Shown here piece by piece: positions 1 through 64,000 of a stretch of DNA of 64,000 nucleotides (its first letter is position 1; the number at the start of each line of letters is the position of its first letter). The position numbers and the translations under genes are program-made. The DNA lies in IMG/VR virus record IMGVR_UViG_3300037423_000296, positions 11,541 through 75,540 of that record; one strand, 5' to 3'. This stretch comes from a virus. Its lineage: Duplodnaviria > Heunggongvirae > Uroviricota > Caudoviricetes. The notes under the pieces are model-generated. The model did no database searches and had not been told where the DNA came from. It saw nothing but the letters and a program-made list of their open reading frames with translations.

Positions 1-145
1 ACAGTCTCCTGATTACCAGGATTGGGATTGATGACGAGCCAATCCTTTGGTGCTACTCAGAGTTGACAATCTTGAGACCCGGCCTTGACTTGATTCAGCG
101 TGTTCGTGCTGTTGTTACTGAGCACTATACGTGATAGACTGAATC

Positions 146-307
146 ATGCGTAATGTTGATGAGGAGAAGGTGAAGAAACTCTTGCGGAGCATTGTTGCAC
201 AGCTTGAGTCTCTTCATGACCCCAACATGTATACCAGAATGACATTCAGTGAAGTTTACCGACTAATCGATAGGACAGATATTACAAGTGAAGAAGAAAG
301 CACTTAA
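146..307 (+). CDS. small hypothetical protein (53 aa)
   Basis: ATG-initiated ORF read manually; overlaps the GTG start of the next ORF. Confidence 0.3.
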   Translation: MRNVDEEKVKKLLRSIVAQLESLHDPNMYTRMTFSEVYRLIDRTDITSEEEST

Positions 308-692
308 GGCGGTCGCTCTAGCAGCCACCGCCTTTCTCATTTTGACAGCCGAGGGATGTCCTCCCGAGGGAAGTCAGGCGAAGCGAGCCACAACGCCGGT
401 TATCACTAGGAGTGGTGACTACAAAATCACCAATAACTTCCATCCCAACATCCAGGCTCCCAAGCCGACAAAGGATTGTGAGTGGTGGATTCTTTATGAT
501 ATTCCAGGCGGAACTGCTGGAGCAGATGCCGTACAATTGAAGCATGTCACGACAACCGTGAAGACATCAGTCAACCTTGGAAGGGAATATACATTCAACT
601 ATCCAAGTCCGAAGAATGGTACCAAGGTTACTGTAATCGGTCGTGGAACTACGTTTGTGACTAAGGGTTGCGGCCCGTGGTATAAGAAGTGA
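288..692 (+). CDS. putative secreted/lipoprotein (GTG start, N-terminal signal peptide, Cys after hydrophobic stretch)
   Basis: ORF track; N-terminus MKKKALKAVALAATAFLILTAEGC. Confidence 0.5.
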   Translation: MKKKALKAVALAATAFLILTAEGCPPEGSQAKRATTPVITRSGDYKITNNFHPNIQAPKPTKDCEWWILYDIPGGTAGADAVQLKHVTTTVKTSVNLGREYTFNYPSPKNGTKVTVIGRGTTFVTKGCGPWYKK

Positions 693-839
693 GTTACAAC
701 GACGACGAGACTTGGACTATCACCGAGGAAGGGCGGGTTCTCACCAAGAAAGCCCACGTTCTCTTGGATGAAGGATGGGAAATGGACGAGGTTGCAAACT
801 TCCTTGGCCTTCCAAGTAAGCTCCATCTAATGATTCTGA

Positions 840-1112
840 TTGCTATGGATGCTGGGTATGAGTTGTGAGCATCGAGAGAGAACTCCAAAAGCCGCCGAAA
901 TGACGCTAGAGGACTCTCTCGACCACTTTCTAACCTGCTTCACACGAGAAGAGCAATTGCATTACTGGCAGTATTTCCGTGAAGACCAGCACACTGCCAG
1001 AAGGTGCCGTCAGAATGAGCATGAATATCTTATTCGTGAGCACCAAAACTACATTACTGTTTTGAGGAACCAACTTGACAAATACAGAGAGCAATCTCTC
1101 ACAGAAGATTGA
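840..1112 (+). CDS. hypothetical protein
   Basis: ORF track; overlaps thyX-like start by 38 nt. Confidence 0.4.
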   Translation: MLWMLGMSCEHRERTPKAAEMTLEDSLDHFLTCFTREEQLHYWQYFREDQHTARRCRQNEHEYLIREHQNYITVLRNQLDKYREQSLTED

Positions 1113-1785
1113 CGTACTTGACCATGGTTATGTGCGTTACATTAAGCATATGGGCGATGACCTTGACCCTGTTAATTCGGCTAAGGTCTCATTTGCGAAA
1201 GAATCCGCCGAATTCGGTGAGCGAGAAGCAAGACTTCTCGCATTCCTAGCCCGCGAAGAGCACACATCGGTATTTCGTCACTCTGCGTTAACATTTGAAG
1301 TCTATGCACCTTTGATGGTTGCCCGACAGTGGTTTAAGTACATTGTCGCTAGCTCTCACACCGAAGACCAGCAGGGGTGGAATGAATCTAGCCGTCGATA
1401 TGTGACCGAAGAGCCTACGTTCTACGTTCCTGAAGCACATCAGTGGCGCTCAGCCCCAGATAACAGGAAGCAAGGCTCCGGGGAACCGCTGGATTATCTT
1501 GAAGGAAGAGAGCAGATGCTTTCGTTGATGGAATACATTGAAGATGGCGAGCGTAGATATGAAAGGGCTTTGGAAGTAGGAGTTTGTGCCGAGCAGGCTC
1601 GACTCTTCTTGCCAGCCTACGGAATGTATGTTCGTTGGCGCTGGACTGCAAGTCTCGGTGCCGTAATGCACTTCTTGCATCAAAGACTTGAGCATGATGC
1701 TCAAAAGGAAATTCAGGATTTCGCTAAGGCAGTTCATGCACTTACAGCGCAACACTTCCCCGTAACGATGGAGACATTGGTATGA
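1075..1785 (+). CDS. thyX: ThyX-like flavin-dependent thymidylate synthase homolog with RHR motif replaced by KYI
   Basis: Recalled alignment to T. maritima ThyX: KIDVLDHGYV.., APLMVARQWF[KYI]VAS.., SSRRY, ARLFLP.., LHQRLEHDAQKEIQ. Confidence 0.85.
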   Translation: MTNTESNLSQKIDVLDHGYVRYIKHMGDDLDPVNSAKVSFAKESAEFGEREARLLAFLAREEHTSVFRHSALTFEVYAPLMVARQWFKYIVASSHTEDQQGWNESSRRYVTEEPTFYVPEAHQWRSAPDNRKQGSGEPLDYLEGREQMLSLMEYIEDGERRYERALEVGVCAEQARLFLPAYGMYVRWRWTASLGAVMHFLHQRLEHDAQKEIQDFAKAVHALTAQHFPVTMETLV

Positions 1786-1937
1786 AAAAGTTGGGAATTC
1801 TACTCTTCCCGTTGGTTTGGCTTATGGCTAGAGCACCAGGAAAGGCCGATAAGTGCCTCATTACCTTGGCTGCAATGGTCGGGTCTATGGCACTATGGGC
1901 GGCATTGGCAACCGGAGTGGTTAAGGTATTGGTATGA
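1782..1937 (+). CDS. small membrane protein (51 aa)
   Basis: manual ORF; hydrophobic; ATGA overlap with next ORF. Confidence 0.35.
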   Translation: MKKLGILLFPLVWLMARAPGKADKCLITLAAMVGSMALWAALATGVVKVLV

Positions 1938-2110
1938 ACAACAAGCACATCTATATCGGTGGACCTGCTGATGGAGTTCGGACGGAAGTCGTAATCGATG
2001 GTCAGCCTAAAGAACTGGACAGTATTAGGCGCGATGGAACCTTGTATAGATTTAATGGAGTAGTCAATCACGACGGGTATCGAGAAATGATGTGTGAGGA
2101 AGTTGGCTAA
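1934..2110 (+). CDS. small hypothetical protein (58 aa)
   Basis: manual ORF, translationally coupled (ATGA). Confidence 0.35.
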   Translation: MNNKHIYIGGPADGVRTEVVIDGQPKELDSIRRDGTLYRFNGVVNHDGYREMMCEEVG

Positions 2111-2280
2111 TGATGAATAACTTGCGGGTATTCAATGGCAACTACAGGTTCCATGTCTACAAGGGTCGCAAGCTCGTGTACAATGGGAACAGTAGGTTCA
2201 TCGCCGGGATTTATCGGCTGATTGAACGATTCGACAAAAATTATTACGTGGGTGATTTGAATGGCACAAAAGGTAGGTAG
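2110..2280 (+). CDS. small hypothetical protein (56 aa)
   Basis: manual ORF. Confidence 0.3.
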   Translation: MMNNLRVFNGNYRFHVYKGRKLVYNGNSRFIAGIYRLIERFDKNYYVGDLNGTKGR

Positions 2281-2566
2281 CCTTCACGTACACGAACTTC
2301 CAGATAACCGCGACATCGAAATTAGGTCCGAAGTTTACCAATGTAACTGTGGTAGGGAGTTCTTCGTGGAGGAGAATAAGGAGTCCGGATGGGCTAAGCA
2401 ACCTAAGAAGTGGGTTGAGGTTGACTCGTCCTCCTTCTTGGTTGAGTATGACAGGACTGTCGAAGGACAGACCTTCATCGGACGGGCCACAGCAGAAACA
2501 GTATTCGATGAGCCTGCCTCAGAGGAGGTAATCGATGGCGGAACAGAACCAGCAACCACCGATTGA
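2261..2566 (+). CDS. hypothetical protein
   Basis: ORF track. Confidence 0.45.
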   Translation: MAQKVGSLHVHELPDNRDIEIRSEVYQCNCGREFFVEENKESGWAKQPKKWVEVDSSSFLVEYDRTVEGQTFIGRATAETVFDEPASEEVIDGGTEPATTD

Positions 2567-2744
2567 TTCGGTCTTTCATCCTGATAACATTGGGCCAGTA
2601 ACAGTCATCCAGCTAACCCGGCTTTATGATGCTGCGATGGCCTTGCTGGCTATTGCTGACCCAGAGAAGGCTCTTAAGATGGCTGAGGCTCACGCCAAGG
2701 GCATCACACTCACACCAGCCCCGGCTTTTACAGAAGAGGATTAA
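2535..2744 (+). CDS. hypothetical protein
   Basis: ORF track. Confidence 0.4.
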   Translation: MAEQNQQPPIDSVFHPDNIGPVTVIQLTRLYDAAMALLAIADPEKALKMAEAHAKGITLTPAPAFTEED

Positions 2745-3185
2745 ATGCTTACGTATTACACAGATGGTTCATGCGCTCCAACCAATCCAGGTCCGGGTGG
2801 TTTCGCCGTTATTCAAGACGGCAAGCCAGTCTATCTAGGCAAGGATGAATGGACAACCAATATCCGGATGGAGGGTGAAGCGATGCTTCACGCCATTGTT
2901 CATTCCAAAGGCAAGACGTGCACCATCTACTCAGACTCCGAATTCTGGATTAACGTCCTCACCAAGTGGGCTCCAGGCTGGAAGGGTAAGGGTTGGAAGA
3001 AGTCGAGTGGCGAAATCAAGAATCTCGACCTTGTGAAGGAGCTATACTCTGCCTACGTAGCATCTGATGCCAGGCTTGTTTGGGTCAAGGGCCACGCCGA
3101 TGATGTCGGAAATATCGCGGCTGATGAGTGGGCCAACAAAGCCAGAGAAGGTGTAACCCTTGATTTTCAAGACAATCACCGTTGA
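2745..3185 (+). CDS. rnhA: ribonuclease H (RNase HI family)
   Basis: YTDGSC N-terminal motif, overall RNase H-like sequence. Confidence 0.9.
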   Translation: MLTYYTDGSCAPTNPGPGGFAVIQDGKPVYLGKDEWTTNIRMEGEAMLHAIVHSKGKTCTIYSDSEFWINVLTKWAPGWKGKGWKKSSGEIKNLDLVKELYSAYVASDARLVWVKGHADDVGNIAADEWANKAREGVTLDFQDNHR

Positions 3186-3357
3186 ATTCTATGAGCCATG
3201 GGGTAAAGGGTTTCGGACATTCAACGGCTGGGTATATTACCTGGCAACAGTAAGTGACTACGTATTTTACGAAATTAGTCCCAGTGAGCACAAGCACAAG
3301 CCTCTTGCTACAATCGATAAGTCAAGGGTAAAGGCTATTACGGAGAAATTTCTATGA
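3160..3357 (+). CDS. hypothetical protein
   Basis: ORF track. Confidence 0.4.
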   Translation: MIFKTITVEFYEPWGKGFRTFNGWVYYLATVSDYVFYEISPSEHKHKPLATIDKSRVKAITEKFL

Positions 3358-3636
3358 ATGGCAAGGTCGCTTCATTCGTCCTAAGCGCTGTAGTCGCAGG
3401 ATTCCTTATGAGCCAATCCGACCACAAAGCATTGGACGACTGTAACCATAAGGACGGGATTTACATAAGTGGAGCCTGCCAAGAAAAGGAGGTAGTGTAA
3501 TGATTAAGGTCTATAAGGCTGGTAAGCTTGTAGCTTCATATGACCCAGCGCTGTATTATGCCGACCCAGCCGGTGGCAAGCTGAACATCCGCTTGCTCAC
3601 CACTCACGCAATTACAACCACCTATCAAATCGGTCA

Positions 3637-3828
3637 ATGGACGGACGTGAAGTGAAGAAAGTATGGATTGATATTAGCGAGGGCCATGTAGTTCTCTTTG
3701 ATAGTCATACCGGCGAGCCAATCGTCGGCTGGGCTGACGATGAGGACTGGGGTCTTAAGGAAGCCTACGCATACGTTGAACGCTACGGATTCCATGTTAC
3801 GCACGAAGTGAGGCCATTAGTTGACTGA
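3637..3828 (+). CDS. hypothetical protein
   Basis: ORF track. Confidence 0.4.
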   Translation: MDGREVKKVWIDISEGHVVLFDSHTGEPIVGWADDEDWGLKEAYAYVERYGFHVTHEVRPLVD

Positions 3829-4171
3829 CAATTGTGTATTTTGTGAAATTGTGAAAACTGGGGATGCTGAAGAGTTCTACCGGCATGACAAATTTGTCGT
3901 TTCGTTCGTCCCTCTTAACCCAGTAACGCCGGGTCACAGATTGTTTGTACCAGCAAGACATGGTGATGACATTGCCGATGACCCCACATGGGGAACTCTT
4001 GCAGTAAGAGCGGCAGCAGATTACGCTAATGCAAATGGACACGACTTCAACCTGATTACTTCTGGTGGCTCATTCGCTACCCAGACAGTGTTCCATACGC
4101 ACATTCACTATGTGCCCCGTCGAGAAAACGACGGGCTCTTCTTGCCATGGACGGAGCACTGGTGTCTATGA
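3821..4171 (+). CDS. HIT-family (histidine triad) nucleotide hydrolase
   Basis: HTHIHYVP histidine-triad motif, CVFC N-terminus. Confidence 0.85.
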   Translation: MTDNCVFCEIVKTGDAEEFYRHDKFVVSFVPLNPVTPGHRLFVPARHGDDIADDPTWGTLAVRAAADYANANGHDFNLITSGGSFATQTVFHTHIHYVPRRENDGLFLPWTEHWCL

Positions 4172-4410
4172 GACTAGTAATCGAATATCTTGATGGTACC
4201 AAGGATATTACTGGTGTTCTCGATAATGTAGAAACCTGGGAAGAATTTAACAAGATGTTCAGCGGTGGACCAGTTCACAGCATGACGGTACCTAAGTCGG
4301 ATGTCGGAATGATGTGGATTCCGGGTTCAGCTATCAAGAAAATTTACGAATACGTTCCCGTGCAAGAACCTATCAAGGTAAAGAAGGTTCCAAAATGGAG
4401 TTCGAAATGA
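4147..4410 (+). CDS. hypothetical protein
   Basis: ORF track. Confidence 0.45.
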   Translation: MDGALVSMRLVIEYLDGTKDITGVLDNVETWEEFNKMFSGGPVHSMTVPKSDVGMMWIPGSAIKKIYEYVPVQEPIKVKKVPKWSSK

Positions 4411-4562
4411 ACGATATCGACAAAAGAATCGAGAGGGCAGGAGAATATCAAGACACTCGCGGCAAATGTGTAATTTGCGGCGGCTGGTTTCAGGTCTGTC
4501 CTCACAGTATGACTCAGTGTAATCTTGCGATAGAGTACTATAGAATGAGGAGGTGTACATGA
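4407..4562 (+). CDS. small zinc-ribbon protein
   Basis: CVICGG...CPHSMTQC; ATGA overlap with upstream gene. Confidence 0.35.
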   Translation: MNDIDKRIERAGEYQDTRGKCVICGGWFQVCPHSMTQCNLAIEYYRMRRCT

Positions 4563-4888
4563 ACATCGTAAAACCAACTTTGCCAGATGGATGGACATTC
4601 TCCGTTTACTTTGACGATACCCTTGGAACTTCAGTAATCCAATGCTCAGGTCCAGGGTATAACTGGTCAGCACAGGTTGTTAAAAGCGCCGACCCAAATG
4701 CTGTCGAGCAGAATGTTAATAGCATTCTCGCGGATTACGCAGATAGAGCGGCGGCTGCCGAAAAGGTTAGAGCAGACTGGTCAAAGAAGCAGCTAGCAGA
4801 AGCACAAGACAGGATTGCTGCAAAGGCTCTGTCCGATGAAATCAAGCGGGCTCTTCCAGGCACTCCACGACAGATTCAGGGAAGATAA
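4553..4888 (+). CDS. hypothetical protein
   Basis: ORF track. Confidence 0.45.
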   Translation: MYMNIVKPTLPDGWTFSVYFDDTLGTSVIQCSGPGYNWSAQVVKSADPNAVEQNVNSILADYADRAAAAEKVRADWSKKQLAEAQDRIAAKALSDEIKRALPGTPRQIQGR

Positions 4889-4890
4889 TC

Positions 4891-5085
4891 ATGATGGAAG
4901 CATACGCAGCAGTTCACGGAGTGGATGAAGATGATAAGTTTGTCATTACAATTCATGAAAGGGATACTGATACTCTACAAGTGAAGTTCCGAATTAACAA
5001 TTGCACTAAGTTCACCGTCAAGATTATGCAGTTCGTTGAAGAGGAAGCTTCAAAAAGGAATTACAACGTAGTGGAGTGGAGATGA
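4891..5085 (+). CDS. hypothetical protein
   Basis: ORF track. Confidence 0.4.
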   Translation: MMEAYAAVHGVDEDDKFVITIHERDTDTLQVKFRINNCTKFTVKIMQFVEEEASKRNYNVVEWR

Positions 5086-5282
5086 CCGTACAAAAGGGAC
5101 CGGCTCTATGCAATGAATACCTCATCCTAGATGAGGGAACAACTCTAGCCGTATGCTACACAGAGCTTCCTTGCTCAAAGGAGCATGCAACGGAGCGAGA
5201 AATCGCGGCTTGGCGTGAGCGTGTAGAATCACGTATTGCAGAACTAGAAGCAGAGTATTGGAGATTGAAGGATTCAGAATGA
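5076..5282 (+). CDS. hypothetical protein
   Basis: ORF track. Confidence 0.4.
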   Translation: MEMTVQKGPALCNEYLILDEGTTLAVCYTELPCSKEHATEREIAAWRERVESRIAELEAEYWRLKDSE

Positions 5283-5476
5283 AAGATTTCGCCGGAAAGG
5301 AATTTGAGGTCGGCCAAACGGTAGCCTTGTGTCTTCCCTACTACAAACATCTCGTAAAAGGCCGGGTTGAGAAGATTGGTAACAAGATGGTCTCCTGTTC
5401 ATACAAAGGCCCATGGGGAGAAGACACCACAGCAAGGTATCCCAATCAGGTGATTATCATGGACGACAATGACTGA
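5258..5476 (+). CDS. hypothetical protein
   Basis: ORF track. Confidence 0.4.
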   Translation: MEIEGFRMKDFAGKEFEVGQTVALCLPYYKHLVKGRVEKIGNKMVSCSYKGPWGEDTTARYPNQVIIMDDND

Positions 5477-5660
5477 CCTAGACAAGCTAAAGAGTCTTCT
5501 CGATGAATGGGAAGTCCCATACGAAGAAGAGGATAACGCCATCACGCTCGAAGCCAATCAGTGGGATGACGATGCAAAGGTAACCGGCTATAGCGGCTTT
5601 GTAACACATGTTACTTTTGATGAAGAAGGCAAATTTCGCCGGATTGGTATTTGGGAATGA
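5469..5660 (+). CDS. hypothetical protein
   Basis: ORF track. Confidence 0.4.
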   Translation: MTDLDKLKSLLDEWEVPYEEEDNAITLEANQWDDDAKVTGYSGFVTHVTFDEEGKFRRIGIWE

Positions 5661-5817
5661 CAGAAACAGAACTAGATGAACTAAAGAACAAATGGTTCCA
5701 TCTCGGATGGGAGGCGGCTCTACGAGAGGTCGTCCTTTGCGAAGAATCTACAGATTACGGCGGTGTAGAATTCGCACGGGATTGGTTGAAGAGTCATGCC
5801 AAGGAGGTAGGTAAGTA

Positions 5818-6045
5818 ATGACAGATATCGGTCCCAAGACATATGTACTCAAGGGAGGGGCTCATGACGGATTAATTCTAAGGTCAATAAGCCCTATTAA
5901 GTCGATTGCTGTCGATGACAACGCATATGCAGATATGGGCGATGTCGATGAGAACGGATTCGTAGTACTAGAGAATGCAGTCGTCCTTGGATTGTCAAAA
6001 CTCGGCAAAGACCCTCTTGGTGGAGATGGCAAGAAGCTCTTCTGA
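5818..6045 (+). CDS. hypothetical protein
   Basis: ORF track. Confidence 0.4.
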   Translation: MTDIGPKTYVLKGGAHDGLILRSISPIKSIAVDDNAYADMGDVDENGFVVLENAVVLGLSKLGKDPLGGDGKKLF

Positions 6046-6126
6046 TGCGGCGCGAATCCTAGTCAACTAGAATTTCTATTCCCCAAATGTCCAAATTTGT
6101 GTTAGATGTATGATATGGGGTTCCTA

Positions 6127-6147
6127 AATCGAAAATGCTTTCGATTA
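6127..6147. terminator. hairpin aatcgaaaATGCtttcgatt (first of two at convergent junction)
   Basis: inverted repeat read in sequence. Confidence 0.45.
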
Positions 6148-6155
6148 GTGCGCAC

Positions 6156-6192
6156 AGAAAGGCATATAGGAATTGACCCTATATGCCTTTCT
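6156..6192. terminator. bidirectional intrinsic terminator, 14-15 bp perfect stem (agaaaggcatatagg / cctatatgcctttct)
   Basis: perfect inverted repeat between convergent gene blocks. Confidence 0.7.
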
Positions 6193-6295
6193 CCGCAATT
6201 CGCCGGATTACCCTATGACCATTCCAATGAGAACAACAATTCCCATTAGAACGAATGCCAACATAACCGCATAAACCAATAGGGTAATCACTACG

Positions 6296-6547
6296 TCACG
6301 CAATTGCCTTAGCCCAATACAGGACACCGTTGCATTCTTGCTCGAATGGCAAGGGTGAATTGCGCAAGGCAGAATAGATAGGCGCGTATATCTCATCCGC
6401 ACCCTCGCCTATCTCGTCATAGGCCTTATCCCAATTGCTTTCTACCTTGAGCAATAGTTCGGCTATGCATTCGTATGGGTTATCCCTTTTGATGATGGTA
6501 AAAGGCTCATTCCCTACAGCCTGCCATCCTGCCGCGTATCCGCTCAT
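6296..6547 (-). CDS. hypothetical protein
   Basis: ORF track. Confidence 0.4.
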   Translation of the reverse strand: MSGYAAGWQAVGNEPFTIIKRDNPYECIAELLLKVESNWDKAYDEIGEGADEIYAPIYSALRNSPLPFEQECNGVLYWAKAIA

Positions 6548-6651
6548 ATCCCTATCCCTACGGTCACAGCCCTACCCATGCGGGTAGGGCTTTAGCTGTG
6601 TGCCTAAGCCTGTCTAGCTAGGCAGTGTGCCTATGCCTAAAGGCACGGGCT

Positions 6652-6924
6652 CTATGCTGGGATAGGCCTGTAGATATCCACCCTCTCACCCTTGCCTACA
6701 GACACAGGGAAAGGCTGATTGAACGAACCGAAATAGGTCTCTACTTTCTCCCCCGACACGCTAGCTACGCGGGTATAGGTGGCAATGTCGATTCCCCGTA
6801 CGGGCACTAGTACACGCAAGTAGTCACCCTCTCGGATGCTACGCACGGTCCTGTCAGTGAGCCTGTCTACCCTGAGAGTCTGCATATTCGGGAGGGTAAT
6901 CGTCGCCTTAATTGCCTTTGCCAT
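6652..6924 (-). CDS. hypothetical protein (start moved to MAKAIKAT)
   Basis: ORF track, internal ATG chosen. Confidence 0.4.
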   Translation of the reverse strand: MAKAIKATITLPNMQTLRVDRLTDRTVRSIREGDYLRVLVPVRGIDIATYTRVASVSGEKVETYFGSFNQPFPVSVGKGERVDIYRPIPA

Positions 6925-7104
6925 AGTGCTAAATGCCTTTCTAGTGGTTTTTGGTGGGTAATTGGCATTAATTGGGCCAATATCCCTTGTTTTTCGCCAA
7001 AATCGGCGCTTTTTGCGGTGAAAACAGGAACTTGTTCCTGTTTTATTACCCATAGTAACAATGGCAGAATATTGACGTTAGTTAACATTCTGCTAGGTAA
7101 AGCA

Positions 7105-7485
7105 TTAGGCAGGCTCGACTACTGCCAAAGCCAACGGTTGCGTGTCGTCGTCGGTAATGTGCAGCTTGATAACCGCATCCGGATAGTGCTCACGCGGATA
7201 CCTGAAAAGCAGTTCCGATTCGTCTGGGCTTTCGATGGGGTCGGAGTACCAAAGCCACATCTCCGAATCCTCGCCCACATTCGGAGTCAACTTCGAATCC
7301 GGCTCACGGTTGACGTAGTCGAAATCTTGCGTCAGCCAATGTCCCGACACGTACCTATCCACCAAAGCATCTTTGGCAGCTTCAAGGGTGGGGAATGTTT
7401 CTAAGTATTCCCATGGGTAGGACATGGCGTAGTTAGTGCCTCCGTACCATTCGACCCAGACCCGCGATTTTTCGTCAGTGCTCAT
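7105..7485 (-). CDS. hypothetical protein
   Basis: ORF track. Confidence 0.5.
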   Translation of the reverse strand: MSTDEKSRVWVEWYGGTNYAMSYPWEYLETFPTLEAAKDALVDRYVSGHWLTQDFDYVNREPDSKLTPNVGEDSEMWLWYSDPIESPDESELLFRYPREHYPDAVIKLHITDDDTQPLALAVVEPA

Positions 7486-7580
7486 CCTGCCTAGACCTTT
7501 CGTGATTGTCCCTAGATTCGATTCTGAGAGACTTTGGCACAGTGAGGGTAGGTCACCCCACCCTCACCCGCCATGATGCC

Positions 7581-7790
7581 TCAGACTCGCTTGTACGCCG
7601 TCCGTGGATTCGGTAGCGGCTGACTGCCTTCCGGCCACGTGTAAATGTGGTACTGGCCTGCCGGATATTTGTCTTTGCGCAGACCAAAGCGAATGACGTT
7701 ATCGACACTCGCGTAATGCTCGAAAGACTGGTCATCCGTCCCGAGCTTTTCTCGTCCGCTCTCAGTGAGTGCGACGACTAGATAGCGCAT
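7581..7790 (-). CDS. hypothetical protein
   Basis: ORF track. Confidence 0.45.
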   Translation of the reverse strand: MRYLVVALTESGREKLGTDDQSFEHYASVDNVIRFGLRKDKYPAGQYHIYTWPEGSQPLPNPRTAYKRV

Positions 7791-7793
7791 GTC

Positions 7794-8126
7794 TCAATCC
7801 CTTTCCGCATGGTCGTATTCGAACGGGCATCGTGCGGACGGGTAAAGGTCTGGGAATGACTTGCCACACTCTCCGCAAGTCACCACATCGGAGCGGGTAG
7901 GGATTCCCTCGCCTTCCCATGTCTCTACCCATTCGCTTTGGTCACCCTCACTGAAAACAAGGGTGACGCTAAAGCGGTCCTCTCCGAAGTAATCCGGATT
8001 CATTCGGGATTTCAACTCATCCCGAATTGCCACGTAGGCCGATTCCCTTCCACCATCACGGGTAACCCCGGTAACCAGCGCGTGCCAGTTACCGAAGTTG
8101 TCAGCCCATGTCTGCACGCTAGCCAT
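7794..8126 (-). CDS. hypothetical protein (Cys-rich C-terminus)
   Basis: ORF track. Confidence 0.5.
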   Translation of the reverse strand: MASVQTWADNFGNWHALVTGVTRDGGRESAYVAIRDELKSRMNPDYFGEDRFSVTLVFSEGDQSEWVETWEGEGIPTRSDVVTCGECGKSFPDLYPSARCPFEYDHAERD

Positions 8127-8373
8127 TGGTCAATTTCTCCAATCGGTATTCGGTGTCAGTGTCAAGGAAGAAATCCTCACCCTTGACGATGATGTAAACG
8201 CTCGCGGAATTGCCGTAGGCCATGGCGTAAACCCGTCGCCAAATACCCGCGTATTTCAGCATGTAGCGGGTAGGAATCTTCCCTCCGTACCCGCTCACTG
8301 TCTGCCCGCTACGCGGAACATCGGTCACCCTCGCGTCAGTCACAAGCTGACTGTCTGTGCGCTGCACTGTCAT
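8119..8373 (-). CDS. hypothetical protein
   Basis: ORF track. Confidence 0.45.
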   Translation of the reverse strand: MTVQRTDSQLVTDARVTDVPRSGQTVSGYGGKIPTRYMLKYAGIWRRVYAMAYGNSASVYIIVKGEDFFLDTDTEYRLEKLTNG

Positions 8374-8428
8374 GTCTCATCCCTTCCAAGCCTGTAAGGC
8401 ATGGGAAAGCGGTTGCTAAGGCTCTAAC

Positions 8429-8462
8429 GGGTCCGACCCTAGGGAAGGCCTAGGGTCGGACC
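8429..8462. repeat. perfect 14-bp inverted repeat ggtccgaccctagg/cctagggtcggacc (hairpin/operator)
   Basis: read in sequence; intergenic. Confidence 0.5.
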
Positions 8463-8539
8463 TTGAAATCGTCTCTGTGAGCCCTACAGGCTCACTGCCG
8501 TAGGCACAGGCTTACAGGCCTGCCTAGCGGACACAGGCT

Positions 8540-8931
8540 CTACGCGCCTGCCGGACCCCATGACGGAGACTGGTCTACGGTGCCTCCGTCGTCACCCTCA
8601 CCCTCCCAATCGGCGTATTGGTCCTCAAGCTGCCGGTAGCGACGGATGAGGTCCGATTCCGCGTGATAGCGGGTGATGTGGATAAACCCTTGCGAGTCAG
8701 TCATCACGAGAAAGTAACCGACTGCCTCACGCAATTGCTCGTCAGTCATGCCGTAAGCGCTGATGACATCAGCGAATGAGTCTTTGATTCCTCCCGGCCA
8801 TCCGAAGACTTCCGACTCACTGTTGCTAATGCGCGCGAAATGACCGGTAGGGCTTTCAACGTCTCCGTCCGATTCGTTCGCCCACCCTCCGGTAATCATG
8901 GCGTCGAATAGGGCTTCAAGCGGAGTACGCA
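8540..8931 (-). CDS. hypothetical protein (start at MRTPLEALF)
   Basis: ORF track trimmed to internal ATG adjacent to upstream stop. Confidence 0.45.
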
Positions 8932-8945
8932 TGATGTGCTGCCTT

Positions 8946-9347
8946 TCAGTCGTCGTAACGTGCCCAGTACGGGTCACTGGTTGGAAGGGATGCCGCGAGA
9001 TTGCACATCCCTTGATAGCGAGAGGTAGTGGGCGAGTAGGACACGTCAGGGATAACCCATCCGTGAGTTTCCTTTGGTCCACCCTCGCTAGTGGGTACCC
9101 ACCATGCAATAGGCGTGTCATAGGACCACACAACGTATTGCGCTCCGGAGTGAATGAAACGGTCCTGCCATTCGGCAGGCAGTTGCGTGTCTGTCGGCAG
9201 GCTGAGGCTCGCACCCTCGCGGATGTTCTCTCCCCTGTGCGAGAGGGTGGCAGTGCGGAAATTCCGCATCATGTTCACCTCTCGTGCTACCTGCCTACGG
9301 GTGACCTTGCGAGTCATGGCAATTTCCTTTCTTGGCTTTGCCTTCAT
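8946..9347 (-). CDS. hypothetical protein
   Basis: ORF track. Confidence 0.4.
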   Translation of the reverse strand: MKAKPRKEIAMTRKVTRRQVAREVNMMRNFRTATLSHRGENIREGASLSLPTDTQLPAEWQDRFIHSGAQYVVWSYDTPIAWWVPTSEGGPKETHGWVIPDVSYSPTTSRYQGMCNLAASLPTSDPYWARYDD

Positions 9348-9416
9348 TGGTCGCTAGTGAGCACTAGCTTTCGCGTCACCCGCGATTTTTCGCACGGGTG
9401 ACACAAGAGTCATTGC

Positions 9417-9758
9417 TCACTCTGGGCTGTAACCGTCCGCATGTTCCTGCTCCGTGATTTCGTACAGCCTGCCGCTCGAATGGCGCTGTCTCGCAGTAGG
9501 TGGCTTAGGCGGGTTAGTGAACAACTCCGATTCACTCGCCCACCATCCGCACCTACGCTGCAAAGCTTCAAGCGCGCTTGCCTTAGATGCGACTCGCACA
9601 TCACTGCCCGTGGAAAACACGTAGAGCGGATTCCGGTCATCGTCAATCAGCCGGATTTCCCATCCGGCATCGATGACTGTCACGTATCGACGGGTGAAGC
9701 CTGCCTGTATCGACACGCGGAATTCAATCCGGTTGTTAATGGGCTCGAATGTCGCCAT
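9417..9758 (-). CDS. hypothetical protein
   Basis: ORF track. Confidence 0.45.
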   Translation of the reverse strand: MATFEPINNRIEFRVSIQAGFTRRYVTVIDAGWEIRLIDDDRNPLYVFSTGSDVRVASKASALEALQRRCGWWASESELFTNPPKPPTARQRHSSGRLYEITEQEHADGYSPE

Positions 9759-10018
9759 TCCTTACCACCTACTCACTCTCACTAGTGATTCCGTGAGCAA
9801 CGCATTTAGCTTGCGTCCGCTCTCCAATAAATCCCGTGCGAATGCTGCCAATCGCTTGGGGTCGGTTGTGTAAATCCCGAATTCGCTACCGATAAAAGTA
9901 GCGACTCTGATTGTGTCTGTGCGTCGATTCATTCCCTCACCCCTTTGTAAGTTCCCAGCATGAGCAACGCCATGGCAGCGCTAGGCCTGCCGTAAGGCCT
10001 AGCGTCACCAAAGGTCTC

Positions 10019-10321
10019 TCAGTCTGCCGCGTACCAACGTTCCGTCATCGGGTCCAAGACAGGCATGAGAGTGACTGTGTAGTCGTTAATGACTTCATCC
10101 GGCTCATTGCCTAGCACGAAGTAAACGAATCCTTCGTGGTCATCCTTACTGACGTAAAGGTGAGCCGAATCAAGCGCCATGATTGCAGCGATTGCCTCAC
10201 CCTCCTTTGTGACTGGGATGGACTCCTCACCATCCCAGACCGAATCAAGTTCCCACCCTGCCGCACGTAGTGCGCGGATGGTTTGGCGAATACCTGCTTT
10301 GTCGCTAGTCGGCGCTGCCAT
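10019..10321 (-). CDS. hypothetical protein (start at MAAPTSDK)
   Basis: ORF track trimmed. Confidence 0.4.
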   Translation of the reverse strand: MAAPTSDKAGIRQTIRALRAAGWELDSVWDGEESIPVTKEGEAIAAIMALDSAHLYVSKDDHEGFVYFVLGNEPDEVINDYTVTLMPVLDPMTERWYAAD

Positions 10322-10335
10322 GTCAGTAGTTCCAA

Positions 10336-10641
10336 TCAGTGAGTGACGATGAATCGGTAACCAGTGTGAATCACGCGGTAAGCCTTGAGCATGCCGAACC
10401 GACGAAATCGGTAGGCGGTTGACCATGAAAGGTGAGGCAGGGTGAATCTCACGCTATGACGTGTCCACCCTGCCGCATTGTCGTAAGGCCTATCCCATGC
10501 GACGAATGCACGCGGGTAGAACGTGCCTGCCTTTGCATTCATATCTAGGCCGAACGTCACCCGTCCGTACCCGCGAACTTTCGTCTCACAATCCACGATT
10601 AGCGCTTGTGAGAGTTTGGTGGGTTTGTTTCGACGTTGCAT
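10336..10641 (-). CDS. hypothetical protein (101 aa, C-terminal part of the longer R-rich ORF)
   Basis: ATG directly after stop of upstream gene. Confidence 0.4.
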   Translation of the reverse strand: MQRRNKPTKLSQALIVDCETKVRGYGRVTFGLDMNAKAGTFYPRAFVAWDRPYDNAAGWTRHSVRFTLPHLSWSTAYRFRRFGMLKAYRVIHTGYRFIVTH

Positions 10642-10642
10642 G

Positions 10643-11155
10643 TCAGTAACCCGCCATTTCCGCGTATTGGTCATAGACCGTGTTTCTCGGAGTCTCGCAT
10701 TCGTCAGTGCACATATAGATTTCTCTGTGCCTGTATCCCTCTTCCGTGGATTCCGACCATTCCGCTTTGTAGTCGAATTGCGAATACGGGTCACTCTGTA
10801 CCCGCATCGTTCCGTCAATCGCACAGGGTGAGGACAACCAATGCACGTGGAATGACCAAAATCCGAATGCGTCGATTTCTCCGGATTCGGCATCGATGAA
10901 ACGCTCATCGTCGCGACCCCAATAAATCCCGTGGTCACCGTGCCCACCATCACAGTCACGGGATGACTCTTCCCAGTGAATGTGAACGTTGGGGAATTGC
11001 TCGCGGTCAATCTGCAAAGCCTCTGCGTGCCGAATGTCCTCCAATGACTCAGGACCAATCGGGTGACGCCATGTCGGAATTTCGCACTCGCCATCCCAGT
11101 AGGCGAGTTCGTTCCCTGTGCTGGTCGGAGTGCAGTTTTCAAGCGTGTAACTCAT
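10643..11155 (-). CDS. hypothetical protein (171 aa, Cys/His-rich)
   Basis: ORF track trimmed to MSYTLENC; preceded by repeated upstream element A. Confidence 0.5.
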   Translation of the reverse strand: MSYTLENCTPTSTGNELAYWDGECEIPTWRHPIGPESLEDIRHAEALQIDREQFPNVHIHWEESSRDCDGGHGDHGIYWGRDDERFIDAESGEIDAFGFWSFHVHWLSSPCAIDGTMRVQSDPYSQFDYKAEWSESTEEGYRHREIYMCTDECETPRNTVYDQYAEMAGY

Positions 11156-11161
11156 GTCGGC

Positions 11162-11258
11162 ACCTTTCCTGTGTTGGCTGTATGCCGTTGTGCGTGTATC
11201 TGACACGCCATGGCTGAGACAGGGATTGCATGGTCCTGTCTCGCCAAAGTCAGTCAGC
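11162..11258 (-). promoter_or_regulatory. repeated upstream element copy A (cctttcctgtgttggctg ... hairpin gagacagg-N11-cctgtctc ... gtcagtcag)
   Basis: three-copy element with covarying stems. Confidence 0.55.
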
Positions 11259-11432
11259 CTGCCTTCACTCCGAGTCCGGGCGTCCACATACCCTCGCCCA
11301 CCTTGAATTTGAAGCCTGACGAATCGACACAGAGTCGAAATCGCCTGTCAAAGTTCCGAGCATTCGTCAGCGCTTCGAGCAATTGCGCTTGCTCGCGTTC
11401 TGACAATTCGATGATGTTCACTGCACAACCTT

Positions 11433-11738
11433 TCAGATTGTCGGAATGTCGTTAGGGTGCTGCCGTACCCATTCGGCGCAATAGGCAGTGTCCTCCATGC
11501 AATCGACCCATACCGCGTATACCGACCATGCGGATACATGCGGGTAGGCAGCCGCGATAGCGGCTAGGAACAAGGCCTGTGAAGCCTTGTATGTGTCTGT
11601 CCAGCATCCCGAAACGTCATTGCTGGGATGAGCCGAAACGATGTGGTGATGCCGCCTAGCCTCCTCCGCAATCTGCCGCGCCAAATCCTGCCGCGTGACT
11701 CCGAATGACTCCTCTGTCACTGTCTCGAAAACTGCCAT
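11433..11738 (-). CDS. hypothetical protein
   Basis: ORF track trimmed to MAVFETV. Confidence 0.5.
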   Translation of the reverse strand: MAVFETVTEESFGVTRQDLARQIAEEARRHHHIVSAHPSNDVSGCWTDTYKASQALFLAAIAAAYPHVSAWSVYAVWVDCMEDTAYCAEWVRQHPNDIPTI

Positions 11739-11745
11739 GGTGGCT

Positions 11746-11824
11746 TTCCCTTTCCTGTGTTGGCTGAGTTGCCATGGTTGCGGCAGGGAATGCATGTTCC
11801 TGCCGCACCAAAGTCAGTCAGTCA
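11746..11824 (-). promoter_or_regulatory. repeated upstream element copy B (hairpin gcggcagg-N11-cctgccgc)
   Basis: see copy A. Confidence 0.55.
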
Positions 11825-12066
11825 AGGACTCCCCTGCTCCGAAGTTCCGCCACTACGTCATCACGCCGTGCGCGTTGACGCGAGGTGTGCGACTCACCGC
11901 GAGCGCATGACATCTTGTATTCGACAAACTCTCGGACTAATTCCGGAGTCGTCATGACTTGGGGGTCCGCTCCAAGAATGTCTCCGAGCAATGTCCGCAT
12001 CATTCGCATGGTCTCAATTCCTAACGAATCGGAGGGATGGGCTTTCAGTGAGTAGAGCAACCGCAT
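11818..12066 (-). CDS. hypothetical protein
   Basis: ORF track. Confidence 0.4.
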   Translation of the reverse strand: MRLLYSLKAHPSDSLGIETMRMMRTLLGDILGADPQVMTTPELVREFVEYKMSCARGESHTSRQRARRDDVVAELRSRGVLD

Positions 12067-12232
12067 TCGAATAGGGAACGTTTATCCCTACCCGTTCCCA
12101 ATGCGTACCGTTCACGCTGTATGCCGAATAGGTCGCATAAGCGTTGAAACGGTCTGTGAGCTTCAAGCCTGACAAGGCGAGTTGAGTGTCAGTCATGACA
12201 ACCGGTCTCCTACGTAATCGCCCTCGCCCCAA
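12014..12232 (-). CDS. hypothetical protein
   Basis: ORF track; overlaps neighbour. Confidence 0.3.
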   Translation of the reverse strand: MGRGRLRRRPVVMTDTQLALSGLKLTDRFNAYATYSAYSVNGTHWERVGINVPYSNAVALLTESPSLRFVRN

Positions 12233-12399
12233 ACGACACTGTTGTAACCGGGGCCGTATTCCACGTTCACCCGAAGCGCATTCACCCGCACTCCGTAACC
12301 CTCCAAAAGCAGGGTTAGCGCGAGGGAAGTAGCCTCCTCAGCATTCGGCGCTGTAATGCCTCCGCTGAAACCGTCAATCGTAATGTGCATTTCCTGCAT
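12193..12399 (-). CDS. hypothetical protein
   Basis: ORF track trimmed to MQEMHITIDG. Confidence 0.45.
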   Translation of the reverse strand: MQEMHITIDGFSGGITAPNAEEATSLALTLLLEGYGVRVNALRVNVEYGPGYNSVVWGEGDYVGDRLS

Positions 12400-12478
12400 T
12401 CCTTTCCTGTGTTGGCTGAAATGCCATTCGGGCTGACAGCGCATGTCTGTCAGCCCTAGATGACGTGTCAGTCAGTGA
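12398..12478 (-). promoter_or_regulatory. repeated upstream element copy C (hairpin ggctgacag-N7-ctgtcagcc)
   Basis: see copy A. Confidence 0.55.
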
Positions 12479-12743
12479 CCCGCTCCGCATAGGCCAAATC
12501 CTCGCGGTACTGCAAAGCCCATTGGTCACCCGCTGCCTTAACGAACGGATGGAAGTAGGTAGACACGTTGTCATCCGCTGCCACACATCCAACGTTCCAA
12601 CCAACCGTGACCCCATCCGCTTTGAAGCTGAAAGGCTCAGCCACTACGCGGAACAACGTTCCACCTTCGTTCACTACGTCACCCGGTTTCAATTCCGAGT
12701 AGTGCACTCTGTGTGTCGTCATTGCATGTCCTCTCACAGGCAA
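12468..12743 (-). CDS. hypothetical protein
   Basis: ORF track. Confidence 0.5.
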   Translation of the reverse strand: MPVRGHAMTTHRVHYSELKPGDVVNEGGTLFRVVAEPFSFKADGVTVGWNVGCVAADDNVSTYFHPFVKAAGDQWALQYREDLAYAERVTD

Positions 12744-13559
12744 GGCCTACAGACTGTCTGTCTGCCTTGTGAGTGCTAGGCATGCGTCGGAGTCCGCTTG
12801 TTTCGAGTGACTGTCTCCGAGTAGTCACTCACCCTTACCTGTGCCCACATCATCGCGTCGGTGTCTTGCATCCGCGCTAGCGCCATGTCCTAAGGGAACC
12901 TGCCGTGAATAGCATTCCGACCTTGCACGTCAGCCGGAGTATTCCAACGGGCCTTGAGATTCAGTTGTCCTGCTTACCCTGTGCGGGTTGTCCTGCTCTC
13001 CGCGCTTCCCTCGCGTGCCCGATGGGCTGACTTGCGAGTGCCTGTGCTCCGAGCGGAGCGGCTGGCGGGGTGTTTCGGTGTTGCAATGAGGACACTACGT
13101 AGGCCGTAGAGACGCACAAAGTCGTCAAGGCCCATATCCCATCATCGTTATCATTCCGTTATCAAAAACTACGCTCTGTGCATGAAATTAGCGCTCGCTA
13201 TCTACGCAGAGTGAGATTGAGCGTAGACAGTGTGTCAGTCTGTGAGACGGATTGTCTCAGCATTCGAGAAATAACCGACAATGATGTTCAATAAGGCCGA
13301 TTCCGAGCCTGTGCCTATGCAGTGTTTATCTATATGCGCTCCGCACAGGCCTGCCGTGAGCCTGTGAGCCTGCCTAGTGACTGTGCGCCTGTCTCAGCCG
13401 CAGACACTGCCGGTAGGCCTGTCGGCATGCGCTCCGAGACTGCCTGTCAGGTGACTTCGGAGGGTGCCTGTCTGTTGCTACAGGCAACATAGTTACTCAG
13501 AGTGAAAATCGCCTGTAATCGACGTTTAGCCTTCGGTAGGTATGTGACCCTAGCTAGGC

Positions 13560-13990
13560 ACTCTCAATCGCTTAGCAAGCGCTTTCCGAGATAACGCTTT
13601 CCGTAAACAACCTTTCCGATTGAAGCGGTTGTTTGAATCTTGAGCGCAGCACATTCGAACAAATGTTCGTTCGAACAGATTTTCGAAAATTCTCAATTAG
13701 TAAAGGTCCGTTCGTTTAGTAAGTCTGAGGTTACTTAGTAAAGGTTCGTTATTAATCCCGGCGGAATTAGTAAAGAAGCCTTCTTATCTATTCGAACAAG
13801 CGTTCGATTTGGTAAGCGCTTTCCCGGTAAACGCTTTCCGACAACGATTTTCATTCCCAACTGTGGGGGCCGGGGGCCATTTACGAATGGGGCTTACGAA
13901 AGCGGGAGTTTTACGACCGGGACTTTTAAAAGCGGGAGTTACGAATTACGAATTGATTTACAAAAGAGGAAAACCCCGGCTCTTTGCCGG
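13560..13990. repeat. repeat-dense non-coding hub: CGCTTTCCG x4, TTAGTAAAGGTyCGTT x2-3, CGAACA-NN-YGTTCG palindromes x2, TTACGAA x4, AGCGGGAGTT x2
   Basis: direct reading; no ORF >=60 aa from 12780 to 13809. Confidence 0.7.
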
Positions 13991-13998
13991 GGTCTCTC

Positions 13999-14190
13999 TT
14001 AGTATCTGGGAGTCACTGATTTGATTGCACCATCTCCAGCGCCGTGATTTCCGTCAGTCAGTTGCTCAAGAGTTTGCAGCAACGTTTCACGAACGTCATC
14101 CTTGACTGCCTGAGCAGTGTTGTCGATGCCGTAACAAGAAGCCCATTCGTCCTTGTCAACCTCTACAGTGACACTGAAGATTACCTTCAT
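13999..14190 (-). CDS. hypothetical protein
   Basis: ORF track. Confidence 0.45.
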   Translation of the reverse strand: MKVIFSVTVEVDKDEWASCYGIDNTAQAVKDDVRETLLQTLEQLTDGNHGAGDGAIKSVTPRY

Positions 14191-14194
14191 TTGT

Positions 14195-14334
14195 CAGTCC
14201 TCCGAGTTACGAGTCTGGACACGAACCTCAAAGCCGCCGACATAAGTGCCAGTGTTCAGGCCTTGAGTCACCTTCCGCGCTCCGAGACGAGTGTACGTCT
14301 TACGAGCCTGCGGACGACGAACGCGCTTACCCAT
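14195..14334 (-). CDS. small basic protein (46 aa)
   Basis: manual ORF MGKRVRRPQARK.. Confidence 0.3.
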
Positions 14335-14399
14335 AGCTTACTCCTTAATACGAACTTCCAGTTGAAAATCCGGGGTTTTCCCGGCTGCTTGTGAGTACT

Positions 14400-14428
14400 A
14401 CTCTAGTGCGTGAGAGTCAGCCTGTCAA
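14400..14428 (-). promoter_or_regulatory. promoter TTGACA-N17-TAGAGT
   Basis: consensus match on minus strand. Confidence 0.55.
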
Positions 14429-14634
14429 GTCCTGATTAGATGACTTCCAGTCTTGTCTAGGTGCTTCTGGTTGATGGTCCATACGAACATGTCATAGTCA
14501 ACGTTGACAGTCACGGGCTCTTGCCTGTCCCTGAGATATACGCGGGTTGTCCCATGAGGGTCTAGCTCGTCTTCCTCAGCAAATACAATGTCGTCTGTCT
14601 CAATGAATTGAGACTTGGTTACTTGTACCTTCAT
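14425..14634 (-). CDS. hypothetical protein
   Basis: ORF track. Confidence 0.45.
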   Translation of the reverse strand: MKVQVTKSQFIETDDIVFAEEDELDPHGTTRVYLRDRQEPVTVNVDYDMFVWTINQKHLDKTGSHLIRT

Positions 14635-14887
14635 CGGCGGTCCTTGTGCTGAGCCGTGCTAATCCAGTTGAGAGAATGACGCCTGATGCTATTACCCAAT
14701 CCCTCTTCTCGGAGGGTACTCATGAGTGGCAAGAGTCCCAAGATTGAGAGTGTGGACGACCCAACGCCTCCACGCAGGAGAACACCTAGGCCTTCAGCCT
14801 CCTCGCGGGAAAGCTCCAGTGTGTAACCGCCCTTTTCGACAACGACTACCTCAGTAACGTCTTCTCGCTTTGTCAGTGTTGCCATAT
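14631..14887 (-). CDS. hypothetical protein (start at MATLTKRE)
   Basis: ORF track; longer ATG at 14909 lies inside iteron array. Confidence 0.45.
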
Positions 14888-14891
14888 TTGT

Positions 14892-14966
14892 GACCGAAAA
14901 TCCTTTCAATTATGAATGCCGACCGAAAATCTGACCGAAAATCGACCGAAATCTTGACCGAAAATC
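14892..14966. repeat. iteron-like array: 5 direct copies of GACCGAAA(A)TC, last four at about 11-12 bp spacing
   Basis: copies at 14892, 14921, 14933, 14944, 14956. Confidence 0.8.
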
Positions 14967-14984
14967 CATTTGAAATCAGATTTC

Positions 14985-15344
14985 TCACTCAATTTCAAAT
15001 TTGAGACGCTTGAGAATTTCTGAATTCCAACCCGCCGTGTATTCGTGCGTGGTGACATCGTGAGTGTTGTTATTGAAAAGGACGTGCCCCCAACCATGAA
15101 TGAATTCATCCCATCGGACCATGTACCCACATTCATCACACCAAGGCTTACGACCGTTATCTAGGTACTTTTGGTATGCCTGGTCAACATAAGGCTTACG
15201 TTCGTCCAGCAAGAGCCGGTGAATCGTCTGCCGAGTCTCCCACACCTTTTCGTCAGCGTAGAGATTGCCAGTGTGTGGACTGGGTAGATTCTCTACCTCG
15301 TTGATGAGCTTGTTTAGCAGGTTGATTGCTTCCCAGTCCTTCAC
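14985..15344 (-). CDS. hypothetical protein
   Basis: ORF track. Confidence 0.5.
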   Translation of the reverse strand: MKDWEAINLLNKLINEVENLPSPHTGNLYADEKVWETRQTIHRLLLDERKPYVDQAYQKYLDNGRKPWCDECGYMVRWDEFIHGWGHVLFNNNTHDVTTHEYTAGWNSEILKRLKFEIE

Positions 15345-15502
15345 TTGGCTTCCACCATCTCAATCTGGAAATTGTCAATGGTGAACAACTGAATAACCGG
15401 GTTGTTTCCGTCGAAGGTAATCTCCACACGCTCACCAGACGGCAAGTCAACAATTACCTTGTCGTCCTCATCGTTGATACAGCGCCGGTCGATGTTCCAC
15501 AT

Positions 15503-15700
15503 TTAGACTCCTACGAGTTGACGAGCTTCACGCTCTAGCTTCTCTACCTTTAGGGACAATGCTAGGTTCTCCTGCCGTAGCCTGTCAAGCTCAGCGAGGA
15601 CGGCAATGTGGTGCGAATCGTGCCGGGTTGTGTTGCGAACATCAACGCCACATTCGGCGCACATCTTTGCCTCTCCTACGCCAATGTAGGTAGGCTTCAT
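15503..15700 (-). CDS. hypothetical protein (CxxC, possible Zn-binding)
   Basis: ORF track. Confidence 0.4.
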   Translation of the reverse strand: MKPTYIGVGEAKMCAECGVDVRNTTRHDSHHIAVLAELDRLRQENLALSLKVEKLEREARQLVGV

Positions 15701-15909
15701 TTATACTTCACCTCTTTGTATGAAAATGGTTCGGGAACCCAGCGGACTCCCTGAATTGCATATCTAGTGTTAGGCTTGCCGTGCTGTCTAATCCAAGCTT
15801 CGGCTTCCCATTCGGTCAGGTGGTCAAGGAATACCTTAGACCAGAATGGAGTGTCAGCATTGGTCACGTATTCCCATACATGCCAGTAGCGATGAGGGTA
15901 ATTCTCCAT
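15697..15909 (-). CDS. hypothetical protein
   Basis: ORF track. Confidence 0.45.
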   Translation of the reverse strand: MENYPHRYWHVWEYVTNADTPFWSKVFLDHLTEWEAEAWIRQHGKPNTRYAIQGVRWVPEPFSYKEVKYK

Positions 15910-15911
15910 CC

Positions 15912-16136
15912 TTACTCCTTGGCCGATGGTTCGGGGTTGAGGAATAGGTCAAGATAGTCAGCAGCTTGTTCGGTGTTGCCGAGAGCCCGAATGACAACCC
16001 CGCGCTCGTGGAGAGCATCAAGCGACGGAGCAATCTCAGCCTTGAGACTGTCATCCACCTCACCAAGAAGCTTGACAGCCTTGTCAAGGGCAGCTTTTGC
16101 TCGCTCAACCTTCTGCCGGTCTGACTTCTTCATCAT
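15912..16136 (-). CDS. hypothetical protein
   Basis: ORF track. Confidence 0.45.
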   Translation of the reverse strand: MMKKSDRQKVERAKAALDKAVKLLGEVDDSLKAEIAPSLDALHERGVVIRALGNTEQAADYLDLFLNPEPSAKE

Positions 16137-16324
16137 TCCTCCGGTGGATTTCTCTCGATGTATGTTTGGATTGTCGTATAGCCACCGAGAGCACTTCTCT
16201 TTGCGAAGAATTCCATCATCCGCATGTATTCTTCGGCACCCTCAATTGGCTCTTCCATGTCCCATTCAAGGAGCATGCGCATTCGCACTCTAGCCATTAC
16301 TCTTCCGGCTTCTCGCCGGTCCAC
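16133..16324 (-). CDS. hypothetical protein
   Basis: ORF track. Confidence 0.4.
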   Translation of the reverse strand: MDRREAGRVMARVRMRMLLEWDMEEPIEGAEEYMRMMEFFAKRSALGGYTTIQTYIERNPPEE

Positions 16325-16593
16325 AATTCGTGGGCCGAAATGGTAGAAGCCTGCGGAGTCTGCCTCTGCATTGCCTCAGCTTCAATTGCCTGAGCCGCCG
16401 ATGCAAGCCCGTTGACGAATACGAATGCCTCACGCAGCGAGCGCAATTCCAAGTCCGCTCCGCTAGCCAGGTGGACAATGTATCGGTCTCCCGGCTTACG
16501 CGGGTCAAGAATCCACGAGCCAATCCGGCGCTTGTCAGCGTGCATCGTGAGAGCCCGCTCGACGGATTCCTTGCTGTAACCCTTGCCTGCCAT
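16297..16593 (-). CDS. hypothetical protein
   Basis: ORF track; RBS and promoter upstream. Confidence 0.5.
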   Translation of the reverse strand: MAGKGYSKESVERALTMHADKRRIGSWILDPRKPGDRYIVHLASGADLELRSLREAFVFVNGLASAAQAIEAEAMQRQTPQASTISAHELWTGEKPEE

Positions 16594-16628
16594 GATGTCT
16601 CCCTACCTAGTGTTCCGTTGATGTATCT

Positions 16629-16657
16629 AGACTAACAGAGTCTAGCTTGAGAGTCAA
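16629..16657 (-). promoter_or_regulatory. promoter TTGACT-N17-TAGTCT
   Basis: consensus match. Confidence 0.55.
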
Positions 16658-16828
16658 TCGTTGTCGTACGGACCAAAAGTGCGGGTGACATCGAAGGTGA
16701 AAATCCGACCTTCCTCATCCTCAACGTGAACAACGGTAGGATGAAAGGCGTCAACCCGGCAGTTGAGATTCGGGTCGTCCTCATTGAGCAGTCGGACAAT
16801 CTTGGTGGCGAGCTTGATTCTGGTCATT
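16655..16828 (-). CDS. small hypothetical protein (57 aa)
   Basis: manual ORF MTRIKLATKIV.., GGGAG RBS. Confidence 0.4.
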
Positions 16829-16839
16829 GTAACTCCCTG

Positions 16840-17130
16840 TTATCGCGGGTCTTTGTGGTATTTGTAATAGAAAGCCAGGTTCGAACGAAACCGCTCTTTG
16901 TACGAGCCGATAGCTCTCTCTAGTTCGTTCTCTGGCCCGTCAGGCAATGCCTCATCCAGCTTATTGACAATGTTTGCCATGATGGCAACTGCTTCGGCTA
17001 GGTCGGAATTCGCAACCTGCCAAGCTTTTCCCTGCTCTATTGCGTAGTCCACCTCCCAGTGAAGTCGGTTCAATGCCGAACGTGCATCGCGTGCACGGAT
17101 ATCAACTCCTACGAATTGCATCTTCGGCAT
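16840..17130 (-). CDS. hypothetical protein
   Basis: ORF track. Confidence 0.5.
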   Translation of the reverse strand: MPKMQFVGVDIRARDARSALNRLHWEVDYAIEQGKAWQVANSDLAEAVAIMANIVNKLDEALPDGPENELERAIGSYKERFRSNLAFYYKYHKDPR

Positions 17131-17143
17131 TGTGACTCCTCAG

Positions 17144-17167
17144 CTAGGGTGTATAGGTACACCCTAG
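17144..17167. repeat. perfect 10-bp hairpin ctagggtgta-tagg-tacaccctag
   Basis: read in sequence, intergenic. Confidence 0.5.
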
Positions 17168-17185
17168 CCAAGAGAGCCGGGATTG

Positions 17186-17629
17186 TCAATAGGCGGCAAC
17201 CCACCGGATTAGAAAGCGAGGGTCGAAAGAGCGAGAGCACTTGCCACAAGCCCTATTGCCACTAGGCTTACGGTGCCGCTTGATGATGTGACCATTCGGA
17301 CAAAGCCCGTGCCACTTGTAAGACACCTCTACCTTGTCAGCGCTGCAACGCTTGCCGTCACAGCCAATTGAGAGAGCCTTTCGACGCCATACCGCATCGT
17401 GGCCGTGGGAAGCTCCTACAAGCGCGTGAGCGATTTCGTGGAGCATGGTGTTTCGTACTGCCTCTTCGGTACGCTGCACCGTGAGAACCCGGCTCAGAGA
17501 GATAAGCCTGTCAGAGTGGCGGCAGCGTCCAAACCGGCTTTTGGCGTTGTCCCACTCGAATCTCCAGCCGGTCAAGCCGTGTGCGGCCATCAGCAGTTTG
17601 GCCTGTCGCTCAGCTTGGAAAAGGTCCAT
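17186..17629 (-). CDS. SprT-like zinc metalloprotease
   Basis: HEIAHAL (HExxH) followed by Cys-rich zinc ribbon (CPNGH..CGKC). Confidence 0.75.
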   Translation of the reverse strand: MDLFQAERQAKLLMAAHGLTGWRFEWDNAKSRFGRCRHSDRLISLSRVLTVQRTEEAVRNTMLHEIAHALVGASHGHDAVWRRKALSIGCDGKRCSADKVEVSYKWHGLCPNGHIIKRHRKPSGNRACGKCSRSFDPRFLIRWVAAY

Positions 17630-17696
17630 CGTCTTGCCCTTTCGGTCGATTTGCTTGGTGTAAGCTTACCAGCCTAGAGAGTGTGGGTCAAGCCCT

Positions 17697-17873
17697 AATT
17701 TGTGCGGGTACTGGGATTCGAACCCAGATATCAGTACGCTCGACATTGCTAGCATTTAGTCGAGACTAGACTGAGACTGTGCACCATCTCTGCCTAGAGA
17801 ACCATACTGCATTCGACGGAATTGCTCCCTTAGCCTTGCTCTTCACAAGCGGCTTTACCATTTGCCTATACCC
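17697..17873 (-). ncRNA. tRNA-like element (7-bp acceptor GCGGGUA/UACCCGC, D-arm, T-arm CUGGG-UUCGAAU-CCCAG) with about 100-nt insertion; identity unresolved
   Basis: manual folding; perfect acceptor pairing 177 nt apart. Confidence 0.35.
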
Positions 17874-19306
17874 GCATGAAGGGCTAGATGACCCCCGTTA
17901 AGAACCCATCTAGCCCTAGTGCTCTTCCGCACGACGGTTTGAGCAGTTAACCAATCAGGCACCTGACAAATGCTATTGGTTCTCTGTGCTTCCGGTTGTC
18001 AGCCTCACAGAGTGGGCTTATGCCTCCGTTATCTCAACCACCATTAGCACGGAAGCTACACTAATGGTGTGTAAAAGTGAAGAGAGCCAGCCGACGCATT
18101 GCATCACAGCAAAGCATTCAGTCTAAATGCCTTTCATCGTTGACTAGACGATTAAGCTCTCCCCAACTTGCGCTCCCAGCGGGAGTTGAACCCGCGCTAA
18201 TACATTGACAATGTATCGTGCTGCCGTAACACTTTGAGAGCAATCGCCGGGTTTTGTTAAGTGGCTCCCTGCTAATACCCGGCTGATTAGCAGAAATCTT
18301 GAGCCGATGAGTGAATGCGCCTACCCATTCCACAGGGCTTTAGTACGCATTCGCTAGTGGAATTCCCTAACTCGCCTTGAGCGTCGGGCTAGCCTCACCA
18401 CGTGTTTTTGTCGTTGCCATGACTAGTATTGGCTTTCCCGTCTCGCCAGACGTTCCACGCAATGAGTAACCTTTGACGTTATCGCCGGTTGCGGTCCTTG
18501 AATGCTACCCGGTAAACCGGACATCTTCACCTAACCTCACTGCCGCTCTATGCCTAAGGATGCTATTTATACTCGCATAGACGAGTGTTGAGGCGCATTA
18601 GCTGTCGTATGCTATGCGAATTGATAGGTCAGTCCGGGGCTCGTTCTACAGGTTCCAGCCTTCGCCACTTCAACCCGCTTCCACCCTAACCATTCCATTC
18701 TGGCTCTCCGCACAAGGGACTAGAACCCAAGCTCTCCTCAACGTGTCACCCCATCCGGTTAATTCCGGTCCTGCCAACCCCAGTTAAAGGCTGACTATGC
18801 TTTCCTGCTTAACGGCAGGCCTATACACTAATGGGAAGCTTATGGGGTGGACGCTAAGACCAGTGTTCTTCATTCCGGGCGTACCGGACTTCCACTTACG
18901 TCTCTTATCTAACACAAGACCCCGCAGAATTTCGAATCGGTGCCAGTTCACCCTGTGATTCTCCATTCTGACCCCGGCTTTTTCTAGCAAGCGTGACCAA
19001 GCCACCGGGGATTTGCTTTTGCTGGTGTGGGTGGCGTTTATACACTCTCCCCTAATCCGGGCGTACCCAGAAGCCACATGCCCATCTTGTCTAGTGTTAG
19101 ACCAGCAATTCGCTATTCAGTTGTCAAGGTGTTGCCTAACTTCCTTGGTTTGTATATCTTAATCTTGCCTTGATTCTCGGAGCTTGTCAAGTAGCTGTGG
19201 GAAGTTTTTCATCATCTCGGCCCACTGCTCAGACTCAGCCTTGAGACACTTGGCACACCGCTCCTCGTGCCAACCAGTAGTCTCACTACCCGGCTTGCAG
19301 TCGCAG

Positions 19307-19540
19307 TCAGTCATCCCTATACCAGTCTTTCAGGAACAGAGTCCCTACCTTGTGATACCGCCTGCCATATCGCCACTGTACTTCGCAACCGGCAGGACAT
19401 TGAAGCTTTGTTCGTGGACCAGCACCCTTGTTGGAAAGGGTTCTATGCCAAGTGGCTACAGCATGGCACTCTGGACACCTGTGAGGCTTGTCCTCGTTGC
19501 GCTTAACCCACCGCATACTGAGCCAGCTTAGCCTCTGCAA
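19307..19540 (-). CDS. hypothetical Cys-rich (zinc-finger-like) protein
   Basis: ORF track; CPEC..CPAGC. Confidence 0.4.
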   Translation of the reverse strand: MQRLSWLSMRWVKRNEDKPHRCPECHAVATWHRTLSNKGAGPRTKLQCPAGCEVQWRYGRRYHKVGTLFLKDWYRDD

Positions 19541-19698
19541 TAGCCCGCAGGCTTTGCATGTGCCAATCCATGAGGTTGTGTACGTCTTGCGGGTGCATGT
19601 TCAGCTTCTTGGCTGTCATGGTCTCAGCTTCGGTTACTTCACAACCCATGTCGTTGTGGTAATCCTCGCAAACTGGAATGTTCATGAATCCTCCATCT

Positions 19699-19935
19699 TC
19701 ATAACCAACCCCGGCTTCTCAGTCGGGCGACAGCCTCTTTCTTCGTGGGGAACTCTTCCAACTCTTCCCATTCGCCATTAGGCGTTACGGGTCGCTGAGT
19801 GATTACCCAAACGGAAGATGTGGTCTCAACATATCGCTGCTCTTTGACCGACCATCCCTCACCAAGGGAGTCAATCCTCTCGACACGGTATTGTCCGTCG
19901 TTTGTCTGATAAACCCCCGATTCAATACGCTTCAT
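19699..19935 (-). CDS. hypothetical protein
   Basis: ORF track; AGGAGGA RBS. Confidence 0.5.
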   Translation of the reverse strand: MKRIESGVYQTNDGQYRVERIDSLGEGWSVKEQRYVETTSSVWVITQRPVTPNGEWEELEEFPTKKEAVARLRSRGWL

Positions 19936-19946
19936 GGATAATCCTC

Positions 19947-20150
19947 CTAAACCTTGAGAGTCTTGTCAAGGCCTTTAGCCTTCTTCAAGGCCAAATCCGC
20001 GACTTCTTCGTAGTCCCAACAGCTAAAACTCTCAGCCTTGACAGTCTCCATGGCTTCATCCCAAAGCTCATTCAGGTGGTCTACCTCGTACTGGTCGTTT
20101 CGCCTGCGAGCCTTCCAAATGAGATTGTTGAATTGCTCAAGCCGGGTCAT
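19947..20150 (-). CDS. hypothetical protein
   Basis: ORF track. Confidence 0.45.
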   Translation of the reverse strand: MTRLEQFNNLIWKARRRNDQYEVDHLNELWDEAMETVKAESFSCWDYEEVADLALKKAKGLDKTLKV

Positions 20151-20338
20151 GTCGTCAACTGCAATTCTGAGCCGTAGGCAACAAAAGTATCTGCGCCACT
20201 CATCCAGGGGTCGGTGTACCTCACGAGAAACAGGCGACCGGTGTACGCATCCTTAACTTCAGAGACGATTTCAACCAAACCCGCTGGAAAAGCCGGGTTG
20301 TTATTTTCATGCTGAAACAACAGCGCTGGCTCAGTCAA
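20147..20338 (-). CDS. hypothetical protein
   Basis: ORF track. Confidence 0.45.
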   Translation of the reverse strand: MTEPALLFQHENNNPAFPAGLVEIVSEVKDAYTGRLFLVRYTDPWMSGADTFVAYGSELQLTT

Positions 20339-20540
20339 TTGGCACCTCTGTGTCCAATTCGAAAACCCGTGCTCCCTGGCCTCCGTCGTAATGCTTCACC
20401 GGAACGAAAACCATCTTCTTTCCGTCCTCAACGCTCCACGCTACGACGGCATCGCCGGTAGCTTTCCAGTCACCGTGAATCCGACCCCTTTCGTCGCGAT
20501 TGGTGTAGGTGTTGCCGGTCTTGATGTCCTGAGCTTTCAT
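20331..20540 (-). CDS. hypothetical protein (start at MKAQDIK)
   Basis: ORF track trimmed. Confidence 0.4.
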   Translation of the reverse strand: MKAQDIKTGNTYTNRDERGRIHGDWKATGDAVVAWSVEDGKKMVFVPVKHYDGGQGARVFELDTEVPID

Positions 20541-20541
20541 G

Positions 20542-20847
20542 TCACTCTCCAAACGTCTTGAAGTGCGATTCAAGGAATGCGATTGATTCCTCAATGGTGC
20601 TACCAATGATACTACCACCACTGTGGGGTTCGCCGGTAGTGTAGTAGTAGGCAATTGCCCAGCTTTGAGACCAAACTGGATATGCCACCAACAATTGCGA
20701 TTTCCCCTCAGGTTGAAGGTTCGCATTGCAATTGACGTAGGCCGGTGCGTATCCAATCGTTGCCCGCGTCTTGCCGCCAGACTTCCGCACTGACGACTCT
20801 TCGAATTGTTGGATAAGCTCTTGAAGTCGGTCGAATTTGGTTGTCAT
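20542..20847 (-). CDS. hypothetical protein
   Basis: ORF track; GGAGGA RBS. Confidence 0.5.
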   Translation of the reverse strand: MTTKFDRLQELIQQFEESSVRKSGGKTRATIGYAPAYVNCNANLQPEGKSQLLVAYPVWSQSWAIAYYYTTGEPHSGGSIIGSTIEESIAFLESHFKTFGE

Positions 20848-20993
20848 TACTCCTCCTCAACTTCCTGAGCCGCGATTTCCTCGTCGGTCGGCGTGCACAG
20901 ATATCCCTTCATGCCATTCGCGTACTCAACCTCTACCCGCACCATTTTTCCTCCAGAGAGTAAGAGACCCTAGCTTGACTAGGTTAGGGGTAC

Positions 20994-21022
20994 AGCTTAG
21001 CGTACCGGGAGGAGCTTGTCAA
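20994..21022 (-). promoter_or_regulatory. promoter TTGACA-N17-TAAGCT
   Basis: consensus match. Confidence 0.5.
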
Positions 21023-21193
21023 CCAGTTGATTCTAAGTACCCACTCATGATAGATATAAACCCGCCACTGAAACGGGGGTTTGAAGTGGGGGCCGGTCAG
21101 CGGGACGGACATGAGGGGTTATGGGGGTCAACGTCCCGCCGACCGGTGATTAATAGTACACCAAGCGTGATTACTGGTCAAATGTGAATTTGG

Positions 21194-21394
21194 TTACAGA
21201 CCGTCACTAAGGTCGGCATGGTCCATCATACCTCGTGCCGTAGAACCCTCGTCCAGAACCCTCAGATAGCCGTCTGCGCCACGTTTGCACATCTCCCACA
21301 GTGGTGCCTCAGGACGGCTTCCCAGAGCCTTACGGACCAGCCAGTCGCCTCGGTGCCAGCCCTCATGGTCACGAGTCCAGGTAGTCTCCATCAA
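21194..21394 (-). CDS. hypothetical protein
   Basis: ORF track. Confidence 0.4.
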   Translation of the reverse strand: MMETTWTRDHEGWHRGDWLVRKALGSRPEAPLWEMCKRGADGYLRVLDEGSTARGMMDHADLSDGL

Positions 21395-21609
21395 TGCCGT
21401 CCTCGCGTAGCCTCGCTGTACGATTCGATGATGGTTTGCGCCTCTTCCAGCCCGCCCAAATGTGCGGACAATCGGGCAATCCTCATTCGGTCAACAAGAG
21501 TGACCTTCTCCTGCGCTTCGAGGGTTCGAACTTTCTTTCGAATTTTCTCGATGCGCGCTTGCAGTGCAGCTTCGGCCACCCCGTCAGGCATGGCGCTCCT
21601 TGTTGGCAC
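21391..21609 (-). CDS. hypothetical protein
   Basis: ORF track. Confidence 0.45.
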   Translation of the reverse strand: MPTRSAMPDGVAEAALQARIEKIRKKVRTLEAQEKVTLVDRMRIARLSAHLGGLEEAQTIIESYSEATRGRH

Positions 21610-21784
21610 GAGCCTCGGCCAGCTTGCCCTTCATGTACTGAAGAGCGGCGGTTCTGTTGGTGATTACCTCATCCTGAAACACGTACTTAGTCGGACCTTT
21701 CGGGTCAGGCTGAGTTGCGTAATGGAAAAGGTCTTGCCCCGTCAGGTTTACGTACTCCTGATTCAGAGCTTGGAATTCGCTCAT
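21584..21784 (-). CDS. hypothetical protein
   Basis: ORF track. Confidence 0.45.
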   Translation of the reverse strand: MSEFQALNQEYVNLTGQDLFHYATQPDPKGPTKYVFQDEVITNRTAALQYMKGKLAEARANKERHA

Positions 21785-21823
21785 GCCACCGGCTCCCTTC
21801 GACTGATTGGTACTTAGGGCTGA

Positions 21824-21853
21824 AGCCTATCAAGCGGGATAAGCCGATGTCAA
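21824..21853 (-). promoter_or_regulatory. promoter TTGACA-N18-TAGGCT
   Basis: consensus match. Confidence 0.5.
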
Positions 21854-21875
21854 GGCCTGTCTCAGCATTCAGTCG

Positions 21876-22094
21876 TCATACAACTTCAATGGGCGGGCAG
21901 TAAATGTGTATGCCACTGCCATTTGGATACGGGGTGTGTACGCAGTGATTCTTGGTCTTGTAAATTACCGCCCGGATTTGGTCATCAATCGGACCATCAA
22001 ACGTCTCAAGGTCAACAACCGATGCAAGCATAATGAGAGCCGTAACCTCTTTTCCGGTGAATACGGTGTCTCGTGAACGATTCCAGAACATCAA
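21876..22094 (-). CDS. hypothetical protein
   Basis: ORF track. Confidence 0.45.
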   Translation of the reverse strand: MMFWNRSRDTVFTGKEVTALIMLASVVDLETFDGPIDDQIRAVIYKTKNHCVHTPYPNGSGIHIYCPPIEVV

Positions 22095-22179
22095 TCCTCC
22101 CCTTTGAATCTAGCTTGAATAAGAAGCCACATGGAAATGACGATGAGGATAATGAGAGCAATAAATCCGAGAATCCTCA

Positions 22180-22398
22180 TCAGTCACCCTTATAAGGTGA
22201 AGTCCAGCCGGGTGGAAAGTCGTATGTCTCCAGTACTACACCATCCCGAATAATCCGGATTGTCGCGTAGTAATCTGCGTCATTGCTCAGGCCGTATTCC
22301 TTGACCCATTTGATTGCCTGTGCATAGGACAGGGTTTCTCCAACCTCTGCCTTAAATCCGTCGTATTCTCGCTGTACCACAAAAGGCTTAATTGCCAT
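22180..22398 (-). CDS. hypothetical protein (start trimmed to MAIKPFVV)
   Basis: ORF track. Confidence 0.4.
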   Translation of the reverse strand: MAIKPFVVQREYDGFKAEVGETLSYAQAIKWVKEYGLSNDADYYATIRIIRDGVVLETYDFPPGWTSPYKGD

Positions 22399-22444
22399 GT
22401 TCGCCACCGCATATACTTGAGCAGTTTGCCCAGGTCCGTACAAG

Positions 22445-22684
22445 TCAACTCCTATGTTCAAACGGCCACGTTGGGTCGTAATCAAATGCCCACAATGTGA
22501 CATCTCCGACATATTCAAATACCGTACCGACTAGCAAGTCGGTTGGGCCGGATGATTGTGCGTAAACAGCATACTCCGTCTTATCGCGCTCCGCAACACC
22601 TTCGGCAGCAGCAATGCAGCCTTTCAAGGTAGGGAACAATCCCGAAGTATCTTCTGTCTTAACGTTCTCGTAGTAATATCCCAC
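22445..22684 (-). CDS. hypothetical protein
   Basis: ORF track. Confidence 0.45.
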   Translation of the reverse strand: MGYYYENVKTEDTSGLFPTLKGCIAAAEGVAERDKTEYAVYAQSSGPTDLLVGTVFEYVGDVTLWAFDYDPTWPFEHRS

Positions 22685-22700
22685 ATTTCCTCCAGGGGAT

Positions 22701-23072
22701 TTATGCAGCCGCGTAACGGCTCCTATCTAGCGTTTTGTGCTGGTCCCACTTAGTGTTTACCCAGACAGTCTTGCACCGCCAAGGCTTATCCCCGTTGGGA
22801 ATCAATACTATGCAAAGGTCACGCTGGTCGTCAAGGCGACCGCGAAAAAGAATCTTGGAAACGGTTTTACCGACCATTCCAACCTCAATTACCCGCATCC
22901 TGTGCAGGCTGAGAGTCTTGGGAAGCCGGATTTCTCCGTAGCGGTCGGCGCGAGCTTCAGCGCGAGCGTGAGAGTCAGGACTGGAACCGTAGTTGATTTC
23001 GATGCGGTGAGTCGGGGCCACAAAGCCCTTGGGGAGTCCGAGTTCAGCGTGGTAAAGCGTCTCAGTCAGCAT
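22701..23072 (-). CDS. hypothetical protein
   Basis: ORF track. Confidence 0.5.
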   Translation of the reverse strand: MLTETLYHAELGLPKGFVAPTHRIEINYGSSPDSHARAEARADRYGEIRLPKTLSLHRMRVIEVGMVGKTVSKILFRGRLDDQRDLCIVLIPNGDKPWRCKTVWVNTKWDQHKTLDRSRYAAA

Positions 23073-23079
23073 GTGTAAG

Positions 23080-23109
23080 AGACTACAGCCTGACTGAGAC
23101 GCTTGTCAA
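23080..23109 (-). promoter_or_regulatory. promoter TTGACA-N18-TAGTCT
   Basis: consensus match. Confidence 0.5.
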
Positions 23110-23372
23110 CCCTTATTCAGAGACTCAAGCCAGTCTCTTACAGCAGACTCCAGCATGTCTTCGGCGTAATCGATTTCGTCGCCTGCATGAGGATTCTCCG
23201 GACGCTCGTCGGCAGACTGCCAGGCATTCTTGAGTCGCGTGGCCCAGATTACCACAATGGACAAATCGCTTGGAGGATTGCCGGTAGAAATTCCGTAATC
23301 CTCTGCCATTCCCCTAATGAATCCCCACTCCTCTTCCTGAGTCGCAAGGCGGGTTTCGTAGAAATCACTCAT
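23106..23372 (-). CDS. hypothetical protein
   Basis: ORF track. Confidence 0.5.
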   Translation of the reverse strand: MSDFYETRLATQEEEWGFIRGMAEDYGISTGNPPSDLSIVVIWATRLKNAWQSADERPENPHAGDEIDYAEDMLESAVRDWLESLNKG

Positions 23373-24007
23373 AGTGTCTTAATCCAATCTCTGATGACCG
23401 AATGGTGAACCGGCGTGTAATCGTTCACATCCACACCGACATTGAACATATTTCCTTCAATCCGGCGCTTCTCGTGAATGTGTCCGTGAATGAGAGGCAA
23501 GTTAGAGTCAGTCGGCCTCTTGTCAACGTGCCGGTCATTCTCCTGAGAATCCCCCGAGTAAGGGAAGTGACTCAGGGTAATGTAGGACTCCAGATGCGGA
23601 ATCCACGTCTGAACAATCTCAGGCCAAATGACATTGAAGACCTTACGGTATTCAGGGTCGAAGCGATTTCGAGACTTCTCCTTTTCACCAGAGAAAACCC
23701 TATCATGGTTACCCGGCACCAATACCTTGCAGCCATTCAGCAGGCCGACCAAAGGTAGACTATCAGCAATCTTGCCCAGTGCAACATCCCCCAAGTGAAT
23801 AGCCAAATCCTCCGAACGTACAACGGTATTCCAGTTGTCAATGAGAGTTTGGTCGTGAAGGTCGATGTCCGGCTCATTGTGAGTTAAGAAAGGCCGGTTA
23901 CTCAGATTGATGATATTCCGGTGACTGAAGTGGGTATCACTGGTGAACCACACATTGTCGAATTTCATGAAAAATGCGGCAATTGCGCCAGTGTTGAAAG
24001 TAAGCAT
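23369..24007 (-). CDS. calcineurin-like metallophosphoesterase
   Basis: SDTHF.., LGDV, GNHD motifs. Confidence 0.8.
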   Translation of the reverse strand: MLTFNTGAIAAFFMKFDNVWFTSDTHFSHRNIINLSNRPFLTHNEPDIDLHDQTLIDNWNTVVRSEDLAIHLGDVALGKIADSLPLVGLLNGCKVLVPGNHDRVFSGEKEKSRNRFDPEYRKVFNVIWPEIVQTWIPHLESYITLSHFPYSGDSQENDRHVDKRPTDSNLPLIHGHIHEKRRIEGNMFNVGVDVNDYTPVHHSVIRDWIKTL

Positions 24008-24013
24008 GTGAAG

Positions 24014-24042
24014 AGCCTATCTGACTAGCTAGAGTTTGTCAA
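24014..24042 (-). promoter_or_regulatory. promoter TTGACA-N17-TAGGCT
   Basis: consensus match. Confidence 0.55.
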
Positions 24043-24050
24043 TGGAGGGG

Positions 24051-24248
24051 TCACCGGTCTTGTGCATTCTTCTTCTCCATATCAATGATGAATTGGGCAG
24101 CCTCGTCTTTGACGGACTGCGGTGATTGAAGCAATAGCTCAGCAAGCCGGTTCTTTCCCGTGCCATCCGGCAGGAAATCTAGCTGCTGAAACAGAAAGGC
24201 GAATGTCCGAGCCGCCCACTCGTTGGTCTCCATAGGAAAGTCTCCCAA
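24051..24248 (-). CDS. hypothetical protein
   Basis: ORF track. Confidence 0.45.
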   Translation of the reverse strand: MGDFPMETNEWAARTFAFLFQQLDFLPDGTGKNRLAELLLQSPQSVKDEAAQFIIDMEKKNAQDR

Positions 24249-24322
24249 AATAGTAGTGATTGTGTAACGCCATTCACAGTCTATCGTAGGAGACTTGCCA
24301 TGTCAACGAAGGAAAACCTTCT

Positions 24323-24565
24323 TCACCAGAACTTTGCAATGAAGTGGATTGCCACGTAGATAATCCCGGCTGTCAGAGCAAGGCTAAGCAGTGCCCCGAT
24401 AAGCCAGACAATCACAAAGCCAATGCCAACCTTGCGTTCAATGTCACGCAATGTAACTCCTCCCTTAATCCTCGTCATCTGGAGTGCCGAATTCAAACAC
24501 AATGAAATCCGGCAGAAATATTGAGAGTACAACCACTGCAATTCCGACCATGACCAAAGCTGCAC
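24323..24565 (-). CDS. small membrane protein
   Basis: ORF track; hydrophobic. Confidence 0.4.
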   Translation of the reverse strand: MQLWSWSELQWLYSQYFCRISLCLNSALQMTRIKGGVTLRDIERKVGIGFVIVWLIGALLSLALTAGIIYVAIHFIAKFW

Positions 24566-24656
24566 CGACGAAAAGCCCGAGCACCATCAGAGCCATTCCA
24601 ACAGAGTACCCGATTTCATCCAGCGAAATGAAGTGATGCCCAATGTTGATTTTCAT
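24465..24656 (-). CDS. small membrane protein
   Basis: ORF track; overlaps neighbour. Confidence 0.3.
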   Translation of the reverse strand: MKINIGHHFISLDEIGYSVGMALMVLGLFVGAALVMVGIAVVVLSIFLPDFIVFEFGTPDDED

Positions 24657-25400
24657 TTACCGGCCCTTCTGCTTGAGCGTACTATCCAAGGAAACCTTAC
24701 CGGAGAATGCAGCCCTCATCAAGCCGGGGAACTGATTCAAGGTAATGATTGACGCAACGGTGTTGTGTCGGAACATCTTGGAAAGCTCGTCGGCAACCCG
24801 CTCATCTGCGACAGACTCAACCCCGACATGGACAGCAGGCTCACGGAGAGCGTCAGCCAAATTTATGTCCAGAGCGAATCCCTTGGTGACCGTGAATCGA
24901 ATTGCCCTGAGAGCCCTCAGCGGGTCTTCTGACAGCCTTTCTAGTGGGTCACCTACAGCCCTAACAATCCGGCGCTTGATGTCCCTAAAGCCGTCGTGAG
25001 GGTCAATGAAGTTACCAGTGCTATCCTTGGCAATGGCATTCATGGTGAAATCCCGCCGCTTTAGGTCGTCGCCAAGCTTACCCGGCTCAACCTTGTCAGG
25101 CCTGCGTCCGTCCGTGTAATCCGACTCCTTGCGAGCCAGCACAAAGTCGGCAGCCATGCCAGGGTAAGTCGGGTGATTCTTCGGGAATTGTCCACGAGCC
25201 GTCAAGAATTCGGGGGTCGTCACGAAAATGGTGAATCCCTGCTTCTTCAGCATGTCCACCATCGTTTGAAACGGATTGAATTCCAGCCCGCCAATTGGGT
25301 TCCAATCGTACTGAGCGAGAACGCAAGTGAAATCAATGTCCTTCGATGGAATACCCAGGATTTCATCCCGAACACAACCGCCTACTTCAAAGAGTTGCAT
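24657..25400 (-). CDS. cca: tRNA nucleotidyltransferase (CCA-adding enzyme / polyA polymerase head domain)
   Basis: GGCVRDEILG..DIDF and RRDFTMNAIA motifs. Confidence 0.85.
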   Translation of the reverse strand: MQLFEVGGCVRDEILGIPSKDIDFTCVLAQYDWNPIGGLEFNPFQTMVDMLKKQGFTIFVTTPEFLTARGQFPKNHPTYPGMAADFVLARKESDYTDGRRPDKVEPGKLGDDLKRRDFTMNAIAKDSTGNFIDPHDGFRDIKRRIVRAVGDPLERLSEDPLRALRAIRFTVTKGFALDINLADALREPAVHVGVESVADERVADELSKMFRHNTVASIITLNQFPGLMRAAFSGKVSLDSTLKQKGR

Positions 25401-25403
25401 AAT

Positions 25404-25589
25404 TCAGTCCAATCCCCTAGGGTCAAACTTGGTGTAATTCAGACCGTTAGCCTCAACGAAATCAACAAGTGTATCCCAGCACTCTTGCTCAGCCCGGATA
25501 TTAGCTTCAGAGTCATCATCAATCAGACGATTACTCGCCTTGACCCACAAATCTCGTAGCCTCAAAGCTTCCTTCTCAATCTCGGTCAT
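25404..25589 (-). CDS. hypothetical protein
   Basis: ORF track. Confidence 0.45.
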   Translation of the reverse strand: MTEIEKEALRLRDLWVKASNRLIDDDSEANIRAEQECWDTLVDFVEANGLNYTKFDPRGLD

Positions 25590-25596
25590 GAGACCT

Positions 25597-25626
25597 ACTC
25601 TACCTTGAGAGTCTTGAGGTTGTCAA
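25597..25626 (-). promoter_or_regulatory. promoter TTGACA-N18-TAGAGT
   Basis: consensus match. Confidence 0.5.
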
Positions 25627-25886
25627 GAGCCTTCATCGGGCCGCGTCTCCTCGCGGTTGAAACGGCGGGCTGCCCGCTCAGCGCATTTCCGGGCGGTGCC
25701 GGGGCTGTTGTGAGCATGCGGGCAACGCTCGAATTCCAAACCTTTCTCGCCCCTTCGGACGACGACCCCTCGCCAGACATTCACACGCTGATGGACAAGG
25801 CCGCCGCTGTCCCGCCGCAACATGGTGCGTTTGTCAACGAACTGGATTGGGTCTGACGCATACCAATCGCTAGGCATCGCTCTCAC
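25623..25886 (-). CDS. hypothetical protein
   Basis: ORF track. Confidence 0.45.
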   Translation of the reverse strand: MRAMPSDWYASDPIQFVDKRTMLRRDSGGLVHQRVNVWRGVVVRRGEKGLEFERCPHAHNSPGTARKCAERAARRFNREETRPDEGS

Positions 25887-26073
25887 ATTCCTGACAGCCG
25901 TACTTAGGTTGTTCCTCGTGGTCTGGGCAGATTTCTACGACGGACAAATCGTCGGCATTCGCCGGGTCTTCCGAGATGTATTCACCAAGACGTTCCTGTG
26001 CAGAAAAGTCACTGTAGAAACCTGTCTCTACAAACCCGCCGTCGCTCGCAGTCCAAATGCCGTATTCCTGCAT
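25870..26073 (-). CDS. hypothetical protein
   Basis: ORF track. Confidence 0.45.
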   Translation of the reverse strand: MQEYGIWTASDGGFVETGFYSDFSAQERLGEYISEDPANADDLSVVEICPDHEEQPKYGCQECESDA

Positions 26074-26237
26074 TATTCGCCGTCCTCACCATCAACGTGA
26101 CCTACGACTCGCCAACCCTCGGTCAGCAATTCCTTAACCTCGTCGGTGTCAGGGTCTTCGAACAATGGGCAATGCGACACGTAGGCATAGCGGGTAGGCT
26201 CGTTCTTCTCTCGCCGTAGCATCAATCTGGTTGCCAT
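26073..26237 (-). CDS. small hypothetical protein (54 aa)
   Basis: manual ORF MATRLMLRRE..; AGGAGA RBS. Confidence 0.4.
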   Translation of the reverse strand: MATRLMLRREKNEPTRYAYVSHCPLFEDPDTDEVKELLTEGWRVVGHVDGEDGE

Positions 26238-26268
26238 TGGTATCTCCTTAGCTTGAGTTGATACTCAG

Positions 26269-26297
26269 AGTCTAGTCTGAGAATGTCGGCCTGTCAA
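26269..26297 (-). promoter_or_regulatory. promoter TTGACA-N17-TAGACT
   Basis: consensus match. Confidence 0.55.
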
Positions 26298-26587
26298 GCA
26301 TCGCCGTCCATCAGCTTCCGGAAGAAACGCTTGATACCCTCGCGTCGAGCAATCCGGCGAGAATGCCTGAGTTCCTGTTCGGTCAATGGGTAATCGGCAT
26401 GCCGACTCCGGTAATTCCGGTCGTCTTGGCAGAATTGGCATGGACAAATACTCTGAAAATGCTTCATTAGATTGACCCCGGCTTTCTGCGGGAGGTACTT
26501 AGCGACTTGGCGAGAGGAAACCTGATAGCCGTACCGGGGTCTTCCGATGTTTACTGTTACCAGCTTACCAGAAAACCCCGATTTCCG

Positions 26588-26779
26588 CTACTCCATTTCG
26601 TCGTCTCGGTTGTCCTTACCCAGAAGTTCTCGGAGGACGGCATTACGTCCTCGTTCCCACGCCAGAGCTTCACGATTCGACGGAGTGAACACATCGTCAG
26701 GCTGTGCCTCAAGCTCATCCAGCCGCGCCTCAGATGCTTCGAACAATTCCAATGCTCTGAGCTTGAATTCGTCAGCCAT
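26588..26779 (-). CDS. hypothetical protein (start at MADEFKL)
   Basis: ORF track trimmed; ATGA-type overlap with upstream small ORF. Confidence 0.4.
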   Translation of the reverse strand: MADEFKLRALELFEASEARLDELEAQPDDVFTPSNREALAWERGRNAVLRELLGKDNRDDEME

Positions 26780-27035
26780 TAGCGTCCTCCTGCTCATTCA
26801 TCATTTTGGCAGTCTTCTCAGCCTCTTGCTTGGTCATCAAATCAGTGGCGTATCCGAGATGAGTGTCTTGTACGTAGAAGCGTACGGGCGTGTCATTCTC
26901 CCACGGACCAAGCTCCTTCACCACGTATCTCATCCCTCGTGCTCCTCGTCCTTGACCATGGTAATCATGTAGACGATGTGGTCATCCACTTCCTCTTCGG
27001 TGCCTTCGAATTCACAGTATGGACATTTAGGCATT

Positions 27036-27383
27036 TTACCGACCTTCCTCGCAGAGGTACTGGGTCGCTCCGTCGTAAATCCGGCGACCGGCTCCAGGGT
27101 ACTGAAGCTCAGCCATGTTTGTCAACGTAGTCTCGGAGAAGCTGTGTAGCTCCCCGCAAATCTTGTAGCCGACAAACAGCAGGTTGCCGTTCGGCTCACT
27201 GTTTAGCTCAGGATTGTTCATCCTGACATAGTTGAGGTAGGCGTCGTTGAGCTTGGCGGATTCATCCGATGTGCGACCGTGAGCGGTCATCTCAGGCTCG
27301 CTCGCCTCGTGGATGGCCAGCCCTAGGCCGACGCCTGCAAGAGCCAGCACAACGGCTCCTACGGCCAGCCACCAGCGCTTCAT
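27036..27383 (-). CDS. secreted/membrane-anchored protein (signal peptide)
   Basis: MKRWWLAVGAVVLALAGVGLGLA. Confidence 0.5.
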   Translation of the reverse strand: MKRWWLAVGAVVLALAGVGLGLAIHEASEPEMTAHGRTSDESAKLNDAYLNYVRMNNPELNSEPNGNLLFVGYKICGELHSFSETTLTNMAELQYPGAGRRIYDGATQYLCEEGR

Positions 27384-27694
27384 GACGCGCTCAACTCCCA
27401 GCCAGGGAAGTAAGCAATCAGACCGTCGCCCAGCGGGTCAATCTGAAGGTGAGCGCCGAGCAGACCAGCGTCGTCAGGATTGACGTAATCGGAGCGAGTG
27501 TGGTTCCAGTCCATCTCCCGATACATGGAATCACCGCCCAGCTTCACAAGAAAGCTACCGAGTTCTCCGAAGGTGTCGAATTGAATTCCGAAACCCGGCT
27601 CCAAGTGGGGCTTGATGTGGCTTTTGTAGGACAGGTAGAAATCTCCCGCGTGAACCGCAGCGTTCCGAATGTCCTTGCCAGTGATGGTCAGCAT
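27380..27694 (-). CDS. paralog family A member 1 (C-terminal YFPGWEL)
   Basis: shared FGI(Q/E)FD and (V/A)YFPGW(T/E)L motifs with two neighbours. Confidence 0.5.
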   Translation of the reverse strand: MLTITGKDIRNAAVHAGDFYLSYKSHIKPHLEPGFGIQFDTFGELGSFLVKLGGDSMYREMDWNHTRSDYVNPDDAGLLGAHLQIDPLGDGLIAYFPGWELSAS

Positions 27695-27739
27695 GTTATC
27701 TCCTTCTACTAATTGTTACGGTGTGTTACTGCTACTGAA

Positions 27740-27768
27740 AGTCTAACCTAGGGTCAGACTAATGTCCA
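27740..27768 (-). promoter_or_regulatory. promoter TGGACA-N17-TAGACT
   Basis: consensus match. Confidence 0.5.
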
Positions 27769-28080
27769 GCCAGGGAAGTATACAACCGTGTGAGAAGTAA
27801 GGGCACTCATCCTTCCGGCACGGGCAAGCTCAAAAGCCCTCTCGCTGGTCAGAGACTCGTCGTCATTGTCATCAGCGTATTGGTCCATAACCCCGCCCTC
27901 AATGCCAAGAGACGTGAAGAATGCAAATACGTGCGACATGGCGTCGAACTCGATTCCGAAGCCCTCTGGCAAATCCCACCCGCCACGGTAAGCCGGGACA
28001 ATTGCGTCCTCGCCTTCGAATACATTCGCGGCTTCCAGCGCGGCCAGAACTTCCTTGCGACTGATGACCTTCTCCATCAT
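27754..28080 (-). CDS. paralog family A member 2 (C-terminal VYFPGWTLV)
   Basis: see member 1. Confidence 0.5.
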   Translation of the reverse strand: MMEKVISRKEVLAALEAANVFEGEDAIVPAYRGGWDLPEGFGIEFDAMSHVFAFFTSLGIEGGVMDQYADDNDDESLTSERAFELARAGRMSALTSHTVVYFPGWTLV

Positions 28081-28109
28081 GACTCCTTAGCTTGAGATTG
28101 TGGCTTCAC

Positions 28110-28361
28110 CTACACCATAATCAGGACAACTGTCCAGTACTTCTCCGTGCCACCCCATGCACCTCTCGGCACTGATTCGGCAATTGCGTTCATGCCCTGT
28201 TTCTGCAAACGTCGAGCTTCCCGGCGAGCTTCAATTTGTGACATCGGTCGGCCCAATGGACACTCTGGCAAATGAGCCTGCGTAACCCTCGCAAAACAAA
28301 CCGGGCATTCTGGGAAATAAACATTTGCCTCATCGTTCGGAATCATCGTCGCTCTCCGCAT
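28110..28361 (-). CDS. hypothetical Cys-rich protein
   Basis: ORF track; CPVC..CPLG. Confidence 0.4.
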   Translation of the reverse strand: MRRATMIPNDEANVYFPECPVCFARVTQAHLPECPLGRPMSQIEARREARRLQKQGMNAIAESVPRGAWGGTEKYWTVVLIMV

Positions 28362-28683
28362 CCAATAGCCTGATGTAAGCGCATCCGACAGAATGAGTCA
28401 TCGTCTTGGCACCCTTACCCACCTTCGGAGTGAGTTTGAATTTCGCGCCACAGGCTGGACAATCCTCGCCTCGTGCAATTGCTTCAAACCACTCGTCCAA
28501 TGGATTGGAGACATTGCCAGTAATGTCCAGCGGGTCACCATCGGCCTTGAGAGCCCAGCGGCGAAGCTGATGGGGAATGCCGGTCATCCCTTCGACAACC
28601 GGCTTTCCAGCCTCATCGTAGCCCAGCAATTTGACTCTCGGCGTATCGAGCACTTGTCGCTGTTGCTTAGTGAGCTTGTTCAT
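28330..28683 (-). CDS. hypothetical protein with CPACG / C..C motifs
   Basis: ORF track. Confidence 0.5.
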   Translation of the reverse strand: MNKLTKQQRQVLDTPRVKLLGYDEAGKPVVEGMTGIPHQLRRWALKADGDPLDITGNVSNPLDEWFEAIARGEDCPACGAKFKLTPKVGKGAKTMTHSVGCAYIRLLDAESDDDSER

Positions 28684-28994
28684 CAGTAGAGAGTCCAGCC
28701 CTTGAAGTACACCGTCAACTTTTCGGGGGTGTATTCCAGAGAAGCATCGTCAGCGAGCCCCTGAGCCTTCTCATCCTCGTAGTTGTACGTCTCACCGGTA
28801 CCGAGAACATATCCAGCCTCTCGACCCATCTGAGTAAAGAACCGAGCCACCTGAGCGAAGTTCTCAAAGTCAATGCAGAGGCAATCTCTCACGCCATCCT
28901 TGTTGACAATCTCGTAGGGGTTCAGGTTCGAAGAGCCCCCGGCCTTGTTCAAAGCGTAAACCACGCTGTCTCGGTCAATCTTGTTCAACGGCAT
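28683..28994 (-). CDS. paralog family A member 3 (C-terminal VYFKGWTLY)
   Basis: trimmed from ORF 28683..29111 to MPLNKIDRD; GGGAGG RBS. Confidence 0.5.
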   Translation of the reverse strand: MPLNKIDRDSVVYALNKAGGSSNLNPYEIVNKDGVRDCLCIDFENFAQVARFFTQMGREAGYVLGTGETYNYEDEKAQGLADDASLEYTPEKLTVYFKGWTLY

Positions 28995-29029
28995 GATGTC
29001 CTCCCCTAGCTCGTGATTGTTACAGGTAA

Positions 29030-29070
29030 AGCCTAACAAGAAAAGAGCCGGGGCACAATGGCCCCGGCTC
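29030..29070 (-). terminator. intrinsic terminator (gagccggggc/gccccggctc stem followed by U-run on minus strand)
   Basis: read in sequence downstream of 29077..30075. Confidence 0.65.
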
Positions 29071-29076
29071 AATTTC

Positions 29077-30075
29077 TTAGACAGCCGCCAGGAAGCGCTG
29101 CCAGACTGCATTCCGGCTGTCGTTGGTCACGTTGTCGAAACCAGCGCCAGCGGCAAACAGGTTCTCGTCCTTACCGGCGCGAACCTCACGGAACCACTGC
29201 TGGTGCTCAGTGACAGCGTTGAGACCCTTCCAGACCGTGTTGTCAAGGTTGCCCATGGACTCCGTACCGTTGCTCCAAATGGTCTCCAGAGCGTCAACCT
29301 TGAATTCCCACTTGCTCATCCGGCCACGGGTGTTGTCCTCAGGCTTCGGGTAAATGTCCTCAACAATCTTGAGGAAAGCGTCCTTGGTCATCTCGGCCTC
29401 AATCATGGCCTTGGCCTCAGCCTCAAAGGCGTCGTCGTAAGCCTGAGCGAATCCAAGGGCGGCCTGAGCGTCGGCCAGCTTGGTCTCCATACCCTGAGTG
29501 TGACGAATGCGGAATTCGTCTCCACGCTCGCCCAGAGCCACGTTGAGGGTGTTCTGACAAACAACCCTCACGTTCGTCTTCTTGGCAATCAGGGTGCCGG
29601 AACCATCGTGCGAGGAGGTCAGCATCAGATAGCGCTTGATGACATCCTTGGAACCCTTCGGGTCCAGCACGATATCGTTGGTCTCAACCAGCGTGGCAAA
29701 TACCTGAGCACCACCCTTGATAGAACCGGCAGTCTCCCAGCGGCGACGGCCATTCGTGAGCTTGTCTCCGAAGTCGAAAATCGACTCGTTGGAGAAGATG
29801 TTGTAACGCTTGCCAACCGTGCCCAGAACATCCTTCTGGCCCTTCTTGAAGGGGTTGTCACGGATGACGAGCTTGGCTTCCTTGGCAAAGTTGTAGTGCG
29901 GAAGCTCTTCCTTCAGGTCAAGGAAGCGAATGTTCCAACCGTGAAGGTGAGCGAGCTTGAGCATTTCCTCAGTGGAAACCGGCTTGTCGAAGACGGTACC
30001 GAGTCGGTGCCAGGCGGGCTCACGCAGGGAAGCGAAAGCAGCCAGGTCGCCGTAGGTCTCGATTCCTGCGGGCAT
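29077..30075 (-). CDS. hypothetical protein, 332 aa, likely highly expressed (own promoter, AGGAGGA RBS, terminator); function unknown
   Basis: ORF track; regulatory context. Confidence 0.65.
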   Translation of the reverse strand: MPAGIETYGDLAAFASLREPAWHRLGTVFDKPVSTEEMLKLAHLHGWNIRFLDLKEELPHYNFAKEAKLVIRDNPFKKGQKDVLGTVGKRYNIFSNESIFDFGDKLTNGRRRWETAGSIKGGAQVFATLVETNDIVLDPKGSKDVIKRYLMLTSSHDGSGTLIAKKTNVRVVCQNTLNVALGERGDEFRIRHTQGMETKLADAQAALGFAQAYDDAFEAEAKAMIEAEMTKDAFLKIVEDIYPKPEDNTRGRMSKWEFKVDALETIWSNGTESMGNLDNTVWKGLNAVTEHQQWFREVRAGKDENLFAAGAGFDNVTNDSRNAVWQRFLAAV

Positions 30076-30112
30076 TATGTCCTCCTAGTGTCTGTTTGAC
30101 TTGGTACCTAGT

Positions 30113-30141
30113 ACTCTACCGGAGTCTACCTAGACTGTCAA
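30113..30141 (-). promoter_or_regulatory. promoter TTGACA-N17-TAGAGT
   Basis: perfect -35, consensus -10. Confidence 0.6.
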
Positions 30142-30169
30142 GCACCCAGCCTAGGTAGACTTTGTGGCC

Positions 30170-30409
30170 TCAGTCACTCAGGGTGAGCCGACGATACTCC
30201 ACCTCTGCCTCGCGGACAGCCTGAAAGAATGCCTCAATTTCGCGGGGTTCATCCGTGAATGCGTCCACGAAATCATCAGCAGTCTGGACTTTTGTCAAGA
30301 TGACAGAGACGTAGGGCTTCCGAATTCCACCACTGATATTGTGCTCCTTTACGGTGACATCAATATCAATATTTTCGTGCCCGTAGGCATCCTCGAATTC
30401 AGCAGCCAT
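30170..30409 (-). CDS. paralog pair B member 1
   Basis: shares C-terminal (E/A)FF(Q/R)xV(R/E)EA..Y(R/Y)RL motif with neighbour. Confidence 0.5.
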   Translation of the reverse strand: MAAEFEDAYGHENIDIDVTVKEHNISGGIRKPYVSVILTKVQTADDFVDAFTDEPREIEAFFQAVREAEVEYRRLTLSD

Positions 30410-30627
30410 TACTTGTCAGCCTTGAGACGGTAGTAATCCTTCTTGGCCTCTTCGACTTGCCGGAAGAACTCTTCGATGTCCTCGTGACTGTCCGTCTGAA
30501 ACTCGATGGTCTTCCCGTCGTCACTCTCGAAAATCACCGCCATGAACAGGGTCTCATCTACCTCGCAGGTAATGTCGAATCGAACCTGTTCGCTGCCGTA
30601 ATTGACATTCTCCAGAAATGCGGTCAT
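30409..30627 (-). CDS. paralog pair B member 2
   Basis: see member 1. Confidence 0.5.
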   Translation of the reverse strand: MTAFLENVNYGSEQVRFDITCEVDETLFMAVIFESDDGKTIEFQTDSHEDIEEFFRQVEEAKKDYYRLKADK

Positions 30628-30636
30628 CGCTACCTC

Positions 30637-30984
30637 CTACATCTTGAACTGGTCGAGCGTATCCTTCAGGCGCATTGCATCTCTGGCAACATCGTCTTGA
30701 TAAACCCCGTGCTCCCACTGAGACGCATAGTGCTTGATGATGCCAATAGCAATACCAAGAATCCGCCGACGCATTTCATTGCCGCCTTCTACGGCAAGCA
30801 GGTAGGCAAATGACGAAGTATCGAATGACATCTTATCCAGAAGTCCTACAAGGGTGCGTGCAGCCTTGCCTTCTGGAGTCCTGTAGTTGGTTGTACCTCT
30901 GTCGTAATGTGCGGAGCTTGGGATGTCTGGCTGGTTAATACCTCCACCACCATAGCCACCGAATTGAAAAGACCTTCCACTCAT
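30637..30984 (-). CDS. hypothetical protein (Gly-rich N-terminus)
   Basis: ORF track. Confidence 0.5.
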   Translation of the reverse strand: MSGRSFQFGGYGGGGINQPDIPSSAHYDRGTTNYRTPEGKAARTLVGLLDKMSFDTSSFAYLLAVEGGNEMRRRILGIAIGIIKHYASQWEHGVYQDDVARDAMRLKDTLDQFKM

Positions 30985-30997
30985 TCAGTACCCCGAT

Positions 30998-31579
30998 TCA
31001 GTTGTCGTCGCTGACGGAAACTCCACCCTCAGGCCATCCCTTTCGGACTCCCCAAGAGCCGTTCACCTTAGCGTGCCACTTCTTCCCAGTCTTGTCAATG
31101 AAGTGCGTGAAACCCTCGCTGTCAGGAAACTCGCTCACAACCCTGAGAGTCATGCCCTGCGGGTTGCAGACGAAGTTACCGAAGGCGAACACCTTCTCGT
31201 ACCACGAAAGCGGCGGGTGAGTCGGCTTACCATCCTCGCCAAGCTTGACAGCGTTGGACGGCTTACCCTCAACGATGACAGCCTCACGACTATTGTTCGG
31301 GGTTGAAGCCTTGCGAATCCGCTTCGGGCCACTTTCAGCCCGCTCCTGCGCCGCAAGAACGTGCGCCGGAAGCTTAAAGACGACACCCTCAGACTCAGCC
31401 TTGGCAATAGCCTCCTTGGCAGCAGGACTCATTCGGCCCCGGCCCATCTTGGCAAGTCCGAGACTCGCGGCATACTCACGCGCAGTCATCTCCGAACGCT
31501 TGTCCATAGTTGCAGTAAGCACTTTCTCTCCTTCAGTAGGTTGTGTCTCAACCCTAACAGACTCAAGTTTGGGAGTCAA
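30998..31579 (-). CDS. protein with Lsr2-type C-terminal-domain-like DNA-binding motif (REYAASLGLAKMGRGRMSPAAKEAIAKA) near N-terminus
   Basis: spacing-identical match to REWARKNGYDINARGRIPFSVMDAFTKA of the Lsr2 at 62317. Confidence 0.55.
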   Translation of the reverse strand: MTPKLESVRVETQPTEGEKVLTATMDKRSEMTAREYAASLGLAKMGRGRMSPAAKEAIAKAESEGVVFKLPAHVLAAQERAESGPKRIRKASTPNNSREAVIVEGKPSNAVKLGEDGKPTHPPLSWYEKVFAFGNFVCNPQGMTLRVVSEFPDSEGFTHFIDKTGKKWHAKVNGSWGVRKGWPEGGVSVSDDN

Positions 31580-31732
31580 GAGCTAGCTCAAAAGAATCCC
31601 GGCGATTATCGCGAGTGCAACAATCGTAAGGATACCTAAACAGCTACCACATCCGCCAGTGTTAAGAGGCAGGGTATCTCTGATTTCCCCCGCCTCTATC
31701 CGGTCGTCTCTTGTCAGAGACCGGTAAAGCAG

Positions 31733-31978
31733 TCACCGAATGGCGACGGCAAGCTCCCGAGCGGTAGCCTTCGGCAGGCGACCCTTCGACGGAACCTCCA
31801 GACCCAGGAAGTCGCCCAGTTCGCGAGCGGTCTTCGGCTGAGTCACAAGGTAGTCAGCGATGACATCTACGGAAACCCGCCCAATGCTGCCGACAGCCTT
31901 TCCAGCCTCACGAGCGTGCTCACGAGCCGCGTTCGCGATGTTGGAGGTGTCCAGTACGAGAGTAGTGTACTTAGCCAT
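31733..31978 (-). CDS. hypothetical protein
   Basis: ORF track. Confidence 0.5.
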   Translation of the reverse strand: MAKYTTLVLDTSNIANAAREHAREAGKAVGSIGRVSVDVIADYLVTQPKTARELGDFLGLEVPSKGRLPKATARELAVAIR

Positions 31979-32030
31979 TTCAGTTTCTCCTTCTTGTTCC
32001 GGTTGTGGGCTTGTTGCCCCGTTGAGTAAG

Positions 32031-32060
32031 ACTCTAGGGCCAGACTGTCTAGCTTGTCAA
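32031..32060 (-). promoter_or_regulatory. promoter TTGACA-N18-TAGAGT
   Basis: consensus match. Confidence 0.5.
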
Positions 32061-32074
32061 CCCTACTTCCCGAA

Positions 32075-32380
32075 TTAGTTTTGGGCAGTTGCCGGAAGGT
32101 AGTAGATGTCGTTGCCTACAAGGTAGGCAGCCTGAGCCTCAGTCACAGGCTGACGAGTCTGGACATCCACATACTTACCGATAGAGCAGACGTAACGAAG
32201 CCGGTTCCACCGTGACACCTCCGCGTGAGGACGGATAACCTTCTCCGTCGCCTCTGTCACGACTCCCCGCAACTTCCCATTGATTGCTACGTCCTGTAGA
32301 ACCACAGTCTTTACCTTGACAACCTTACCCTTGATGTTGAGAGCAAGTCCATCACTGGTTTGATTCACTGCACCACGCAT
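32075..32380 (-). CDS. hypothetical protein
   Basis: ORF track; AGGAGGA RBS. Confidence 0.5.
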   Translation of the reverse strand: MRGAVNQTSDGLALNIKGKVVKVKTVVLQDVAINGKLRGVVTEATEKVIRPHAEVSRWNRLRYVCSIGKYVDVQTRQPVTEAQAAYLVGNDIYYLPATAQN

Positions 32381-32424
32381 TTACGTATCCTCCTGGGGGT
32401 TGGAGCTAATTAACTTGTAGCCAG

Positions 32425-32453
32425 ACACTATCGGTAACTCTCGTGCCTGTCAA
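32425..32453 (-). promoter_or_regulatory. promoter TTGACA-N17-TAGTGT
   Basis: consensus match. Confidence 0.55.
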
Positions 32454-32510
32454 CTCTGTGTGTCTGATTAGTCGCTACTTATCTCGGTGTAATTTCGTAC
32501 TGAGTCTACT

Positions 32511-32684
32511 CGAAAGTGCGTTCGAGTGCAATCTTTCAAACGATTGATTCAATCGAACGTTTGTTCGAATACCTCGCGGGGCTGTCGAACAGGTGTTCGG
32601 TTGCTCGCGGGCACCCGAAACCAATTTTTGCCCTTTACGAAAGGGTCCAAAAGTGTACGGGACTTTTTCGCCCTTTACGAAAGG
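32511..32684. promoter_or_regulatory. regulatory region with CGAAMR-NN-YGTTCG palindromes (32511, 32554, 32586) and two CCCTTTACGAAAGG hairpin motifs 40 bp apart (32631, 32671)
   Basis: direct reading. Confidence 0.6.
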
Positions 32685-32869
32685 TCACCGATTTCGACGG
32701 GACTTAAAATCCGAGATTCGGATTGCTCGTGTGTACGTCGTCGGAATTCCGGCTCCTCGTACTCAATCTCTTCTTCCGGCCAATCAAATTCCACAAGACC
32801 ATACCAGACTTCTGTGCTGGGGTCTACAATTAACTCGACATACATGATGCCTCCCGAGTTAATTATACC

Positions 32870-33283
32870 TCAAAGACCCTCATTATCATATCTGGCATGG
32901 GCACAACGAATCTCTTCGTTCAAGTCCTTGATTTCGTTCTCAGCGTAGGCAAGGTCTTCTTCAAGAGCCCTGATTTTCTCGTATTGAGCGTAGTTGTCAT
33001 CCATGAGAACCCCGCAGTTTTTGCACAAGGTGTCCCAGTTCAGCGCGTCCTCGTTGAGAATTAGAATGCGCGTAGCCATCTCTTCCTGAGAGAACCAACC
33101 AGCCTCATCGTACTGCTGGACAAGCCTCAGTGCCTCCTTAAATGCCGGAAGCTCACGATATCTCTCTTTGAATAGCTCTGCCATATCAGCCCCAGATGAC
33201 GACTTTGGTTTCGACCTGTGGGTCGTCGCCGTACTCGCCGTTCTCGATGTCTTCCCAGGAAGCCGGGTATTCGTCTCCGTCAA
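32870..33283 (-). CDS. hypothetical protein
   Basis: ORF track. Confidence 0.45.
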   Translation of the reverse strand: MTETNTRLPGKTSRTASTATTHRSKPKSSSGADMAELFKERYRELPAFKEALRLVQQYDEAGWFSQEEMATRILILNEDALNWDTLCKNCGVLMDDNYAQYEKIRALEEDLAYAENEIKDLNEEIRCAHARYDNEGL

Positions 33284-33410
33284 CGAACTTCTCCTCCTGA
33301 ATACACCAGATGGTGTCGAAGCCGTTACCCTCTTCGTCCTTCGATTTAATGATGGGCAAGTCCTGGTTGAACTTCAGTAGTTCCTTTACCACATCTCCTA
33401 CGGTGTTCAC
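33186..33410 (-). CDS. hypothetical protein
   Basis: ORF track. Confidence 0.4.
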   Translation of the reverse strand: MNTVGDVVKELLKFNQDLPIIKSKDEEGNGFDTIWCIQEEKFVDGDEYPASWEDIENGEYGDDPQVETKVVIWG

Positions 33411-33592
33411 TCAACACTCCTTAGCTTGTCAGCGTGCTTGATAATCCATCTGGCAAGAGAACTTTCGGCATCTACCAATGCGGCGTATTCAACGTCCTGC
33501 AATTGCCACGCCTCAAACTTCTTCCTCGCCTTGTCATAGGCCTTGCGTGCCTCGGTTGCTCGTGTTATAAGCAGAGCCAGCTTCTCGTTCAT
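33407..33592 (-). CDS. hypothetical protein
   Basis: ORF track; CCTTTCGTAAAGGG motif immediately upstream of ATG. Confidence 0.45.
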   Translation of the reverse strand: MNEKLALLITRATEARKAYDKARKKFEAWQLQDVEYAALVDAESSLARWIIKHADKLRSVE

Positions 33593-33628
33593 TTTACCCC
33601 TTTACGAAAGGTCTCCAGAAGTCATGGA

Positions 33629-33656
33629 GAAACCCGGCCTTTTTCGACCGGGTTTC
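33629..33656. repeat. hairpin gaaacccgg-N10-ccgggtttc (possible terminator)
   Basis: read in sequence. Confidence 0.45.
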
Positions 33657-33727
33657 AACCAGAATACAACCAGATGACCAGAAATGCGACCGAAAATCCA
33701 GCCAAAAGCCCCAGTGTGACTAGAATT

Positions 33728-33943
33728 CTACCCAATAACTAGCAAATCCCTCGGTGCAAACCAGAGAGTGGAAATGCTACGACCAATCTCGTCTCTCGAC
33801 TCTTCAGAGAGGACTACCTTGACGGTTCGCTCGGGGTTGATTGGCCCTCTGTCACGCATCTCGCGGACGTGGCCGAAAAGTGTCTTGGTACCCCACTGAG
33901 ATGTCCATTCTGGTGTGGTTCTGACTCTATCTCCGATGTTCAT
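33728..33943 (-). CDS. hypothetical protein
   Basis: ORF track. Confidence 0.45.
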   Translation of the reverse strand: MNIGDRVRTTPEWTSQWGTKTLFGHVREMRDRGPINPERTVKVVLSEESRDEIGRSISTLWFAPRDLLVIG

Positions 33944-34176
33944 TCTACCTCCACCCGAGTGATTGCTCCACCGTCGTCAATGTAGAAGAAGCCCCCTTCC
34001 TTAGACCCGCCGACTGCCCGGTTACCATGCAAGTCGGGGTAGGCAAGGATGTCTTGAACAGTACAGCCGTTCTCTTTGTCCTGCTCTCGACGGGCATCCT
34101 CGAAGTTCCAAAAGGCTCGTGGTCCTGAGTTCCGACCTTCATAAATCCAAACTATAGCCAAATTGTTATGCCTCAA
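33940..34176 (-). CDS. hypothetical protein
   Basis: ORF track. Confidence 0.45.
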   Translation of the reverse strand: MRHNNLAIVWIYEGRNSGPRAFWNFEDARREQDKENGCTVQDILAYPDLHGNRAVGGSKEGGFFYIDDGGAITRVEVE

Positions 34177-34571
34177 ATCTTGTCGTTATAGAAATCATCA
34201 AGTAGTGAGTCAATGTCCATTACCTCTTCGCCCTCAGGCACCAGAACGCGGGTCTGGTCAAGGAAGAGGCTCACCTCATTGAGCGGGTACAGAACGTTCT
34301 GGTAGCCGCCGTCGAATCGTAGGTGCATGCCTACCATTAGCTGTGTGACCGAAAAACTGATTGAACCTTCACCGGCATATCCCATTGCTCGTTCACGGTT
34401 CACTACCGGCTGTACAGCTTCGCTCAGTAGCTCCCGGCCAAAGATAATGTCCGCGCCGGTCACGTTCTGTAGCCTAATCTCGAATGGTCGAGTCTCGTCG
34501 TAAATGAAATTGGTAACCATTTTCTGGTCACCGCCGACGCCTACATGACCTGTAATTGGGCGTGCAAACAT
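34173..34571 (-). CDS. SsgB/SsgA-like protein (SALP family) homolog
   Basis: recalled alignment to S. coelicolor SsgB: YDETRPFEI.. vs YDTADPYAV.., IIFGRELLSEAV vs WVFARDLLAEGL, SLFLDQTRVLVPEGEE vs SFLKRTDAAVPPGTE; ATG start chosen (track used GTG upstream). Confidence 0.6.
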   Translation of the reverse strand: MFARPITGHVGVGGDQKMVTNFIYDETRPFEIRLQNVTGADIIFGRELLSEAVQPVVNRERAMGYAGEGSISFSVTQLMVGMHLRFDGGYQNVLYPLNEVSLFLDQTRVLVPEGEEVMDIDSLLDDFYNDKI

Positions 34572-34798
34572 GCCCCAGTTCCCCACCTCTCGTGTCCCCT
34601 GCTCCCCCACCTTGCCCTCTGCTGGACACGATGCTGGGAGGAATCCTACCTGTTAAACGGTTTGAGCCGCAAAGCGTTACGTAACGCTTAGGTCTCGGCC
34701 TGTCCACAGCCTGTGGACATCCTATGTCACCTGTAGTGACACTACAAGTCCACGGAGTGACAAGACCGGGTTCCTTTACGAAACCCGGTCTACGACAA

Positions 34799-35686
34799 TT
34801 ACTTACTTGGTGCTACGATGCCAACACCCGAAGAGCCAGAGCAATTCCAGCCAGCGGGAAGAGGACCATTCTTGTTCTGGTCCCAGTTATTCGTGACATC
34901 AAGGCAAAAGCGCTGGTTAGCCTGAGGAGTCAGAATGCCAGACTTCTCACGAATCTCAGCAGTCTTGGCCTCAGTCAAAGCCTTTTGACGCTCAAGCTCA
35001 GCACGAGCCAAATCCTGTTGAGCAATGACAACCTTCTCAATGCTGGCCTGCGTCTTCTCGTCCAAGCCTACATTGGTAACCCGGACATTATCAACTTCAA
35101 GACCATACTTCGCAAAGTCCAAAGAAAGCTGAGTCTTGACGGCTTCAGAAATCTCATTTCCCTTTGCCTGAGCATCAGTCGGAATGTACTTGCCAGCAGC
35201 ATCACGAACTGCTGCCTCGGCACTGTTCTGCACAAGTTCCTTCTGAACCCGCTTAAAGGACTTGTAACGCTCCCACAGAGCCTTGGCTTCCTTGTCAGAA
35301 ATCTTCCAAGAGACGGTAGCAGCAATCGAACCCTGACCGCCGCCCTTGTAAGTGACATTGACGCGGTTCACGTGCACAACGTTGTCATCATTGTCGTCAC
35401 CACCATCAAGGTAGAGAGTCTGAATCTGAGTGCTGAACTCTTCGACCGAAGAAGTCGGGTTGGTCCAGTGGAATCCGTTGTCCAGCGTCTTCTGGTACTT
35501 CCCGAAGCCGGTCTGAATTCCGACAGACCGGGCTGAAACAGTGGTAGCCGAACAGATACCAAAGACCAGCAACCAGAGCATAATAACCGCTCCAGCCGCA
35601 ATCTTACCACCGGTCGTGACGAACGCAAAGCCAATTGATACGACAAATGCAATCGCCAGGATGATGGTCAGAATGATGAACAGCAA
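34799..35686 (-). CDS. SPFH/band-7 (stomatin/prohibitin/HflK-like) membrane protein
   Basis: N-terminal TM segments then band-7 core and coiled-coil (AQQDLARAELERQKALTEAK). Confidence 0.8.
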   Translation of the reverse strand: MLFIILTIILAIAFVVSIGFAFVTTGGKIAAGAVIMLWLLVFGICSATTVSARSVGIQTGFGKYQKTLDNGFHWTNPTSSVEEFSTQIQTLYLDGGDDNDDNVVHVNRVNVTYKGGGQGSIAATVSWKISDKEAKALWERYKSFKRVQKELVQNSAEAAVRDAAGKYIPTDAQAKGNEISEAVKTQLSLDFAKYGLEVDNVRVTNVGLDEKTQASIEKVVIAQQDLARAELERQKALTEAKTAEIREKSGILTPQANQRFCLDVTNNWDQNKNGPLPAGWNCSGSSGVGIVAPSK

Positions 35687-35965
35687 TTAAAACTCCTTAC
35701 ATTTTGGGCAGGCCACTGTATAGCCGCCGATTGTTTGGGGGTCATGCTTATAACCTACGAAGGCATTCTCAGACAATAGTTCATGCTCATTGTCCCAATC
35801 TCTTCGTAGCAAATCCCGCGCCATCTTGTCGGCACGCTCCTGCTTGAGCTTCCGAGACATCTCTTTAGCTTTATCTTTGGTCTTCTTCATTTGAAGACCC
35901 CAGTATACTGCAAATCCGGTCCCGCCTGTGAGGACGACACCGAGACTCACTAGTCCTTGTCGCAT
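35687..35965 (-). CDS. membrane protein
   Basis: ORF track; N-terminal TM. Confidence 0.45.
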   Translation of the reverse strand: MRQGLVSLGVVLTGGTGFAVYWGLQMKKTKDKAKEMSRKLKQERADKMARDLLRRDWDNEHELLSENAFVGYKHDPQTIGGYTVACPKCKEF

Positions 35966-36159
35966 TATTCCTCACAGTAGTCGGGGTTATCGAGCGGCGT
36001 AGGCGTTCTCGCTTTATTGCCGCATGACACACAATACATATCTAGGGAGTACGATGCAATCTCATACTCATCAAATGTTGCCAGAATCTTCCAAGTGTCA
36101 CATCCACAGATACAAATGTGGGTAACCACGCCAAGGTCAAGAGGTCTTTCGTTGGACAC
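35965..36159 (-). CDS. small zinc-ribbon protein
   Basis: CICGCD..CVSCGN. Confidence 0.4.
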   Translation of the reverse strand: MSNERPLDLGVVTHICICGCDTWKILATFDEYEIASYSLDMYCVSCGNKARTPTPLDNPDYCEE

Positions 36160-36308
36160 TTTTCTTCTTCTGGCCTTCCTTCTTATTGTGACACTTACAG
36201 TGACACTTCAAATCCCCGTTTTGTTTGGTGCACACTTCGTGCTGATTTGTCAAGCACCAGCCGAACTTGGATTTCCCCTCAGTTACAGCAGAAACGGGCA
36301 TGATTCTC

Positions 36309-36632
36309 CTATCGGCGGATTTCGGAAGCTAGCTGAAGTGCTGTACGAGCCTTAATTTCTCGACCCTCAACACCATTACGGGCGTCCTCATAGAACCAAA
36401 CCTGTGGCACTGACATGATGCCAAATTGCTCCTTGACACCTTCAACGTGGTCAACATCAGCGTCAAGGAAAGTGTAATCAGGCATGGTCTGAGCCGCTGC
36501 CTTTACGTGTGGCGCAAGTCTCTGACAAGGGACGCACCAATCAACTGCTGAGAAGGTTACCACAACATTCGGTGTAGTATCAAGTACATCCAGCAATTCG
36601 TCTAGACTCTCTACCTTGATAACCTCACTCAA
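36309..36632 (-). CDS. trx: thioredoxin
   Basis: WCVPC active-site motif in thioredoxin-length protein. Confidence 0.85.
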   Translation of the reverse strand: MSEVIKVESLDELLDVLDTTPNVVVTFSAVDWCVPCQRLAPHVKAAAQTMPDYTFLDADVDHVEGVKEQFGIMSVPQVWFYEDARNGVEGREIKARTALQLASEIRR

Positions 36633-37035
36633 AGTGAACCCGCACCTCCTTCAGCACACCGTTCGGGAATAGCCGCTCGAAATCAGCCTTGGCGTCTTCC
36701 AACGAAGTTCCCTCGAAGGTGTACTCTACTGGAGAGTGGCCCACAAGCACAAACTTGTGAGTGTTGCTCTCGGCAGCCTTACCGGCTCCGATGAAGGTCA
36801 AGCTACTGACATTCATGAACGTGTTGAACTTTCCCTTGATATTCGTGTTGTAATAGTTACCGGCAGACCCAGCCTTGATGAATGCGTCCCAAGTCCACGA
36901 AGGAACCTTGGAATATCCATAAAGACCGTTGCCAGAGAACTTCACGAATAGATTCTGCTCGCCTCGGTGATAGTAAGCCACGCTGACAAGCGTGCTGTCC
37001 GGACTGAAGCTATCCGTGTATTTGTAATCTGTCAC
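36625..37035 (-). CDS. KTSC-domain-like protein
   Basis: VKFSGNGLYGYSKVP..AGSAGNYYNTNIKGKF resembles KTSC domain (recalled). Confidence 0.45.
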   Translation of the reverse strand: MTDYKYTDSFSPDSTLVSVAYYHRGEQNLFVKFSGNGLYGYSKVPSWTWDAFIKAGSAGNYYNTNIKGKFNTFMNVSSLTFIGAGKAAESNTHKFVLVGHSPVEYTFEGTSLEDAKADFERLFPNGVLKEVRVHFE

Positions 37036-37325
37036 TCAATTTCTCCCATTCTCAAGAATACCTCTACTTTACCAGATTCAGACTGCTTAAACAAGAGGTG
37101 TCGCATGATTACCTGCGCACTTGTGTTCTTCACATGAGAATTCACGGCTTGGTATTCTACTTCAAACTTTGCCCTGTCTAGTACTGCTTGGATGTCTTCG
37201 GCAGTAGGAACTCTTTGAGACCCGCCGATTTTCCAGGTGAGATTGTGCTTTACGAAAAGCTCCGCAATCTCACCAGCTAGAGCGGTGATGGGTTCGCTTG
37301 ACGGCATCAGATACTCCCTGTGCAA
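37032..37325 (-). CDS. hypothetical protein
   Basis: ORF track. Confidence 0.45.
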   Translation of the reverse strand: MHREYLMPSSEPITALAGEIAELFVKHNLTWKIGGSQRVPTAEDIQAVLDRAKFEVEYQAVNSHVKNTSAQVIMRHLLFKQSESGKVEVFLRMGEIE

Positions 37326-37500
37326 TGTCAGTGCTTCGTAGATTTGGAATGTTGATGACTGGCTTGGAGTCGTCTAGCTTGACACTCTTCACTCCAAAGT
37401 CAGAATCCTCAATGTTGGCAAGCAAATCTCCGAGACGAGAATATACTTCACTCTCGAATTCCGTCTCAATCTCTAGCTCAAGCGTTACTTTCTTACGCAT
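37270..37500 (-). CDS. hypothetical protein
   Basis: ORF track. Confidence 0.4.
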   Translation of the reverse strand: MRKKVTLELEIETEFESEVYSRLGDLLANIEDSDFGVKSVKLDDSKPVINIPNLRSTDIAQGVSDAVKRTHHRSSW

Positions 37501-38122
37501 TTGCGTAAATCTCCTTTAGTGGTGTTGGGCTTCCGTGGACGTTAATCAAGTGGTCGAGACCCATGCGGCCTCTGCGCTGTACCGCCTTGCAATCTTGTGC
37601 TGTCCACAAGCCTTGAACAATACCCCCGGCGAATCGAGCAGGCAGGAATCTTCCGCCCCCCTTTGCCTCGTGCTGGTGATACCTTCTGTGCTCAGCAATA
37701 GCCAAGCATTGTACGGCATACAAGAATGTCTGTGGATGAAGGCTGTCTGTCCATAGCTCACCTTCATCGCCGGGGTTTTCCGGTAGAAGGTGATATGTTG
37801 GCCTATGCCAATCAAGCTTGGCAGGGTCTTCACCAAAGACTACCTTAACGTAATCCACGAAGAATTGCTCTGTGGTGTAAAGGTCGTCGCCGCATTTCTT
37901 TTCAATGTCGTGAAAGAGGTCGTCATGAGTGAACTGGTGATTTACCCAGCCTAGTCTTTCATCACTTACCATTACGACAAAATCCCCGCCTTCCGGGGTT
38001 GTGTCTTTCTGATGTCTTCCCGGCATTGCAAGAACCACGCCATTATATGGAGTCATAGTCATGACGTGGTTCTTACCACCAGTTGCGTAGGGAATCATCT
38101 TATGCAGTGTGTCGAATTTCAA
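37493..38122 (-). CDS. hypothetical protein (209 aa)
   Basis: ORF track. Confidence 0.5.
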   Translation of the reverse strand: MKFDTLHKMIPYATGGKNHVMTMTPYNGVVLAMPGRHQKDTTPEGGDFVVMVSDERLGWVNHQFTHDDLFHDIEKKCGDDLYTTEQFFVDYVKVVFGEDPAKLDWHRPTYHLLPENPGDEGELWTDSLHPQTFLYAVQCLAIAEHRRYHQHEAKGGGRFLPARFAGGIVQGLWTAQDCKAVQRRGRMGLDHLINVHGSPTPLKEIYANA

Positions 38123-38202
38123 AATTGCCTTTTAGGTCACACGGTCGATGACTGCCCAAGCCATTTCTTGACCGAATTCAAGTACCGAACGCCAGTAGAG
38201 TT

Positions 38203-38436
38203 TCAACGGGATAACCTCAATTGAGTCTTTCTATCCATGTAGATATACTCTACCTGCTTTTTTGGTACCAACTCGTGAGCCATTCGCATGGCTCCACGGA
38301 TATTCCTATGAATCCCAGAAAATTCTGCCCTATCAGGGTCAAACGGCCAGTCGTGCGGTTCGATTGGTTGCAAATGCCAACCCCAGTACTTTGATGCCGT
38401 GTTCTGAATCAAACACAGCTTGTACACAATAGCCAT
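38203..38436 (-). CDS. hypothetical protein
   Basis: ORF track. Confidence 0.45.
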   Translation of the reverse strand: MAIVYKLCLIQNTASKYWGWHLQPIEPHDWPFDPDRAEFSGIHRNIRGAMRMAHELVPKKQVEYIYMDRKTQLRLSR

Positions 38437-38448
38437 CAGTCCTCCTTA

Positions 38449-38622
38449 GAAGAGAGCCTTAATTTCCTCTGAAATGCGGTGAGAAGCTTCTTCAATACTT
38501 TCTTCTTCACCACCGGCCAAAAACTCAAACTCTTCATCATTGAGTTCCTGACCAATTCCCCAAGTGTAGACGTTATCCGTCTCCTTGGTGATGTATACAT
38601 ATAGTTCGTAAGTATCCATTAA
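38449..38622 (-). CDS. small acidic protein (57 aa)
   Basis: manual ORF MDTYELYVYITKE.. Confidence 0.35.
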
Positions 38623-38909
38623 TTCCTCTCAACAATACGACATCCGCCGTCACACGATGACCAAAACACCTTGAACAATGAATCGGGGTAACCCAGAGTC
38701 ACTGATGCAGTTTCAGGAGCGTAAGCAATGTCCATCAACTCTAGCCTGTAAGTCTCTGGGATTTGCCCGAGTTGGTACATGTATACGTTGCCAATTAGCT
38801 CAACAAAATCATCGATGCTACGTTCAGCGGATTCATATTCACTCTCATAGAGTACCACACCTTGAGGTGTAATACTAACGATATGAAAGTGTCTATCGGA
38901 GATATCCAA
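38619..38909 (-). CDS. hypothetical protein
   Basis: ORF track. Confidence 0.45.
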   Translation of the reverse strand: MDISDRHFHIVSITPQGVVLYESEYESAERSIDDFVELIGNVYMYQLGQIPETYRLELMDIAYAPETASVTLGYPDSLFKVFWSSCDGGCRIVERN

Positions 38910-39231
38910 GTGCTCGTAGCTTCCTATTCATTTCTTCCGAACTTCTAGCTTCATAGTCTACGTAGGTAGCGTAATCTCCATCGGCAGGCATTAGCTTGCC
39001 TTCGAATACTGCCACAATCGCCAGATGAAGCCCGCGCTCTTTCGCTTCCATTTGTGCAAGGTCTTCGGCCATTTGCGGGGTCAGGCAGTCATAGTGACCG
39101 GCCCAACGCTCCCACGATTCATGCCAAAACCCTACCACAGTCCACCAGTCATGGCGGATGTCATCCTGAAGTTCATTCTCAACATAGTCACTCACCCGAA
39201 CCATCTCCAAACTTTGCATACAGGATTCCAA
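38893..39231 (-). CDS. hypothetical protein
   Basis: ORF track. Confidence 0.45.
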   Translation of the reverse strand: MESCMQSLEMVRVSDYVENELQDDIRHDWWTVVGFWHESWERWAGHYDCLTPQMAEDLAQMEAKERGLHLAIVAVFEGKLMPADGDYATYVDYEARSSEEMNRKLRALGYLR

Positions 39232-39370
39232 TGGTGACCCATGGAATCATTGCTGCTGCCCAGAGAATCGGACTGTCCATAGCTAGTGCATAAATCGACT
39301 CTACCAATGAAGTAAACGAGCCGACAATAATTGAATTACGAGCTTCCGGTGTCACAAGCCCTCCTTGTAG
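39232..39370 (-). CDS. small membrane protein (46 aa)
   Basis: manual ORF, hydrophobic. Confidence 0.3.
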
Positions 39371-39442
39371 AAGTACCAGATAGTGAAAATACCCCCGCCA
39401 ACAACAAGGCCGATAGCAAGGCCAATAATTAGTTCCTTCATT
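39353..39442 (-). CDS. tiny single-TM protein (29 aa, MKELIIGLAIGLVVGGGIFTIWYFYKEGL)
   Basis: manual ORF. Confidence 0.3.
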
Positions 39443-39498
39443 TCCCCTCCTATAAAGAAAAGAGTACCACCCTTACGAGTGGTACTCCAAATCCATAG

Positions 39499-40191
39499 TC
39501 AGCGTCGGCTGGTACGAATTCCACCGGAAGAGGAAGACTTGCTACTCCAACCGGAGCTATTCCTGCTGCTACTTCCAGTCCTGTAACCGCCGCCACTTGA
39601 GGAAGGCTTCCAACTACTAGACTTTTCCTGCTTCTTGTACCACTTGTCTGCATTATTCTTCACAGACTTGCCATTGTCACCCCGAATTCCAGAGCCGCCC
39701 TTGGAGCGAACACCGCCTCCGAATTGCGAAGTCTGAACACGGTCACCATCAACCTTGTTACCCTTGTTGTCAACGTAGACAGCCTTCTTCTGAGCAACCT
39801 TAATATCCTTTGCCCAAGTGGTCTCAAAGTCACGAACATAGACCGCATAAATCTTGCGGTTCGAAGCCGGAACGTAGTAGTCGCGGTATTCAGGGGATTC
39901 GTAATACTTTACGTAACGAACCTGCCAAGACCAAGGAGCCTGAGCCGGTCGCCAGGTGGGCTGGCAAAGACCCTCTCGAATGAGCATATCTGCTTCGGCC
40001 TGAGTCTGCATGTAGTAACACATGCCATTCTCACCGAATGATGCAGGCCGATAATAATTGGTCTTGTTCCAGTTCGGACCACAGGCCGATGCACCAACGA
40101 GAACCGCCAGAACACCGAACAATCCGAGCAACTTCTTGAGCAATTTATCCTCCTCTTTGGGGGTTATACATAGCAATAACCCCGGCTTCAT
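39499..40191 (-). CDS. secreted/lipoprotein candidate with Ser/Gly-rich C-terminal tail
   Basis: signal peptide ..LVGASAC, long S/G-rich tail. Confidence 0.55.
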   Translation of the reverse strand: MKPGLLLCITPKEEDKLLKKLLGLFGVLAVLVGASACGPNWNKTNYYRPASFGENGMCYYMQTQAEADMLIREGLCQPTWRPAQAPWSWQVRYVKYYESPEYRDYYVPASNRKIYAVYVRDFETTWAKDIKVAQKKAVYVDNKGNKVDGDRVQTSQFGGGVRSKGGSGIRGDNGKSVKNNADKWYKKQEKSSSWKPSSSGGGYRTGSSSRNSSGWSSKSSSSGGIRTSRR

Positions 40192-40217
40192 CGTTGAGAG
40201 GAAATCCGGGGTTTACG

Positions 40218-40290
40218 AGCGTATGGCCGGGTTCGAACCGGCGACATCAACGTTGGCAACGTTGCACTCTACCTACTGAGTTACATACGC
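40218..40290 (-). tRNA. tRNA-Gly (GCC)
   Basis: manual cloverleaf; loop UUGCCAA. Confidence 0.8.
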
Positions 40291-40364
40291 AAAGGCAGGA
40301 TATGTAGGCGTCATCGGTATTTAGCAATGTGAGTGATAGGTAACCGATTAACTTCGACCCTGCG

Positions 40365-40441
40365 TGGGGTGACTGACGGGGTTCGAACCCGCGTACTCTG
40401 CTTCACAGGCAGATATCTGAGACCGCTCGATTACAGCCACC
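40365..40441 (-). tRNA. tRNA-His (GUG) with G-1 and encoded CCA
   Basis: manual cloverleaf; loop CUGUGAA; 8-bp acceptor incl G-1:C73. Confidence 0.8.
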
Positions 40442-40457
40442 ATAGCGCTTACGCGCA

Positions 40458-40652
40458 TTAATCCAATGGGATTATTGTTACTTCGAATCCCTGAGCATTC
40501 AGCTTCTTCCAAGCTTCCTGTCCATGGTGATTGCAAAATACTAGCATCAATGTGCCCTTTTCTGCAACCATATACCCTCGTGCGCCGCACTTGTCACATC
40601 GTTGTGACACAGGATTGTGTTCCTGCAACTTCTCTACAACATTCATTGACAT
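40458..40652 (-). CDS. small zinc-ribbon protein
   Basis: CDKCGARG..CNHHG. Confidence 0.4.
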   Translation of the reverse strand: MSMNVVEKLQEHNPVSQRCDKCGARGYMVAEKGTLMLVFCNHHGQEAWKKLNAQGFEVTIIPLD

Positions 40653-40682
40653 AGCGCCTCCTATAGAATCGGGGGTACCGAG

Positions 40683-40753
40683 AGCGGATGACCAGAATCG
40701 AACTGGCTTCTCTAGCTTGGAAGGCTAGGGCACAACCAATATACCACATCCGC
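40683..40753 (-). tRNA. tRNA-Gly (UCC)
   Basis: manual cloverleaf; loop CUUCCAA. Confidence 0.75.
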
Positions 40754-40777
40754 AATGACATTCTTTCGAATGTCTCG

Positions 40778-40848
40778 CACTCCTACGGAGAATTGAACTC
40801 CGACTAACAACTTGAGAGGCTGTCGTACTACCCTTATACGATAGGAGC
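40778..40848 (-). tRNA. tRNA-Glu (CUC)
   Basis: manual cloverleaf; loop CUCUCAA. Confidence 0.65.
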
Positions 40849-40936
40849 AAAATCGGGTTTTTAGGAGCCCGTCTCCTGCCAGGTGTTTCACTGGCTGCCC
40901 TGATGTTTCTATTCTATCAGAGCGTTTGCACCACTG

Positions 40937-41239
40937 TCAAGCCGATGTCTCAGGGGTTGTTTGTGTTGGGGCTTTTGAGGTATCTCCCTGACCCATCTTA
41001 TACTTGATGAACTCGTCCATTAGAGCGTAGTACTTCACACGCCACTTGTCAAGCTCTTCTTCTGTCTTGGCAAGCTCTAGACGAAGTTCTTTAATGTCTG
41101 ACCGCAACTCGTTACGAAAGTCTGTTGCAGTGTCATCTTTAGATTTAGACCTGTTTAGCCAGTGCTCGATGACCTTCAGTCCGGAACCCCCGAGAAGAGC
41201 ACCAATGAGTGCTAGCCAAGCCTGATTAATTTCCGGCAT
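40937..41239 (-). CDS. membrane/coiled-coil protein
   Basis: ORF track. Confidence 0.45.
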   Translation of the reverse strand: MPEINQAWLALIGALLGGSGLKVIEHWLNRSKSKDDTATDFRNELRSDIKELRLELAKTEEELDKWRVKYYALMDEFIKYKMGQGDTSKAPTQTTPETSA

Positions 41240-41663
41240 CTTGTGTATCCATCTCCCACTTTAGTCTCAAGTGGCAAACAGCCGAGATGAGTGCCAGACC
41301 AAATGTCTGCAACCAGGATAGTCTCTGGGTTCCAAAGAGAATAACCCCGGAAAAACCATAAAAGGTCAGCAACAGAAAGGACGTGAACGTTACAATTCTG
41401 CGAACCTGCTGCCTCCTAGGCCACTTCTTACGGAGCAGAGCATACAGCATCGGTCCAGCCATCAAGATTTGCACAGTACCAAACAATATTGACAGAGTAA
41501 TTCCATCAATAATTTTCAGCTGTGAAGCCGCCCCAGGATTCGGTGTGTACCACGGTGTCATAAACCAAATCCCCGTCAAGAACAGAATGAAGGCGATGAT
41601 AGACTCGATTGCTTCCATCGGTCGCTTCGCAATGGACTTGAAAAAGGTAATTGGCTCAATCAT
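41226..41663 (-). CDS. integral membrane protein (about 4 TM)
   Basis: ORF track; hydrophobic segments. Confidence 0.5.
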   Translation of the reverse strand: MIEPITFFKSIAKRPMEAIESIIAFILFLTGIWFMTPWYTPNPGAASQLKIIDGITLSILFGTVQILMAGPMLYALLRKKWPRRQQVRRIVTFTSFLLLTFYGFSGVILFGTQRLSWLQTFGLALISAVCHLRLKWEMDTQDAGN

Positions 41664-41716
41664 GGTCTAATTATAGCCCGGAACGGATTAGGTGCCAAAA
41701 AGGTAACTCTCAGTAA

Positions 41717-41962
41717 CTAGCCCAGCAATTCTTTTGCAGTGATTTCTGGACCACAATACCGGCGATGCTTGATGTATTCACGAAAAGTCTCATCGCCGCC
41801 AATACGACCGGCCAAGATGATAAAGCTTCGTGGTTCCATCTTACTGTTAATGCAGGTCTGACACAGAAGAATCTTAGTCTTCTTCCAAAGCTTTGATTCC
41901 TTGGCATGAAGCTCAGCCTTCTGCTTGCCACAACTCTGGCACTCCATTAATTCCCCTCCCAT
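41717..41962 (-). CDS. zinc-ribbon protein
   Basis: CQSCGK..CQTC. Confidence 0.45.
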   Translation of the reverse strand: MGGELMECQSCGKQKAELHAKESKLWKKTKILLCQTCINSKMEPRSFIILAGRIGGDETFREYIKHRRYCGPEITAKELLG

Positions 41963-42213
41963 TTACGGTACGGCACCGGGTTTGTAGAGCCCTGAATGTG
42001 ACACTTGGTACCGGTCAGTCTAATTGCATCTCGCAGCTTGTATAGGTAATCAGCTAGGCCTAGTTTCTGTGGTTCGCTGAATGATTCAATATTGTCTTTG
42101 TAAACCCGCAACTCAAGGTAATCTTGGTGCTCAACCATATCAACAAAGAACCCCCGATATGGACACTTTGTTGTCTTGAAGATACGCTGAACCTCAGATG
42201 TGTAAAGGCTCAT
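41947..42213 (-). CDS. hypothetical protein
   Basis: ORF track. Confidence 0.45.
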   Translation of the reverse strand: MSLYTSEVQRIFKTTKCPYRGFFVDMVEHQDYLELRVYKDNIESFSEPQKLGLADYLYKLRDAIRLTGTKCHIQGSTNPVPYRKWEGN

Positions 42214-42548
42214 GATACCTTCCTCTCAATTGCATCCCAAATTTCTTGAGTTTTGTGTGAATTCTTGTTCTTGTCTGGCTTACCGGAGCCATTCCAGTAA
42301 ACGCCACCCCAAACGCCAAACTCGCCATTCTGGAGTCCAGCAAAAAAGCAGTCTTTAATGACTGGGCATCCGAGACACACCGCGTCGGCTGCCTTAGCAA
42401 TCTCGGTGTCAGATTCGTATTTGTCGCAGAAAATTTCCGGCTCAAGATGTTGGCAGGCAGCCAAGTGATGCCATTCGAATTCTTCCGGGTCAACTCCGAG
42501 ACTTTCTAGCAGTGAAGACATCCTTCTTGCTAACCTCCCAATTGCCAT
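42210..42548 (-). CDS. whiB: WhiB-like (Wbl) Fe-S transcription factor
   Basis: four Cys (C..C..CLGCP..C) plus GVWGG motif. Confidence 0.8.
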   Translation of the reverse strand: MAIGRLARRMSSLLESLGVDPEEFEWHHLAACQHLEPEIFCDKYESDTEIAKAADAVCLGCPVIKDCFFAGLQNGEFGVWGGVYWNGSGKPDKNKNSHKTQEIWDAIERKVS

Positions 42549-42735
42549 CCGCGTTTACCGAGACGCGCTTTTCCACGCCCCAACGTCCATCACGGAAGGC
42601 CCCGTTTACATCCTTGTAACCATAGTGGGTTGGCTTGAAGAAAACCATGTCCCATCCTTCCCAGCGAACCTTATTGCCGAGGTGACGCTGCTCCCGCATA
42701 AACTTGTGGGCAGCGGAGTAATCGAGAATCAACAT
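42490..42735 (-). CDS. hypothetical protein
   Basis: ORF track. Confidence 0.45.
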   Translation of the reverse strand: MLILDYSAAHKFMREQRHLGNKVRWEGWDMVFFKPTHYGYKDVNGAFRDGRWGVEKRVSVNADGNWEVSKKDVFTARKSRS

Positions 42736-42870
42736 TGTTAGTTAATCCTTTCATTTGTAGGAAACATCATGGTTTAATATTAACATGTGCTTAACATGAG
42801 AGTCAAGCGTTTGTTTGACGCTTTTGCCAAACAAAACCCGGCAATGTCATTTTGGTGACCATTGCCGGGG

Positions 42871-42944
42871 TGGAGCCCAATACCTGAGTCGAACAGGCAC
42901 ATCCTCATTACGAAAGAGGCGCACTGCCATTATGCTAATCGGGC
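42871..42944 (-). tRNA. tRNA-Thr (CGU), CCA encoded
   Basis: manual cloverleaf; loop UUCGUAA. Confidence 0.7.
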
Positions 42945-43056
42945 AAATTCAGCTTGACGAACTGATTACGAGATGAAGGGCCTAGAAACCTTCATCACCG
43001 GGGGTTATATGGAATACCCCTCACCAGTGTGCCGTTAGGCTTTACCTTAACACACT

Positions 43057-43131
43057 TGGAGCCCACTGTGGGAATTGAACCCACGACCTTCTCCTTACCA
43101 AGGAGACATTCTACCACTGAACCAAGCGGGC
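43057..43131 (-). tRNA. tRNA-Thr (GGU), CCA encoded
   Basis: manual cloverleaf; loop UUGGUAA. Confidence 0.8.
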
Positions 43132-43399
43132 AAATTACATAACAAAGCAATAATAGCCGGGGTTCTGTTATTTCATGCAAGCATCTGTCTCGGGTTCTTT
43201 TACGAACCCGGCGATTTCGTTGCCTCCATCGCTGCCCTCTACCCGACATCCTATGGGAATGAAACCGGATGTCTGCTTGAGGTTGCTCCCATCCTACACC
43301 CTGCTTTTTCGGTTGGGCTTAGTGGACGCACCACACGGCTTTCATTCTGGGAGCCCCGAACTTGTCCTCTGCGTTAACCGCAGCGCTCGCATCATGCTT

Positions 43400-43450
43400 T
43401 GTTAAAACTATTTTAGCAAAAGAGAGGGGACTTTGGCAAGTCCCCTCTCT
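43400..43450 (-). terminator. intrinsic terminator (agagaggggac/gtcccctctct stem, U-run)
   Basis: read in sequence downstream of 43456..43758. Confidence 0.65.
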
Positions 43451-43455
43451 TAGAC

Positions 43456-43758
43456 TCACTTCTCGTTCTTCTTGGTTGCCTCGTCTGAAGTTACAACTCC
43501 AGCGTCAGAAGCACCAACCTCACGACGGAAAGCTGCATCTGCGAAAGAGGTTCCGTTTTCACGGGCACGACGCTGCTCCAATGTCTCAACGTCTGGACGG
43601 CTCTCGTAGTTCTCAAGAGCGGCCTCGTAGTCAACGTACTCCGGGGCGACCTTACCAGCCTCAGCGGCTCGTGCAGCGGCCTCCTCGTCAACCTTGTTTC
43701 CGCGCTCCTCTGGAGCTAGAAGACCTGAGTAATCGTAGTCCTTCTTGTCATCTGCCAT
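43456..43758 (-). CDS. hypothetical acidic protein
   Basis: ORF track. Confidence 0.5.
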   Translation of the reverse strand: MADDKKDYDYSGLLAPEERGNKVDEEAAARAAEAGKVAPEYVDYEAALENYESRPDVETLEQRRARENGTSFADAAFRREVGASDAGVVTSDEATKKNEK

Positions 43759-43795
43759 ATGTGTTACACCTCCTTAAGAATAGATTGCACCCTAG

Positions 43796-44566
43796 CTAGG
43801 TACCCAATCCATTCCATTCTACCTTGAATTCGTTCCTAAAGAGAAATTCTTGTGTTTCAAGGTCAAGAATTCCCCAACTATCCCATGTTCCATCCATATC
43901 TAGACCAATTGTTTTGGTGTAATGATTGTCTGCAACAAGGTTCTCCCAGACATAGCGGGTGTGCATATGTCCGTGAAAATGCATCTCTGGCCTAACCCGG
44001 CTCAAAATCGCATCGATACGCTGCCGGTTAGCCAGACTGTCCATGTCAGGCTTGAGTCGGCCCTTCCATGGAGTCCTGTTAGAACAGTCGTGAGTGACTA
44101 AGTAGTCAATCTTACCGGTCTTGATGGAGTCAACCATCTCGTCGGTGACTTCCTCATTCCGCCACCAAGTCTGGCCCTCAACTCTCCACTGCTTATCGAC
44201 CGAGACAGCCCCAGCAACCATGAGAAACTTCTTGCCTTCCCACCCCCAATAATGGACACGTGGAGCTAGCAAGATGTGAGACCGCAGATATGCAAAGCCA
44301 TGGTAGGACTTCGGCATATTCTTTACGAACCAATCCCAGTGGTCCCAATTCTCATGGTTACCGCCGACAGCGTAAATCTTTACGCCCTCTCTTCGGGCAA
44401 CCTCGTTCAATTGGTCTAGAAAACGAATGCCATCCTCGTAGTGACTCCAGAGTCCGAAATCGCCTGTCTGGATAATCTTCTTGACCCCGGCTTTTGACGC
44501 CTCCTTCACCATGTTAATGGCGTGCTTGGTGTTGCCGTGCCAGTCGCCTGCTACGAGTACCTTCAT
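43796..44566 (-). CDS. calcineurin-like metallophosphoesterase (Ser/Thr phosphatase-like)
   Basis: GDWHG, GDFG, GNHE motifs. Confidence 0.8.
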   Translation of the reverse strand: MKVLVAGDWHGNTKHAINMVKEASKAGVKKIIQTGDFGLWSHYEDGIRFLDQLNEVARREGVKIYAVGGNHENWDHWDWFVKNMPKSYHGFAYLRSHILLAPRVHYWGWEGKKFLMVAGAVSVDKQWRVEGQTWWRNEEVTDEMVDSIKTGKIDYLVTHDCSNRTPWKGRLKPDMDSLANRQRIDAILSRVRPEMHFHGHMHTRYVWENLVADNHYTKTIGLDMDGTWDSWGILDLETQEFLFRNEFKVEWNGLGT

Positions 44567-44575
44567 TTCGCCTCC

Positions 44576-44851
44576 TTAAACCCAGTCGTTTTCGTTGATG
44601 CCTTCCTTGCCATGTTTGCACAAGTCTACATGACGACCACACCTTGAGCAAATGGCTTCCTGAGATGCGTAGTAGTGCTTAGGGGGAGCGCTAGGCGACT
44701 CCCCCATTACACTCTCAGCCTTATCAGGCTCAGTAGTCGTCATCTTCGTCGTCGTCTTCATCGTACTCTGGACACTCGTAGTACTCGTGGTCATCGTCAC
44801 CGCAATTCTCACAGTACAAAGTGTCGAAGTCGTTCTCGTCCAACTCGCCAA
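44576..44851 (-). CDS. hypothetical Cys-containing protein (true start probably internal)
   Basis: ORF track. Confidence 0.35.
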   Translation of the reverse strand: MASWTRTTSTLCTVRIAVTMTTSTTSVQSTMKTTTKMTTTEPDKAESVMGESPSAPPKHYYASQEAICSRCGRHVDLCKHGKEGINENDWV

Positions 44852-45680
44852 CTACATTGGCATAATCGGACTTGAGCAGAGGAGCGCTGACCTCTTCATC
44901 GGCAACGTCAATTACGACGTAGCGACAAACGCGAATCTTCGCCTCGTTGTGCTCAGTCGGCACAGAGACAACATCGCGAGGGTTGATAGCAACCTTCACA
45001 CGACCATTTCCGTAACCACGGGCATAGTCGAACGTTCCGGCATGCAGACCAGTCGAGCATCCCTCGGCAGGGTTGAATTCAACCTCGCTACGCGGCATCT
45101 CAACCGTGTCACCAATGCGCTGGGGAATCTGCTGGTTCTCGAACAACTCGCCATTGACGATTGCCGTACCAGAGTGCCACGACTTGTAGACCTTGCCGTT
45201 CTCATCCTCCTCAACGTAGAGACCCTTGTAGGCAACAAGGTCACCGTCAGAGGTAATCGTGATTGACGGACGAGCCTTGACCCAGCCGTAAAGCTGCTCA
45301 CGGCTGTGAGGCTCAGGGTTGAGAGACACCTTGTCTAGGAAGTTGACCAAAGGCATGAAGTCTTCGTCAGCCTCAAGCATTCGCAGAATGTGGTCAGTGA
45401 TGGCGTTGTCAACGTGGTCACCGTCGAAGTATACCTTGCCATTGGCAACGGAGATTCGGTCGGTCAGACGCTCAAAACGCTTTGCCACCTCTTCAGCCGG
45501 GTCAAAGAGTCGGACGACAGACTCATCACCGGAAGTAATCCCGGCAACAATCTGGTCCCAATTCTTGTGGTCCTGGTTTGCAACGTACATCTCACCGTCA
45601 ATAAAAGCGGTGACGCTGGACTCATTTCCAACGCTTACGAGATTATACTTGATTGTTCTTCTCCTTCTGGTAAATTGCAT
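44730..45680 (-). CDS. rIIB: rIIB-like protein (by size and position immediately downstream of rIIA-like)
   Basis: 316 aa, overlaps rIIA-like end; acidic C-terminus; no motif-level confirmation. Confidence 0.5.
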   Translation of the reverse strand: MQFTRRRRTIKYNLVSVGNESSVTAFIDGEMYVANQDHKNWDQIVAGITSGDESVVRLFDPAEEVAKRFERLTDRISVANGKVYFDGDHVDNAITDHILRMLEADEDFMPLVNFLDKVSLNPEPHSREQLYGWVKARPSITITSDGDLVAYKGLYVEEDENGKVYKSWHSGTAIVNGELFENQQIPQRIGDTVEMPRSEVEFNPAEGCSTGLHAGTFDYARGYGNGRVKVAINPRDVVSVPTEHNEAKIRVCRYVVIDVADEEVSAPLLKSDYANVVGELDENDFDTLYCENCGDDDHEYYECPEYDEDDDEDDDY

Positions 45681-47559
45681 TCATGTATAGGTAGACATGC
45701 TCTTTATTGCTACCACAGTTACCCCTGGCAAGCGGGTACTTATTGAATGGGTCGGTAATATCTTCCGACTTAATCTCTCCGTGAGCGTACTCGATTGCCC
45801 TGGCAAATTCACACGCCGCGTACCAATCCTTCATGGTGTCGGTGAGCGGTTCCTGCTTCGCATTGCATGCATTGATGAATGCGACCATCTCAGGGTCGTC
45901 AATGCGAGTGGGGTCAAGCTTCTGAGCGTTGACTCTGGAGTAGTAATCTACGTCAGTCATTCTACGCCTATCGGTCTTGGTAAGTCCAGCCTTCGCGAAC
46001 ATTACCTTGTCCTTAATCCACTGCTCCAAATCCTCAGAGTCAGGGTTGGCTTTCTTGAACCTATCAAGCTCATTCTTGTACAGAATGACGATTTCGTAAT
46101 CCTTGAGAATAGTGGTGAGGTTCTTCCACTTAATCTTCCGGCGACCCGGCACAATGTACATGACATTCTTGGTGTCATCCAAATCAGCCTTGGTTGTCGT
46201 GTATCCGTGCGCAGTCAGGGTGTTGTACTCAACAACCTTCTTGTCAGACTTGGCACGAACTAGCTTGATAGCCTTGATAGTCTCAAAGGGCACCGTCCGA
46301 ATTTCGGCCAGACGCTTCGTGTCAGGGTGCTTCTCCATCAAGAATACCTTGTACGGACGCTCGCCTGCCGGAAGATTCTCAATGTAGTGACGAATCTTCT
46401 GTCGGTAGTTCGTAGGAAGCTTCTCACCAGTAAACCCAGTGATGGTCAGATATTGAGAGAAATTCTTCCAGTCGATGTGCCTCGGGAAGGTTACTGCATG
46501 ACGCTCATGGCTGTGAGCGAAAGACATCGCTTCCGGCGCTTCACCGTAATTGAATTCCCACGTCTGCTTCAGTTCCTCACCCTTGTAGGTGTAATTGTGA
46601 GAAATCATGAATGAACGCTTGTCATGAGTCTTGAGAGCTTCAAGGTAGGTGGGCTGGGCATCAATCTCGGCCTGGATTTGGTTGGCAATTCCTGCCTTAG
46701 CCTCTGCCGACAGCTTGGAGATTGTCTCCTTGGTCTTGTCGGTGTACATCAATTCCTCGCGGTTCGGAGGAAATGCCACATCACCAATCTCGACAAAGGC
46801 TACCAAGTGATAATCGCCGTAGTGTTCGGCAAGACCGTCAGCCTTGTAGGGAACATTTCCCATAACTACGTACGATGTACCCTGACCGGGAAGAGCGACA
46901 ATGTTGTCAGTGACCCACAAAGCATCCTTGTGGTCTCCGATGAATTCCGGCTGCTTGTCGTCAACAAGAACAGTACCCGGAGTCCAGTACTTGAAGAAAT
47001 GCTCCACCCTTGCAGTGAAGTCACTAGTGTACTTGACGGGAATGATGATTTCCACACCAGACGGCTCATCGGTAATCGACGTGTCAACAATCTCCATTAC
47101 GCCAGAGCCGTACTCATCCTTGCTCACCATTACAAGAATCTTCACACCTTGGTGAATGGATACAATCTGGAATTGAGCCGTGTAAGTCAAGCCAGACTTA
47201 CTTCCAAGACCCAGCATTCCAACCTGAGAATCAGTATCTCTCTTGGTTGAATTCCAGTATTGAGAGTAGACGTTCTCAATGAAATCTACAGACATTCCAT
47301 TGCCAAAATCCCGAATTTTGAAGAACGGGCTAAGCGCGCTGGGACTGTGAATCTCGATTGGAACATTTGCCTTGCCAGCGTCAATATGAGCATCACGAGC
47401 ATTCGTGCTGTATTCTCGAATGATTGCCTTGATTGGGTCTGCGTACATATCTGTCAAGGTGCTCATGGCGAATTGTAGACTGTGCATATCCATCGTCATC
47501 TCAATACGCTTACCGCCGAGATTGCCGCTGGTTTGAATGTCTAGTGGTGCTGGACGCAT
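45643..47559 (-). CDS. rIIA: rIIA-like protein with N-terminal GHKL (HATPase_c) ATPase domain
   Basis: N box REYSTNARDA, G1 box IRDFGNGMS, G2 box GMLGLGSKSG. Confidence 0.75.
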   Translation of the reverse strand: MRPAPLDIQTSGNLGGKRIEMTMDMHSLQFAMSTLTDMYADPIKAIIREYSTNARDAHIDAGKANVPIEIHSPSALSPFFKIRDFGNGMSVDFIENVYSQYWNSTKRDTDSQVGMLGLGSKSGLTYTAQFQIVSIHQGVKILVMVSKDEYGSGVMEIVDTSITDEPSGVEIIIPVKYTSDFTARVEHFFKYWTPGTVLVDDKQPEFIGDHKDALWVTDNIVALPGQGTSYVVMGNVPYKADGLAEHYGDYHLVAFVEIGDVAFPPNREELMYTDKTKETISKLSAEAKAGIANQIQAEIDAQPTYLEALKTHDKRSFMISHNYTYKGEELKQTWEFNYGEAPEAMSFAHSHERHAVTFPRHIDWKNFSQYLTITGFTGEKLPTNYRQKIRHYIENLPAGERPYKVFLMEKHPDTKRLAEIRTVPFETIKAIKLVRAKSDKKVVEYNTLTAHGYTTTKADLDDTKNVMYIVPGRRKIKWKNLTTILKDYEIVILYKNELDRFKKANPDSEDLEQWIKDKVMFAKAGLTKTDRRRMTDVDYYSRVNAQKLDPTRIDDPEMVAFINACNAKQEPLTDTMKDWYAACEFARAIEYAHGEIKSEDITDPFNKYPLARGNCGSNKEHVYLYMNAIYQKEKNNQV

Positions 47560-47568
47560 TATGCTCCT

Positions 47569-47916
47569 TTACGCTGGTGTTTGAACTGTTGGCGGGTATG
47601 TTGTACCCAATTCAATGAGAAAGCCTTCCAATGGAAGTCCTCGCAAATTCTCGAAGACAAACCCACCAATGAAAGGCAAGTAGTTGATTCTAACAGCAGT
47701 CCATGGCTCTCCGCAACCCGGCTCACCGGAGCGCTCAGAGTATTCTGCAATCGTGATATGACCGTCTTCGCTTGGTCTGGCTCCTCTGTTACAGGCTAGA
47801 CACAGTGAGCTACTTCTGTCAATCTGAATCGTTGCCATAGTACTTTCCTTCATTCTTCTTAGCCTCAACCCAGGCTTGGTGCCGGTTCCATAGCTTCCTG
47901 GCCTCCGCAAGAACAC
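47569..47916 (-). CDS. hypothetical protein
   Basis: ORF track. Confidence 0.4.
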   Translation of the reverse strand: MFLRRPGSYGTGTKPGLRLRRMKESTMATIQIDRSSSLCLACNRGARPSEDGHITIAEYSERSGEPGCGEPWTAVRINYLPFIGGFVFENLRGLPLEGFLIELGTTYPPTVQTPA

Positions 47917-48097
47917 TGTTGTTGGTCAAGTCGTTGGAGACACCGGCCTCTTGAGGTTCCCACCAAAACCAATTCTTTTTCTCAAGAATGATGTAGTAGC
48001 AAAGAACTCCTGAGAGCTTTTCAGTAACCTCAACCTTCCAGCGGAAGTTCTTCGGCAATTCGGGGAGATTCAAGTTAGTCATTATCCTCCAATGCAA
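47819..48097 (-). CDS. hypothetical protein
   Basis: ORF track. Confidence 0.45.
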   Translation of the reverse strand: MHWRIMTNLNLPELPKNFRWKVEVTEKLSGVLCYYIILEKKNWFWWEPQEAGVSNDLTNNSVLAEARKLWNRHQAWVEAKKNEGKYYGNDSD

Positions 48098-48106
48098 AAA
48101 CCGCCA

Positions 48107-48307
48107 CTACTTAGAGTGACGGTTCTTTCGGTTCGGGTCTTTCATTAGTCTGGCAACGTGGTCAATCTCTTCCTGACCTCGCTTTGTCTTGCCCTTTGCA
48201 TGCAATAGTAGCGCAATGAGCAACGGTTCGCCAGTATGAACTAGGTCACCATCTCGAAGATAAGCTCTGTCCATCAATCGATAGCCAGGCTTGATATAAG
48301 TACTCAT
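48107..48307 (-). CDS. hypothetical protein
   Basis: ORF track. Confidence 0.45.
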   Translation of the reverse strand: MSTYIKPGYRLMDRAYLRDGDLVHTGEPLLIALLLHAKGKTKRGQEEIDHVARLMKDPNRKNRHSK

Positions 48308-48312
48308 TCTTA

Positions 48313-48342
48313 TATCATATCCTATAAGACTCTAGCCTGTCA
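48313..48342 (-). promoter_or_regulatory. promoter TTGACA-N18-TATGAT
   Basis: consensus match. Confidence 0.5.
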
Positions 48343-48423
48343 ACGTGGACGCGGCGGTGGAGGAGGTGGTGGTGCAGGTAGTTGTGACGGGTCATCATGT
48401 GGTTCCCATGGATTTCTCATAAG

Positions 48424-48506
48424 TAGCGACTGTGGGAGTCGAACCCACACCCCATTTCTGAGACTGCATTTTGAGTGCAGCGCGGCTGCCGTTACGCCAA
48501 GTCGCC
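48424..48506 (-). tRNA. tRNA-Leu (CAA), long variable arm
   Basis: manual cloverleaf; loop CUCAAAA. Confidence 0.75.
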
Positions 48507-48588
48507 AAATTCCTAGAAATCGGTCCCATTACTATTCTAGGCGGATTTCGGTTGCCACTAATGGGTTGAGCGAACCTACTTTCGTCTG

Positions 48589-48660
48589 TGGATGGTGAGG
48601 GAATCGAACCCCCGACGACTTGCGTGTCGAGCAAGCATTCTACCGCTGAATTAACCATCC
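48589..48660 (-). tRNA. tRNA with anticodon GAC (Val?) and non-canonical C33
   Basis: manual cloverleaf; loop UCGACAC; acceptor and T-arm perfect. Confidence 0.5.
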
Positions 48661-48661
48661 A

Positions 48662-48814
48662 TGGCCCCTCGTCTGGACTCGATACCAGAACCCCCGGTTT
48701 ATGAGACCGGAATGCTAACCGTGCGGGAACACGGGTTATGCCATTCGTTCAACCAGGGACTTGTACAGGTTCCCGCCCGTACAGAGGCTTAATTGAATAG
48801 AGGCATACTTACAC
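48662..48814 (-). ncRNA. unresolved tRNA-like segment (anticodon-arm-like hairpin CCGGU-CUCAUAA-ACCGG with CAU; T-like arm with 8-nt loop; no canonical acceptor)
   Basis: manual folding failed to give a canonical cloverleaf. Confidence 0.25.
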
Positions 48815-48886
48815 CATCTCGGGGTGCTCCCAGGGAATTTCGAAATCCCGGCCTTCTGTGTGTAAGACAGACGCTCTTCCTCTGAG
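48815..48886 (-). tRNA. tRNA-Val (UAC)
   Basis: manual cloverleaf; loop CUUACAC. Confidence 0.7.
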
Positions 48887-48972
48887 CTACAGGAGCTTGG
48901 AAGCGCGGTTTTAGAGCCCGCGCTACTTATCTCGTTACACTGTGTCACATTCTAGACTGCTCAACAATGCCT

Positions 48973-49046
48973 TGGCTGGGGAAGTAGGATTCGAACCCAC
49001 ACAGCAGGAACCAAAATCCTGCGTCCTGCCATTAGACGATTCCCCA
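48973..49046 (-). tRNA. tRNA-Gln (UUG), U1-A72, CCA encoded
   Basis: manual cloverleaf; loop UUUUGGU. Confidence 0.75.
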
Positions 49047-49115
49047 ATAAATGCAGAGGCTCTATTTGAGCTACACCCAACGGGGATGGGATTACACCCA
49101 CATCTCTCTGCACAG
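49047..49115 (-). pseudogene. possible tRNA remnant (acceptor/D-arm-like GGGUGUAGCUCAAAUAGAGC, no 3' half)
   Basis: manual reading. Confidence 0.25.
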
Positions 49116-49198
49116 TACGGATAACAGGAGTCGAACCTGCACGCCCTCTCGGGCACTGCGTTCTAAGCGCAGCGTGTCTGCCATTTCACCATATCCGC
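49116..49198 (-). tRNA. tRNA-Leu (UAG), long variable arm
   Basis: manual cloverleaf; loop CUUAGAA. Confidence 0.8.
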
Positions 49199-49286
49199 AT
49201 GTTCGGAGGGATGCTCAACCCTGAAGGTCTCTTGCCATTCCCTCCGAAGTACTTCTATTCTAGCACAGTCTCTCTGACTAGTGCAA

Positions 49287-49790
49287 CTACGGAAGAGCAA
49301 TCCACTTGGTGACAGTTACTTCCTTGCCGACAACCGGGAAAATCGTGCAGTTGCCGTGCCAGGGCTCAGTGCCATCGTAGGAAGAGTAGAAGTGGTCGAA
49401 CTTATAGTGCTGGTCGCCAATCTTGACGATAATCCACAACTCCTCGCCCATTCCCTCCCCACCGTAAGAATCTACCAAAGTAGCAATCCCAAGGCCGGGA
49501 AGCTCAACACCTTCCTTCGGGAAATCGTACGCCTCGTAGAAGCCTTCCGCAAGCTGGGTTGCAACATCTTCACGGTTGAACTCTTCGGGAGTCGTTGGGT
49601 AAGGAACCTTCTTAGGTTCACCCCTATAACCGCCGTAGCTGTACACCGTACGACCGCCGTACTTCTCGTTGTATTCCTTGTTATTCTTGATTGACTCGGC
49701 AATGCTAGCATCCACCTGAGACTCAGCCCAGGCATTGATGGCATTGTGAATCTGAGTGCCGGTGAAATAATTCACTTCTTGACCTTCCAA
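49287..49790 (-). CDS. paralog family C member 4 (C-terminal HYKFDHFYSSYDGTEPWHG)
   Basis: shared FFKK(T/E)G.Y.SY(D/E)G..WDG motif across four tandem ORFs. Confidence 0.5.
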   Translation of the reverse strand: MEGQEVNYFTGTQIHNAINAWAESQVDASIAESIKNNKEYNEKYGGRTVYSYGGYRGEPKKVPYPTTPEEFNREDVATQLAEGFYEAYDFPKEGVELPGLGIATLVDSYGGEGMGEELWIIVKIGDQHYKFDHFYSSYDGTEPWHGNCTIFPVVGKEVTVTKWIALP

Positions 49791-50128
49791 TCCGTAACAG
49801 TCTTCTCGAAAGGCTCGACCTCGAAAAGCTCGCCATCCCAGTTACTACCGTCATAAGACATGTAGTAACCCTCCTTCTTGAAGAACTGAGTGTTGCCTTC
49901 GCCATCCGTGACAGACCAAACCTGCCAGATGTACTCGGCAGAGCCCTCTCCACCAGTCTCACCGTCGATGTACTTGGCAAATCCGAATTCACCAAGATTC
50001 AGGTCTTCCTTGCCATAGTGAGCCTCGTGCCAGAATTCAGAGCCCTCTAGCTCGTAGTCGTCACCATCGTCAATACCCTCATCAATGAGGTTTTCGAACT
50101 GCTTTGCGGTAATCAAATCTCTACCCAT
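49772..50128 (-). CDS. paralog family C member 3
   Basis: FFKKEGYYMSYDGSNWDGE. Confidence 0.5.
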   Translation of the reverse strand: MGRDLITAKQFENLIDEGIDDGDDYELEGSEFWHEAHYGKEDLNLGEFGFAKYIDGETGGEGSAEYIWQVWSVTDGEGNTQFFKKEGYYMSYDGSNWDGELFEVEPFEKTVTDWKVKK

Positions 50129-50394
50129 TCCTCTCGTAGAACCTCGCGCTTTTCAACCTGCACGAGTGGACCGTCCCAGACAGCCCCTTCGTATGACTGG
50201 TAATAGCCGGTCTTCTTGAATGTCTGACCGTTCAAGCGGACGACCTTGTAAAGCTCGCCTTCATTGTTCTCGCCACGCTGGTTCTCTTCGACAATCTCCA
50301 CCAAGCCGTACGGAGTCGAAACTTCGTCTTCTTCGTAGTGGAGAAAGTACCAGTTAATGGCGCAATCTAGGTCTGTCAGCGTAAAGCTCATCAA
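50113..50394 (-). CDS. paralog family C member 2
   Basis: FKKTGYYQSYEGAVWDGP. Confidence 0.5.
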   Translation of the reverse strand: MMSFTLTDLDCAINWYFLHYEEDEVSTPYGLVEIVEENQRGENNEGELYKVVRLNGQTFKKTGYYQSYEGAVWDGPLVQVEKREVLREEWVEI

Positions 50395-50696
50395 TTACCC
50401 TTCGGGACAAAGACTATTACAGTCTTGGTGGTTCCGAATACCTCGGTGACTGGGCCGTCCCAACTACGGATTTCATCGTAGGAATCCATTCGACCAGTCT
50501 TCTTGAAGAACCGGTTGCCAACCTGGAAGATGACGTAAATCTCATCCTCACTCTGGAGGTAATCTCCATAGCCATCAGTTGGCCGGTTGTGAACTTCCAC
50601 AACGGTAGCCTCGGTTCCCTGAGCCAGCGGGACTACATTGTGCTTAGAGCCCAGGCCACTTCTGAACATGGCGTCCCAATTGTCTGTCGTGTACAT
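50391..50696 (-). CDS. paralog family C member 1
   Basis: FFKKTGRMDSYDEIRSWDGP. Confidence 0.5.
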   Translation of the reverse strand: MYTTDNWDAMFRSGLGSKHNVVPLAQGTEATVVEVHNRPTDGYGDYLQSEDEIYVIFQVGNRFFKKTGRMDSYDEIRSWDGPVTEVFGTTKTVIVFVPKGN

Positions 50697-50704
50697 TTTC
50701 TCCC

Positions 50705-51451
50705 TTAGAGTAGAATCAGTTTGTGTGACTTCGCCTTGTGTTGCGCTACGTAGTCAAAGTCAGGCTTGTAAAGGTCTTTGTAGTTCAAAATAATGAACAA
50801 AGCCCATTCATTCTTGAACAGCGACGTAATGGATTTCTTCATGGCCTTAGCATATGCCATGCGCGGGCTAACCCGGTAATCTGCTGGGATTACCCAGCGC
50901 TCAAGTGCTGTCGCATAGACTTCCTCGCGGATAGTCTTGAGCTTGTCCTCGTGGCTCATTGCCCAGAACTTATCGTTATCGACAAGGACATCTGAGCCCT
51001 CTTTCAGAATCCTAATATACATGGCTTCGTCGCCGTATGCAACACTGTCATGCAGAGAATCGTGGTCATACTTTCGGATAACCGCGTCTCCGAAGAAGTC
51101 TTTCTTGGTCTTGTTAAGGTTGACTCTCTTCTGGCCGTGAACTTCCATCCACACGGGATGGAGAATTTCCCACATAGCCCGGTCGAATTGTACGCCGTTA
51201 TGCTGGAAGAAGAGGATGTCATTCATGTGCTTCTCCCACGAGCCATTCTGCAATGCCCACGGAGAGTGACTGACCTTGATGGTGTAAAGCTCTCGCGGCC
51301 AGGCTACTCGATTGGTGCCCCACTCTTCCGGAAAAGACTCATGCCAGAAGTTGTCACCTGGCAAATCCGGGTCAGGAGAGAAATGGTCCTCATCCTTTGG
51401 CTCACGAAAGTCTGGATACCAACCCTTCATTGCTTTAGAACCGATTAGCAT
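50705..51451 (-). CDS. hypothetical protein (248 aa); weak nucleotidyltransferase-like GS...DED signature at N-terminus
   Basis: ORF track; IGSKAMKGWYPDFREPKDEDHF. Confidence 0.5.
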   Translation of the reverse strand: MLIGSKAMKGWYPDFREPKDEDHFSPDPDLPGDNFWHESFPEEWGTNRVAWPRELYTIKVSHSPWALQNGSWEKHMNDILFFQHNGVQFDRAMWEILHPVWMEVHGQKRVNLNKTKKDFFGDAVIRKYDHDSLHDSVAYGDEAMYIRILKEGSDVLVDNDKFWAMSHEDKLKTIREEVYATALERWVIPADYRVSPRMAYAKAMKKSITSLFKNEWALFIILNYKDLYKPDFDYVAQHKAKSHKLILL

Positions 51452-51465
51452 TTCTCTCCTAACTC

Positions 51466-51684
51466 TTAGATAAGACCCTTGGACTTTGCTGCAATTGCGG
51501 CGGCACTAAGAGCGCAAGCGCTATTCTCAGAACCCCAGCAACGAGCCTTCTTCGTAACCTTAATGCCATCACGAATTGCATCTGCAAGACTGTAGGGCTT
51601 GGTAAGAAGGTCAAGCTCGATGTTTGCCAGGTCGGCCTTCATAAGCTCAGAAAGCTCATCAGCCTTTGTCTCTCTAGTAATCAA
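51466..51684 (-). CDS. hypothetical protein
   Basis: ORF track. Confidence 0.45.
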   Translation of the reverse strand: MITRETKADELSELMKADLANIELDLLTKPYSLADAIRDGIKVTKKARCWGSENSACALSAAAIAAKSKGLI

Positions 51685-51685
51685 T

Positions 51686-52681
51686 TTAGTTCTCCTTTTC
51701 AGTGGTAGTACTATTGTCTCTCAAGGAGAGGTCTACGTCAAGACTCTCAAGCCAATCCGCGATTTCTTCTCGTGACCATTCTCCACTGCCATTCTCATGG
51801 TAACCCTTGTCATTAAGATGAATGATGATTGCCTGAATGGTATTAGATGTGCTCAGGCCCATCTTGCATCCACAGGGATACTTTACCTTCTCGTTGAGGC
51901 CGGGGCAAATCTCTCTCAGAAGGACGGCAGAGTCACCGTAGTCATCTCCTCCCATGTGCCCGCCAGTCGCCAAGTCCTTGTCAAACTTGGGAACAATGTC
52001 ACCCTTCTTCACTCCGTGATGCCACCAGTCCTTATTGACATCATTCATAATACCAAATTGGCGAGCCCGTTTATACGGATAGTAACCATTCGGGTTGTCC
52101 CAAAAGAAGTCTAGCTGGTCAAGGTAGCCCTTGGATTTTAGATATTCATAGGACTGCATGGTATGTGGGAATGTAGATGCAACCTGGTCAATGTCACCGA
52201 CATCCTTGGCAAAAATCGAATGCGCATTGTGAAGTGCATACATTATATGAAGTTTATCGTCACACGTCATGCACATCTTGCGCAGGGTGTCAAAGAAAGC
52301 ATCCTTGGTATTATTTCCAATAAAGTACTCAGAGGTAAACTTCATTGCAAAGATGGAAGTTTTTTGCATTGCCATAACACTGATAGCGAGTGAGAACATA
52401 TCAGTCTTCGGATGGTAATGCCATTCTTTGGTGACATTATCCACACCCCATAGATGAGCGGCGGCTTGTCCAAGGTAATCCGCCATTTTCTTAATGGCGT
52501 CATGTGGCAACAGCCACTCGGGCTCCGTGTATTGAAATGCAGAGATAATAGCCTCCCCGGACTCTTGTGCAGTTTTCTTCATGGCAAGCATACCGGCAGT
52601 CATACCGCCAAAATCAAAAGACACACTATCAATATCGATTTTCGAAATGATGTGTGTCTTCTTTGGAAATTCTTTTGTCAT
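51686..52681 (-). CDS. hypothetical protein (331 aa; start at MTKEFPKK because longer ORF overlaps tRNA-Ser)
   Basis: ORF track trimmed. Confidence 0.55.
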   Translation of the reverse strand: MTKEFPKKTHIISKIDIDSVSFDFGGMTAGMLAMKKTAQESGEAIISAFQYTEPEWLLPHDAIKKMADYLGQAAAHLWGVDNVTKEWHYHPKTDMFSLAISVMAMQKTSIFAMKFTSEYFIGNNTKDAFFDTLRKMCMTCDDKLHIMYALHNAHSIFAKDVGDIDQVASTFPHTMQSYEYLKSKGYLDQLDFFWDNPNGYYPYKRARQFGIMNDVNKDWWHHGVKKGDIVPKFDKDLATGGHMGGDDYGDSAVLLREICPGLNEKVKYPCGCKMGLSTSNTIQAIIIHLNDKGYHENGSGEWSREEIADWLESLDVDLSLRDNSTTTEKEN

Positions 52682-52704
52682 TACTAATCTTTCGGTCAAT
52701 GAAG

Positions 52705-52789
52705 CGGCGAGTGTGGGATTCGAACCCACGGTGGTTTTACCCACACAGACTTAGCAGGTCTGCCTAATCAGCCTCTCTAGCAACTCACC
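52705..52789 (-). tRNA. tRNA-Ser (GCU), long variable arm
   Basis: manual cloverleaf; loop CUGCUAA. Confidence 0.8.
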
Positions 52790-52912
52790 AAGTGGAAGTG
52801 GGCACATGACCGTTTGTCGTTTAAGTCAACGTGATTCCCGAATCCGGCCTTACCCGAGAGCCACCTTATCCTAGGTTGGTGGTCGGTGACACGTTAAACC
52901 CCTACTCCCAAG

Positions 52913-52995
52913 CGGTGGGTAAGGGATTCGAACCCTTGGGAGTTTCCTCCGCTGCCTTTCCAAGACAGTGCACTAGACCTCTATGCGAACCCACC
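52913..52995 (-). tRNA. tRNA-Ser (GGA), long variable arm
   Basis: manual cloverleaf; loop UUGGAAA. Confidence 0.8.
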
Positions 52996-53147
52996 AATAA
53001 GCAGCGCTCTTCCGCTGAGCTACCCGAACTTTTACATAAGGGGCTGGATTCGAACCAGCGACCTCTGCTGTCGGTAGCGCTCTGCCATTGAGCTACAACC
53101 CCGGTTGCCCGAAGCTGGCGGGACTCGAACCCGCAACCTCTACCACG
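52996..53147 (-). pseudogene. cluster of degenerate tRNA-like pieces (5' half GUUCGGG-UAGCUCAGCGGAAGAGC; near-complete tRNA-like with T-arm GCUGG-UUCGAAU-CCAGC but acceptor missing about 4 nt; T-arm GCGGG-UUCGAGU-CCCGC)
   Basis: manual folding; no canonical cloverleaf recoverable. Confidence 0.35.
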
Positions 53148-53229
53148 TGCACACAGAGAGATTCGAACTCTCACGCCACTAGGACACAGCGCCCTCAACA
53201 CTGCGCGTCTACCGTTCCGCCATGCGTGC
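53148..53229 (-). tRNA. tRNA-Leu (GAG), long variable arm
   Basis: manual cloverleaf; loop UUGAGGG. Confidence 0.75.
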
Positions 53230-53310
53230 AAATGCTACCATTCTGAGTTTCACAGTGTTTGGTAGCAGGAGTAAACTGAGCTTGATATTATCTCCTCAGC
53301 AATTACCCCT

Positions 53311-53388
53311 TGGAGCCCAGTGTCGGTTTCGAACCGACCGCCTCGAATTTACAAGATTCGCGCTCTACACCAAATGAGCTAACCGGGC
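53311..53388 (-). tRNA. tRNA-Thr (UGU), CCA encoded
   Basis: manual cloverleaf; loop CUUGUAA. Confidence 0.8.
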
Positions 53389-53481
53389 AGGACCGTACGT
53401 GCTATCTACACTACTTAGAGTCTCAGAGTTTGCAACCTCAATCAACCCTTACAGGGATTCTCACCACTGCTCTTTACGGAT

Positions 53482-53557
53482 GGCTGGCCTAATAGGACTC
53501 GAACCTATAACCGGTCGGTTAACAGCCGACTGCTCTGCCAATTGAGCTACAGACCAA
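53482..53557 (-). tRNA. tRNA-Asn (GUU), CCA encoded
   Basis: manual cloverleaf; loop CUGUUAA. Confidence 0.85.
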
Positions 53558-53936
53558 TATGTGCACCCCTCCACCAACTTAGGATGATGCACTGCTAAGT
53601 TTCCACCCGCCGTGGTAACGAATCTCAACCTAGCTTATTTATTGTATCACTCTTCTGATGTCCGCGTCAACTCTGCATTACAAGCCAGAACCATGATAAT
53701 CGCACCGAACATCAACAGGATTTCTGCCTGACACAAGAGAATAAAGCTTGAGACTGACATGCTCCAGAAGCCAAACCAGAGAGTTTTCCTATACACGATT
53801 TGCTTCTACTTCCTGCCGTAGTTGTGCAAGTCGCTCACTAAGCCGGTCGGCCTGCGACGTTTCGGCTTTTAGCACCTGCGCCTTCGGGTCTTTCAGAGAA
53901 TCGCGGTTCTTGTAACGTCTCGGGTAATACTCCACG

Positions 53937-54437
53937 TCACTCCTTAGCTAGTACCTGAAGAAGATGGTCTCCGTAACGTTCACTATCTAGACTCAGTTTA
54001 GTCTTTCTACCTAGTGTCTTTAGTTCGATAGAGACATCCTCTAGAAAGTCTTGCTTGTAGTCTACCAGAGCTACCTCTGTCGGTACAATTCTGGCGGCTT
54101 TCCGAAAGAGAGCCCGCGATGGTTCGTCATGCGGATGAGTGATGATGTTTCCCAGCTTAGCCGCTCTTTTGACCATAGCCATACCAATGCCCTTACCTCG
54201 GGCTTCCCGGCGAGTCCAGAAGCCAACTTCTCCGTCACTTCTCCTTAGACCCCAGCCAAGAAAAATGCCATCCTCTTCAACGAGAATGGCCTTAGTGTCT
54301 GCCCAATCGTCCCAGTGTCTAGCTTGATAGAGCCATTCACTGAGGTCTCCATATGACCGAAAACTGCTATTGTAGCAGTATCTTAGCTCCTGAGTGTCAA
54401 GTGACCTTGCAAGCTTAGTCAGAATCTTACGCGCCAA
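53937..54437 (-). CDS. GNAT-family N-acetyltransferase
   Basis: ARGKGIGMAMV acetyl-CoA binding motif. Confidence 0.7.
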   Translation of the reverse strand: MARKILTKLARSLDTQELRYCYNSSFRSYGDLSEWLYQARHWDDWADTKAILVEEDGIFLGWGLRRSDGEVGFWTRREARGKGIGMAMVKRAAKLGNIITHPHDEPSRALFRKAARIVPTEVALVDYKQDFLEDVSIELKTLGRKTKLSLDSERYGDHLLQVLAKE

Positions 54438-54697
54438 CTACCTCTCCTATAAGGAACTGTGTATCGGCCAAGAGTTGCCTCACGACCTGTAGGGCTGAGT
54501 CACAGTTGCGGATTACATCCTCTGTGGACCCGCCGTAAAAGAGCGGCGAAGTGTACTCAATGTTACCGTTCTTCGAAATTGCGAAGTATCGAGCATATCC
54601 CACATTCATTTCAAATGGGTTTGCTTCAACGGTGATTAATCGCACCTTCGTGTCGAGAGAGAAGAAGTCTTCCTTCTTGACAATCGTATCTGACATG
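54427..54697 (-). CDS. hypothetical protein (start at MSDTIVKK)
   Basis: ORF track trimmed to avoid tRNA-like element. Confidence 0.45.
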
Positions 54698-54712
54698 CTC
54701 TTCCTCTCTAAT

Positions 54713-54790
54713 TGTGGAGTCGCGGGGAATTGAACCCCGGTCCTTTGCATTCAATCGTACATCCGAATTACAGCCATCCCTATTCTTTAG
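54713..54790 (-). ncRNA. tRNA-like fragment (perfect T-arm CGGGG-UUCAAUU-CCCCG; no acceptor partner found)
   Basis: manual reading. Confidence 0.3.
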
Positions 54791-55108
54791 ACCTTTACGA
54801 TTGAAGGTGGTCCCAGGATAAGTCCGTCTACCTCTGGCCTTTTAAACTGATGCCGAGCAGTAGGGGGGGTGAACAGTTTGTAGGCGAAGCCACTGTTCGA
54901 TTTCCACCACTGACCTTTCTGTTCCTAGGCAGTCAGCGCCCGATGCTCAATCCTCAGACTGAAGCAAGGTCGTACTCAGCGCAAAGCGCCTCGTACTCTG
55001 CATCAATGTTGTCAGTTGCAGTTATTGTTTGTCAAGTGTTTAACGACTCTCTCAACGAAGTCGGGCTGCGTTCATACTCTCTAGTTCAAAGTCGATACCT
55101 TTCGACCC

Positions 55109-55423
55109 CTAAGGCAAATATACTTTTGCCAAGTTATTGTCTACAAGTAGTTTATTGAGACTTTCAGTACCGGCGAAAACCTCTGCCAGCCAGCGACCGT
55201 ACTTCTCTTTCTTGTAGGTATTGATTGTAACTGTTGGATTCTTTGCAAAGAAGGACTTTACGAAGGCTGTTGCCTCTGCCCATCCTACCTGACCACGCTC
55301 TGGCGTGTCAATTCCATACAATCTGAAAACCGTATCAACTCTAATATCAAATCCCAGGTCTACTGTTAGTTCTACAGTATCACCATCTACCGCTCTAACA
55401 AAGTCTGCCTTGTATTGGTACAT
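55109..55423 (-). CDS. thermonuclease (staphylococcal nuclease-like, SNase domain)
   Basis: VRAVDGDTVEL..RLYGIDTPE..KYGRWLA motifs. Confidence 0.8.
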   Translation of the reverse strand: MYQYKADFVRAVDGDTVELTVDLGFDIRVDTVFRLYGIDTPERGQVGWAEATAFVKSFFAKNPTVTINTYKKEKYGRWLAEVFAGTESLNKLLVDNNLAKVYLP

Positions 55424-55445
55424 GTTTCAATTATATCAGATTGCG

Positions 55446-55517
55446 TGTCCCTGCCCGGACTCGAACCGGGAATAGCTCCTTAGGAGGGAGCGGGTTTATC
55501 CATTAGCCTACAGAGAC
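55446..55517 (-). tRNA. tRNA-Arg (CCU)
   Basis: manual cloverleaf; loop CUCCUAA. Confidence 0.75.
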
Positions 55518-55588
55518 ATTCGCCAAGCCGTTGCAACCAGCAGGAATCGAACCCCGACTTGACTGAGCGTATTTCGAACTACGCTTTG
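55518..55588 (-). pseudogene. degenerate tRNA-like spacer with two T-arm-like hairpins (GCGUA-GUUCGAAA-UACGC; GGGGUUCGAUUCC)
   Basis: manual reading. Confidence 0.25.
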
Positions 55589-55659
55589 CTCTCCCACCTG
55601 GACTCGAACCAAGAAGACTTCGTTAACAGCGAAGCATGTTGCCATTACATCATAGGAGA
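55589..55659 (-). tRNA. tRNA-Asn (GUU), second copy with different backbone
   Basis: manual cloverleaf; loop CUGUUAA. Confidence 0.7.
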
Positions 55660-55698
55660 AAGAAAGGATTCTCATGAAAGGGGTAACTGAGAATCCTA

Positions 55699-55771
55699 GA
55701 GGTGCGTACCGGATTCGAACCGGTGTTTACAGCTTTGCAGGCTGCCGCCTAACCAGACTCGGCCAACACAC
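55699..55771 (-). tRNA. tRNA-Cys (GCA)
   Basis: manual cloverleaf; loop CUGCAAA. Confidence 0.8.
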
Positions 55772-55849
55772 CATAATGCAATCTTCTACTTTACCCATTA
55801 AGGGAGGCACTGCGCACCATTTGCTAAAGTAAAGTGACTGCAACTTGCG

Positions 55850-55921
55850 TGCCCCCAGAGAGATTCGAACTCCCGACTTACTGGTTCGAAGCCAGTTACT
55901 CTTCCGCTGAGTTATGAAGGC
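55850..55921 (-). tRNA. tRNA-Arg (UCG)
   Basis: manual cloverleaf; loop CUUCGAA. Confidence 0.75.
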
Positions 55922-56035
55922 ATTGGTGGGCGCGTGCTCAAGAAATCATCCTCAGCATCTTCCGTATAGCCGTTTCTCGGGATATTGTACAATTACCTCC
56001 GACGTACTACACGACATGTCTTTCGACGCGCCCAG

Positions 56036-56107
56036 TGGACCATACAGGATTTGAACCTGCGACTTCTTCCATGCCATGGAAGCACTCTACCGCTGAGTTA
56101 ATGGCCC
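56036..56107 (-). tRNA. tRNA-Ala (GGC) with G3-U70
   Basis: manual cloverleaf; loop AUGGCAU; G3:U70 identity pair. Confidence 0.8.
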
Positions 56108-56137
56108 ATTGCCATTTGAGGCATGGCTGCCGCGTTA

Positions 56138-56407
56138 CTATGCTTGAGTTGGAGTGAATGTTCCGAACTGTGGACCTGATACGCTTGCATATGCATATTG
56201 GAATTGCCAGCCATCGGCACCCAATAGTTCTGTCAGAGAATCAATGATTGCCTGATAACCCTCTTCCTGAGTTCCTGGCAACGTTCCAAAGCTAGGCTTA
56301 ATTTCAAGCCAATCCGCTGCCCATTCTTGAGGGTCTTGTGGGTCGTAATACCTAACAAATCTAACTGTAAGTTCCTGACCCATTGTGACAGTCTCAGTAA
56401 ATGGCAC
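56138..56407 (-). CDS. hypothetical protein
   Basis: ORF track. Confidence 0.45.
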   Translation of the reverse strand: MPFTETVTMGQELTVRFVRYYDPQDPQEWAADWLEIKPSFGTLPGTQEEGYQAIIDSLTELLGADGWQFQYAYASVSGPQFGTFTPTQA

Positions 56408-56424
56408 TTTTTCACCTCCCCTTA

Positions 56425-56805
56425 CTACGTGCGCGCTGATGGAGTCGAACCACCCGAGCCCGAAGACAACTGTTTTACAGACAGTCCCGCTACCTCTACG
56501 GAATAAGCACGCATTGCAAGTTGGTTTCTAATCAACTTGCTCTTGTAGTAGCTTACTCGACGCCTTCTCAGTCTGTCAAGCTTATCCGGCAGAGTTTCTG
56601 TAGTTTCATCTTGAACTACTTCTGTTCTTGCCGCTTGCCAGCTTGAGAATGACCCCAAGAACAAGGCTACCATGGATACTACACTTACGAAAACCACACT
56701 CTCAAGCCAGCCAATGTAGTAACTCAAGATAGTGAATGGCAACCAGAATAGTGTACACCATCCGTGGAATGCTCTCAAAACCCGTGGATTTTCGTAAAAT
56801 TTCAT
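56425..56805 (-). CDS. membrane protein (2 TM); 3' part of ORF overlaps tRNA-Tyr so true end uncertain
   Basis: ORF track; overlap with 56430..56512 tRNA. Confidence 0.35.
   Translation of the reverse strand: MKFYENPRVLRAFHGWCTLFWLPFTILSYYIGWLESVVFVSVVSMVALFLGSFSSWQAARTEVVQDETTETLPDKLDRLRRRRVSYYKSKLIRNQLAMRAYSVEVAGLSVKQLSSGSGGSTPSART
56430..56512 (-). tRNA. tRNA-Tyr (GUA), long variable arm
   Basis: manual cloverleaf; loop CUGUAAA. Confidence 0.8.
56560..56590 (-). promoter_or_regulatory. promoter TTGACA-N18-TAAGCT upstream of tRNA-Tyr
   Basis: consensus match. Confidence 0.45.
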
Positions 56806-56838
56806 GATACATCTAGCTTACCATAGTAAGCACGTGGG

Positions 56839-56906
56839 GGCAGGGCCGGATTCGAACCGGAATACGAGATTATGAGCCTCGTGTGATGCCGTTTCACTAC
56901 CCTGCA
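56839..56906 (-). tRNA. tRNA with anticodon CAU (Met or Ile2), short/non-canonical T-stem
   Basis: manual cloverleaf; loop CUCAUAA; acceptor GCAGGGU/GCCCUGC. Confidence 0.55.
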
Positions 56907-56908
56907 AG

Positions 56909-56981
56909 TAGCTGAGGTCAGAATCGAACTGACTATATAGTTCCTTATGAGAGAACTCGGATACCTTATCTCGTCCCAGCC
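56909..56981 (-). tRNA. second tRNA with anticodon CAU (Met or Ile2), atypical D-arm
   Basis: manual cloverleaf; loop CUCAUAA; acceptor GGCUGGG/CUCAGCU. Confidence 0.5.
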
Positions 56982-57056
56982 ATACTTCATTTATTCTATC
57001 ATACTTTCTTGATGCGAGTCAAGAAGGGCGGGCTTCCCCAGATAGCCCGCGCCATC

Positions 57057-58277
57057 TCACTTGTCTAGAACATTGAACTTCGTGAAGTCCCAGCGCTTGA
57101 ATACTCCCTTGGTATCAACAGGCTCAACACCATAAGAAATCTGACCAACGTGAGGGTCTGATGCGGCAGTGCGCATAATACCTCTGTTTGCCATATCCTT
57201 GGCGAATGCCTTGACATCAATTGTGCCACTGGTAATTGCTTGTGGAGCACCATCTGCCGGTACGTATGCAACGTAGTCAGGAGCACCATAATATACATCC
57301 CACTGGCGTCCATCAACTGTCACATTCTTGGCCTTGAGGTCACCATATGGTGACTGCCCCTGATTGTGAGTCCAAATCATCAACTCGGTCTGGTAATTTC
57401 CATCACCAATACCATTGAGCCAAATGTCGAATGCCTCTTCGTAAACACATCCGGCGCAATCAGTTGGGCTTTGGTGAGCAAACTCTACCTTTAGCTGTGG
57501 GAATGAGGATAGCTTAGGGTCAAGCGTGTAATCCTCTGGACCTCCCCAGTCGTGGTAAATCTTCCTAATGGAAGGGTAAGCCTGAACTGCTCCATCGCCA
57601 TGGTCGGTAGCCTTGATTTCGACGTACCAATCGTCCTTGGAGTAGGCACAGAGATTGGAGCTATAGTCATTCTTTACTGCCCACTGTTCGGCAGAAATGT
57701 CATACCCGTCTCCAATTGCGTCTGAGCCTTCTCCAGTGAAGTGGGCAATTGTGTTTGTTGGGCTGCATGACTTGTCAGCAGGAATCGTTGGACTTGCGGT
57801 TGGTGTTACCGTTGTCGTAGGAGTTGGCGTATTTGTCTCCGTTGGTGACGGAGTTGAGCTAGTCACTGTCGGTGACGGACTTGGCTCGATTGGCGCTCCC
57901 ACATAAGTGTAAACAACGTAATACTTGATGACAATTCCAGACTTGAACTTGGTGCCATCATGCCACAAGAACTTCACTGTATAGCTTGTGTCTGTGGTCT
58001 TGGATGGGTCAACCGTTGCATTCTGCCCCGGTCCTCCAGGGGTTACAACGATTGATGTTGGCTTGACTCCCAAGCCATGATTCACCGTACATGCGCTAGA
58101 AACATTGACTGTACACTGTTCGCTACGGCCAAGTGTCTGCTGAGTCGGTGGTGTTGTTGAATCATTAGCCTTTGCATTGAATGCGCTCATTAGCGCAATA
58201 ATGAAAGCTAGAGCCAGGGCGGCTACGAAAACTACTCGTACATTTGGCTTGCTAATGGCGGGCTTAGCGTGCTTCAT
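57057..58277 (-). CDS. secreted glycoside hydrolase, GH12-like catalytic domain, with N-terminal domain and Pro/Thr-rich linker
   Basis: signal peptide; PT linker; ELMIWTHNQG motif characteristic of GH12; AAGGAGA RBS before MKHAKP. Confidence 0.65.
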   Translation of the reverse strand: MKHAKPAISKPNVRVVFVAALALAFIIALMSAFNAKANDSTTPPTQQTLGRSEQCTVNVSSACTVNHGLGVKPTSIVVTPGGPGQNATVDPSKTTDTSYTVKFLWHDGTKFKSGIVIKYYVVYTYVGAPIEPSPSPTVTSSTPSPTETNTPTPTTTVTPTASPTIPADKSCSPTNTIAHFTGEGSDAIGDGYDISAEQWAVKNDYSSNLCAYSKDDWYVEIKATDHGDGAVQAYPSIRKIYHDWGGPEDYTLDPKLSSFPQLKVEFAHQSPTDCAGCVYEEAFDIWLNGIGDGNYQTELMIWTHNQGQSPYGDLKAKNVTVDGRQWDVYYGAPDYVAYVPADGAPQAITSGTIDVKAFAKDMANRGIMRTAASDPHVGQISYGVEPVDTKGVFKRWDFTKFNVLDK

Positions 58278-58352
58278 GTATTTCTCCTTATTTGTGATTG
58301 ACCTCACGGGTCTCTCACAAGCATAACATTAAGGTTACGATGAAGCAAGATG

Positions 58353-58425
58353 TACCCCTGACAGGATTCGAACCTGCATACGCGCTGGGTAGAAACCAGC
58401 CGTTCATCCTTTGAACTACAGAGGC
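58353..58425 (-). tRNA. tRNA-Arg (UCU)
   Basis: manual cloverleaf; loop UUUCUAC. Confidence 0.7.
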
Positions 58426-58678
58426 AAGACTGCCGGGTATTGTATCCCCATTTTCCCGGCAGCTTTCTATCGGGCAATTTTCCGGGTTCCCGATGGTTGT
58501 TACTGCTTCAGAGCTTTGTACAACTTTTCGAACATCGATTTAGCTCCCCGCTCACACGATGGTGAGCAGTAAACCAGCCCTCTCATGACCCACCGATGGG
58601 TGGTAATCTTTGTTCTGCACTTGCTACAATTCACATTATTGATTTATACCGTCTCTCGACGTGTGAGGTGTTACGGTA

Positions 58679-59113
58679 TCAGTAGTGATACCACCAAGAG
58701 GTGTCATTGCTGTGGTCAGCCTTCATCCTCTTCTTACCGGACTTTTTCAAGCATCCGGCGCAAATCTGAATTTCACGAGCCTCAAGCCAAGCTGCGTGCT
58801 CTTCTTGAGAATCGAACGGCATGTATCCGTGGAACATGCCGTCGTAGTTGGGGTTGTTGCGGTAGCACCACTTGTCTCGTACCTGGTCAAGGTAGATTCC
58901 GTTGTGAGTCGGCATGTAACGTGCGCCAATCCAGACGTAAACGTGGTTCTTACCGTCGTTTCCAGGGCAACCCGGCTTTTTCTTGGGTGCCTTCTTGGAC
59001 TTGTTCTTCTTGTGAGGTGTTTCCTCGTAACCGGCGCTCTTGTCGTGCCGGTTGTCTCGGGTGATGAGACTTGTTGCGTTCCAGTTGTCAGAACGTTCTT
59101 TCAATGTTGCCAT
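58679..59113 (-). CDS. hypothetical basic protein with Cys/His and aromatic-rich C-terminus
   Basis: ORF track. Confidence 0.5.
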   Translation of the reverse strand: MATLKERSDNWNATSLITRDNRHDKSAGYEETPHKKNKSKKAPKKKPGCPGNDGKNHVYVWIGARYMPTHNGIYLDQVRDKWCYRNNPNYDGMFHGYMPFDSQEEHAAWLEAREIQICAGCLKKSGKKRMKADHSNDTSWWYHY

Positions 59114-59192
59114 GTTAAGTATCCCTCCTTAGGTTACCTATACATGGCCGTCAACCTTTCGCATTACAAACCTCCTTTGAATAGAAGTTACG

Positions 59193-59266
59193 TAGGCCCC
59201 GTGGGATTCGAACCCACACTCTGACAGGGTAAAAGCCTGCGGTTTTGCCAATTAAACTAGAGACCC
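59193..59266 (-). tRNA. tRNA-Lys (UUU)
   Basis: manual cloverleaf; loop CUUUUAC. Confidence 0.8.
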
Positions 59267-59450
59267 AAAAACCTCAAGACCGCTAATCTTGAGGCTGTAA
59301 GCAATCACAGTACCTAGGATTGATTGCCCTTTGTGAGTTTTGGCTTCTCACTGCGCCACGGTTTTCTCTAACATTCAGAACCGCTCTGAACGGCTGCGCT
59401 CTGGTGTACAGCCACCATCTGTATTTTGCATCGCGTAATGCTCAACATTG

Positions 59451-59526
59451 TACTCCGGACGGGAATCGAACCCGCACCCTCTGGGGTGAAAACCCAGCGA
59501 ACCTGACCAATAGATTCTACCGGAGC
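59451..59526 (-). tRNA. tRNA-Glu (UUC)
   Basis: manual cloverleaf; loop UUUUCAC. Confidence 0.75.
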
Positions 59527-59636
59527 ATAAGCGGTAGTCCGCTAGCCAGTCGGTCTTTATACACAATAGCCCTATCCGACGACCTTGCTATTGCGTGGCC
59601 CGTTTATCTCGTGCCAAAACGGTTTCCATAAAAGCG

Positions 59637-59709
59637 TACCCCCAGACGGACTCGAACCGCCGACCCGATGATTAAGAGTCATCTGCTCTACCAACTGAGC
59701 TATAGAGGC
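59637..59709 (-). tRNA. tRNA-Lys (CUU)
   Basis: manual cloverleaf; loop CUCUUAA. Confidence 0.8.
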
Positions 59710-59725
59710 ATATTCAATTATTGCG

Positions 59726-59798
59726 TGGGTCGCCGGGGAATTGAACCCCGTCCCGAAGGGTAAGAGCCTTCTGTTGCTAACCGTTACACCCGCGACCC
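59726..59798 (-). tRNA. tRNA-Lys (CUU), second copy, different backbone
   Basis: manual cloverleaf; loop CUCUUAC. Confidence 0.65.
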
Positions 59799-60047
59799 AG
59801 AACCGGGCTGACTTCTTAACCCGGCCATCTTACTTTACAACTGTGGAAGAAGCAATAGGCAAAATACCAGACCCAATGCGAATCCAATTACTACTGCTAG
59901 CCAAAGGGGCATCATTTACCCCCTCACAGGATTAGTGATAGTAGCCATACGATTAGCAATACTACCACAACCACCATAAGAATGTAACCAATACTCATAT
60001 TACACACCTCCACTATCATGTTACCCAAGTTAGTGGAGGTTGAAACG

Positions 60048-60118
60048 TGGACCGTGTGGGAATCGAACCCCTCTTCTTCCTTGCAAGGGAAGTTTGCAAC
60101 CATTACAACTCACAGCCC
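60048..60118 (-). tRNA. tRNA-Ala (UGC) with G3-U70, imperfect T-stem
   Basis: manual cloverleaf; loop CUUGCAA. Confidence 0.55.
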
Positions 60119-60183
60119 AAAACCCGAACCACGAGGGAGCGGGTGGTTAATAACTCAAGTTTACCAGAACCCGCGCATTCTTG

Positions 60184-60390
60184 TCAACTAACAATGTGGA
60201 CGACGAACCATGCGAAGAAGATTCCAGATACAACCAACCATACCGTGCGTCCAAGGTGAGTGTCAACCCTGAACCACTTACGAAGATGCTCTGAGAGCGT
60301 GTCTTCGTCTACGTCATTGGAGATTGCTACAGCCTCAATAATAGCGAAGCTGACAATCCATAATACCCACAAGACATTCCAGATGTTCAT
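60184..60390 (-). CDS. small membrane protein
   Basis: ORF track; two hydrophobic segments. Confidence 0.45.
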   Translation of the reverse strand: MNIWNVLWVLWIVSFAIIEAVAISNDVDEDTLSEHLRKWFRVDTHLGRTVWLVVSGIFFAWFVVHIVS

Positions 60391-60629
60391 TCTTCTCCCA
60401 GGGATAGCTTATGTTCTACACTGATTAGGTCTAGACACTTCTGGCATACTGGGATAACGATTGGACCAAATTCTGTTGATGCAGTAATTTCACCAACCGC
60501 TGGATTTCCGTCAGTGAACAGTACCTCTGGGTTTTCAGAGTCAGTCCAAGTAATCCCGCACATCTGCTGAATCTGGATGTTATTACCCATTGCTTCGATG
60601 CTACTTTTGATTTGGCTTAGGTCGTTCAC
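60387..60629 (-). CDS. hypothetical protein
   Basis: ORF track. Confidence 0.45.
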   Translation of the reverse strand: MNDLSQIKSSIEAMGNNIQIQQMCGITWTDSENPEVLFTDGNPAVGEITASTEFGPIVIPVCQKCLDLISVEHKLSLGEE

Positions 60630-60780
60630 TGTCTACCTTGAAACTGTTGATGTCTACTCCGCACGTAGAGCCCTCGCCAAATGCGTCATGGACAGCATCA
60701 ATGGCATCGGCAAGGTCGAATGCTTCGACCTCAACCTCTAGGCTTACGTGCAACACATATCTTTCCATGCCTCTATTGTA

Positions 60781-60975
60781 CTACGAATTCTTTCCTCGTA
60801 GCCACCAGTCGGCCAAATCTACAGAGCAGTTTCCGCAGATTTCTCCTCTATCATCCACTGCCAGAACCGGCCCATTCTCATTGAACTGAGACTCAAGCCT
60901 TAGACTGACAATGCCAAGCGCCTTAAACTGAGAGACTACCTTGTTACAGTTCGGCCTTGCGCAAATTGTTGCCAT
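60781..60975 (-). CDS. zinc-ribbon protein (start at MATICARPNC)
   Basis: CARPNC..CGNC. Confidence 0.4.
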   Translation of the reverse strand: MATICARPNCNKVVSQFKALGIVSLRLESQFNENGPVLAVDDRGEICGNCSVDLADWWLRGKNS

Positions 60976-61516
60976 CAAGCACCTCCTTAAGATAGTTGTA
61001 TCTAACAATGTTAAACTTAGCATCTTCAAGAGCGTTGTGCAAGCCTTCCGGCTGCTTAGGCATGTCACAGTACTTAGCTAGTTTGTGTAGCTGCTTGATA
61101 TCGTAGGTCACCATCGGTACCTCGGGTGGAAGGTCAACCATCTTGCCAAAGAGTTGGGCTAGGCATACATGGTCATAGGCACTGTACCATGCCCATAGTT
61201 CTGCTGGCTGTCCTTGGCCGACAAATTCCAAGACCCCGCGCTTAATCTCCTCGCGGCTCATGGCTGCCGGGTCTGTGATGTCGAAGTCTCGATAGACAGG
61301 AAATCCTTCGGCATCGACAACAGCGTACGACTCATGGTCAATAGAAGACATAACATTCTCCATGAGCCACCAATGAGTTGCTACCCTGGAAGTGTCGAAT
61401 TCATTAGACACAGCGTAGAAAGTCTCATCTGTCTCGTAGTTCACGATTCCGATACTGATAAGGTCGATAATCTTTCCATCTTCATGGAATTCACAGTCAT
61501 AGAAAAACTTACTCAT
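60944..61516 (-). CDS. DEDDh-family 3'-5' exonuclease (DnaQ/RNase T-like)
   Basis: Exo I YDCEFHEDG, Exo II AWYSAYD, Exo III HNALEDAKFN motifs. Confidence 0.8.
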   Translation of the reverse strand: MSKFFYDCEFHEDGKIIDLISIGIVNYETDETFYAVSNEFDTSRVATHWWLMENVMSSIDHESYAVVDAEGFPVYRDFDITDPAAMSREEIKRGVLEFVGQGQPAELWAWYSAYDHVCLAQLFGKMVDLPPEVPMVTYDIKQLHKLAKYCDMPKQPEGLHNALEDAKFNIVRYNYLKEVLDGNNLRKAEL

Positions 61517-61691
61517 TACTCACAATCCAAAATAGTATTCAATTCGATGCCCTCCAGAACAAAAGTATAGCGTCTCCTGAGGAACTTCACCGGCTGCCGC
61601 GACGACTCCATTTGTAATGAATGCCAGCTTGAAAGTCCTGATACCAACCAGTCTGTCATCACAAGTAGCTCCGCACCACGCACACTCTTTC

Positions 61692-61958
61692 TCAGACATT
61701 GAAAGTCAGTGTTTCCTTTAGTGTAGTTGTGTCGATATCCCAATCAACAACCCCGGCTGTCACTGCGTTGAGAATCGCTAGGTCAGCTTGGTTGCGATGA
61801 GCCCAGTAGATTTCTGGGCAAAGTTCTAGTGCCTGCTTGATATTCAGCACGTACAGTGGCTCTCCGTTATCATCTGGTCCCACATAGTCATACACACCCA
61901 TAGTAACCAGTGCATCGAAATCTGTAACTGCGTCCATATTGTGAGACCTCCATATCAT
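61692..61958 (-). CDS. hypothetical protein
   Basis: ORF track. Confidence 0.5.
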   Translation of the reverse strand: MIWRSHNMDAVTDFDALVTMGVYDYVGPDDNGEPLYVLNIKQALELCPEIYWAHRNQADLAILNAVTAGVVDWDIDTTTLKETLTFNV

Positions 61959-61992
61959 AGAGAAAGGCCACTACCGAAGTAGTGGCCTCTTG

Positions 61993-62065
61993 CGCGCTAG
62001 AGAGGATTCGAACCTCCGACCGCTTGATTCGTAGTCAAGTACTCTATCCGCTGAGCTACTAGCGC
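61993..62065 (-). tRNA. tRNA-Arg (ACG)
   Basis: manual cloverleaf; loop CUACGAA. Confidence 0.85.
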
Positions 62066-62093
62066 ATGCTTTATACTAGCCCTTATGGGGCAG

Positions 62094-62166
62094 TGGGAAC
62101 TTAGGGAATCGAACCCTACTCTCTCGGGCTTCAACCGAGCGCATCTACCACTTCTACTTAGTCCCC
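62094..62166 (-). tRNA. tRNA-Phe (GAA)
   Basis: manual cloverleaf; loop UUGAAGC; D-arm imperfect. Confidence 0.7.
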
Positions 62167-62206
62167 TTGTAACAAGTAGTACCAGTGTAGCATCTGATTC
62201 AAACGC

Positions 62207-62235
62207 TTGTCAAGTAACGACTTCAGAACTAGTGC
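62207..62235 (+). promoter_or_regulatory. promoter TTGTCA-N17-TAGTGC upstream of lsr2
   Basis: same consensus as minus-strand promoters. Confidence 0.5.
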
Positions 62236-62316
62236 TTGACTTGCTGCGTGTTGCCCTGTACAACTGGTTGTGTACCAAGTAGTGCAACACCAACCGCAAC
62301 AGTTAGGAGAAACATC

Positions 62317-62673
62317 ATGAGCAAGCGGCAGATGGAAGTTCTCGTTGATGACATCGACGGAACCCCAATCATGGACGAGAGCCAGGGCCGGTCCATCCCG
62401 GTCAAAATCGGAGACGTGGAGACCACGCTCGACCTCACCAACGAGAACATCGCACGACTGGAGCAAACGTTCCGCGAATTCATCTCGGCAGGAGAGGGCA
62501 ATGTCGCCACTCGAAACACCGCCGCACCTCGTCGCACCGCACAGTCCACGGAAGACCTCTCAGTCATCCGCGAGTGGGCACGGAAGAATGGGTACGACAT
62601 CAACGCCAGAGGGCGTATCCCATTCTCTGTCATGGATGCCTTCACCAAGGCTCACATGGGCAAGCTCCGCTGA
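62317..62673 (+). CDS. lsr2: Lsr2 nucleoid-associated protein
   Basis: N-terminal VLVDDIDG dimerisation-domain pattern, C-terminal REWARKNGYDINARGRIP motif; AGGAGA RBS; track ORF had upstream extension. Confidence 0.85.
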   Translation: MSKRQMEVLVDDIDGTPIMDESQGRSIPVKIGDVETTLDLTNENIARLEQTFREFISAGEGNVATRNTAAPRRTAQSTEDLSVIREWARKNGYDINARGRIPFSVMDAFTKAHMGKLR

Positions 62674-62684
62674 ATTCCCAGAGT

Positions 62685-62716
62685 AAACCCCCGACCGTTT
62701 GGTCGGGGGTTTCTCG
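62685..62716 (+). terminator. intrinsic terminator aaacccccgacc-gttt-ggtcgggggttt followed by T-rich tract
   Basis: perfect 12-bp stem immediately after lsr2 stop. Confidence 0.8.
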
Positions 62717-62767
62717 TTGCCCTACCCGGCGTGTGCGACCCACCGCAAGTGCAACGGCGTAATCGTA

Positions 62768-62950
62768 TCATTCCAAAATGTTACTGTCAAGCTCTGAATC
62801 AGACTGTAGCATGTCACGTTTATGGTTGTCAAGGTCACGCAGAGCTATTGGTACGTTCTCAAAGCTGAGAGATACAACTCCATGGTCGAAGCAGTACCAG
62901 TACCAATTGTACATATCGTCATGAAACAATCGCGCCCTGCAAGTAAGCAT
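62768..62950 (-). CDS. hypothetical protein
   Basis: ORF track. Confidence 0.4.
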   Translation of the reverse strand: MLTCRARLFHDDMYNWYWYCFDHGVVSLSFENVPIALRDLDNHKRDMLQSDSELDSNILE

Positions 62951-62979
62951 ACACTTATTATTCCCAAGAATTACAAGGG

Positions 62980-63255
62980 TTAAACTAGAGCAATTCCGTA
63001 CTCGTGTTCGATGACTCCAGTATAGTTCCTGCGTTCTTCATGCCAGAAGTCGATATTGTATTCTCCAGCGGGAAGCACTGTCAACTCATCCGGCAACCCG
63101 GCTTCATCGATAAACCAGCCGACTGGACAAATCCACTCCAGATAACCCCGGCTAGCTTGAGTAGGGCATTCGGTAAGATGCTCAATTTCACACTCCCGAC
63201 CATGTTCGTCATCAACGATTGTCAGAATGTGGTGCATCATGATACCACCGGGCAT
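62980..63255 (-). CDS. hypothetical protein
   Basis: ORF track. Confidence 0.45.
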   Translation of the reverse strand: MPGGIMMHHILTIVDDEHGRECEIEHLTECPTQASRGYLEWICPVGWFIDEAGLPDELTVLPAGEYNIDFWHEERRNYTGVIEHEYGIALV

Positions 63256-63438
63256 TGTCCGGTATGGCCTCCGACCTCTCCGCAGTATTTGCAGCGTTCC
63301 GGTGTACCCTTGCCCCCAGCAAGGGTCTTATCCGTCACCAATCCCAGTACTTGCGCATCGCGGCCACCAGCTTTCATCTTCATTATATTCCCCATCCTTT
63401 CGTTAAAAAGGCGGGGTGACCAAAGCCACCCCGCTCAA

Positions 63439-64000
63439 TTACAGACGACCGGCTGAGAAGTCTGCGAAAACCTTTGGCGCGTTGCTGTCAAAGCCAACGA
63501 AATCCATCTGGTTCGCGTCCTTAGGGTCGGCCACAGTGTACTCGGTAGCAGCTACACCGAAGCTTGCCAGCTTCGCATTAATTCCCATCTTCTGGCGGTA
63601 GTCGGCCAAGGCCTGGGTAGGCTTACGACCGGTGTTAGCCTCGTTGTCGGTAATCATTGCGAACGTGTCAACCTCAATACGGTTCTTGATAGCGTAGTCG
63701 ATTGCAGCGGAAATGTTCGTTGCTCCGAAGGAACGCTGAACCCTTTGCATTGCACCTTCCAAGTTAGTCTTGGCCGTAATTCCAAGGTCAACGATGCTGG
63801 TTCCGAACCCTACAATCTCGCTGTACTTTTCAGTACGAGCAAGGTTCATTCCCATAGCCGCTGCAACCTGCGCGGCAGAAAGGTCTAGACCGTTAGCAGC
63901 GAATCCGGCCATGGAGCCAGAAACGTCAACTGCGAGCATAGTCCTCTTGCCGGAAGGCTCGACGTGCTTGAAAGCCTCGTAGAAGCCCTCGTTGAGAGCG
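63439..64000 (-). CDS. von Willebrand factor A (VWA) domain protein, 5' end beyond window
   Basis: MIDAS motif DVSGSM; reading frame stays open to the window edge. Confidence 0.7.
   Translation of the reverse strand, partial: ALNEGFYEAFKHVEPSGKRTMLAVDVSGSMAGFAANGLDLSAAQVAAAMGMNLARTEKYSEIVGFGTSIVDLGITAKTNLEGAMQRVQRSFGATNISAAIDYAIKNRIEVDTFAMITDNEANTGRKPTQALADYRQKMGINAKLASFGVAATEYTVADPKDANQMDFVGFDSNAPKVFADFSAGRL

What the first reader, a model, noticed from the sequence alone, without database searches (positions are those of the whole stretch)
14400..62235. Phage-wide promoter signature TTGACA-N17/18-TAG(A/T/G)(C/G)T, mostly one per minus-strand gene
I found at least 15 matches on the minus strand: 14400, 16629, 20994, 21824, 23080, 24014, 25597, 26269, 27740, 30113, 32031, 32425, 48313, 56560. 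One is on the plus strand before lsr2 (62207). They sit 20-80 nt upstream of start codons with near-perfect -35 TTGACA and a -10 of TAGAGT, TAGACT, TAGTCT, TAGGCT or TAAGCT. This is a sigma70-type promoter with a constrained -10 that diverges from the host's. It may reflect recognition by a specific host sigma factor, or one modified by the phage.
Basis: seen in the sequence. Interest (0 to 1): 0.55.

Follow-up and report, generated by a model that had tools for sequence, protein, structure and literature searches.

The report
Host-type early promoters of an actinophage
The repeated TTGACA…TAGNNT signature is a real, dense array of about 29 strong promoters of the ordinary host (Streptomyces-type) kind in the early-gene and tRNA arm of a new actinophage. 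Its -10 box matches host usage rather than diverging from it, so the feature is sound but ordinary.

Summary
The signature is real. TTGACA-N17/18-TAGNNT occurs 15 times on the minus strand against 0.22 expected. TTGACA-N17/18-TANNNT occurs 26 times on the minus strand and never on the plus strand.

The sites are intergenic, on the coding strand, and lie 28-65 nt before start codons, 6-7 nt before an ATG (five leaderless cases), or 11-84 nt before tRNA genes. One site is conserved in position in relatives.

The window is a new relative of the Streptomyces phages Gilson and Jay2Jay (Stanwilliamsviridae), which carry the same one-strand promoter arrays.

TAGGCT, TAGGGT, TAGAGT and TAGACT are common -10 hexamers at mapped Streptomyces lividans start sites, and TATAAT is absent there. 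The -10 is therefore host-like, not divergent, and no sigma factor is encoded in the window.

The array is also not phage-wide, nor one per gene. There are two blocks:
- 14.4-32.5 kb: 16 promoters for 53 genes, -10 TAG[AGT][CG]T, spacer mostly 17.
- 40.9-62.8 kb: 13 promoters, mostly before tRNAs, -10 TGnTAnAAT-like, spacer mostly 18.

The plus-strand "lsr2" site is not a match. In 5 of the 16 first-block promoters the spacer contains the reverse complement of the -10 core, which remains unexplained.

The parts
14400..14428 (-). Class I promoter TTGACA-N17-TAGAGT
   Evidence: Intergenic, 65 nt before the gene that starts at 14334. The spacer holds ACTCT, the reverse complement of the -10 core.
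16629..16657 (-). Class I promoter TTGACT-N17-TAGTCT
   Evidence: 35 nt before the start at 16593. Inverted repeat CTAGACT/AGTCTAG with 7-bp arms overlaps the -10.
17161..17189 (-). Class I promoter TTGACA-N17-TAGGGT
   Evidence: 30 nt before the start at 17130. An 11-bp inverted repeat includes the -10.
17663..17691 (-). Class I promoter TTGACC-N17-TAAGCT
   Evidence: 33 nt before the SprT-like gene that starts at 17629.
20994..21022 (-). Class I promoter TTGACA-N17-TAAGCT
   Evidence: Intergenic, 146 nt before the predicted start at 20847.
21824..21853 (-). Class I promoter TTGACA-N18-TAGGCT
   Evidence: 39 nt before the start at 21784.
23080..23109 (-). Class I promoter TTGACA-N18-TAGTCT, leaderless
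   Evidence: The ATG at 23072 is 7 nt after the -10. A 15-bp inverted repeat brackets the -10.
24014..24042 (-). Class I promoter TTGACA-N17-TAGGCT, leaderless
   Evidence: The ATG at 24007 (212-aa ORF) is 6 nt after the -10.
24278..24306 (-). Class I promoter TTGACA-N17-TAGACT
   Evidence: 44 nt before the start at 24233. The spacer holds AGTCT, the reverse complement of the -10 core.
25597..25626 (-). Class I promoter TTGACA-N18-TAGAGT, leaderless
   Evidence: The ATG at 25589 is 7 nt after the -10. The spacer holds ACTCT.
26269..26297 (-). Class I promoter TTGACA-N17-TAGACT
   Evidence: 31 nt before the start at 26237. Its spacer is 79% identical to that of promoter 14400 (family D5).
27740..27768 (-). 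Class I promoter TGGACA-N17-TAGACT
   Evidence: 45 nt before the start at 27694. The spacer holds AGTCT.
30113..30141 (-). Class I promoter TTGACA-N17-TAGAGT before the DUF932 gene
   Evidence: 37 nt before the start at 30075. A promoter sits at the same position before the orthologous gene in Gilson, Comrade and a metagenomic relative, although the spacer has diverged.
31551..31579 (-). Class I promoter TTGACT-N17-TAGGGT
   Evidence: 28 nt before the start at 31522. A strong hairpin lies just upstream.
32031..32060 (-). Class I promoter TTGACA-N18-TAGAGT
   Evidence: 52 nt before the start at 31978. 74% identical over 47 nt to promoter 23080 (family D6).
32425..32453 (-). Class I promoter TTGACA-N17-TAGTGT
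   Evidence: 44 nt before the start at 32380.
40911..40940 (-). Class II promoter TTGACA-N18-(TGa)TAGAAT
   Evidence: 62 nt before tRNA-Glu.
41670..41698 (-). Class II promoter TTGGCA-N17-TATAAT, leaderless
   Evidence: The ATG at 41663 is 6 nt after the -10.
42777..42806 (-). Class II promoter TTGACT-N18-(TGt)TAATAT
   Evidence: 41 nt before the start at 42735. A terminator-like hairpin lies upstream.
43410..43439 (-). Class II promoter TTGCCA-N18-(TGc)TAAAAT
   Evidence: Intergenic, 278 nt before tRNA-Thr.
48314..48343 (-). Class II promoter TTGACA-N18-TATGAT, leaderless
Evidence: The ATG at 48307 is 6 nt after the -10.
53641..53670 (-). Class II promoter TTGACG-N18-(TGa)TACAAT
   Evidence: 84 nt before tRNA-Asn.
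55282..55311 (-). Class II promoter TTGACA-N18-TAGGAT
   Evidence: 172 nt before the tmRNA 5' end. It lies inside a weakly predicted ORF, so it is less certain.
56550..56579 (-). Class II promoter TTGACA-N18-TAAGCT
Evidence: 37 nt before tRNA-Tyr.
56993..57022 (-). Class II promoter TTGACT-N18-(TGa)TAGAAT
   Evidence: 11 nt before the tRNA-Met pair. A terminator-like hairpin lies upstream.
60158..60187 (-). Class II promoter TTGACA-N18-(TGg)TAAACT
   Evidence: 39 nt before tRNA-Ala.
62184..62213 (-). Class II promoter TTGACA-N18-(TGc)TACACT
Evidence: 17 nt before tRNA-Phe.
62762..62832 (-). Two tandem class II promoters: TTGACA-N17-TACGAT (62762-62790) and TTGACA-N18-TACAGT (62803-62832)
   Evidence: Both lie just beyond the 3' end of lsr2 and point antisense through it.
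62207..62235 (+).
   Evidence: The sequence is TTGTCA-N17-TAGTGC, with no T at the last -10 position. lsr2 starts at the ATG at 62317. The alternative TTGACT(62235)-N17-TACAAC also lacks the final T.

Best explanation
These are about 29 strong promoters read by the unmodified host RNA polymerase carrying its principal sigma factor (HrdB/SigA type). They drive the early, non-structural arm of a new lytic actinophage of the Stanwilliamsviridae kind.

Each has a perfect or near-perfect -35 (TTGACA), a 17- or 18-bp spacer, usually G at -14, and a TANNNT -10. RNA polymerase should start 6-7 nt after the -10. That gives SD-led mRNAs, leaderless mRNAs that begin at the ATG, or tRNA and tmRNA precursors. 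Because the host's own promoters rarely match the -35 consensus so well, the array should capture host polymerase immediately after infection.

Shown here: the sequence anatomy, the enrichment, the strand and position relative to genes, conservation in relatives, and the match to host -10 usage.

Inferred: recognition by HrdB, early timing and promoter strength.

The promoters fall into two architectures by region. Class I (14.4-32.5 kb) has G-n-TAG[AGT][CG]T and mostly a 17-bp spacer. Class II (40.9-62.8 kb, the tRNA region) has TGnTAnAAT-like -10s and mostly an 18-bp spacer. I take these to be two strength or regulation flavours of the same sigma's promoters.
For: - Enrichment: 26 TTGACA-N17/18-TANNNT sites on the minus strand, 0 on the plus strand, 0.43 in shuffles. 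With at least 5 of 6 matches in the -35, the counts are 47 against 8.
- Spacing: almost only 17 or 18 nt, 26 of 34 hits when spacings of 10-25 nt are allowed.
- G at -14 in 24 of 29 sites, and TG in 9 of 13 class II sites.
- 33 of the 47 sites lie in the roughly 20% of the sequence that is intergenic, all on the coding strand.
- Distances are 28-65 nt to SD-led starts, 6-7 nt to an ATG in five cases, and 11-84 nt to tRNAs. The host makes 17-22% leaderless mRNAs and starts on average 6.3 nt after the -10 (PMC8079986, PMC4895711).
- The promoter before the DUF932 gene is kept at the same position in Gilson, Comrade and a metagenomic relative, while its spacer diverges.
- Gilson has 41 such sites on the gene strand against 1 on the other, and Jay2Jay 40 against 6. 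They are concentrated in the tRNA and small-gene arm and nearly absent from the structural and replication modules.
- Host -10 usage from mapped S. lividans start sites includes the phage's hexamers at high frequency.
- The host genus is inferred from the relatives and from Lsr2, WhiB-like and SsgA-like genes.
- No sigma domain was found in the window.
- A Streptomyces phage promoter, SF14 from phage I19, is already a standard strong constitutive promoter (PMC7460540).
Against: - There is no transcript data, so start sites, timing and strength are inferred.
- The host of this particular phage is not known; it is inferred from relatives with only 36-62% protein identity.
- Only about half of the genome is in the window, so a phage sigma or polymerase modifier could be encoded elsewhere.
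- Class I -10s are much narrower than host usage: 14 of 16 fall within 6 of the 64 TANNNT hexamers. A plain 'any host promoter' model does not by itself explain that.
- 13 of the 47 relaxed hits lie inside ORFs, which is about the background level, so a few listed sites may be false.
Confidence: 0.85

Rival explanations
1. The TAG[AGT][CG]T -10 defines a promoter class that differs from host housekeeping promoters and is read by a particular alternative host sigma, or by a sigma altered or supplied by the phage.
For: - Class I -10s are narrowly distributed: 14 of 16 have TAG at positions 1-3, all 16 have C or G at position 5 and none has A.
- The window encodes a WhiB-like protein at 42210-42521. 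That family binds the principal sigma factor (PMC13013590, abstract listed).
Against: - The same hexamers are among the commonest -10s at mapped S. lividans start sites.
- A perfect TTGACA -35 at 17-18 nt is the housekeeping architecture.
- No sigma-factor Pfam domain was found among 158 ORFs.
- Early promoters must work before any phage protein exists.
- Relatives on the same host genus favour other hexamers, for example TAAGGT in 10 of 41 Gilson sites. The preference therefore tracks phage lineage, not a host sigma.
Confidence: 0.05
2. Class I promoters are regulated host-type promoters whose -10 has a second role. A short inverted repeat pairs a spacer pentamer with the -10 core, forming the site for a phage or host regulator (or a hairpin in read-through RNA). 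This would shut class I off or time it separately from class II.
For: - 5 of 16 class I spacers contain the exact reverse complement of -10 positions 2-6, against 0.23 expected and 0 of 5000 shuffles. None of 13 class II spacers does.
- Four promoters have inverted repeats at or beyond the 5.5% tail of their own shuffles, with arms of 15, 11, 9 and 7 bp, that overlap or bracket the -10.
- The classes differ at -10 position 3 (p = 7e-4), position 5 (p = 7e-5) and TG (p = 0.03). They also differ in spacer length, with 17 nt in 12 of 16 class I sites against 2 of 13 class II sites (not tested).
- There is a weak echo in Jay2Jay: 3 of 40, p about 0.009.
Against: - The arm spacing varies from 5 to 11 nt, which does not fit a rigid dimer operator.
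- The arms are only 5 bp.
- 11 of 16 class I promoters lack the repeat.
- It is absent in Gilson, 1 of 41.
- No DNA-binding regulator other than Lsr2 and WhiB-like proteins was identified.
- The class split was defined after looking at the data. It replicates only partly in Gilson (position 5, p = 0.017) and not in Jay2Jay.
Confidence: 0.15
3. The promoters act like the PeSL (promoter-early stem-loop) cassettes of T4-type phages. They are repeated regulatory modules between small accessory genes, whose mutual similarity promotes recombination and gene shuffling in addition to transcription.
For: - They form dense arrays between small, mostly unannotated ORFs.
- Some promoter pairs share similarity beyond the hexamers: 23072-23118 and 32023-32069 are 74% identical over 47 nt, and 14402-14429 and 26271-26298 are 79% identical.
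- PeSLs of RB49/phi1 have near-perfect TTGACA-N17-TATAAT promoters and sit in hyperplastic regions (PMC4122927).
Against: - No consistent stem-loop accompanies the promoters. The mean folding z-score of the 60 nt upstream is 0.03 for class I and -0.7 for class II, and only three or four sites have a clear hairpin.
- Most spacers are dissimilar.
- No closely related genome pair is available to look for indels at these sites.
Confidence: 0.12
4. These are chance matches or non-promoter repeats.
For: About 8 of the 47 relaxed matches are expected by chance, and 13 lie inside ORFs.
Against: A 60-fold excess, absolute strand bias, restriction to 17/18 spacing, intergenic placement and conservation in relatives.
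Confidence: 0.01

Closest known systems
Streptomyces / actinobacterial housekeeping (HrdB / SigA) promoters: nTGACn - about 17 nt - TANNNT, often with G or TG upstream of the -10
   Same: Same hexamers, spacing, G at -14, start distance and share of leaderless genes. The phage's -10 hexamers are among the common ones at mapped S. lividans start sites.
   Different: The phage sites match the -35 consensus far better than typical host promoters, where the -35 is only weakly conserved. The class I -10 set is much narrower than host usage. The phage DNA is about 50% G+C, whereas the Streptomyces genomes in the cited maps are about 70% or more (PMC8780764).
Early promoter arrays of large lytic phages read by unmodified host polymerase (T4 and T5 early promoters; SF14 from Streptomyces phage I19)
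   Same: Many near-consensus host-type promoters, all on one strand, in the arm that holds small accessory genes and tRNAs. SF14 shows that Streptomyces phage promoters can be very strong in the host. The T4 and T5 comparison rests on my own knowledge.
   Different: No timing or strength data exist here. The hexamer preferences are actinobacterial (TAGNNT) rather than TATAAT. No A+T-rich upstream element is visible.
PeSL composite promoter-terminator cassettes of T4-type phages (PMC2839356, PMC4122927)
   Same: Near-perfect sigma-70 promoters repeated between ORFan genes in plastic regions, with some copies similar beyond the hexamers.
   Different: The defining stem-loop partner is not consistently present. 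A link to indels could not be tested.
Promoter arrays in Streptomyces phages Gilson (Loccivirinae) and Jay2Jay (Boydwoodruffvirinae)
   Same: Same layout: 40-41 TTGACA-N17/18-TANNNT sites on the gene strand, concentrated in the tRNA and small-gene arm, with an orthologous promoter before the DUF932 gene.
   Different: Each lineage has its own favoured -10 and spacer features. Gilson favours TAAGGT, often with GGG before the -35 and an AAGCTT palindrome in the spacer. The window phage favours TAGAGT and TAGACT. These arrays are not annotated in the records. The word 'promoter' does not occur in the three genome papers on these phages that I found.

Membership tests
Principal-sigma (sigma-70 / HrdB / SigA) promoters | -35 hexamer close to TTGACA | tested here: met
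   21 of the 29 listed sites are exact and 8 have one mismatch. TTGACA occurs 52 times on the minus strand against 19 on the plus strand and about 15 expected.
Principal-sigma (sigma-70 / HrdB / SigA) promoters | -10 hexamer TANNNT at 16-19 nt, optimum 17 | tested here: met
   The spacing distribution peaks only at 17 (10 sites) and 18 (16 sites) when 10-25 nt is allowed.
Principal-sigma (sigma-70 / HrdB / SigA) promoters | Extended -10 (G at -14, or TGn), common in actinobacteria | tested here: met
   G at -14 in 12 of 16 class I and 12 of 13 class II sites. TG in 4 of 16 and 9 of 13.
Principal-sigma (sigma-70 / HrdB / SigA) promoters | Lies upstream of a gene on the same strand, at a distance that fits a 5' UTR or a leaderless start | tested here: met
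   28-65 nt to SD-led starts, 6-7 nt to an ATG (five sites), 11-84 nt to tRNAs. 33 of 47 relaxed hits are intergenic.
Principal-sigma (sigma-70 / HrdB / SigA) promoters | Transcription starts 5-8 nt after the -10 and depends on the HrdB holoenzyme | not testable with these tools
   Needs dRNA-seq and in vitro transcription.
   Class I hexamers are common host -10s in the S. lividans TSS table, and the -35 is the canonical TTGACA.
   No sigma Pfam domain in 158 window ORFs. A WhiB-like protein is present. About half of the genome lies outside the window.
PeSL (promoter-early stem-loop) cassettes | Near-consensus early promoter | tested here: met
PeSL (promoter-early stem-loop) cassettes | Conserved stem-loop or terminator fused to the promoter | tested here: not met
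   The upstream 60 nt fold no better than shuffles on average (z = 0.03 for class I, -0.7 for class II). Clear hairpins occur at only a few sites.
PeSL (promoter-early stem-loop) cassettes | Sits at the end points of gene indels between close relatives | not tested
   No close relative was found: megablast found nothing, and the best proteins are 36-62% identical.
Leaderless mRNA genes of actinobacteria | -10 box ends 5-9 nt before an ATG or GTG, with no Shine-Dalgarno sequence | tested here: met
   Five sites (23080, 24014, 25597, 41670, 48314), all with ATG 6-7 nt after the -10. That is 5 of 29, about 17%, as in the hosts.

The most novel reading that the evidence does not exclude
The two architectures are two separately controlled promoter classes of one phage. 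Class I (TAG[AGT][CG]T, 17-bp spacer, spacer pentamer complementary to the -10) would be switched off or timed by a phage factor, such as a small DNA-binding protein or the WhiB-like protein acting on the host sigma. Class II (TGnTAnAAT, 18-bp spacer) would keep tRNA and tmRNA synthesis running. The narrow class I -10 would then be a regulatory code laid over a host promoter.
Probability: 0.15. Interest if true: 0.5.

Novelty: new member of a known kind. Interest (0 to 1): 0.25.

Why it matters
The result gives a usable transcription map for half of an uncharacterised Streptomyces-type phage: about 29 start points, five leaderless genes and the promoters of the tRNA and tmRNA clusters. It also shows that the whole Stanwilliamsviridae group carries unannotated arrays of near-consensus host promoters.

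Such promoters are candidates for strong, compact expression parts in actinomycetes, as SF14 already is. They also mark which genes are probably expressed first.

It does not point to a new transcription mechanism. The one open point is why the -10 of one block is so narrow and is often mirrored in its spacer.

Tried and rejected
- Megablast of 12 kb against the phage records found nothing. Identity had to come from protein and distant-DNA searches.
- An exact-protein look-up of the DUF932 protein found no source contig.
- Whole-window k-mer over-representation was uninformative.
- The E. coli-tuned promoter scan was barely above its shuffles, 18 against 12.9. It scores against TATAAT, so it is not a good detector here.
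- A fixed operator overlapping class I promoters was rejected. The best inverted repeats differ from site to site, and most are no better than shuffles.
- A PeSL-type stem-loop partner was rejected.
- The spacer/-10 inverted repeat as a family-wide feature was rejected: 1 of 41 in Gilson.
- The two-class split as a family-wide rule was only partly supported: Gilson at position 5 only, Jay2Jay not at all.
- A plus-strand promoter for lsr2 was looked for by eye in the sequence. No candidate with a proper TANNNT was found.
- Strohl 1992, the classical TTGACPu / TAGPuPuT consensus that I recall, is not held in the library. I used the TSS-map papers instead.

Full report
**What the window is.** It has about 50% G+C. 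It carries 32 tRNA genes and a tmRNA, all on the minus strand between 18 and 62 kb. Nearly all genes from 6.6 to 64 kb are on the minus strand, and those in 1-6 kb are on the plus strand.

There is no near-identical phage record. Its rIIA-like protein is about 36% identical, and its DUF932 protein about 62% identical, to proteins of Streptomyces phages such as Gilson, Comrade and Jay2Jay. These belong to the family Stanwilliamsviridae, which has genomes of 125-135 kb, many tRNAs and a tmRNA.

The window also encodes Lsr2 (62317-62673, plus strand), a WhiB-like protein (42210-42521) and an SsgA-like protein (34173-34571). To my knowledge SsgA-like proteins are confined to sporulating actinomycetes. 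I therefore take the host to be Streptomyces or a close relative. This is an inference, not a known fact.

- TTGACA-N17/18-TAGNNT occurs 15 times, all on the minus strand, against 0.22 expected.
- Relaxing the -10 to TANNNT gives 26 minus-strand and 0 plus-strand sites, against 0.43 in shuffles. Allowing one -35 mismatch gives 47 against 8.
- When any spacing from 10 to 25 nt is allowed, only 17 and 18 are populated above single counts.
- TTGACA itself occurs 52 times on the minus strand and 19 times on the plus strand.

At 48313 the real -10 is TATGAT, and the TAGAGT lies in the spacer. The plus-strand site at 62207 is TTGTCA-N17-TAGTGC, with no terminal T. It is just the other strand of the -35 of the promoter in front of tRNA-Phe.

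'One per gene' is too strong, since there are 16 promoters for 53 predicted genes. 'Phage-wide' is also too strong, since there are none in 1-14.3 kb or 32.5-40.9 kb.

**Are they promoters?** Everything that sequence alone can show says yes.
- They are on the coding strand.
- 33 of the 47 relaxed hits fall in the roughly 20% of the sequence that is intergenic.
- 24 of the 29 curated sites have G two bases before the -10, and 9 of 13 in the second block have TG.
- The -10 ends 28-65 nt before Shine-Dalgarno-led start codons or 11-84 nt before tRNA genes. In five cases it ends 6-7 nt before an ATG with no room for a ribosome-binding site, which means leaderless mRNAs.
- That share, 5 of 29, and the 6-7 nt distance match Streptomyces: 17-22% leaderless transcripts and a mean -10-to-start distance of 6.3 nt (PMC4895711, PMC8780764, PMC8079986).
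- The promoter before the DUF932 gene is at the same place in Gilson, Comrade and a metagenomic relative. The -35 and a TAG-type -10 are kept while the spacer has diverged.

**Family context.** Gilson has 41 TTGACA-N17/18-TANNNT sites on its gene strand and 1 on the other. Jay2Jay has 40 and 6. In both they are concentrated in the tRNA and small-gene arm and nearly absent from the structural and replication modules. None is annotated in the records. The three genome papers on these phages that I found (PMC5764925, PMC7650747, bioRxiv 10.1101/2024.02.16.580700) do not contain the word promoter. The array is therefore a property of the group and marks what is most likely the early region.

**Does the -10 diverge from the host's?** No.

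Genome-wide start-site maps of S. coelicolor, S. avermitilis and S. lividans all give TANNNT and nTGACn. A review gives TASVDT / TTGACN as the HrdB consensus used for synthetic libraries, and TAGGAT as the ermEp1 -10 (PMC12809767).

The S. lividans promoter table (Table S5 of PMC8079986) lists the mapped upstream sequences. Each promoter is counted about twice, once in the upstream sequence and once in the motif column. The occurrence counts are TAGGCT 99, TACGCT 81, TAGGGT 66, TACCCT 53, TACGAT 52, TAGCCT 42, TAGGAT 37, TAGCAT 37, TAGAGT 36, TAGACT 24, TAAGCT 19, TACACT 18, TAGTGT 15, TAGTCT 12, TAAGAT 12, TACAAT 9, TAGAAT 7 and TATAAT 0.

The phage's TAG[AGT][CG]T hexamers are thus ordinary, even favoured, host -10s. 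It is the second block's TAGAAT, TATAAT and TACAAT that are unusual for the host. No sigma-factor domain was found among the 158 ORFs of the window. Promoters that must fire before any phage protein exists cannot depend on one.

Relatives on the same host genus favour other hexamers, for example TAAGGT in 10 of 41 Gilson sites. The preference therefore follows phage lineage rather than a host sigma.

**Two architectures.** By region, the 16 sites at 14.4-32.5 kb and the 13 sites at 40.9-62.8 kb differ as follows.

| Feature | 14.4-32.5 kb | 40.9-62.8 kb | p |
|---|---|---|---|
| G at -10 position 3 | 14/16 | 3/13 | 7e-4 |
| A at -10 position 5 | 0/16 | 9/13 | 7e-5 |
| TG before the -10 | 4/16 | 9/13 | 0.03 |
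| 17-nt spacer | 12/16 | 2/13 | not tested |

The split was made after seeing the data. It replicates only for position 5 in Gilson (p = 0.017) and not at all in Jay2Jay. I therefore treat it as a real feature of this phage with uncertain meaning.

**An unexplained detail.** In 5 of the 16 first-block promoters the spacer contains the exact reverse complement of -10 positions 2-6 (ACTCT…AGAGT or AGTCT…AGACT). Only 0.23 are expected, and none of 5000 shuffles reached 5. None of the 13 second-block promoters has it.

The arm spacing varies from 5 to 11 nt, which argues against a simple dimer operator. Four promoters have longer inverted repeats around the -10, with arms of 15, 11, 9 and 7 bp, but these differ from each other. 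Gilson lacks the feature and Jay2Jay shows a weak echo.

Some promoter pairs are similar beyond the hexamers, which suggests descent by duplication. A T4-style PeSL reading fails on the stem-loop criterion.

**Verdict.** This is a sound observation of an ordinary kind of feature: host-type early promoters in a new member of a known phage family, with lineage-specific preferences. The proposal of a host-divergent -10 and a special sigma is not supported.

Noticed in passing
window 18533-18586 (-), inside the non-coding stretch 18242-19158: Rfam Pistol self-cleaving ribozyme hit above the gathering score (37.9 against 34.5 bits, E = 0.0024). It sits in a 0.9-kb ORF-free region next to tRNA-Asp. 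The whole 17630-19158 stretch lacks ORFs.
   Followed up: no
window minus strand at 32641, 32681, 33608, 34782, 37256, 44329, 55264; Gilson (L006-L008); Jay2Jay (L009, L011): The motif TTCGTAAAG is strand-specific. It occurs 7 times on the gene strand and never on the other strand in the window, and 11 against 1 in Gilson. In Jay2Jay it occurs 5 times on the plus strand and never on the minus strand. In four of the seven window copies (32641, 32681, 33608, 34782) it forms the apex of a hairpin (CCTTT-CGT-AAAGG). TTTCGTAAAGG occurs 4 times exactly. This looks like a conserved RNA-level element of the family.
   Followed up: partly
window 14886-14984 and 33650-33700 (-): Five iteron-like copies of (A)TTT(T)CGGTC lie within about 75 bp (14892-14965) of one intergenic region. 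One exact copy plus degenerate copies lie at 33.7 kb. The repeat is not found as an array in Gilson or Jay2Jay.
   Followed up: partly
window 32625-32704: Two tandem 40-nt repeats, 75% identical, each carrying the CCTTTCGTAAAGGG hairpin. They lie just upstream of promoter 32425-32453 (family D9).
   Followed up: no
window 62317-62673 (+) and 62762-62832 (-): lsr2 is a lone plus-strand gene inside the minus-strand stream. It has no consensus promoter of its own. Two strong minus-strand promoters just beyond its stop codon point antisense through it towards tRNA-Phe.
   Followed up: partly
window 42210-42521 (-): WhiB-like protein with four Cys residues and a GVWGG motif (Pfam Whib, E = 5.7e-12). 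Such proteins bind the principal sigma factor, so it is a candidate modulator of host polymerase later in infection.
   Followed up: partly
window 34173-34571 (-): SsgA-like protein (PF04686, 25.5 bits against a cut-off of 25). This is a sporulation and cell-division family of Streptomyces-type actinomycetes. It is a hint to the host and to possible interference with host development.
   Followed up: partly
window 14335-14399 (-): A G+C-rich hairpin followed by a T-run (CCGGGgaaaaCCCCGGattttc) lies between promoter 14400 and its gene start at 14334. That is a terminator-like structure inside a 5' leader.
   Followed up: no
window 53037-53102 (-): An extra weak tRNA-like Rfam hit (34.6 bits) that ARAGORN did not call.
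   Followed up: no
Gilson, L007 about 2100-19400 (record 102-120 kb): Gilson's distal-arm promoters often read GGG-TTGACA-…CC-AAGCTT-G-TA[AG]G[GC]T. They have a GGG…CCC pair bracketing the -35 and an AAGCTT palindrome in 5 spacers. This is a lineage-specific spacer signature that differs from the window phage.
   Followed up: partly
window 19964-19969 (-): TTGACAAGACTCTCAAGG… is 87% identical over 23 nt to the core of promoter 25597-25626, but it has no -10 at 17/18 nt. It runs straight into an SD and ATG. It appears to be a decayed promoter copy (family D20).
   Followed up: no

What the first reader, a model, noticed from the sequence alone, without database searches (positions are those of the whole stretch)
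14892..14966. Five tandem GACCGAAAATC iterons at helical-turn spacing, with a sixth copy at 33688
Copies lie at 14892, 14921, 14933, 14944 and 14956. The last four are 11-12 bp apart, directly in the 5' region of gene 14631..14887. The same 11-mer recurs at 33688-33698 next to a hairpin and the CCTTTACGAAAGG motif. Phased direct repeats are classic cooperative binding sites for a phage regulator or initiator.
Basis: seen in the sequence. Interest (0 to 1): 0.7.

Follow-up and report, generated by a model that had tools for sequence, protein, structure and literature searches.

The report
Conserved 11-nt repeat array gating a phage gene
A short 11-letter sequence repeated four to seven times sits directly in front of one small gene in a group of uncultivated Streptomyces-type phages; it is a real, conserved control element, most likely a docking array for an unknown regulator, but it is not a replication origin.

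Summary
GACCGAAAATC occurs 5 times in 64 kb against 0.04 expected. Four exact copies and one 10-nt variant fill the 97-bp gap in front of minus-strand gene B (14631-14885). The last exact copy is at 33688. On the coding strand the unit reads GATTTTCGGTC.

Six divergent metagenomic relatives carry the same unit, or RATTTCTGGTC, in 4-7 copies in front of their gene B homologue. Those homologues are only 39-58% identical in protein and 51-69% in DNA. Spacers, copy number and the upstream neighbour all differ. The last unit is always fused to a GAAAGGA Shine-Dalgarno and lies 2-6 nt from the ATG.

The copy at 33688 belongs to a second, degenerate array in front of gene G. That array is also conserved, and it overlaps a strong sense-strand hairpin.

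Unit spacings cluster near 12, 18, 24 and 30 bp, so helical phasing is not conserved. No sigma-70-like promoter, initiator gene or skew change accompanies the array.

My best reading is a cis-regulatory operator array, probably read on the transcript (0.4). A DNA operator or roadblock is the close rival (0.3). Origin iterons are unlikely. The binding factor is unknown, and gene B has no recognisable fold.

The parts
14956..14966 (-). Unit 1, GATTTTCGGTC, preceded by tttcaaatG
   Evidence: Exact match. The CAAATG+unit composite recurs in L034, L080, L094 and L095.
14944..14953 (-). Unit 2, the 10-nt variant GATTTCGGTC
   Evidence: Read. L030 has GATTTCCGGTC at this position. The same 10-nt form, AATTTCGGTC, occurs at site 2 of L100.
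14933..14943 (-). Unit 3, GATTTTCGGTC
14921..14931 (-). Unit 4, GATTTTCGGTC. Units 3 and 4 form the 'unit-A-unit' pair, which is also present in L034, L080 and L092.
14892..14902 (-). Unit 5, GATTTTCGGTC. It fills the spacer between the Shine-Dalgarno sequence and the ATG, with 6 nt left before the ATG.
   Evidence: A unit sits in the same place in all seven lineage variants, 2-6 nt from the ATG.
14901..14907 (-). GAAAGGA, a Shine-Dalgarno-like sequence fused to unit 5 and sharing its GA
   Evidence: Read and conserved in every lineage. The aligned spacing to the ATG is 13 nt, at the long end of this phage's usual 4-10 nt.
14972..14984 (.). 13-bp palindrome GAAATC-N-GATTTC directly upstream of the array, made of partial units in inverted orientation
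   Evidence: Read. Relatives have an inverted or complementary segment at the same place, and it forms a hairpin with unit 1.
14631..14885 (-). Gene B, 84 aa. It belongs to a family of 80-90-aa proteins of unknown function and is the gene the array always accompanies.
   Evidence: No Pfam, PHROG or NCBIfam hit. AF2 model with pLDDT 72 and no fold match.
14425..14634 (-). Gene C, 69 aa. Its start overlaps the gene B stop (ATGA), and it follows gene B in every relative.
14985..15344 (-). Gene A, 119 aa, with a CxxC...HxxxH motif. It is the upstream neighbour in the window but is not linked to the array in relatives.
   Evidence: In L080 it is separated from the array by an Endonuclease_7 gene, and it is absent upstream of the array in L092 and L093.
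33688..33698 (-). Site 2, unit u1, GATTTTCGGTC. It is invariant in L099 and L100.
33676..33686 (-). Site 2, unit u2, CATTTCTGGTC, 12 nt after u1. Its GGTC forms the base of the downstream hairpin.
   Evidence: PWM score 9.9. Conserved as CATTTTTGGTC and CATTTTGGGTC in relatives. Fold.
33718..33727 (-). Site 2, unit u0, AATTCTAGTC, which is AATTCTGGTC in L089, L099 and L100. It lies directly after the stop codon of gene F.
33610..33679 (-). Long sense-strand hairpin. Its 5' arm starts at the GGTC of u2 and runs through the degenerate distal units. It contains the inner perfect stem GAAACCCGG/CCGGGTTTC and ends in GACC just before UUUCGUAAAGG.
   Evidence: Fold energy -47.2 kcal/mol, z -2.2, against -25.2 kcal/mol, z -0.4, for the antisense strand. 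Equivalent hairpins occur in L099 (z -5.4) and L100 (z -6.3), with different arm sequences.
33599..33611 (-). CCTTTCGTAAAGG mini-hairpin that encloses the Shine-Dalgarno sequence of gene G
   Evidence: Five invariant pairs in the consensus fold of four sequences. The sequence is read.
33407..33592 (-). Gene G, 61 aa, unknown function. It is the gene downstream of site 2.

Best explanation
The array is a lineage-specific cis-regulatory operator. It consists of several copies of an asymmetric 11-nt unit (consensus RATTTYYGGTC, usually GATTTTCGGTC), all in the sense orientation, at the 5' end of the gene B-C operon. A second, degenerate array lies in front of gene G. I think it most likely acts on the transcript. 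The array is co-transcribed with the upstream genes, and a sequence-specific, multimerising phage factor binds the units on the RNA. At gene B, the unit fused to the Shine-Dalgarno sequence would be covered, so translation initiation is gated. In most relatives unit 1 is also the 3' arm of a hairpin. At gene G, the units form the base and 5' arm of a terminator-like hairpin just before the Shine-Dalgarno sequence, so binding would change hairpin formation and read-through. What is shown: the array is real, it is under purifying selection, it is tied to gene B, it overlaps the ribosome-binding site, and sense-strand hairpins involve units. What is inferred: that a protein binds the units, that binding is on RNA rather than DNA, the direction of regulation, and the identity of the binder. 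Gene B, acting as an autoregulator, is the obvious candidate but has no supporting evidence.
For: (1) The array is far beyond chance: 5 exact copies against 0.04 expected, and PWM hits occur only at two intergenic loci.
(2) Units are under selection and spacers are not. The same unit stands in front of gene B homologues in L034, L080, L092, L094 and L095, and the variant RATTTCTGGTC in L093. Those genes are 51-69% identical in DNA. L094 and L095 have 4 substitutions and a 6-nt indel in the spacers but no change in 44 unit nucleotides.
(3) The array follows gene B, not its upstream neighbour. That neighbour is gene A, an inserted Endonuclease_7 gene, a 59-aa gene or a 67-aa gene, depending on the lineage.
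(4) The last unit is always fused to GAAAGGA and lies 2-6 nt from the ATG. The start codon is confirmed by homologues.
(5) No sigma-70-like promoter overlaps the array in the window, L034, L092 or L094. There is also no terminator between gene A and the array in the window, so the array should be transcribed.
(6) Spacings of about 12, 18, 24 and 30 bp are not helically phased.
(7) Unit-containing hairpins occur at both sites and are built from different partner sequences in different lineages. They use G-U pairs exactly where the DNA inverted repeat is imperfect. They fold 8-22 kcal/mol better, with more negative z-scores, on the sense strand than on the antisense strand in 6 of 6 segments.
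(8) Site 2 is conserved in relatives whose gene G is 59-72% identical in protein.
Against: No binding protein has been identified. Gene B has no RNA- or DNA-binding signature. Short tandem direct repeats are far more often DNA operators than RNA operators. The window has a perfect 13-bp DNA palindrome (GAAATC-N-GATTTC) upstream of the array that cannot form an RNA hairpin. The array proper shows no significant RNA structure, with z between -0.1 and -0.4 in the window, L080 and L093. The simple terminator scan does not call the 5' hairpins of L034, L092 or L094. Only two independent loci are available, so strand consistency is weak evidence. Sense-strand folding may partly reflect the G+U richness of that strand, although the z-scores correct for composition. 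Actinobacterial or phage-specific promoters without a -35 element would be missed by the promoter scan.
Confidence: 0.4

Rival explanations
1. The array is a DNA-level operator or roadblock. A sequence-specific DNA-binding protein, from the phage or the host, binds the asymmetric units on double-stranded DNA. It would either repress or activate an unrecognised promoter of gene B, or block elongating RNA polymerase at the start of the gene B operon and of gene G. The second mode would resemble the orientation-dependent stoperators of Cluster A mycobacteriophages, but in tandem.
For: Tandem 11-12-bp direct repeats are a classic protein-binding architecture, and the tight copies are 11-12 bp apart. 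Inverted or partial units lie upstream of the direct copies in the window (13-bp palindrome), in L034 (GACCGAAAGTC) and in L094, as in many operators. All units share one orientation relative to transcription and sit in short intergenic gaps inside operons. That matches what is described for stoperators (PMC9283540). The reframed unit GGTCA + AT-rich tail loosely recalls the 11-bp direct-repeat boxes of OmpR/PhoB-type regulators; this comparison is from my own knowledge and was not tested.
Against: No sigma-70-like promoter overlaps the array in four lineages. Spacings of 18 and 28-30 bp place units on different faces of the helix. The L092 5' hairpin pairs unit 1 with a partner that is not an inverted copy of the unit, and it needs G-U pairs. 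The strict fusion of the last unit to the Shine-Dalgarno sequence has no obvious meaning for a DNA site. Gene B shows no DNA-binding fold, and no repressor-like gene was found next to either site.
Confidence: 0.3
2. The repeats are replication-origin iterons bound by a phage initiator, as the first reader proposed as an alternative.
For: There are several direct repeats with a partly 11-12-bp period. A 39-bp AT-rich stretch with an inverted repeat lies next to them at 14967-15005. A large repeat-rich non-coding region lies 0.9 kb downstream at 13130-13990.
Against: The array is locked to the start codon of one small gene in every lineage. A second, related array sits in front of another small gene. 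The units are 11 nt long rather than the usual 17-22 nt. No initiator, helicase-loader or Rep-like gene is adjacent. Cumulative GC skew runs smoothly through 14.9 kb and turns only at the strand switch near 6 kb. Phasing is not conserved.
Confidence: 0.05
3. The array is a sequence-independent or weakly specific structural element, or a variable tandem repeat. It could be phased T-tracts giving bent DNA or an UP-like element, or a slippage- and recombination-prone repeat marking a module boundary, with no dedicated binding factor.
For: Each unit carries a T4 tract. Copy number (4-7) and spacers change quickly, even between near-identical strains. The upstream neighbour changes at exactly this point, and a homing-endonuclease gene inserted here in L080-L083. 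Unrelated genomes contain microsatellite-like tandem arrays of the same 11-mer.
Against: The non-T positions A2, G8, G9 and T10 are invariant in 27 of 27 units, and C11 is kept in 25 of 27. This holds across lineages whose coding DNA is about 50-60% identical. That pattern indicates base-specific recognition rather than curvature or neutral slippage. The position relative to the Shine-Dalgarno sequence is fixed.
Confidence: 0.1

Closest known systems
Stoperators of Cluster A mycobacteriophages (L5 gp71-type repressor sites)
   Same: Both are actinobacteriophage elements. Both are short asymmetric sites in short intergenic gaps inside operons, with an orientation that follows the direction of transcription (PMC9283540).
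   Different: Stoperators are 13-mers scattered singly at more than 20 places in a temperate phage genome, and a known HTH repressor binds them. Here the units are 11 nt long and arranged in tandem arrays. Only two loci occur in 64 kb. The sequence is unrelated, the phage is related to large, tRNA-rich Streptomyces phages, and no repressor was found.
Start-associated sequences (SAS/ESAS) of Cluster K mycobacteriophages
   Same: Both are conserved motifs placed directly upstream of start codons and merged with the ribosome-binding site. Both are often preceded by an inverted-repeat element and both follow particular gene families across genomes. The function of SAS is unknown, and a role in translation is suspected (PMC3203893).
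   Different: SAS is a single 13-bp copy in front of many genes. Here there are 4-7 tandem copies in front of one gene family, plus one second site, and the sequence is unrelated.
RNA operators made of repeated motifs: the TRAP (G/U)AG repeats of Bacillus, and the T4 gene 32 leader (own knowledge, not looked up here)
   Same: Both have repeated single-stranded motifs in a leader. These motifs either overlap the Shine-Dalgarno and start region, which controls translation, or compete with a terminator or antiterminator hairpin, which controls read-through. The gene 32 leader combines a 5' structured element with repeats that run up to the ribosome-binding site of the autoregulated gene.
   Different: The unit here is 11 nt long, not 3-5 nt. 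No TRAP-like or OB-fold protein was found, and RNA binding is not shown.
Centromere- or operator-type repeat arrays bound by ribbon-helix-helix proteins: R1 parC/ParR and pSM19035 omega heptads (own knowledge)
   Same: Both have contiguous short direct repeats, with occasional inverted copies, directly upstream of a small operon whose first product might bind them.
   Different: Those arrays surround a defined promoter and are contiguous. Here no promoter was detected and the spacings are irregular. The AF2 model of gene B gave no ribbon-helix-helix match.
Origin iterons of plasmids and phages (lambda ori, P4 ori/crr)
   Same: Both consist of several direct repeats in a non-coding stretch.
   Different: Here there is no linked initiator and no origin context. 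The unit is short, the array is fixed to a start codon, and there are two gene-proximal sites.

Membership tests
Replication-origin iterons | Linked initiator (Rep/O/alpha-type) gene at or next to the repeats | tested here: not met
   Neighbouring genes A-E and nearby ORFs have no Pfam, PHROG or NCBIfam hit to initiators. The only annotated neighbour is a SprT-like protein 2.2 kb away.
Replication-origin iterons | Placement independent of any one gene, with an AT-rich unwinding region and a composition or skew signature | tested here: not met
   The array is fixed 2-6 nt from the gene B ATG in 7 lineage variants. Cumulative GC skew shows no turn at 14.9 kb. A 39-bp AT-rich stretch is present.
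Replication-origin iterons | Replication initiates at the site | not testable with these tools
   This needs experiments on an isolate.
Stoperator-type asymmetric repressor sites (Cluster A mycobacteriophages) | Asymmetric site whose orientation follows the direction of transcription | tested here: met
   27 of 28 units at site 1 are in the sense orientation, and so are all units scored at site 2. Only two independent loci are available.
Stoperator-type asymmetric repressor sites (Cluster A mycobacteriophages) | Many (>20) single sites dispersed over the genome, including at an early promoter | tested here: not met
   Only two loci, both clustered arrays, occur in 64 kb. No promoter overlap was found.
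Stoperator-type asymmetric repressor sites (Cluster A mycobacteriophages) | Cognate gp71-like HTH repressor encoded by the phage | not tested
   Only genes near the two sites were scanned, and none is repressor-like. The full genome is not available.
Start-associated sequences (Cluster K) | Conserved motif immediately upstream of the start codon and merged with the ribosome-binding site | tested here: met
   GAAAG-GATTTTCGGTC-(2-6 nt)-ATG is found in all lineages.
Start-associated sequences (Cluster K) | Single copy in front of a dozen or more genes per genome, with the SAS consensus sequence | tested here: not met
   The arrays are tandem, occur at two genes only, and have an unrelated sequence.
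Ribbon-helix-helix operator arrays (ParR/parC, omega) | Array overlaps or flanks the promoter of the operon that encodes the binding protein | tested here: inconclusive
   The array is directly upstream of gene B-C, but no sigma-70-like promoter was detected in four lineages. Non-canonical promoters would be missed.
Ribbon-helix-helix operator arrays (ParR/parC, omega) | First gene product has a ribbon-helix-helix fold | tested here: not met
Repeat-motif RNA operators (TRAP-like, gene 32-like) | Repeats lie in the transcribed leader and overlap the Shine-Dalgarno and start region, or an arm of a terminator or antiterminator hairpin | tested here: met
   The last unit lies between the Shine-Dalgarno sequence and the ATG. 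Units form hairpin arms at both sites, with a sense-strand preference in 6 of 6 segments. Transcription through the array is inferred from the lack of a promoter or terminator, not shown.
Repeat-motif RNA operators (TRAP-like, gene 32-like) | Oligomeric RNA-binding protein that recognises the repeats | not testable with these tools
   No candidate has a recognisable RNA-binding domain.
OmpR/PhoB-type direct-repeat boxes (PHO-box-like) | Contiguous head-to-tail 11-bp units | tested here: not met
   Only some neighbouring units are 11-12 bp apart. 18, 23-24 and 28-30 bp are equally common. Similarity to the PHO box is limited to a GGTCA core, recalled from memory.

The most novel reading that the evidence does not exclude
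The 11-nt units are RNA recognition elements for a new small phage-encoded RNA-binding regulator, possibly the gene B family itself. This protein would autoregulate its own translation by covering the unit fused to the Shine-Dalgarno sequence. It would control read-through of unit-containing hairpins at a second gene. That would be a TRAP-like logic built from unrelated parts, in an uncultivated clade of large Streptomyces-type phages.
Probability: 0.2. Interest if true: 0.7.

Novelty: new member of a known kind. Interest (0 to 1): 0.42.

Why it matters
Regulatory signals of large, tRNA-rich actinobacteriophages are almost unknown, and this clade exists only as metagenome contigs. The array is a clean, conserved cis-element with a defined consensus, a defined target gene family and a second target. 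It gives a handle for finding the regulator, for example by pull-down or by covariation with the TTTTCGG and TTTCTGG variants. It also helps with defining a temporal gene class and with annotating related contigs. If it acts on RNA, it would add a new repeat-based translational and antitermination switch. If it acts on DNA, it would be a tandem relative of stoperators in a phage group where none are known.

Tried and rejected
1. Megablast of 13000-17000 against INPHARED found nothing. tblastn of gene B and of two family members against INPHARED also found nothing. No isolated phage carries the gene or the array.
2. An IMG/VR scan for a tandem unit pattern gave 0 hits. IMG/VR searches with gene A and with a gene B alignment found no relatives.
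3. Loci of the SprT-like neighbour in IMG/VR (L001-L027, including ~130-kb relatives) lack the motif apart from isolated single hits.
4. Metagenome and GTDB-genome scans for GATTTTCGGTC-N0-8-ATTTTCGGTC gave 45 and 29 loci. All are unrelated microsatellite-like repeats with no protein similarity to the window. There is therefore no evidence for a host regulon using the motif.
5. I considered a CATAAT -10 element between units 4 and 5. It is not conserved in any relative.
6. I considered the upstream TTG (14909) as the gene B start, which would put unit 5 inside the coding sequence. I rejected it because homologues start at the ATG-aligned residue.
8. I looked for an antisense-strand promoter formed by TTGACC + GAAAAT from neighbouring units. 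The TT is present in one window unit only and is not conserved.
9. A literature search for the motif strings returned only unrelated primer sequences.
10. A distant gene B homologue (P0016; loci L097 and L098, sequence read in L097; 35% identity) has no array and is translationally coupled to a paralogue. The array is therefore restricted to one subclade of the family.

Full report
**1. What the window is.** From about 6 kb onward the genes run on the minus strand. The window carries 32 tRNA genes and a tmRNA. A 638-aa protein is 36% identical to rIIA-like proteins of ~130-kb Streptomyces phages. A SprT-like protein is 62-70% identical to proteins of ~130-kb IMG/VR contigs. An SsgA-like gene lies in the window, and WhiB and Lsr2-like genes occur in near-identical contigs, which points to a sporulating actinomycete host. 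No isolated phage matches at the DNA level. The window is therefore part of an uncultivated, distant relative of the large tRNA-rich Streptomyces phages.

**2. The observation.**
- GACCGAAAATC occurs exactly at 14892, 14921, 14933, 14956 and 33688. The expectation is 0.04, and no shuffle of 100 reached 5.
- The copy reported at 14944 is a 10-nt variant. Tandem Repeats Finder reports the array with period 12.
- On the coding (minus) strand the region reads: TGA (stop of gene A) gaaatctgatttcaaatg-GATTTTCGGTC-aa-GATTTCGGTC-GATTTTCGGTC-a-GATTTTCGGTC-ggcattcataattgaaag-GATTTTCGGTC-acaaat-ATG (gene B).
- Gene B is 14631-14885. An in-frame TTG at 14909 is not the start, because about 20 remote homologues found by an exhaustive HMMER search all begin at the residue aligned with the ATG.
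- A PWM built from 27 units finds strong hits only at this array and at 33676-33698. Weaker hits are at the background rate.

**3. Comparative evidence at site 1.** Exact-protein look-ups recovered near-identical strain contigs with an identical array (L030-L033). More useful were the divergent relatives reached through homologues of genes A and B:
- L034, with gene B 58% identical in protein.
- L080-L083, reached through gene A.
- L092, with gene B 50% identical.
- L093, with gene B 49% identical.
- L094-L096, with gene B 39% identical.

Gene B DNA identity among these lineages is 51-69%. Every one of them has 4-7 units directly upstream of gene B. The unit is GATTTTCGGTC or AATTTTCGGTC in five lineages. 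L093 has the variant RATTTCTGGTC.

In 27 units, positions A2, T4, G8, G9 and T10 never vary, and almost all changes are transitions. Spacers, copy number and the upstream gene all differ between lineages. The upstream gene is gene A in the window. It is an Endonuclease_7 gene inserted on the opposite strand in L080-L083, a 59-aa gene in L092 and a 67-aa gene in L093.

L094 and L095 encode the same gene B protein and differ by about 0.8% in the flanks. Inside the array they differ by four substitutions and a 6-nt indel. All of these changes are in spacers, and none is in the 44 unit nucleotides.

A more distant homologue (35% identity; P0016, loci L097 and L098, sequence read in L097) has no array.

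The units are therefore under purifying selection, and the array is a 5' element of the gene B operon. Gene C overlaps the gene B stop codon and follows it everywhere.

**4. Architecture.**
- The last unit is always fused to GAAAG, giving GAAAGGATTTTCGGTC, and lies 2-6 nt from the ATG.
- GAAAGGA is the only Shine-Dalgarno candidate. Its aligned spacing to the start is 9-13 nt, against 4-10 nt for most genes of this phage. The unit therefore is the spacer of the ribosome-binding site.
- Start-to-start distances between units cluster at 10-13, 17-18, 23-24 and 28-30 bp, and site 2 shows 30, 12 and 29-30 bp. This pattern looks like steps of about 6 and is not helical phasing. I cannot explain it.
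- No sigma-70-like promoter overlaps the array in the window, L034, L092 or L094. The CATAAT between units 4 and 5 of the window is absent from all relatives.
- Promoter-like sites do exist further upstream, at 15588-15559 by the scan and TTGACT-17-TAGTCT near 16648 by eye. A strong terminator closes the gene block at 13996-13970. The array is therefore most simply intercistronic RNA.

**5. Site 2.** The copy at 33688 is the best unit of a second array between gene F (stop at 33728) and gene G (ATG at 33592).
- In the window and in relatives whose gene G is 72% (L099) and 59% (L100) identical, the order is u0 (G)AATTCTGGTC, u1 GATTTTCGGTC (invariant), u2 CATTTYKGGTC 12 nt later, and a distal AATTYCCGGTC or AATTTCGGTC.
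- From the GGTC of u2 onward the sense RNA forms a long hairpin that ends in GACC just before UUUCGUAAAGG. The latter is itself a mini-hairpin enclosing the Shine-Dalgarno sequence.
- Fold z-scores are -2.2 for the window, -5.4 for L099 and -6.3 for L100.
- The stem sequences differ between lineages with compensatory changes. For example, GGCUGGUU/AACCAGCC in L099 corresponds to GUGUGGUU/AACC-CAC in L100. I read these. With only three sequences no statistics are possible.
- There is no room for a promoter between the hairpin and gene G, so transcripts for gene G must pass through the hairpin.

**6. Hairpins at site 1.**
- In L034, L092 and L094/L095, unit 1 is the 3' arm of a hairpin whose 5' arm differs in each lineage. 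It is a full inverted unit in L034, flank-based complementarity in L092 and a partial inverted unit in L094 (whole-segment z-scores -2.35, -1.2 and -3.6).
- Where the DNA inverted repeat is imperfect, the RNA has G-U pairs.
- I folded both strands of six segments, three from each site. The sense strand is 8-22 kcal/mol more stable and has the more negative z-score in all six.
- The window itself has a 13-bp DNA palindrome (14972-14984) in place of such a hairpin. That palindrome cannot fold as RNA, and this counts against the RNA reading.

**7. The binder.**
- Gene B belongs to a family of 80-90-aa proteins. The family was found only in metagenomic and other uncurated sequence collections, and no isolated phage in INPHARED carries a member. 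It has no Pfam, PHROG or NCBIfam assignment.
- Genes A, C, D, E, F and G are equally uninformative.
- The motif does not occur as an array in relatives outside this clade. Tandem copies elsewhere in metagenomes and genomes are unrelated microsatellite-like repeats. There is thus no sign of a host regulon.

**8. Interpretation.** I put the probability that this is a selected cis-regulatory element of gene B, and of gene G, at about 0.85. How it works is not settled.
- I favour an RNA-level operator (0.4). The reasons are the fusion of the last unit to the ribosome-binding site, the absence of any promoter, the unphased spacing, and the sense-strand hairpins built from units at both sites.
- A DNA operator or a stoperator-like roadblock is the close rival (0.3). 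Tandem short repeats are usually DNA sites, and actinophages offer a precedent for orientation-dependent intergenic sites.
- Origin iterons (0.05) and a factor-independent structural or variable repeat (0.1) are unlikely, for the reasons given under those rivals.
- Cluster K start-associated sequences are the closest described analogue of a motif merged with the ribosome-binding site, and their function is also unknown.

**9. Novelty and interest.** The motif, its link to the gene B family and the second site are undescribed; the motif strings occur in the literature only as primers. As a kind of element, however, a repeat array that controls a phage gene is familiar. I rate it a new member of a known kind, with moderate interest (0.42). 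It would be more interesting if the RNA-operator reading with a new small RNA-binding protein proves right (probability about 0.2).

Noticed in passing
window 18533-18586 (-): There is an Rfam Pistol ribozyme match at 37.9 bits, against a gathering score of 34.5. The core ACUCGUCU..GCGAGUAUAAAUA is conserved. It lies in a ~450-nt non-coding stretch next to tRNA-Asp (18170-18241).
   Followed up: partly
window 13130-13990: This is an ~860-bp non-coding, repeat-rich region just downstream of the gene B-E block. It holds separate clusters of several short direct repeats (TTCGTAA, GGAAAGCG, CTTTACTAA, GTTCGAA, GACAGGC). At least part of it (the GGAAAGCG section) appears to recur in the divergent relative L092 around 4016-4261, judged from similar ORF translations. 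It could be an origin, a set of binding arrays or a non-coding RNA.
   Followed up: no
window 40217-62166 (-), tmRNA at 54712-55109: The window carries 32 tRNA genes and a tmRNA with the tag peptide ATDNIDAEYEALCAEYDLASV. This is unusually rich for a 64-kb stretch and is typical of the large Streptomyces phage clusters.
   Followed up: no
L080 10354-10740 (also L081-L083): A 128-aa Endonuclease_7 (PF02945) gene is inserted on the opposite strand, exactly between gene A and the array. It replaces the upstream part of the array and looks like a free-standing homing endonuclease. A 9-bp-stem hairpin (ATCCGAATT...AATTCGGAT) lies between it and the array.
   Followed up: partly
window 14335-14428 (-): A promoter-like TTGACA-17-TAGAGT (14428-14400) is followed by the hairpin CCGGGAAAACCCCGG + ATTTTC and a strong AAGGAG Shine-Dalgarno sequence. 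These precede gene D (14194-14334), a 46-aa, very basic protein conserved in L092 (RKTYTRLGA... motif). This may be an attenuator-controlled small nucleic-acid-binding protein.
   Followed up: no
window 14985-15344 (-): Gene A (119 aa) carries a C-x2-C-x10-H-x3-H arrangement (WCDECGYMVRWDEFIHGWGH) that looks like a zinc finger. It has no database family.
   Followed up: no
window 34173-34610 (-); L084 1072-1383 and 11613-11858: The phage encodes an SsgA-like protein (Pfam 25.1 bits, at the cut-off). Near-identical contigs also encode WhiB-like and Lsr2-like proteins. These are host developmental and nucleoid regulators typical of Streptomyces phages.
   Followed up: no
site 1 and site 2 in all lineages (window 14892-14966 and 33646-33727; L034, L080, L092-L095, L099, L100): Unit-to-unit distances fall into classes near 12, 18, 24 and 30 nt, that is, steps of about 6. 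Neither helical phasing nor any model I considered explains this.
   Followed up: partly
window 33599-33611 (-) and 13880-13960 (-): The palindrome CCTTTCGTAAAGG encloses the Shine-Dalgarno sequence of gene G and is invariant in relatives. Its core TTCGTAA is also the unit of one of the repeat clusters in the 13.1-14.0 kb non-coding region.
   Followed up: no
L058, L106, L111, L116 and L127 (unrelated metagenome and genome contigs): The same 11-mer forms long microsatellite-like tandem arrays in unrelated bacteria, such as Lachnospiraceae, Lysobacteraceae and cyanobacteria. None shows any similarity to the phage. This is a reminder that a tandem occurrence alone is not evidence of relatedness.
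   Followed up: yes
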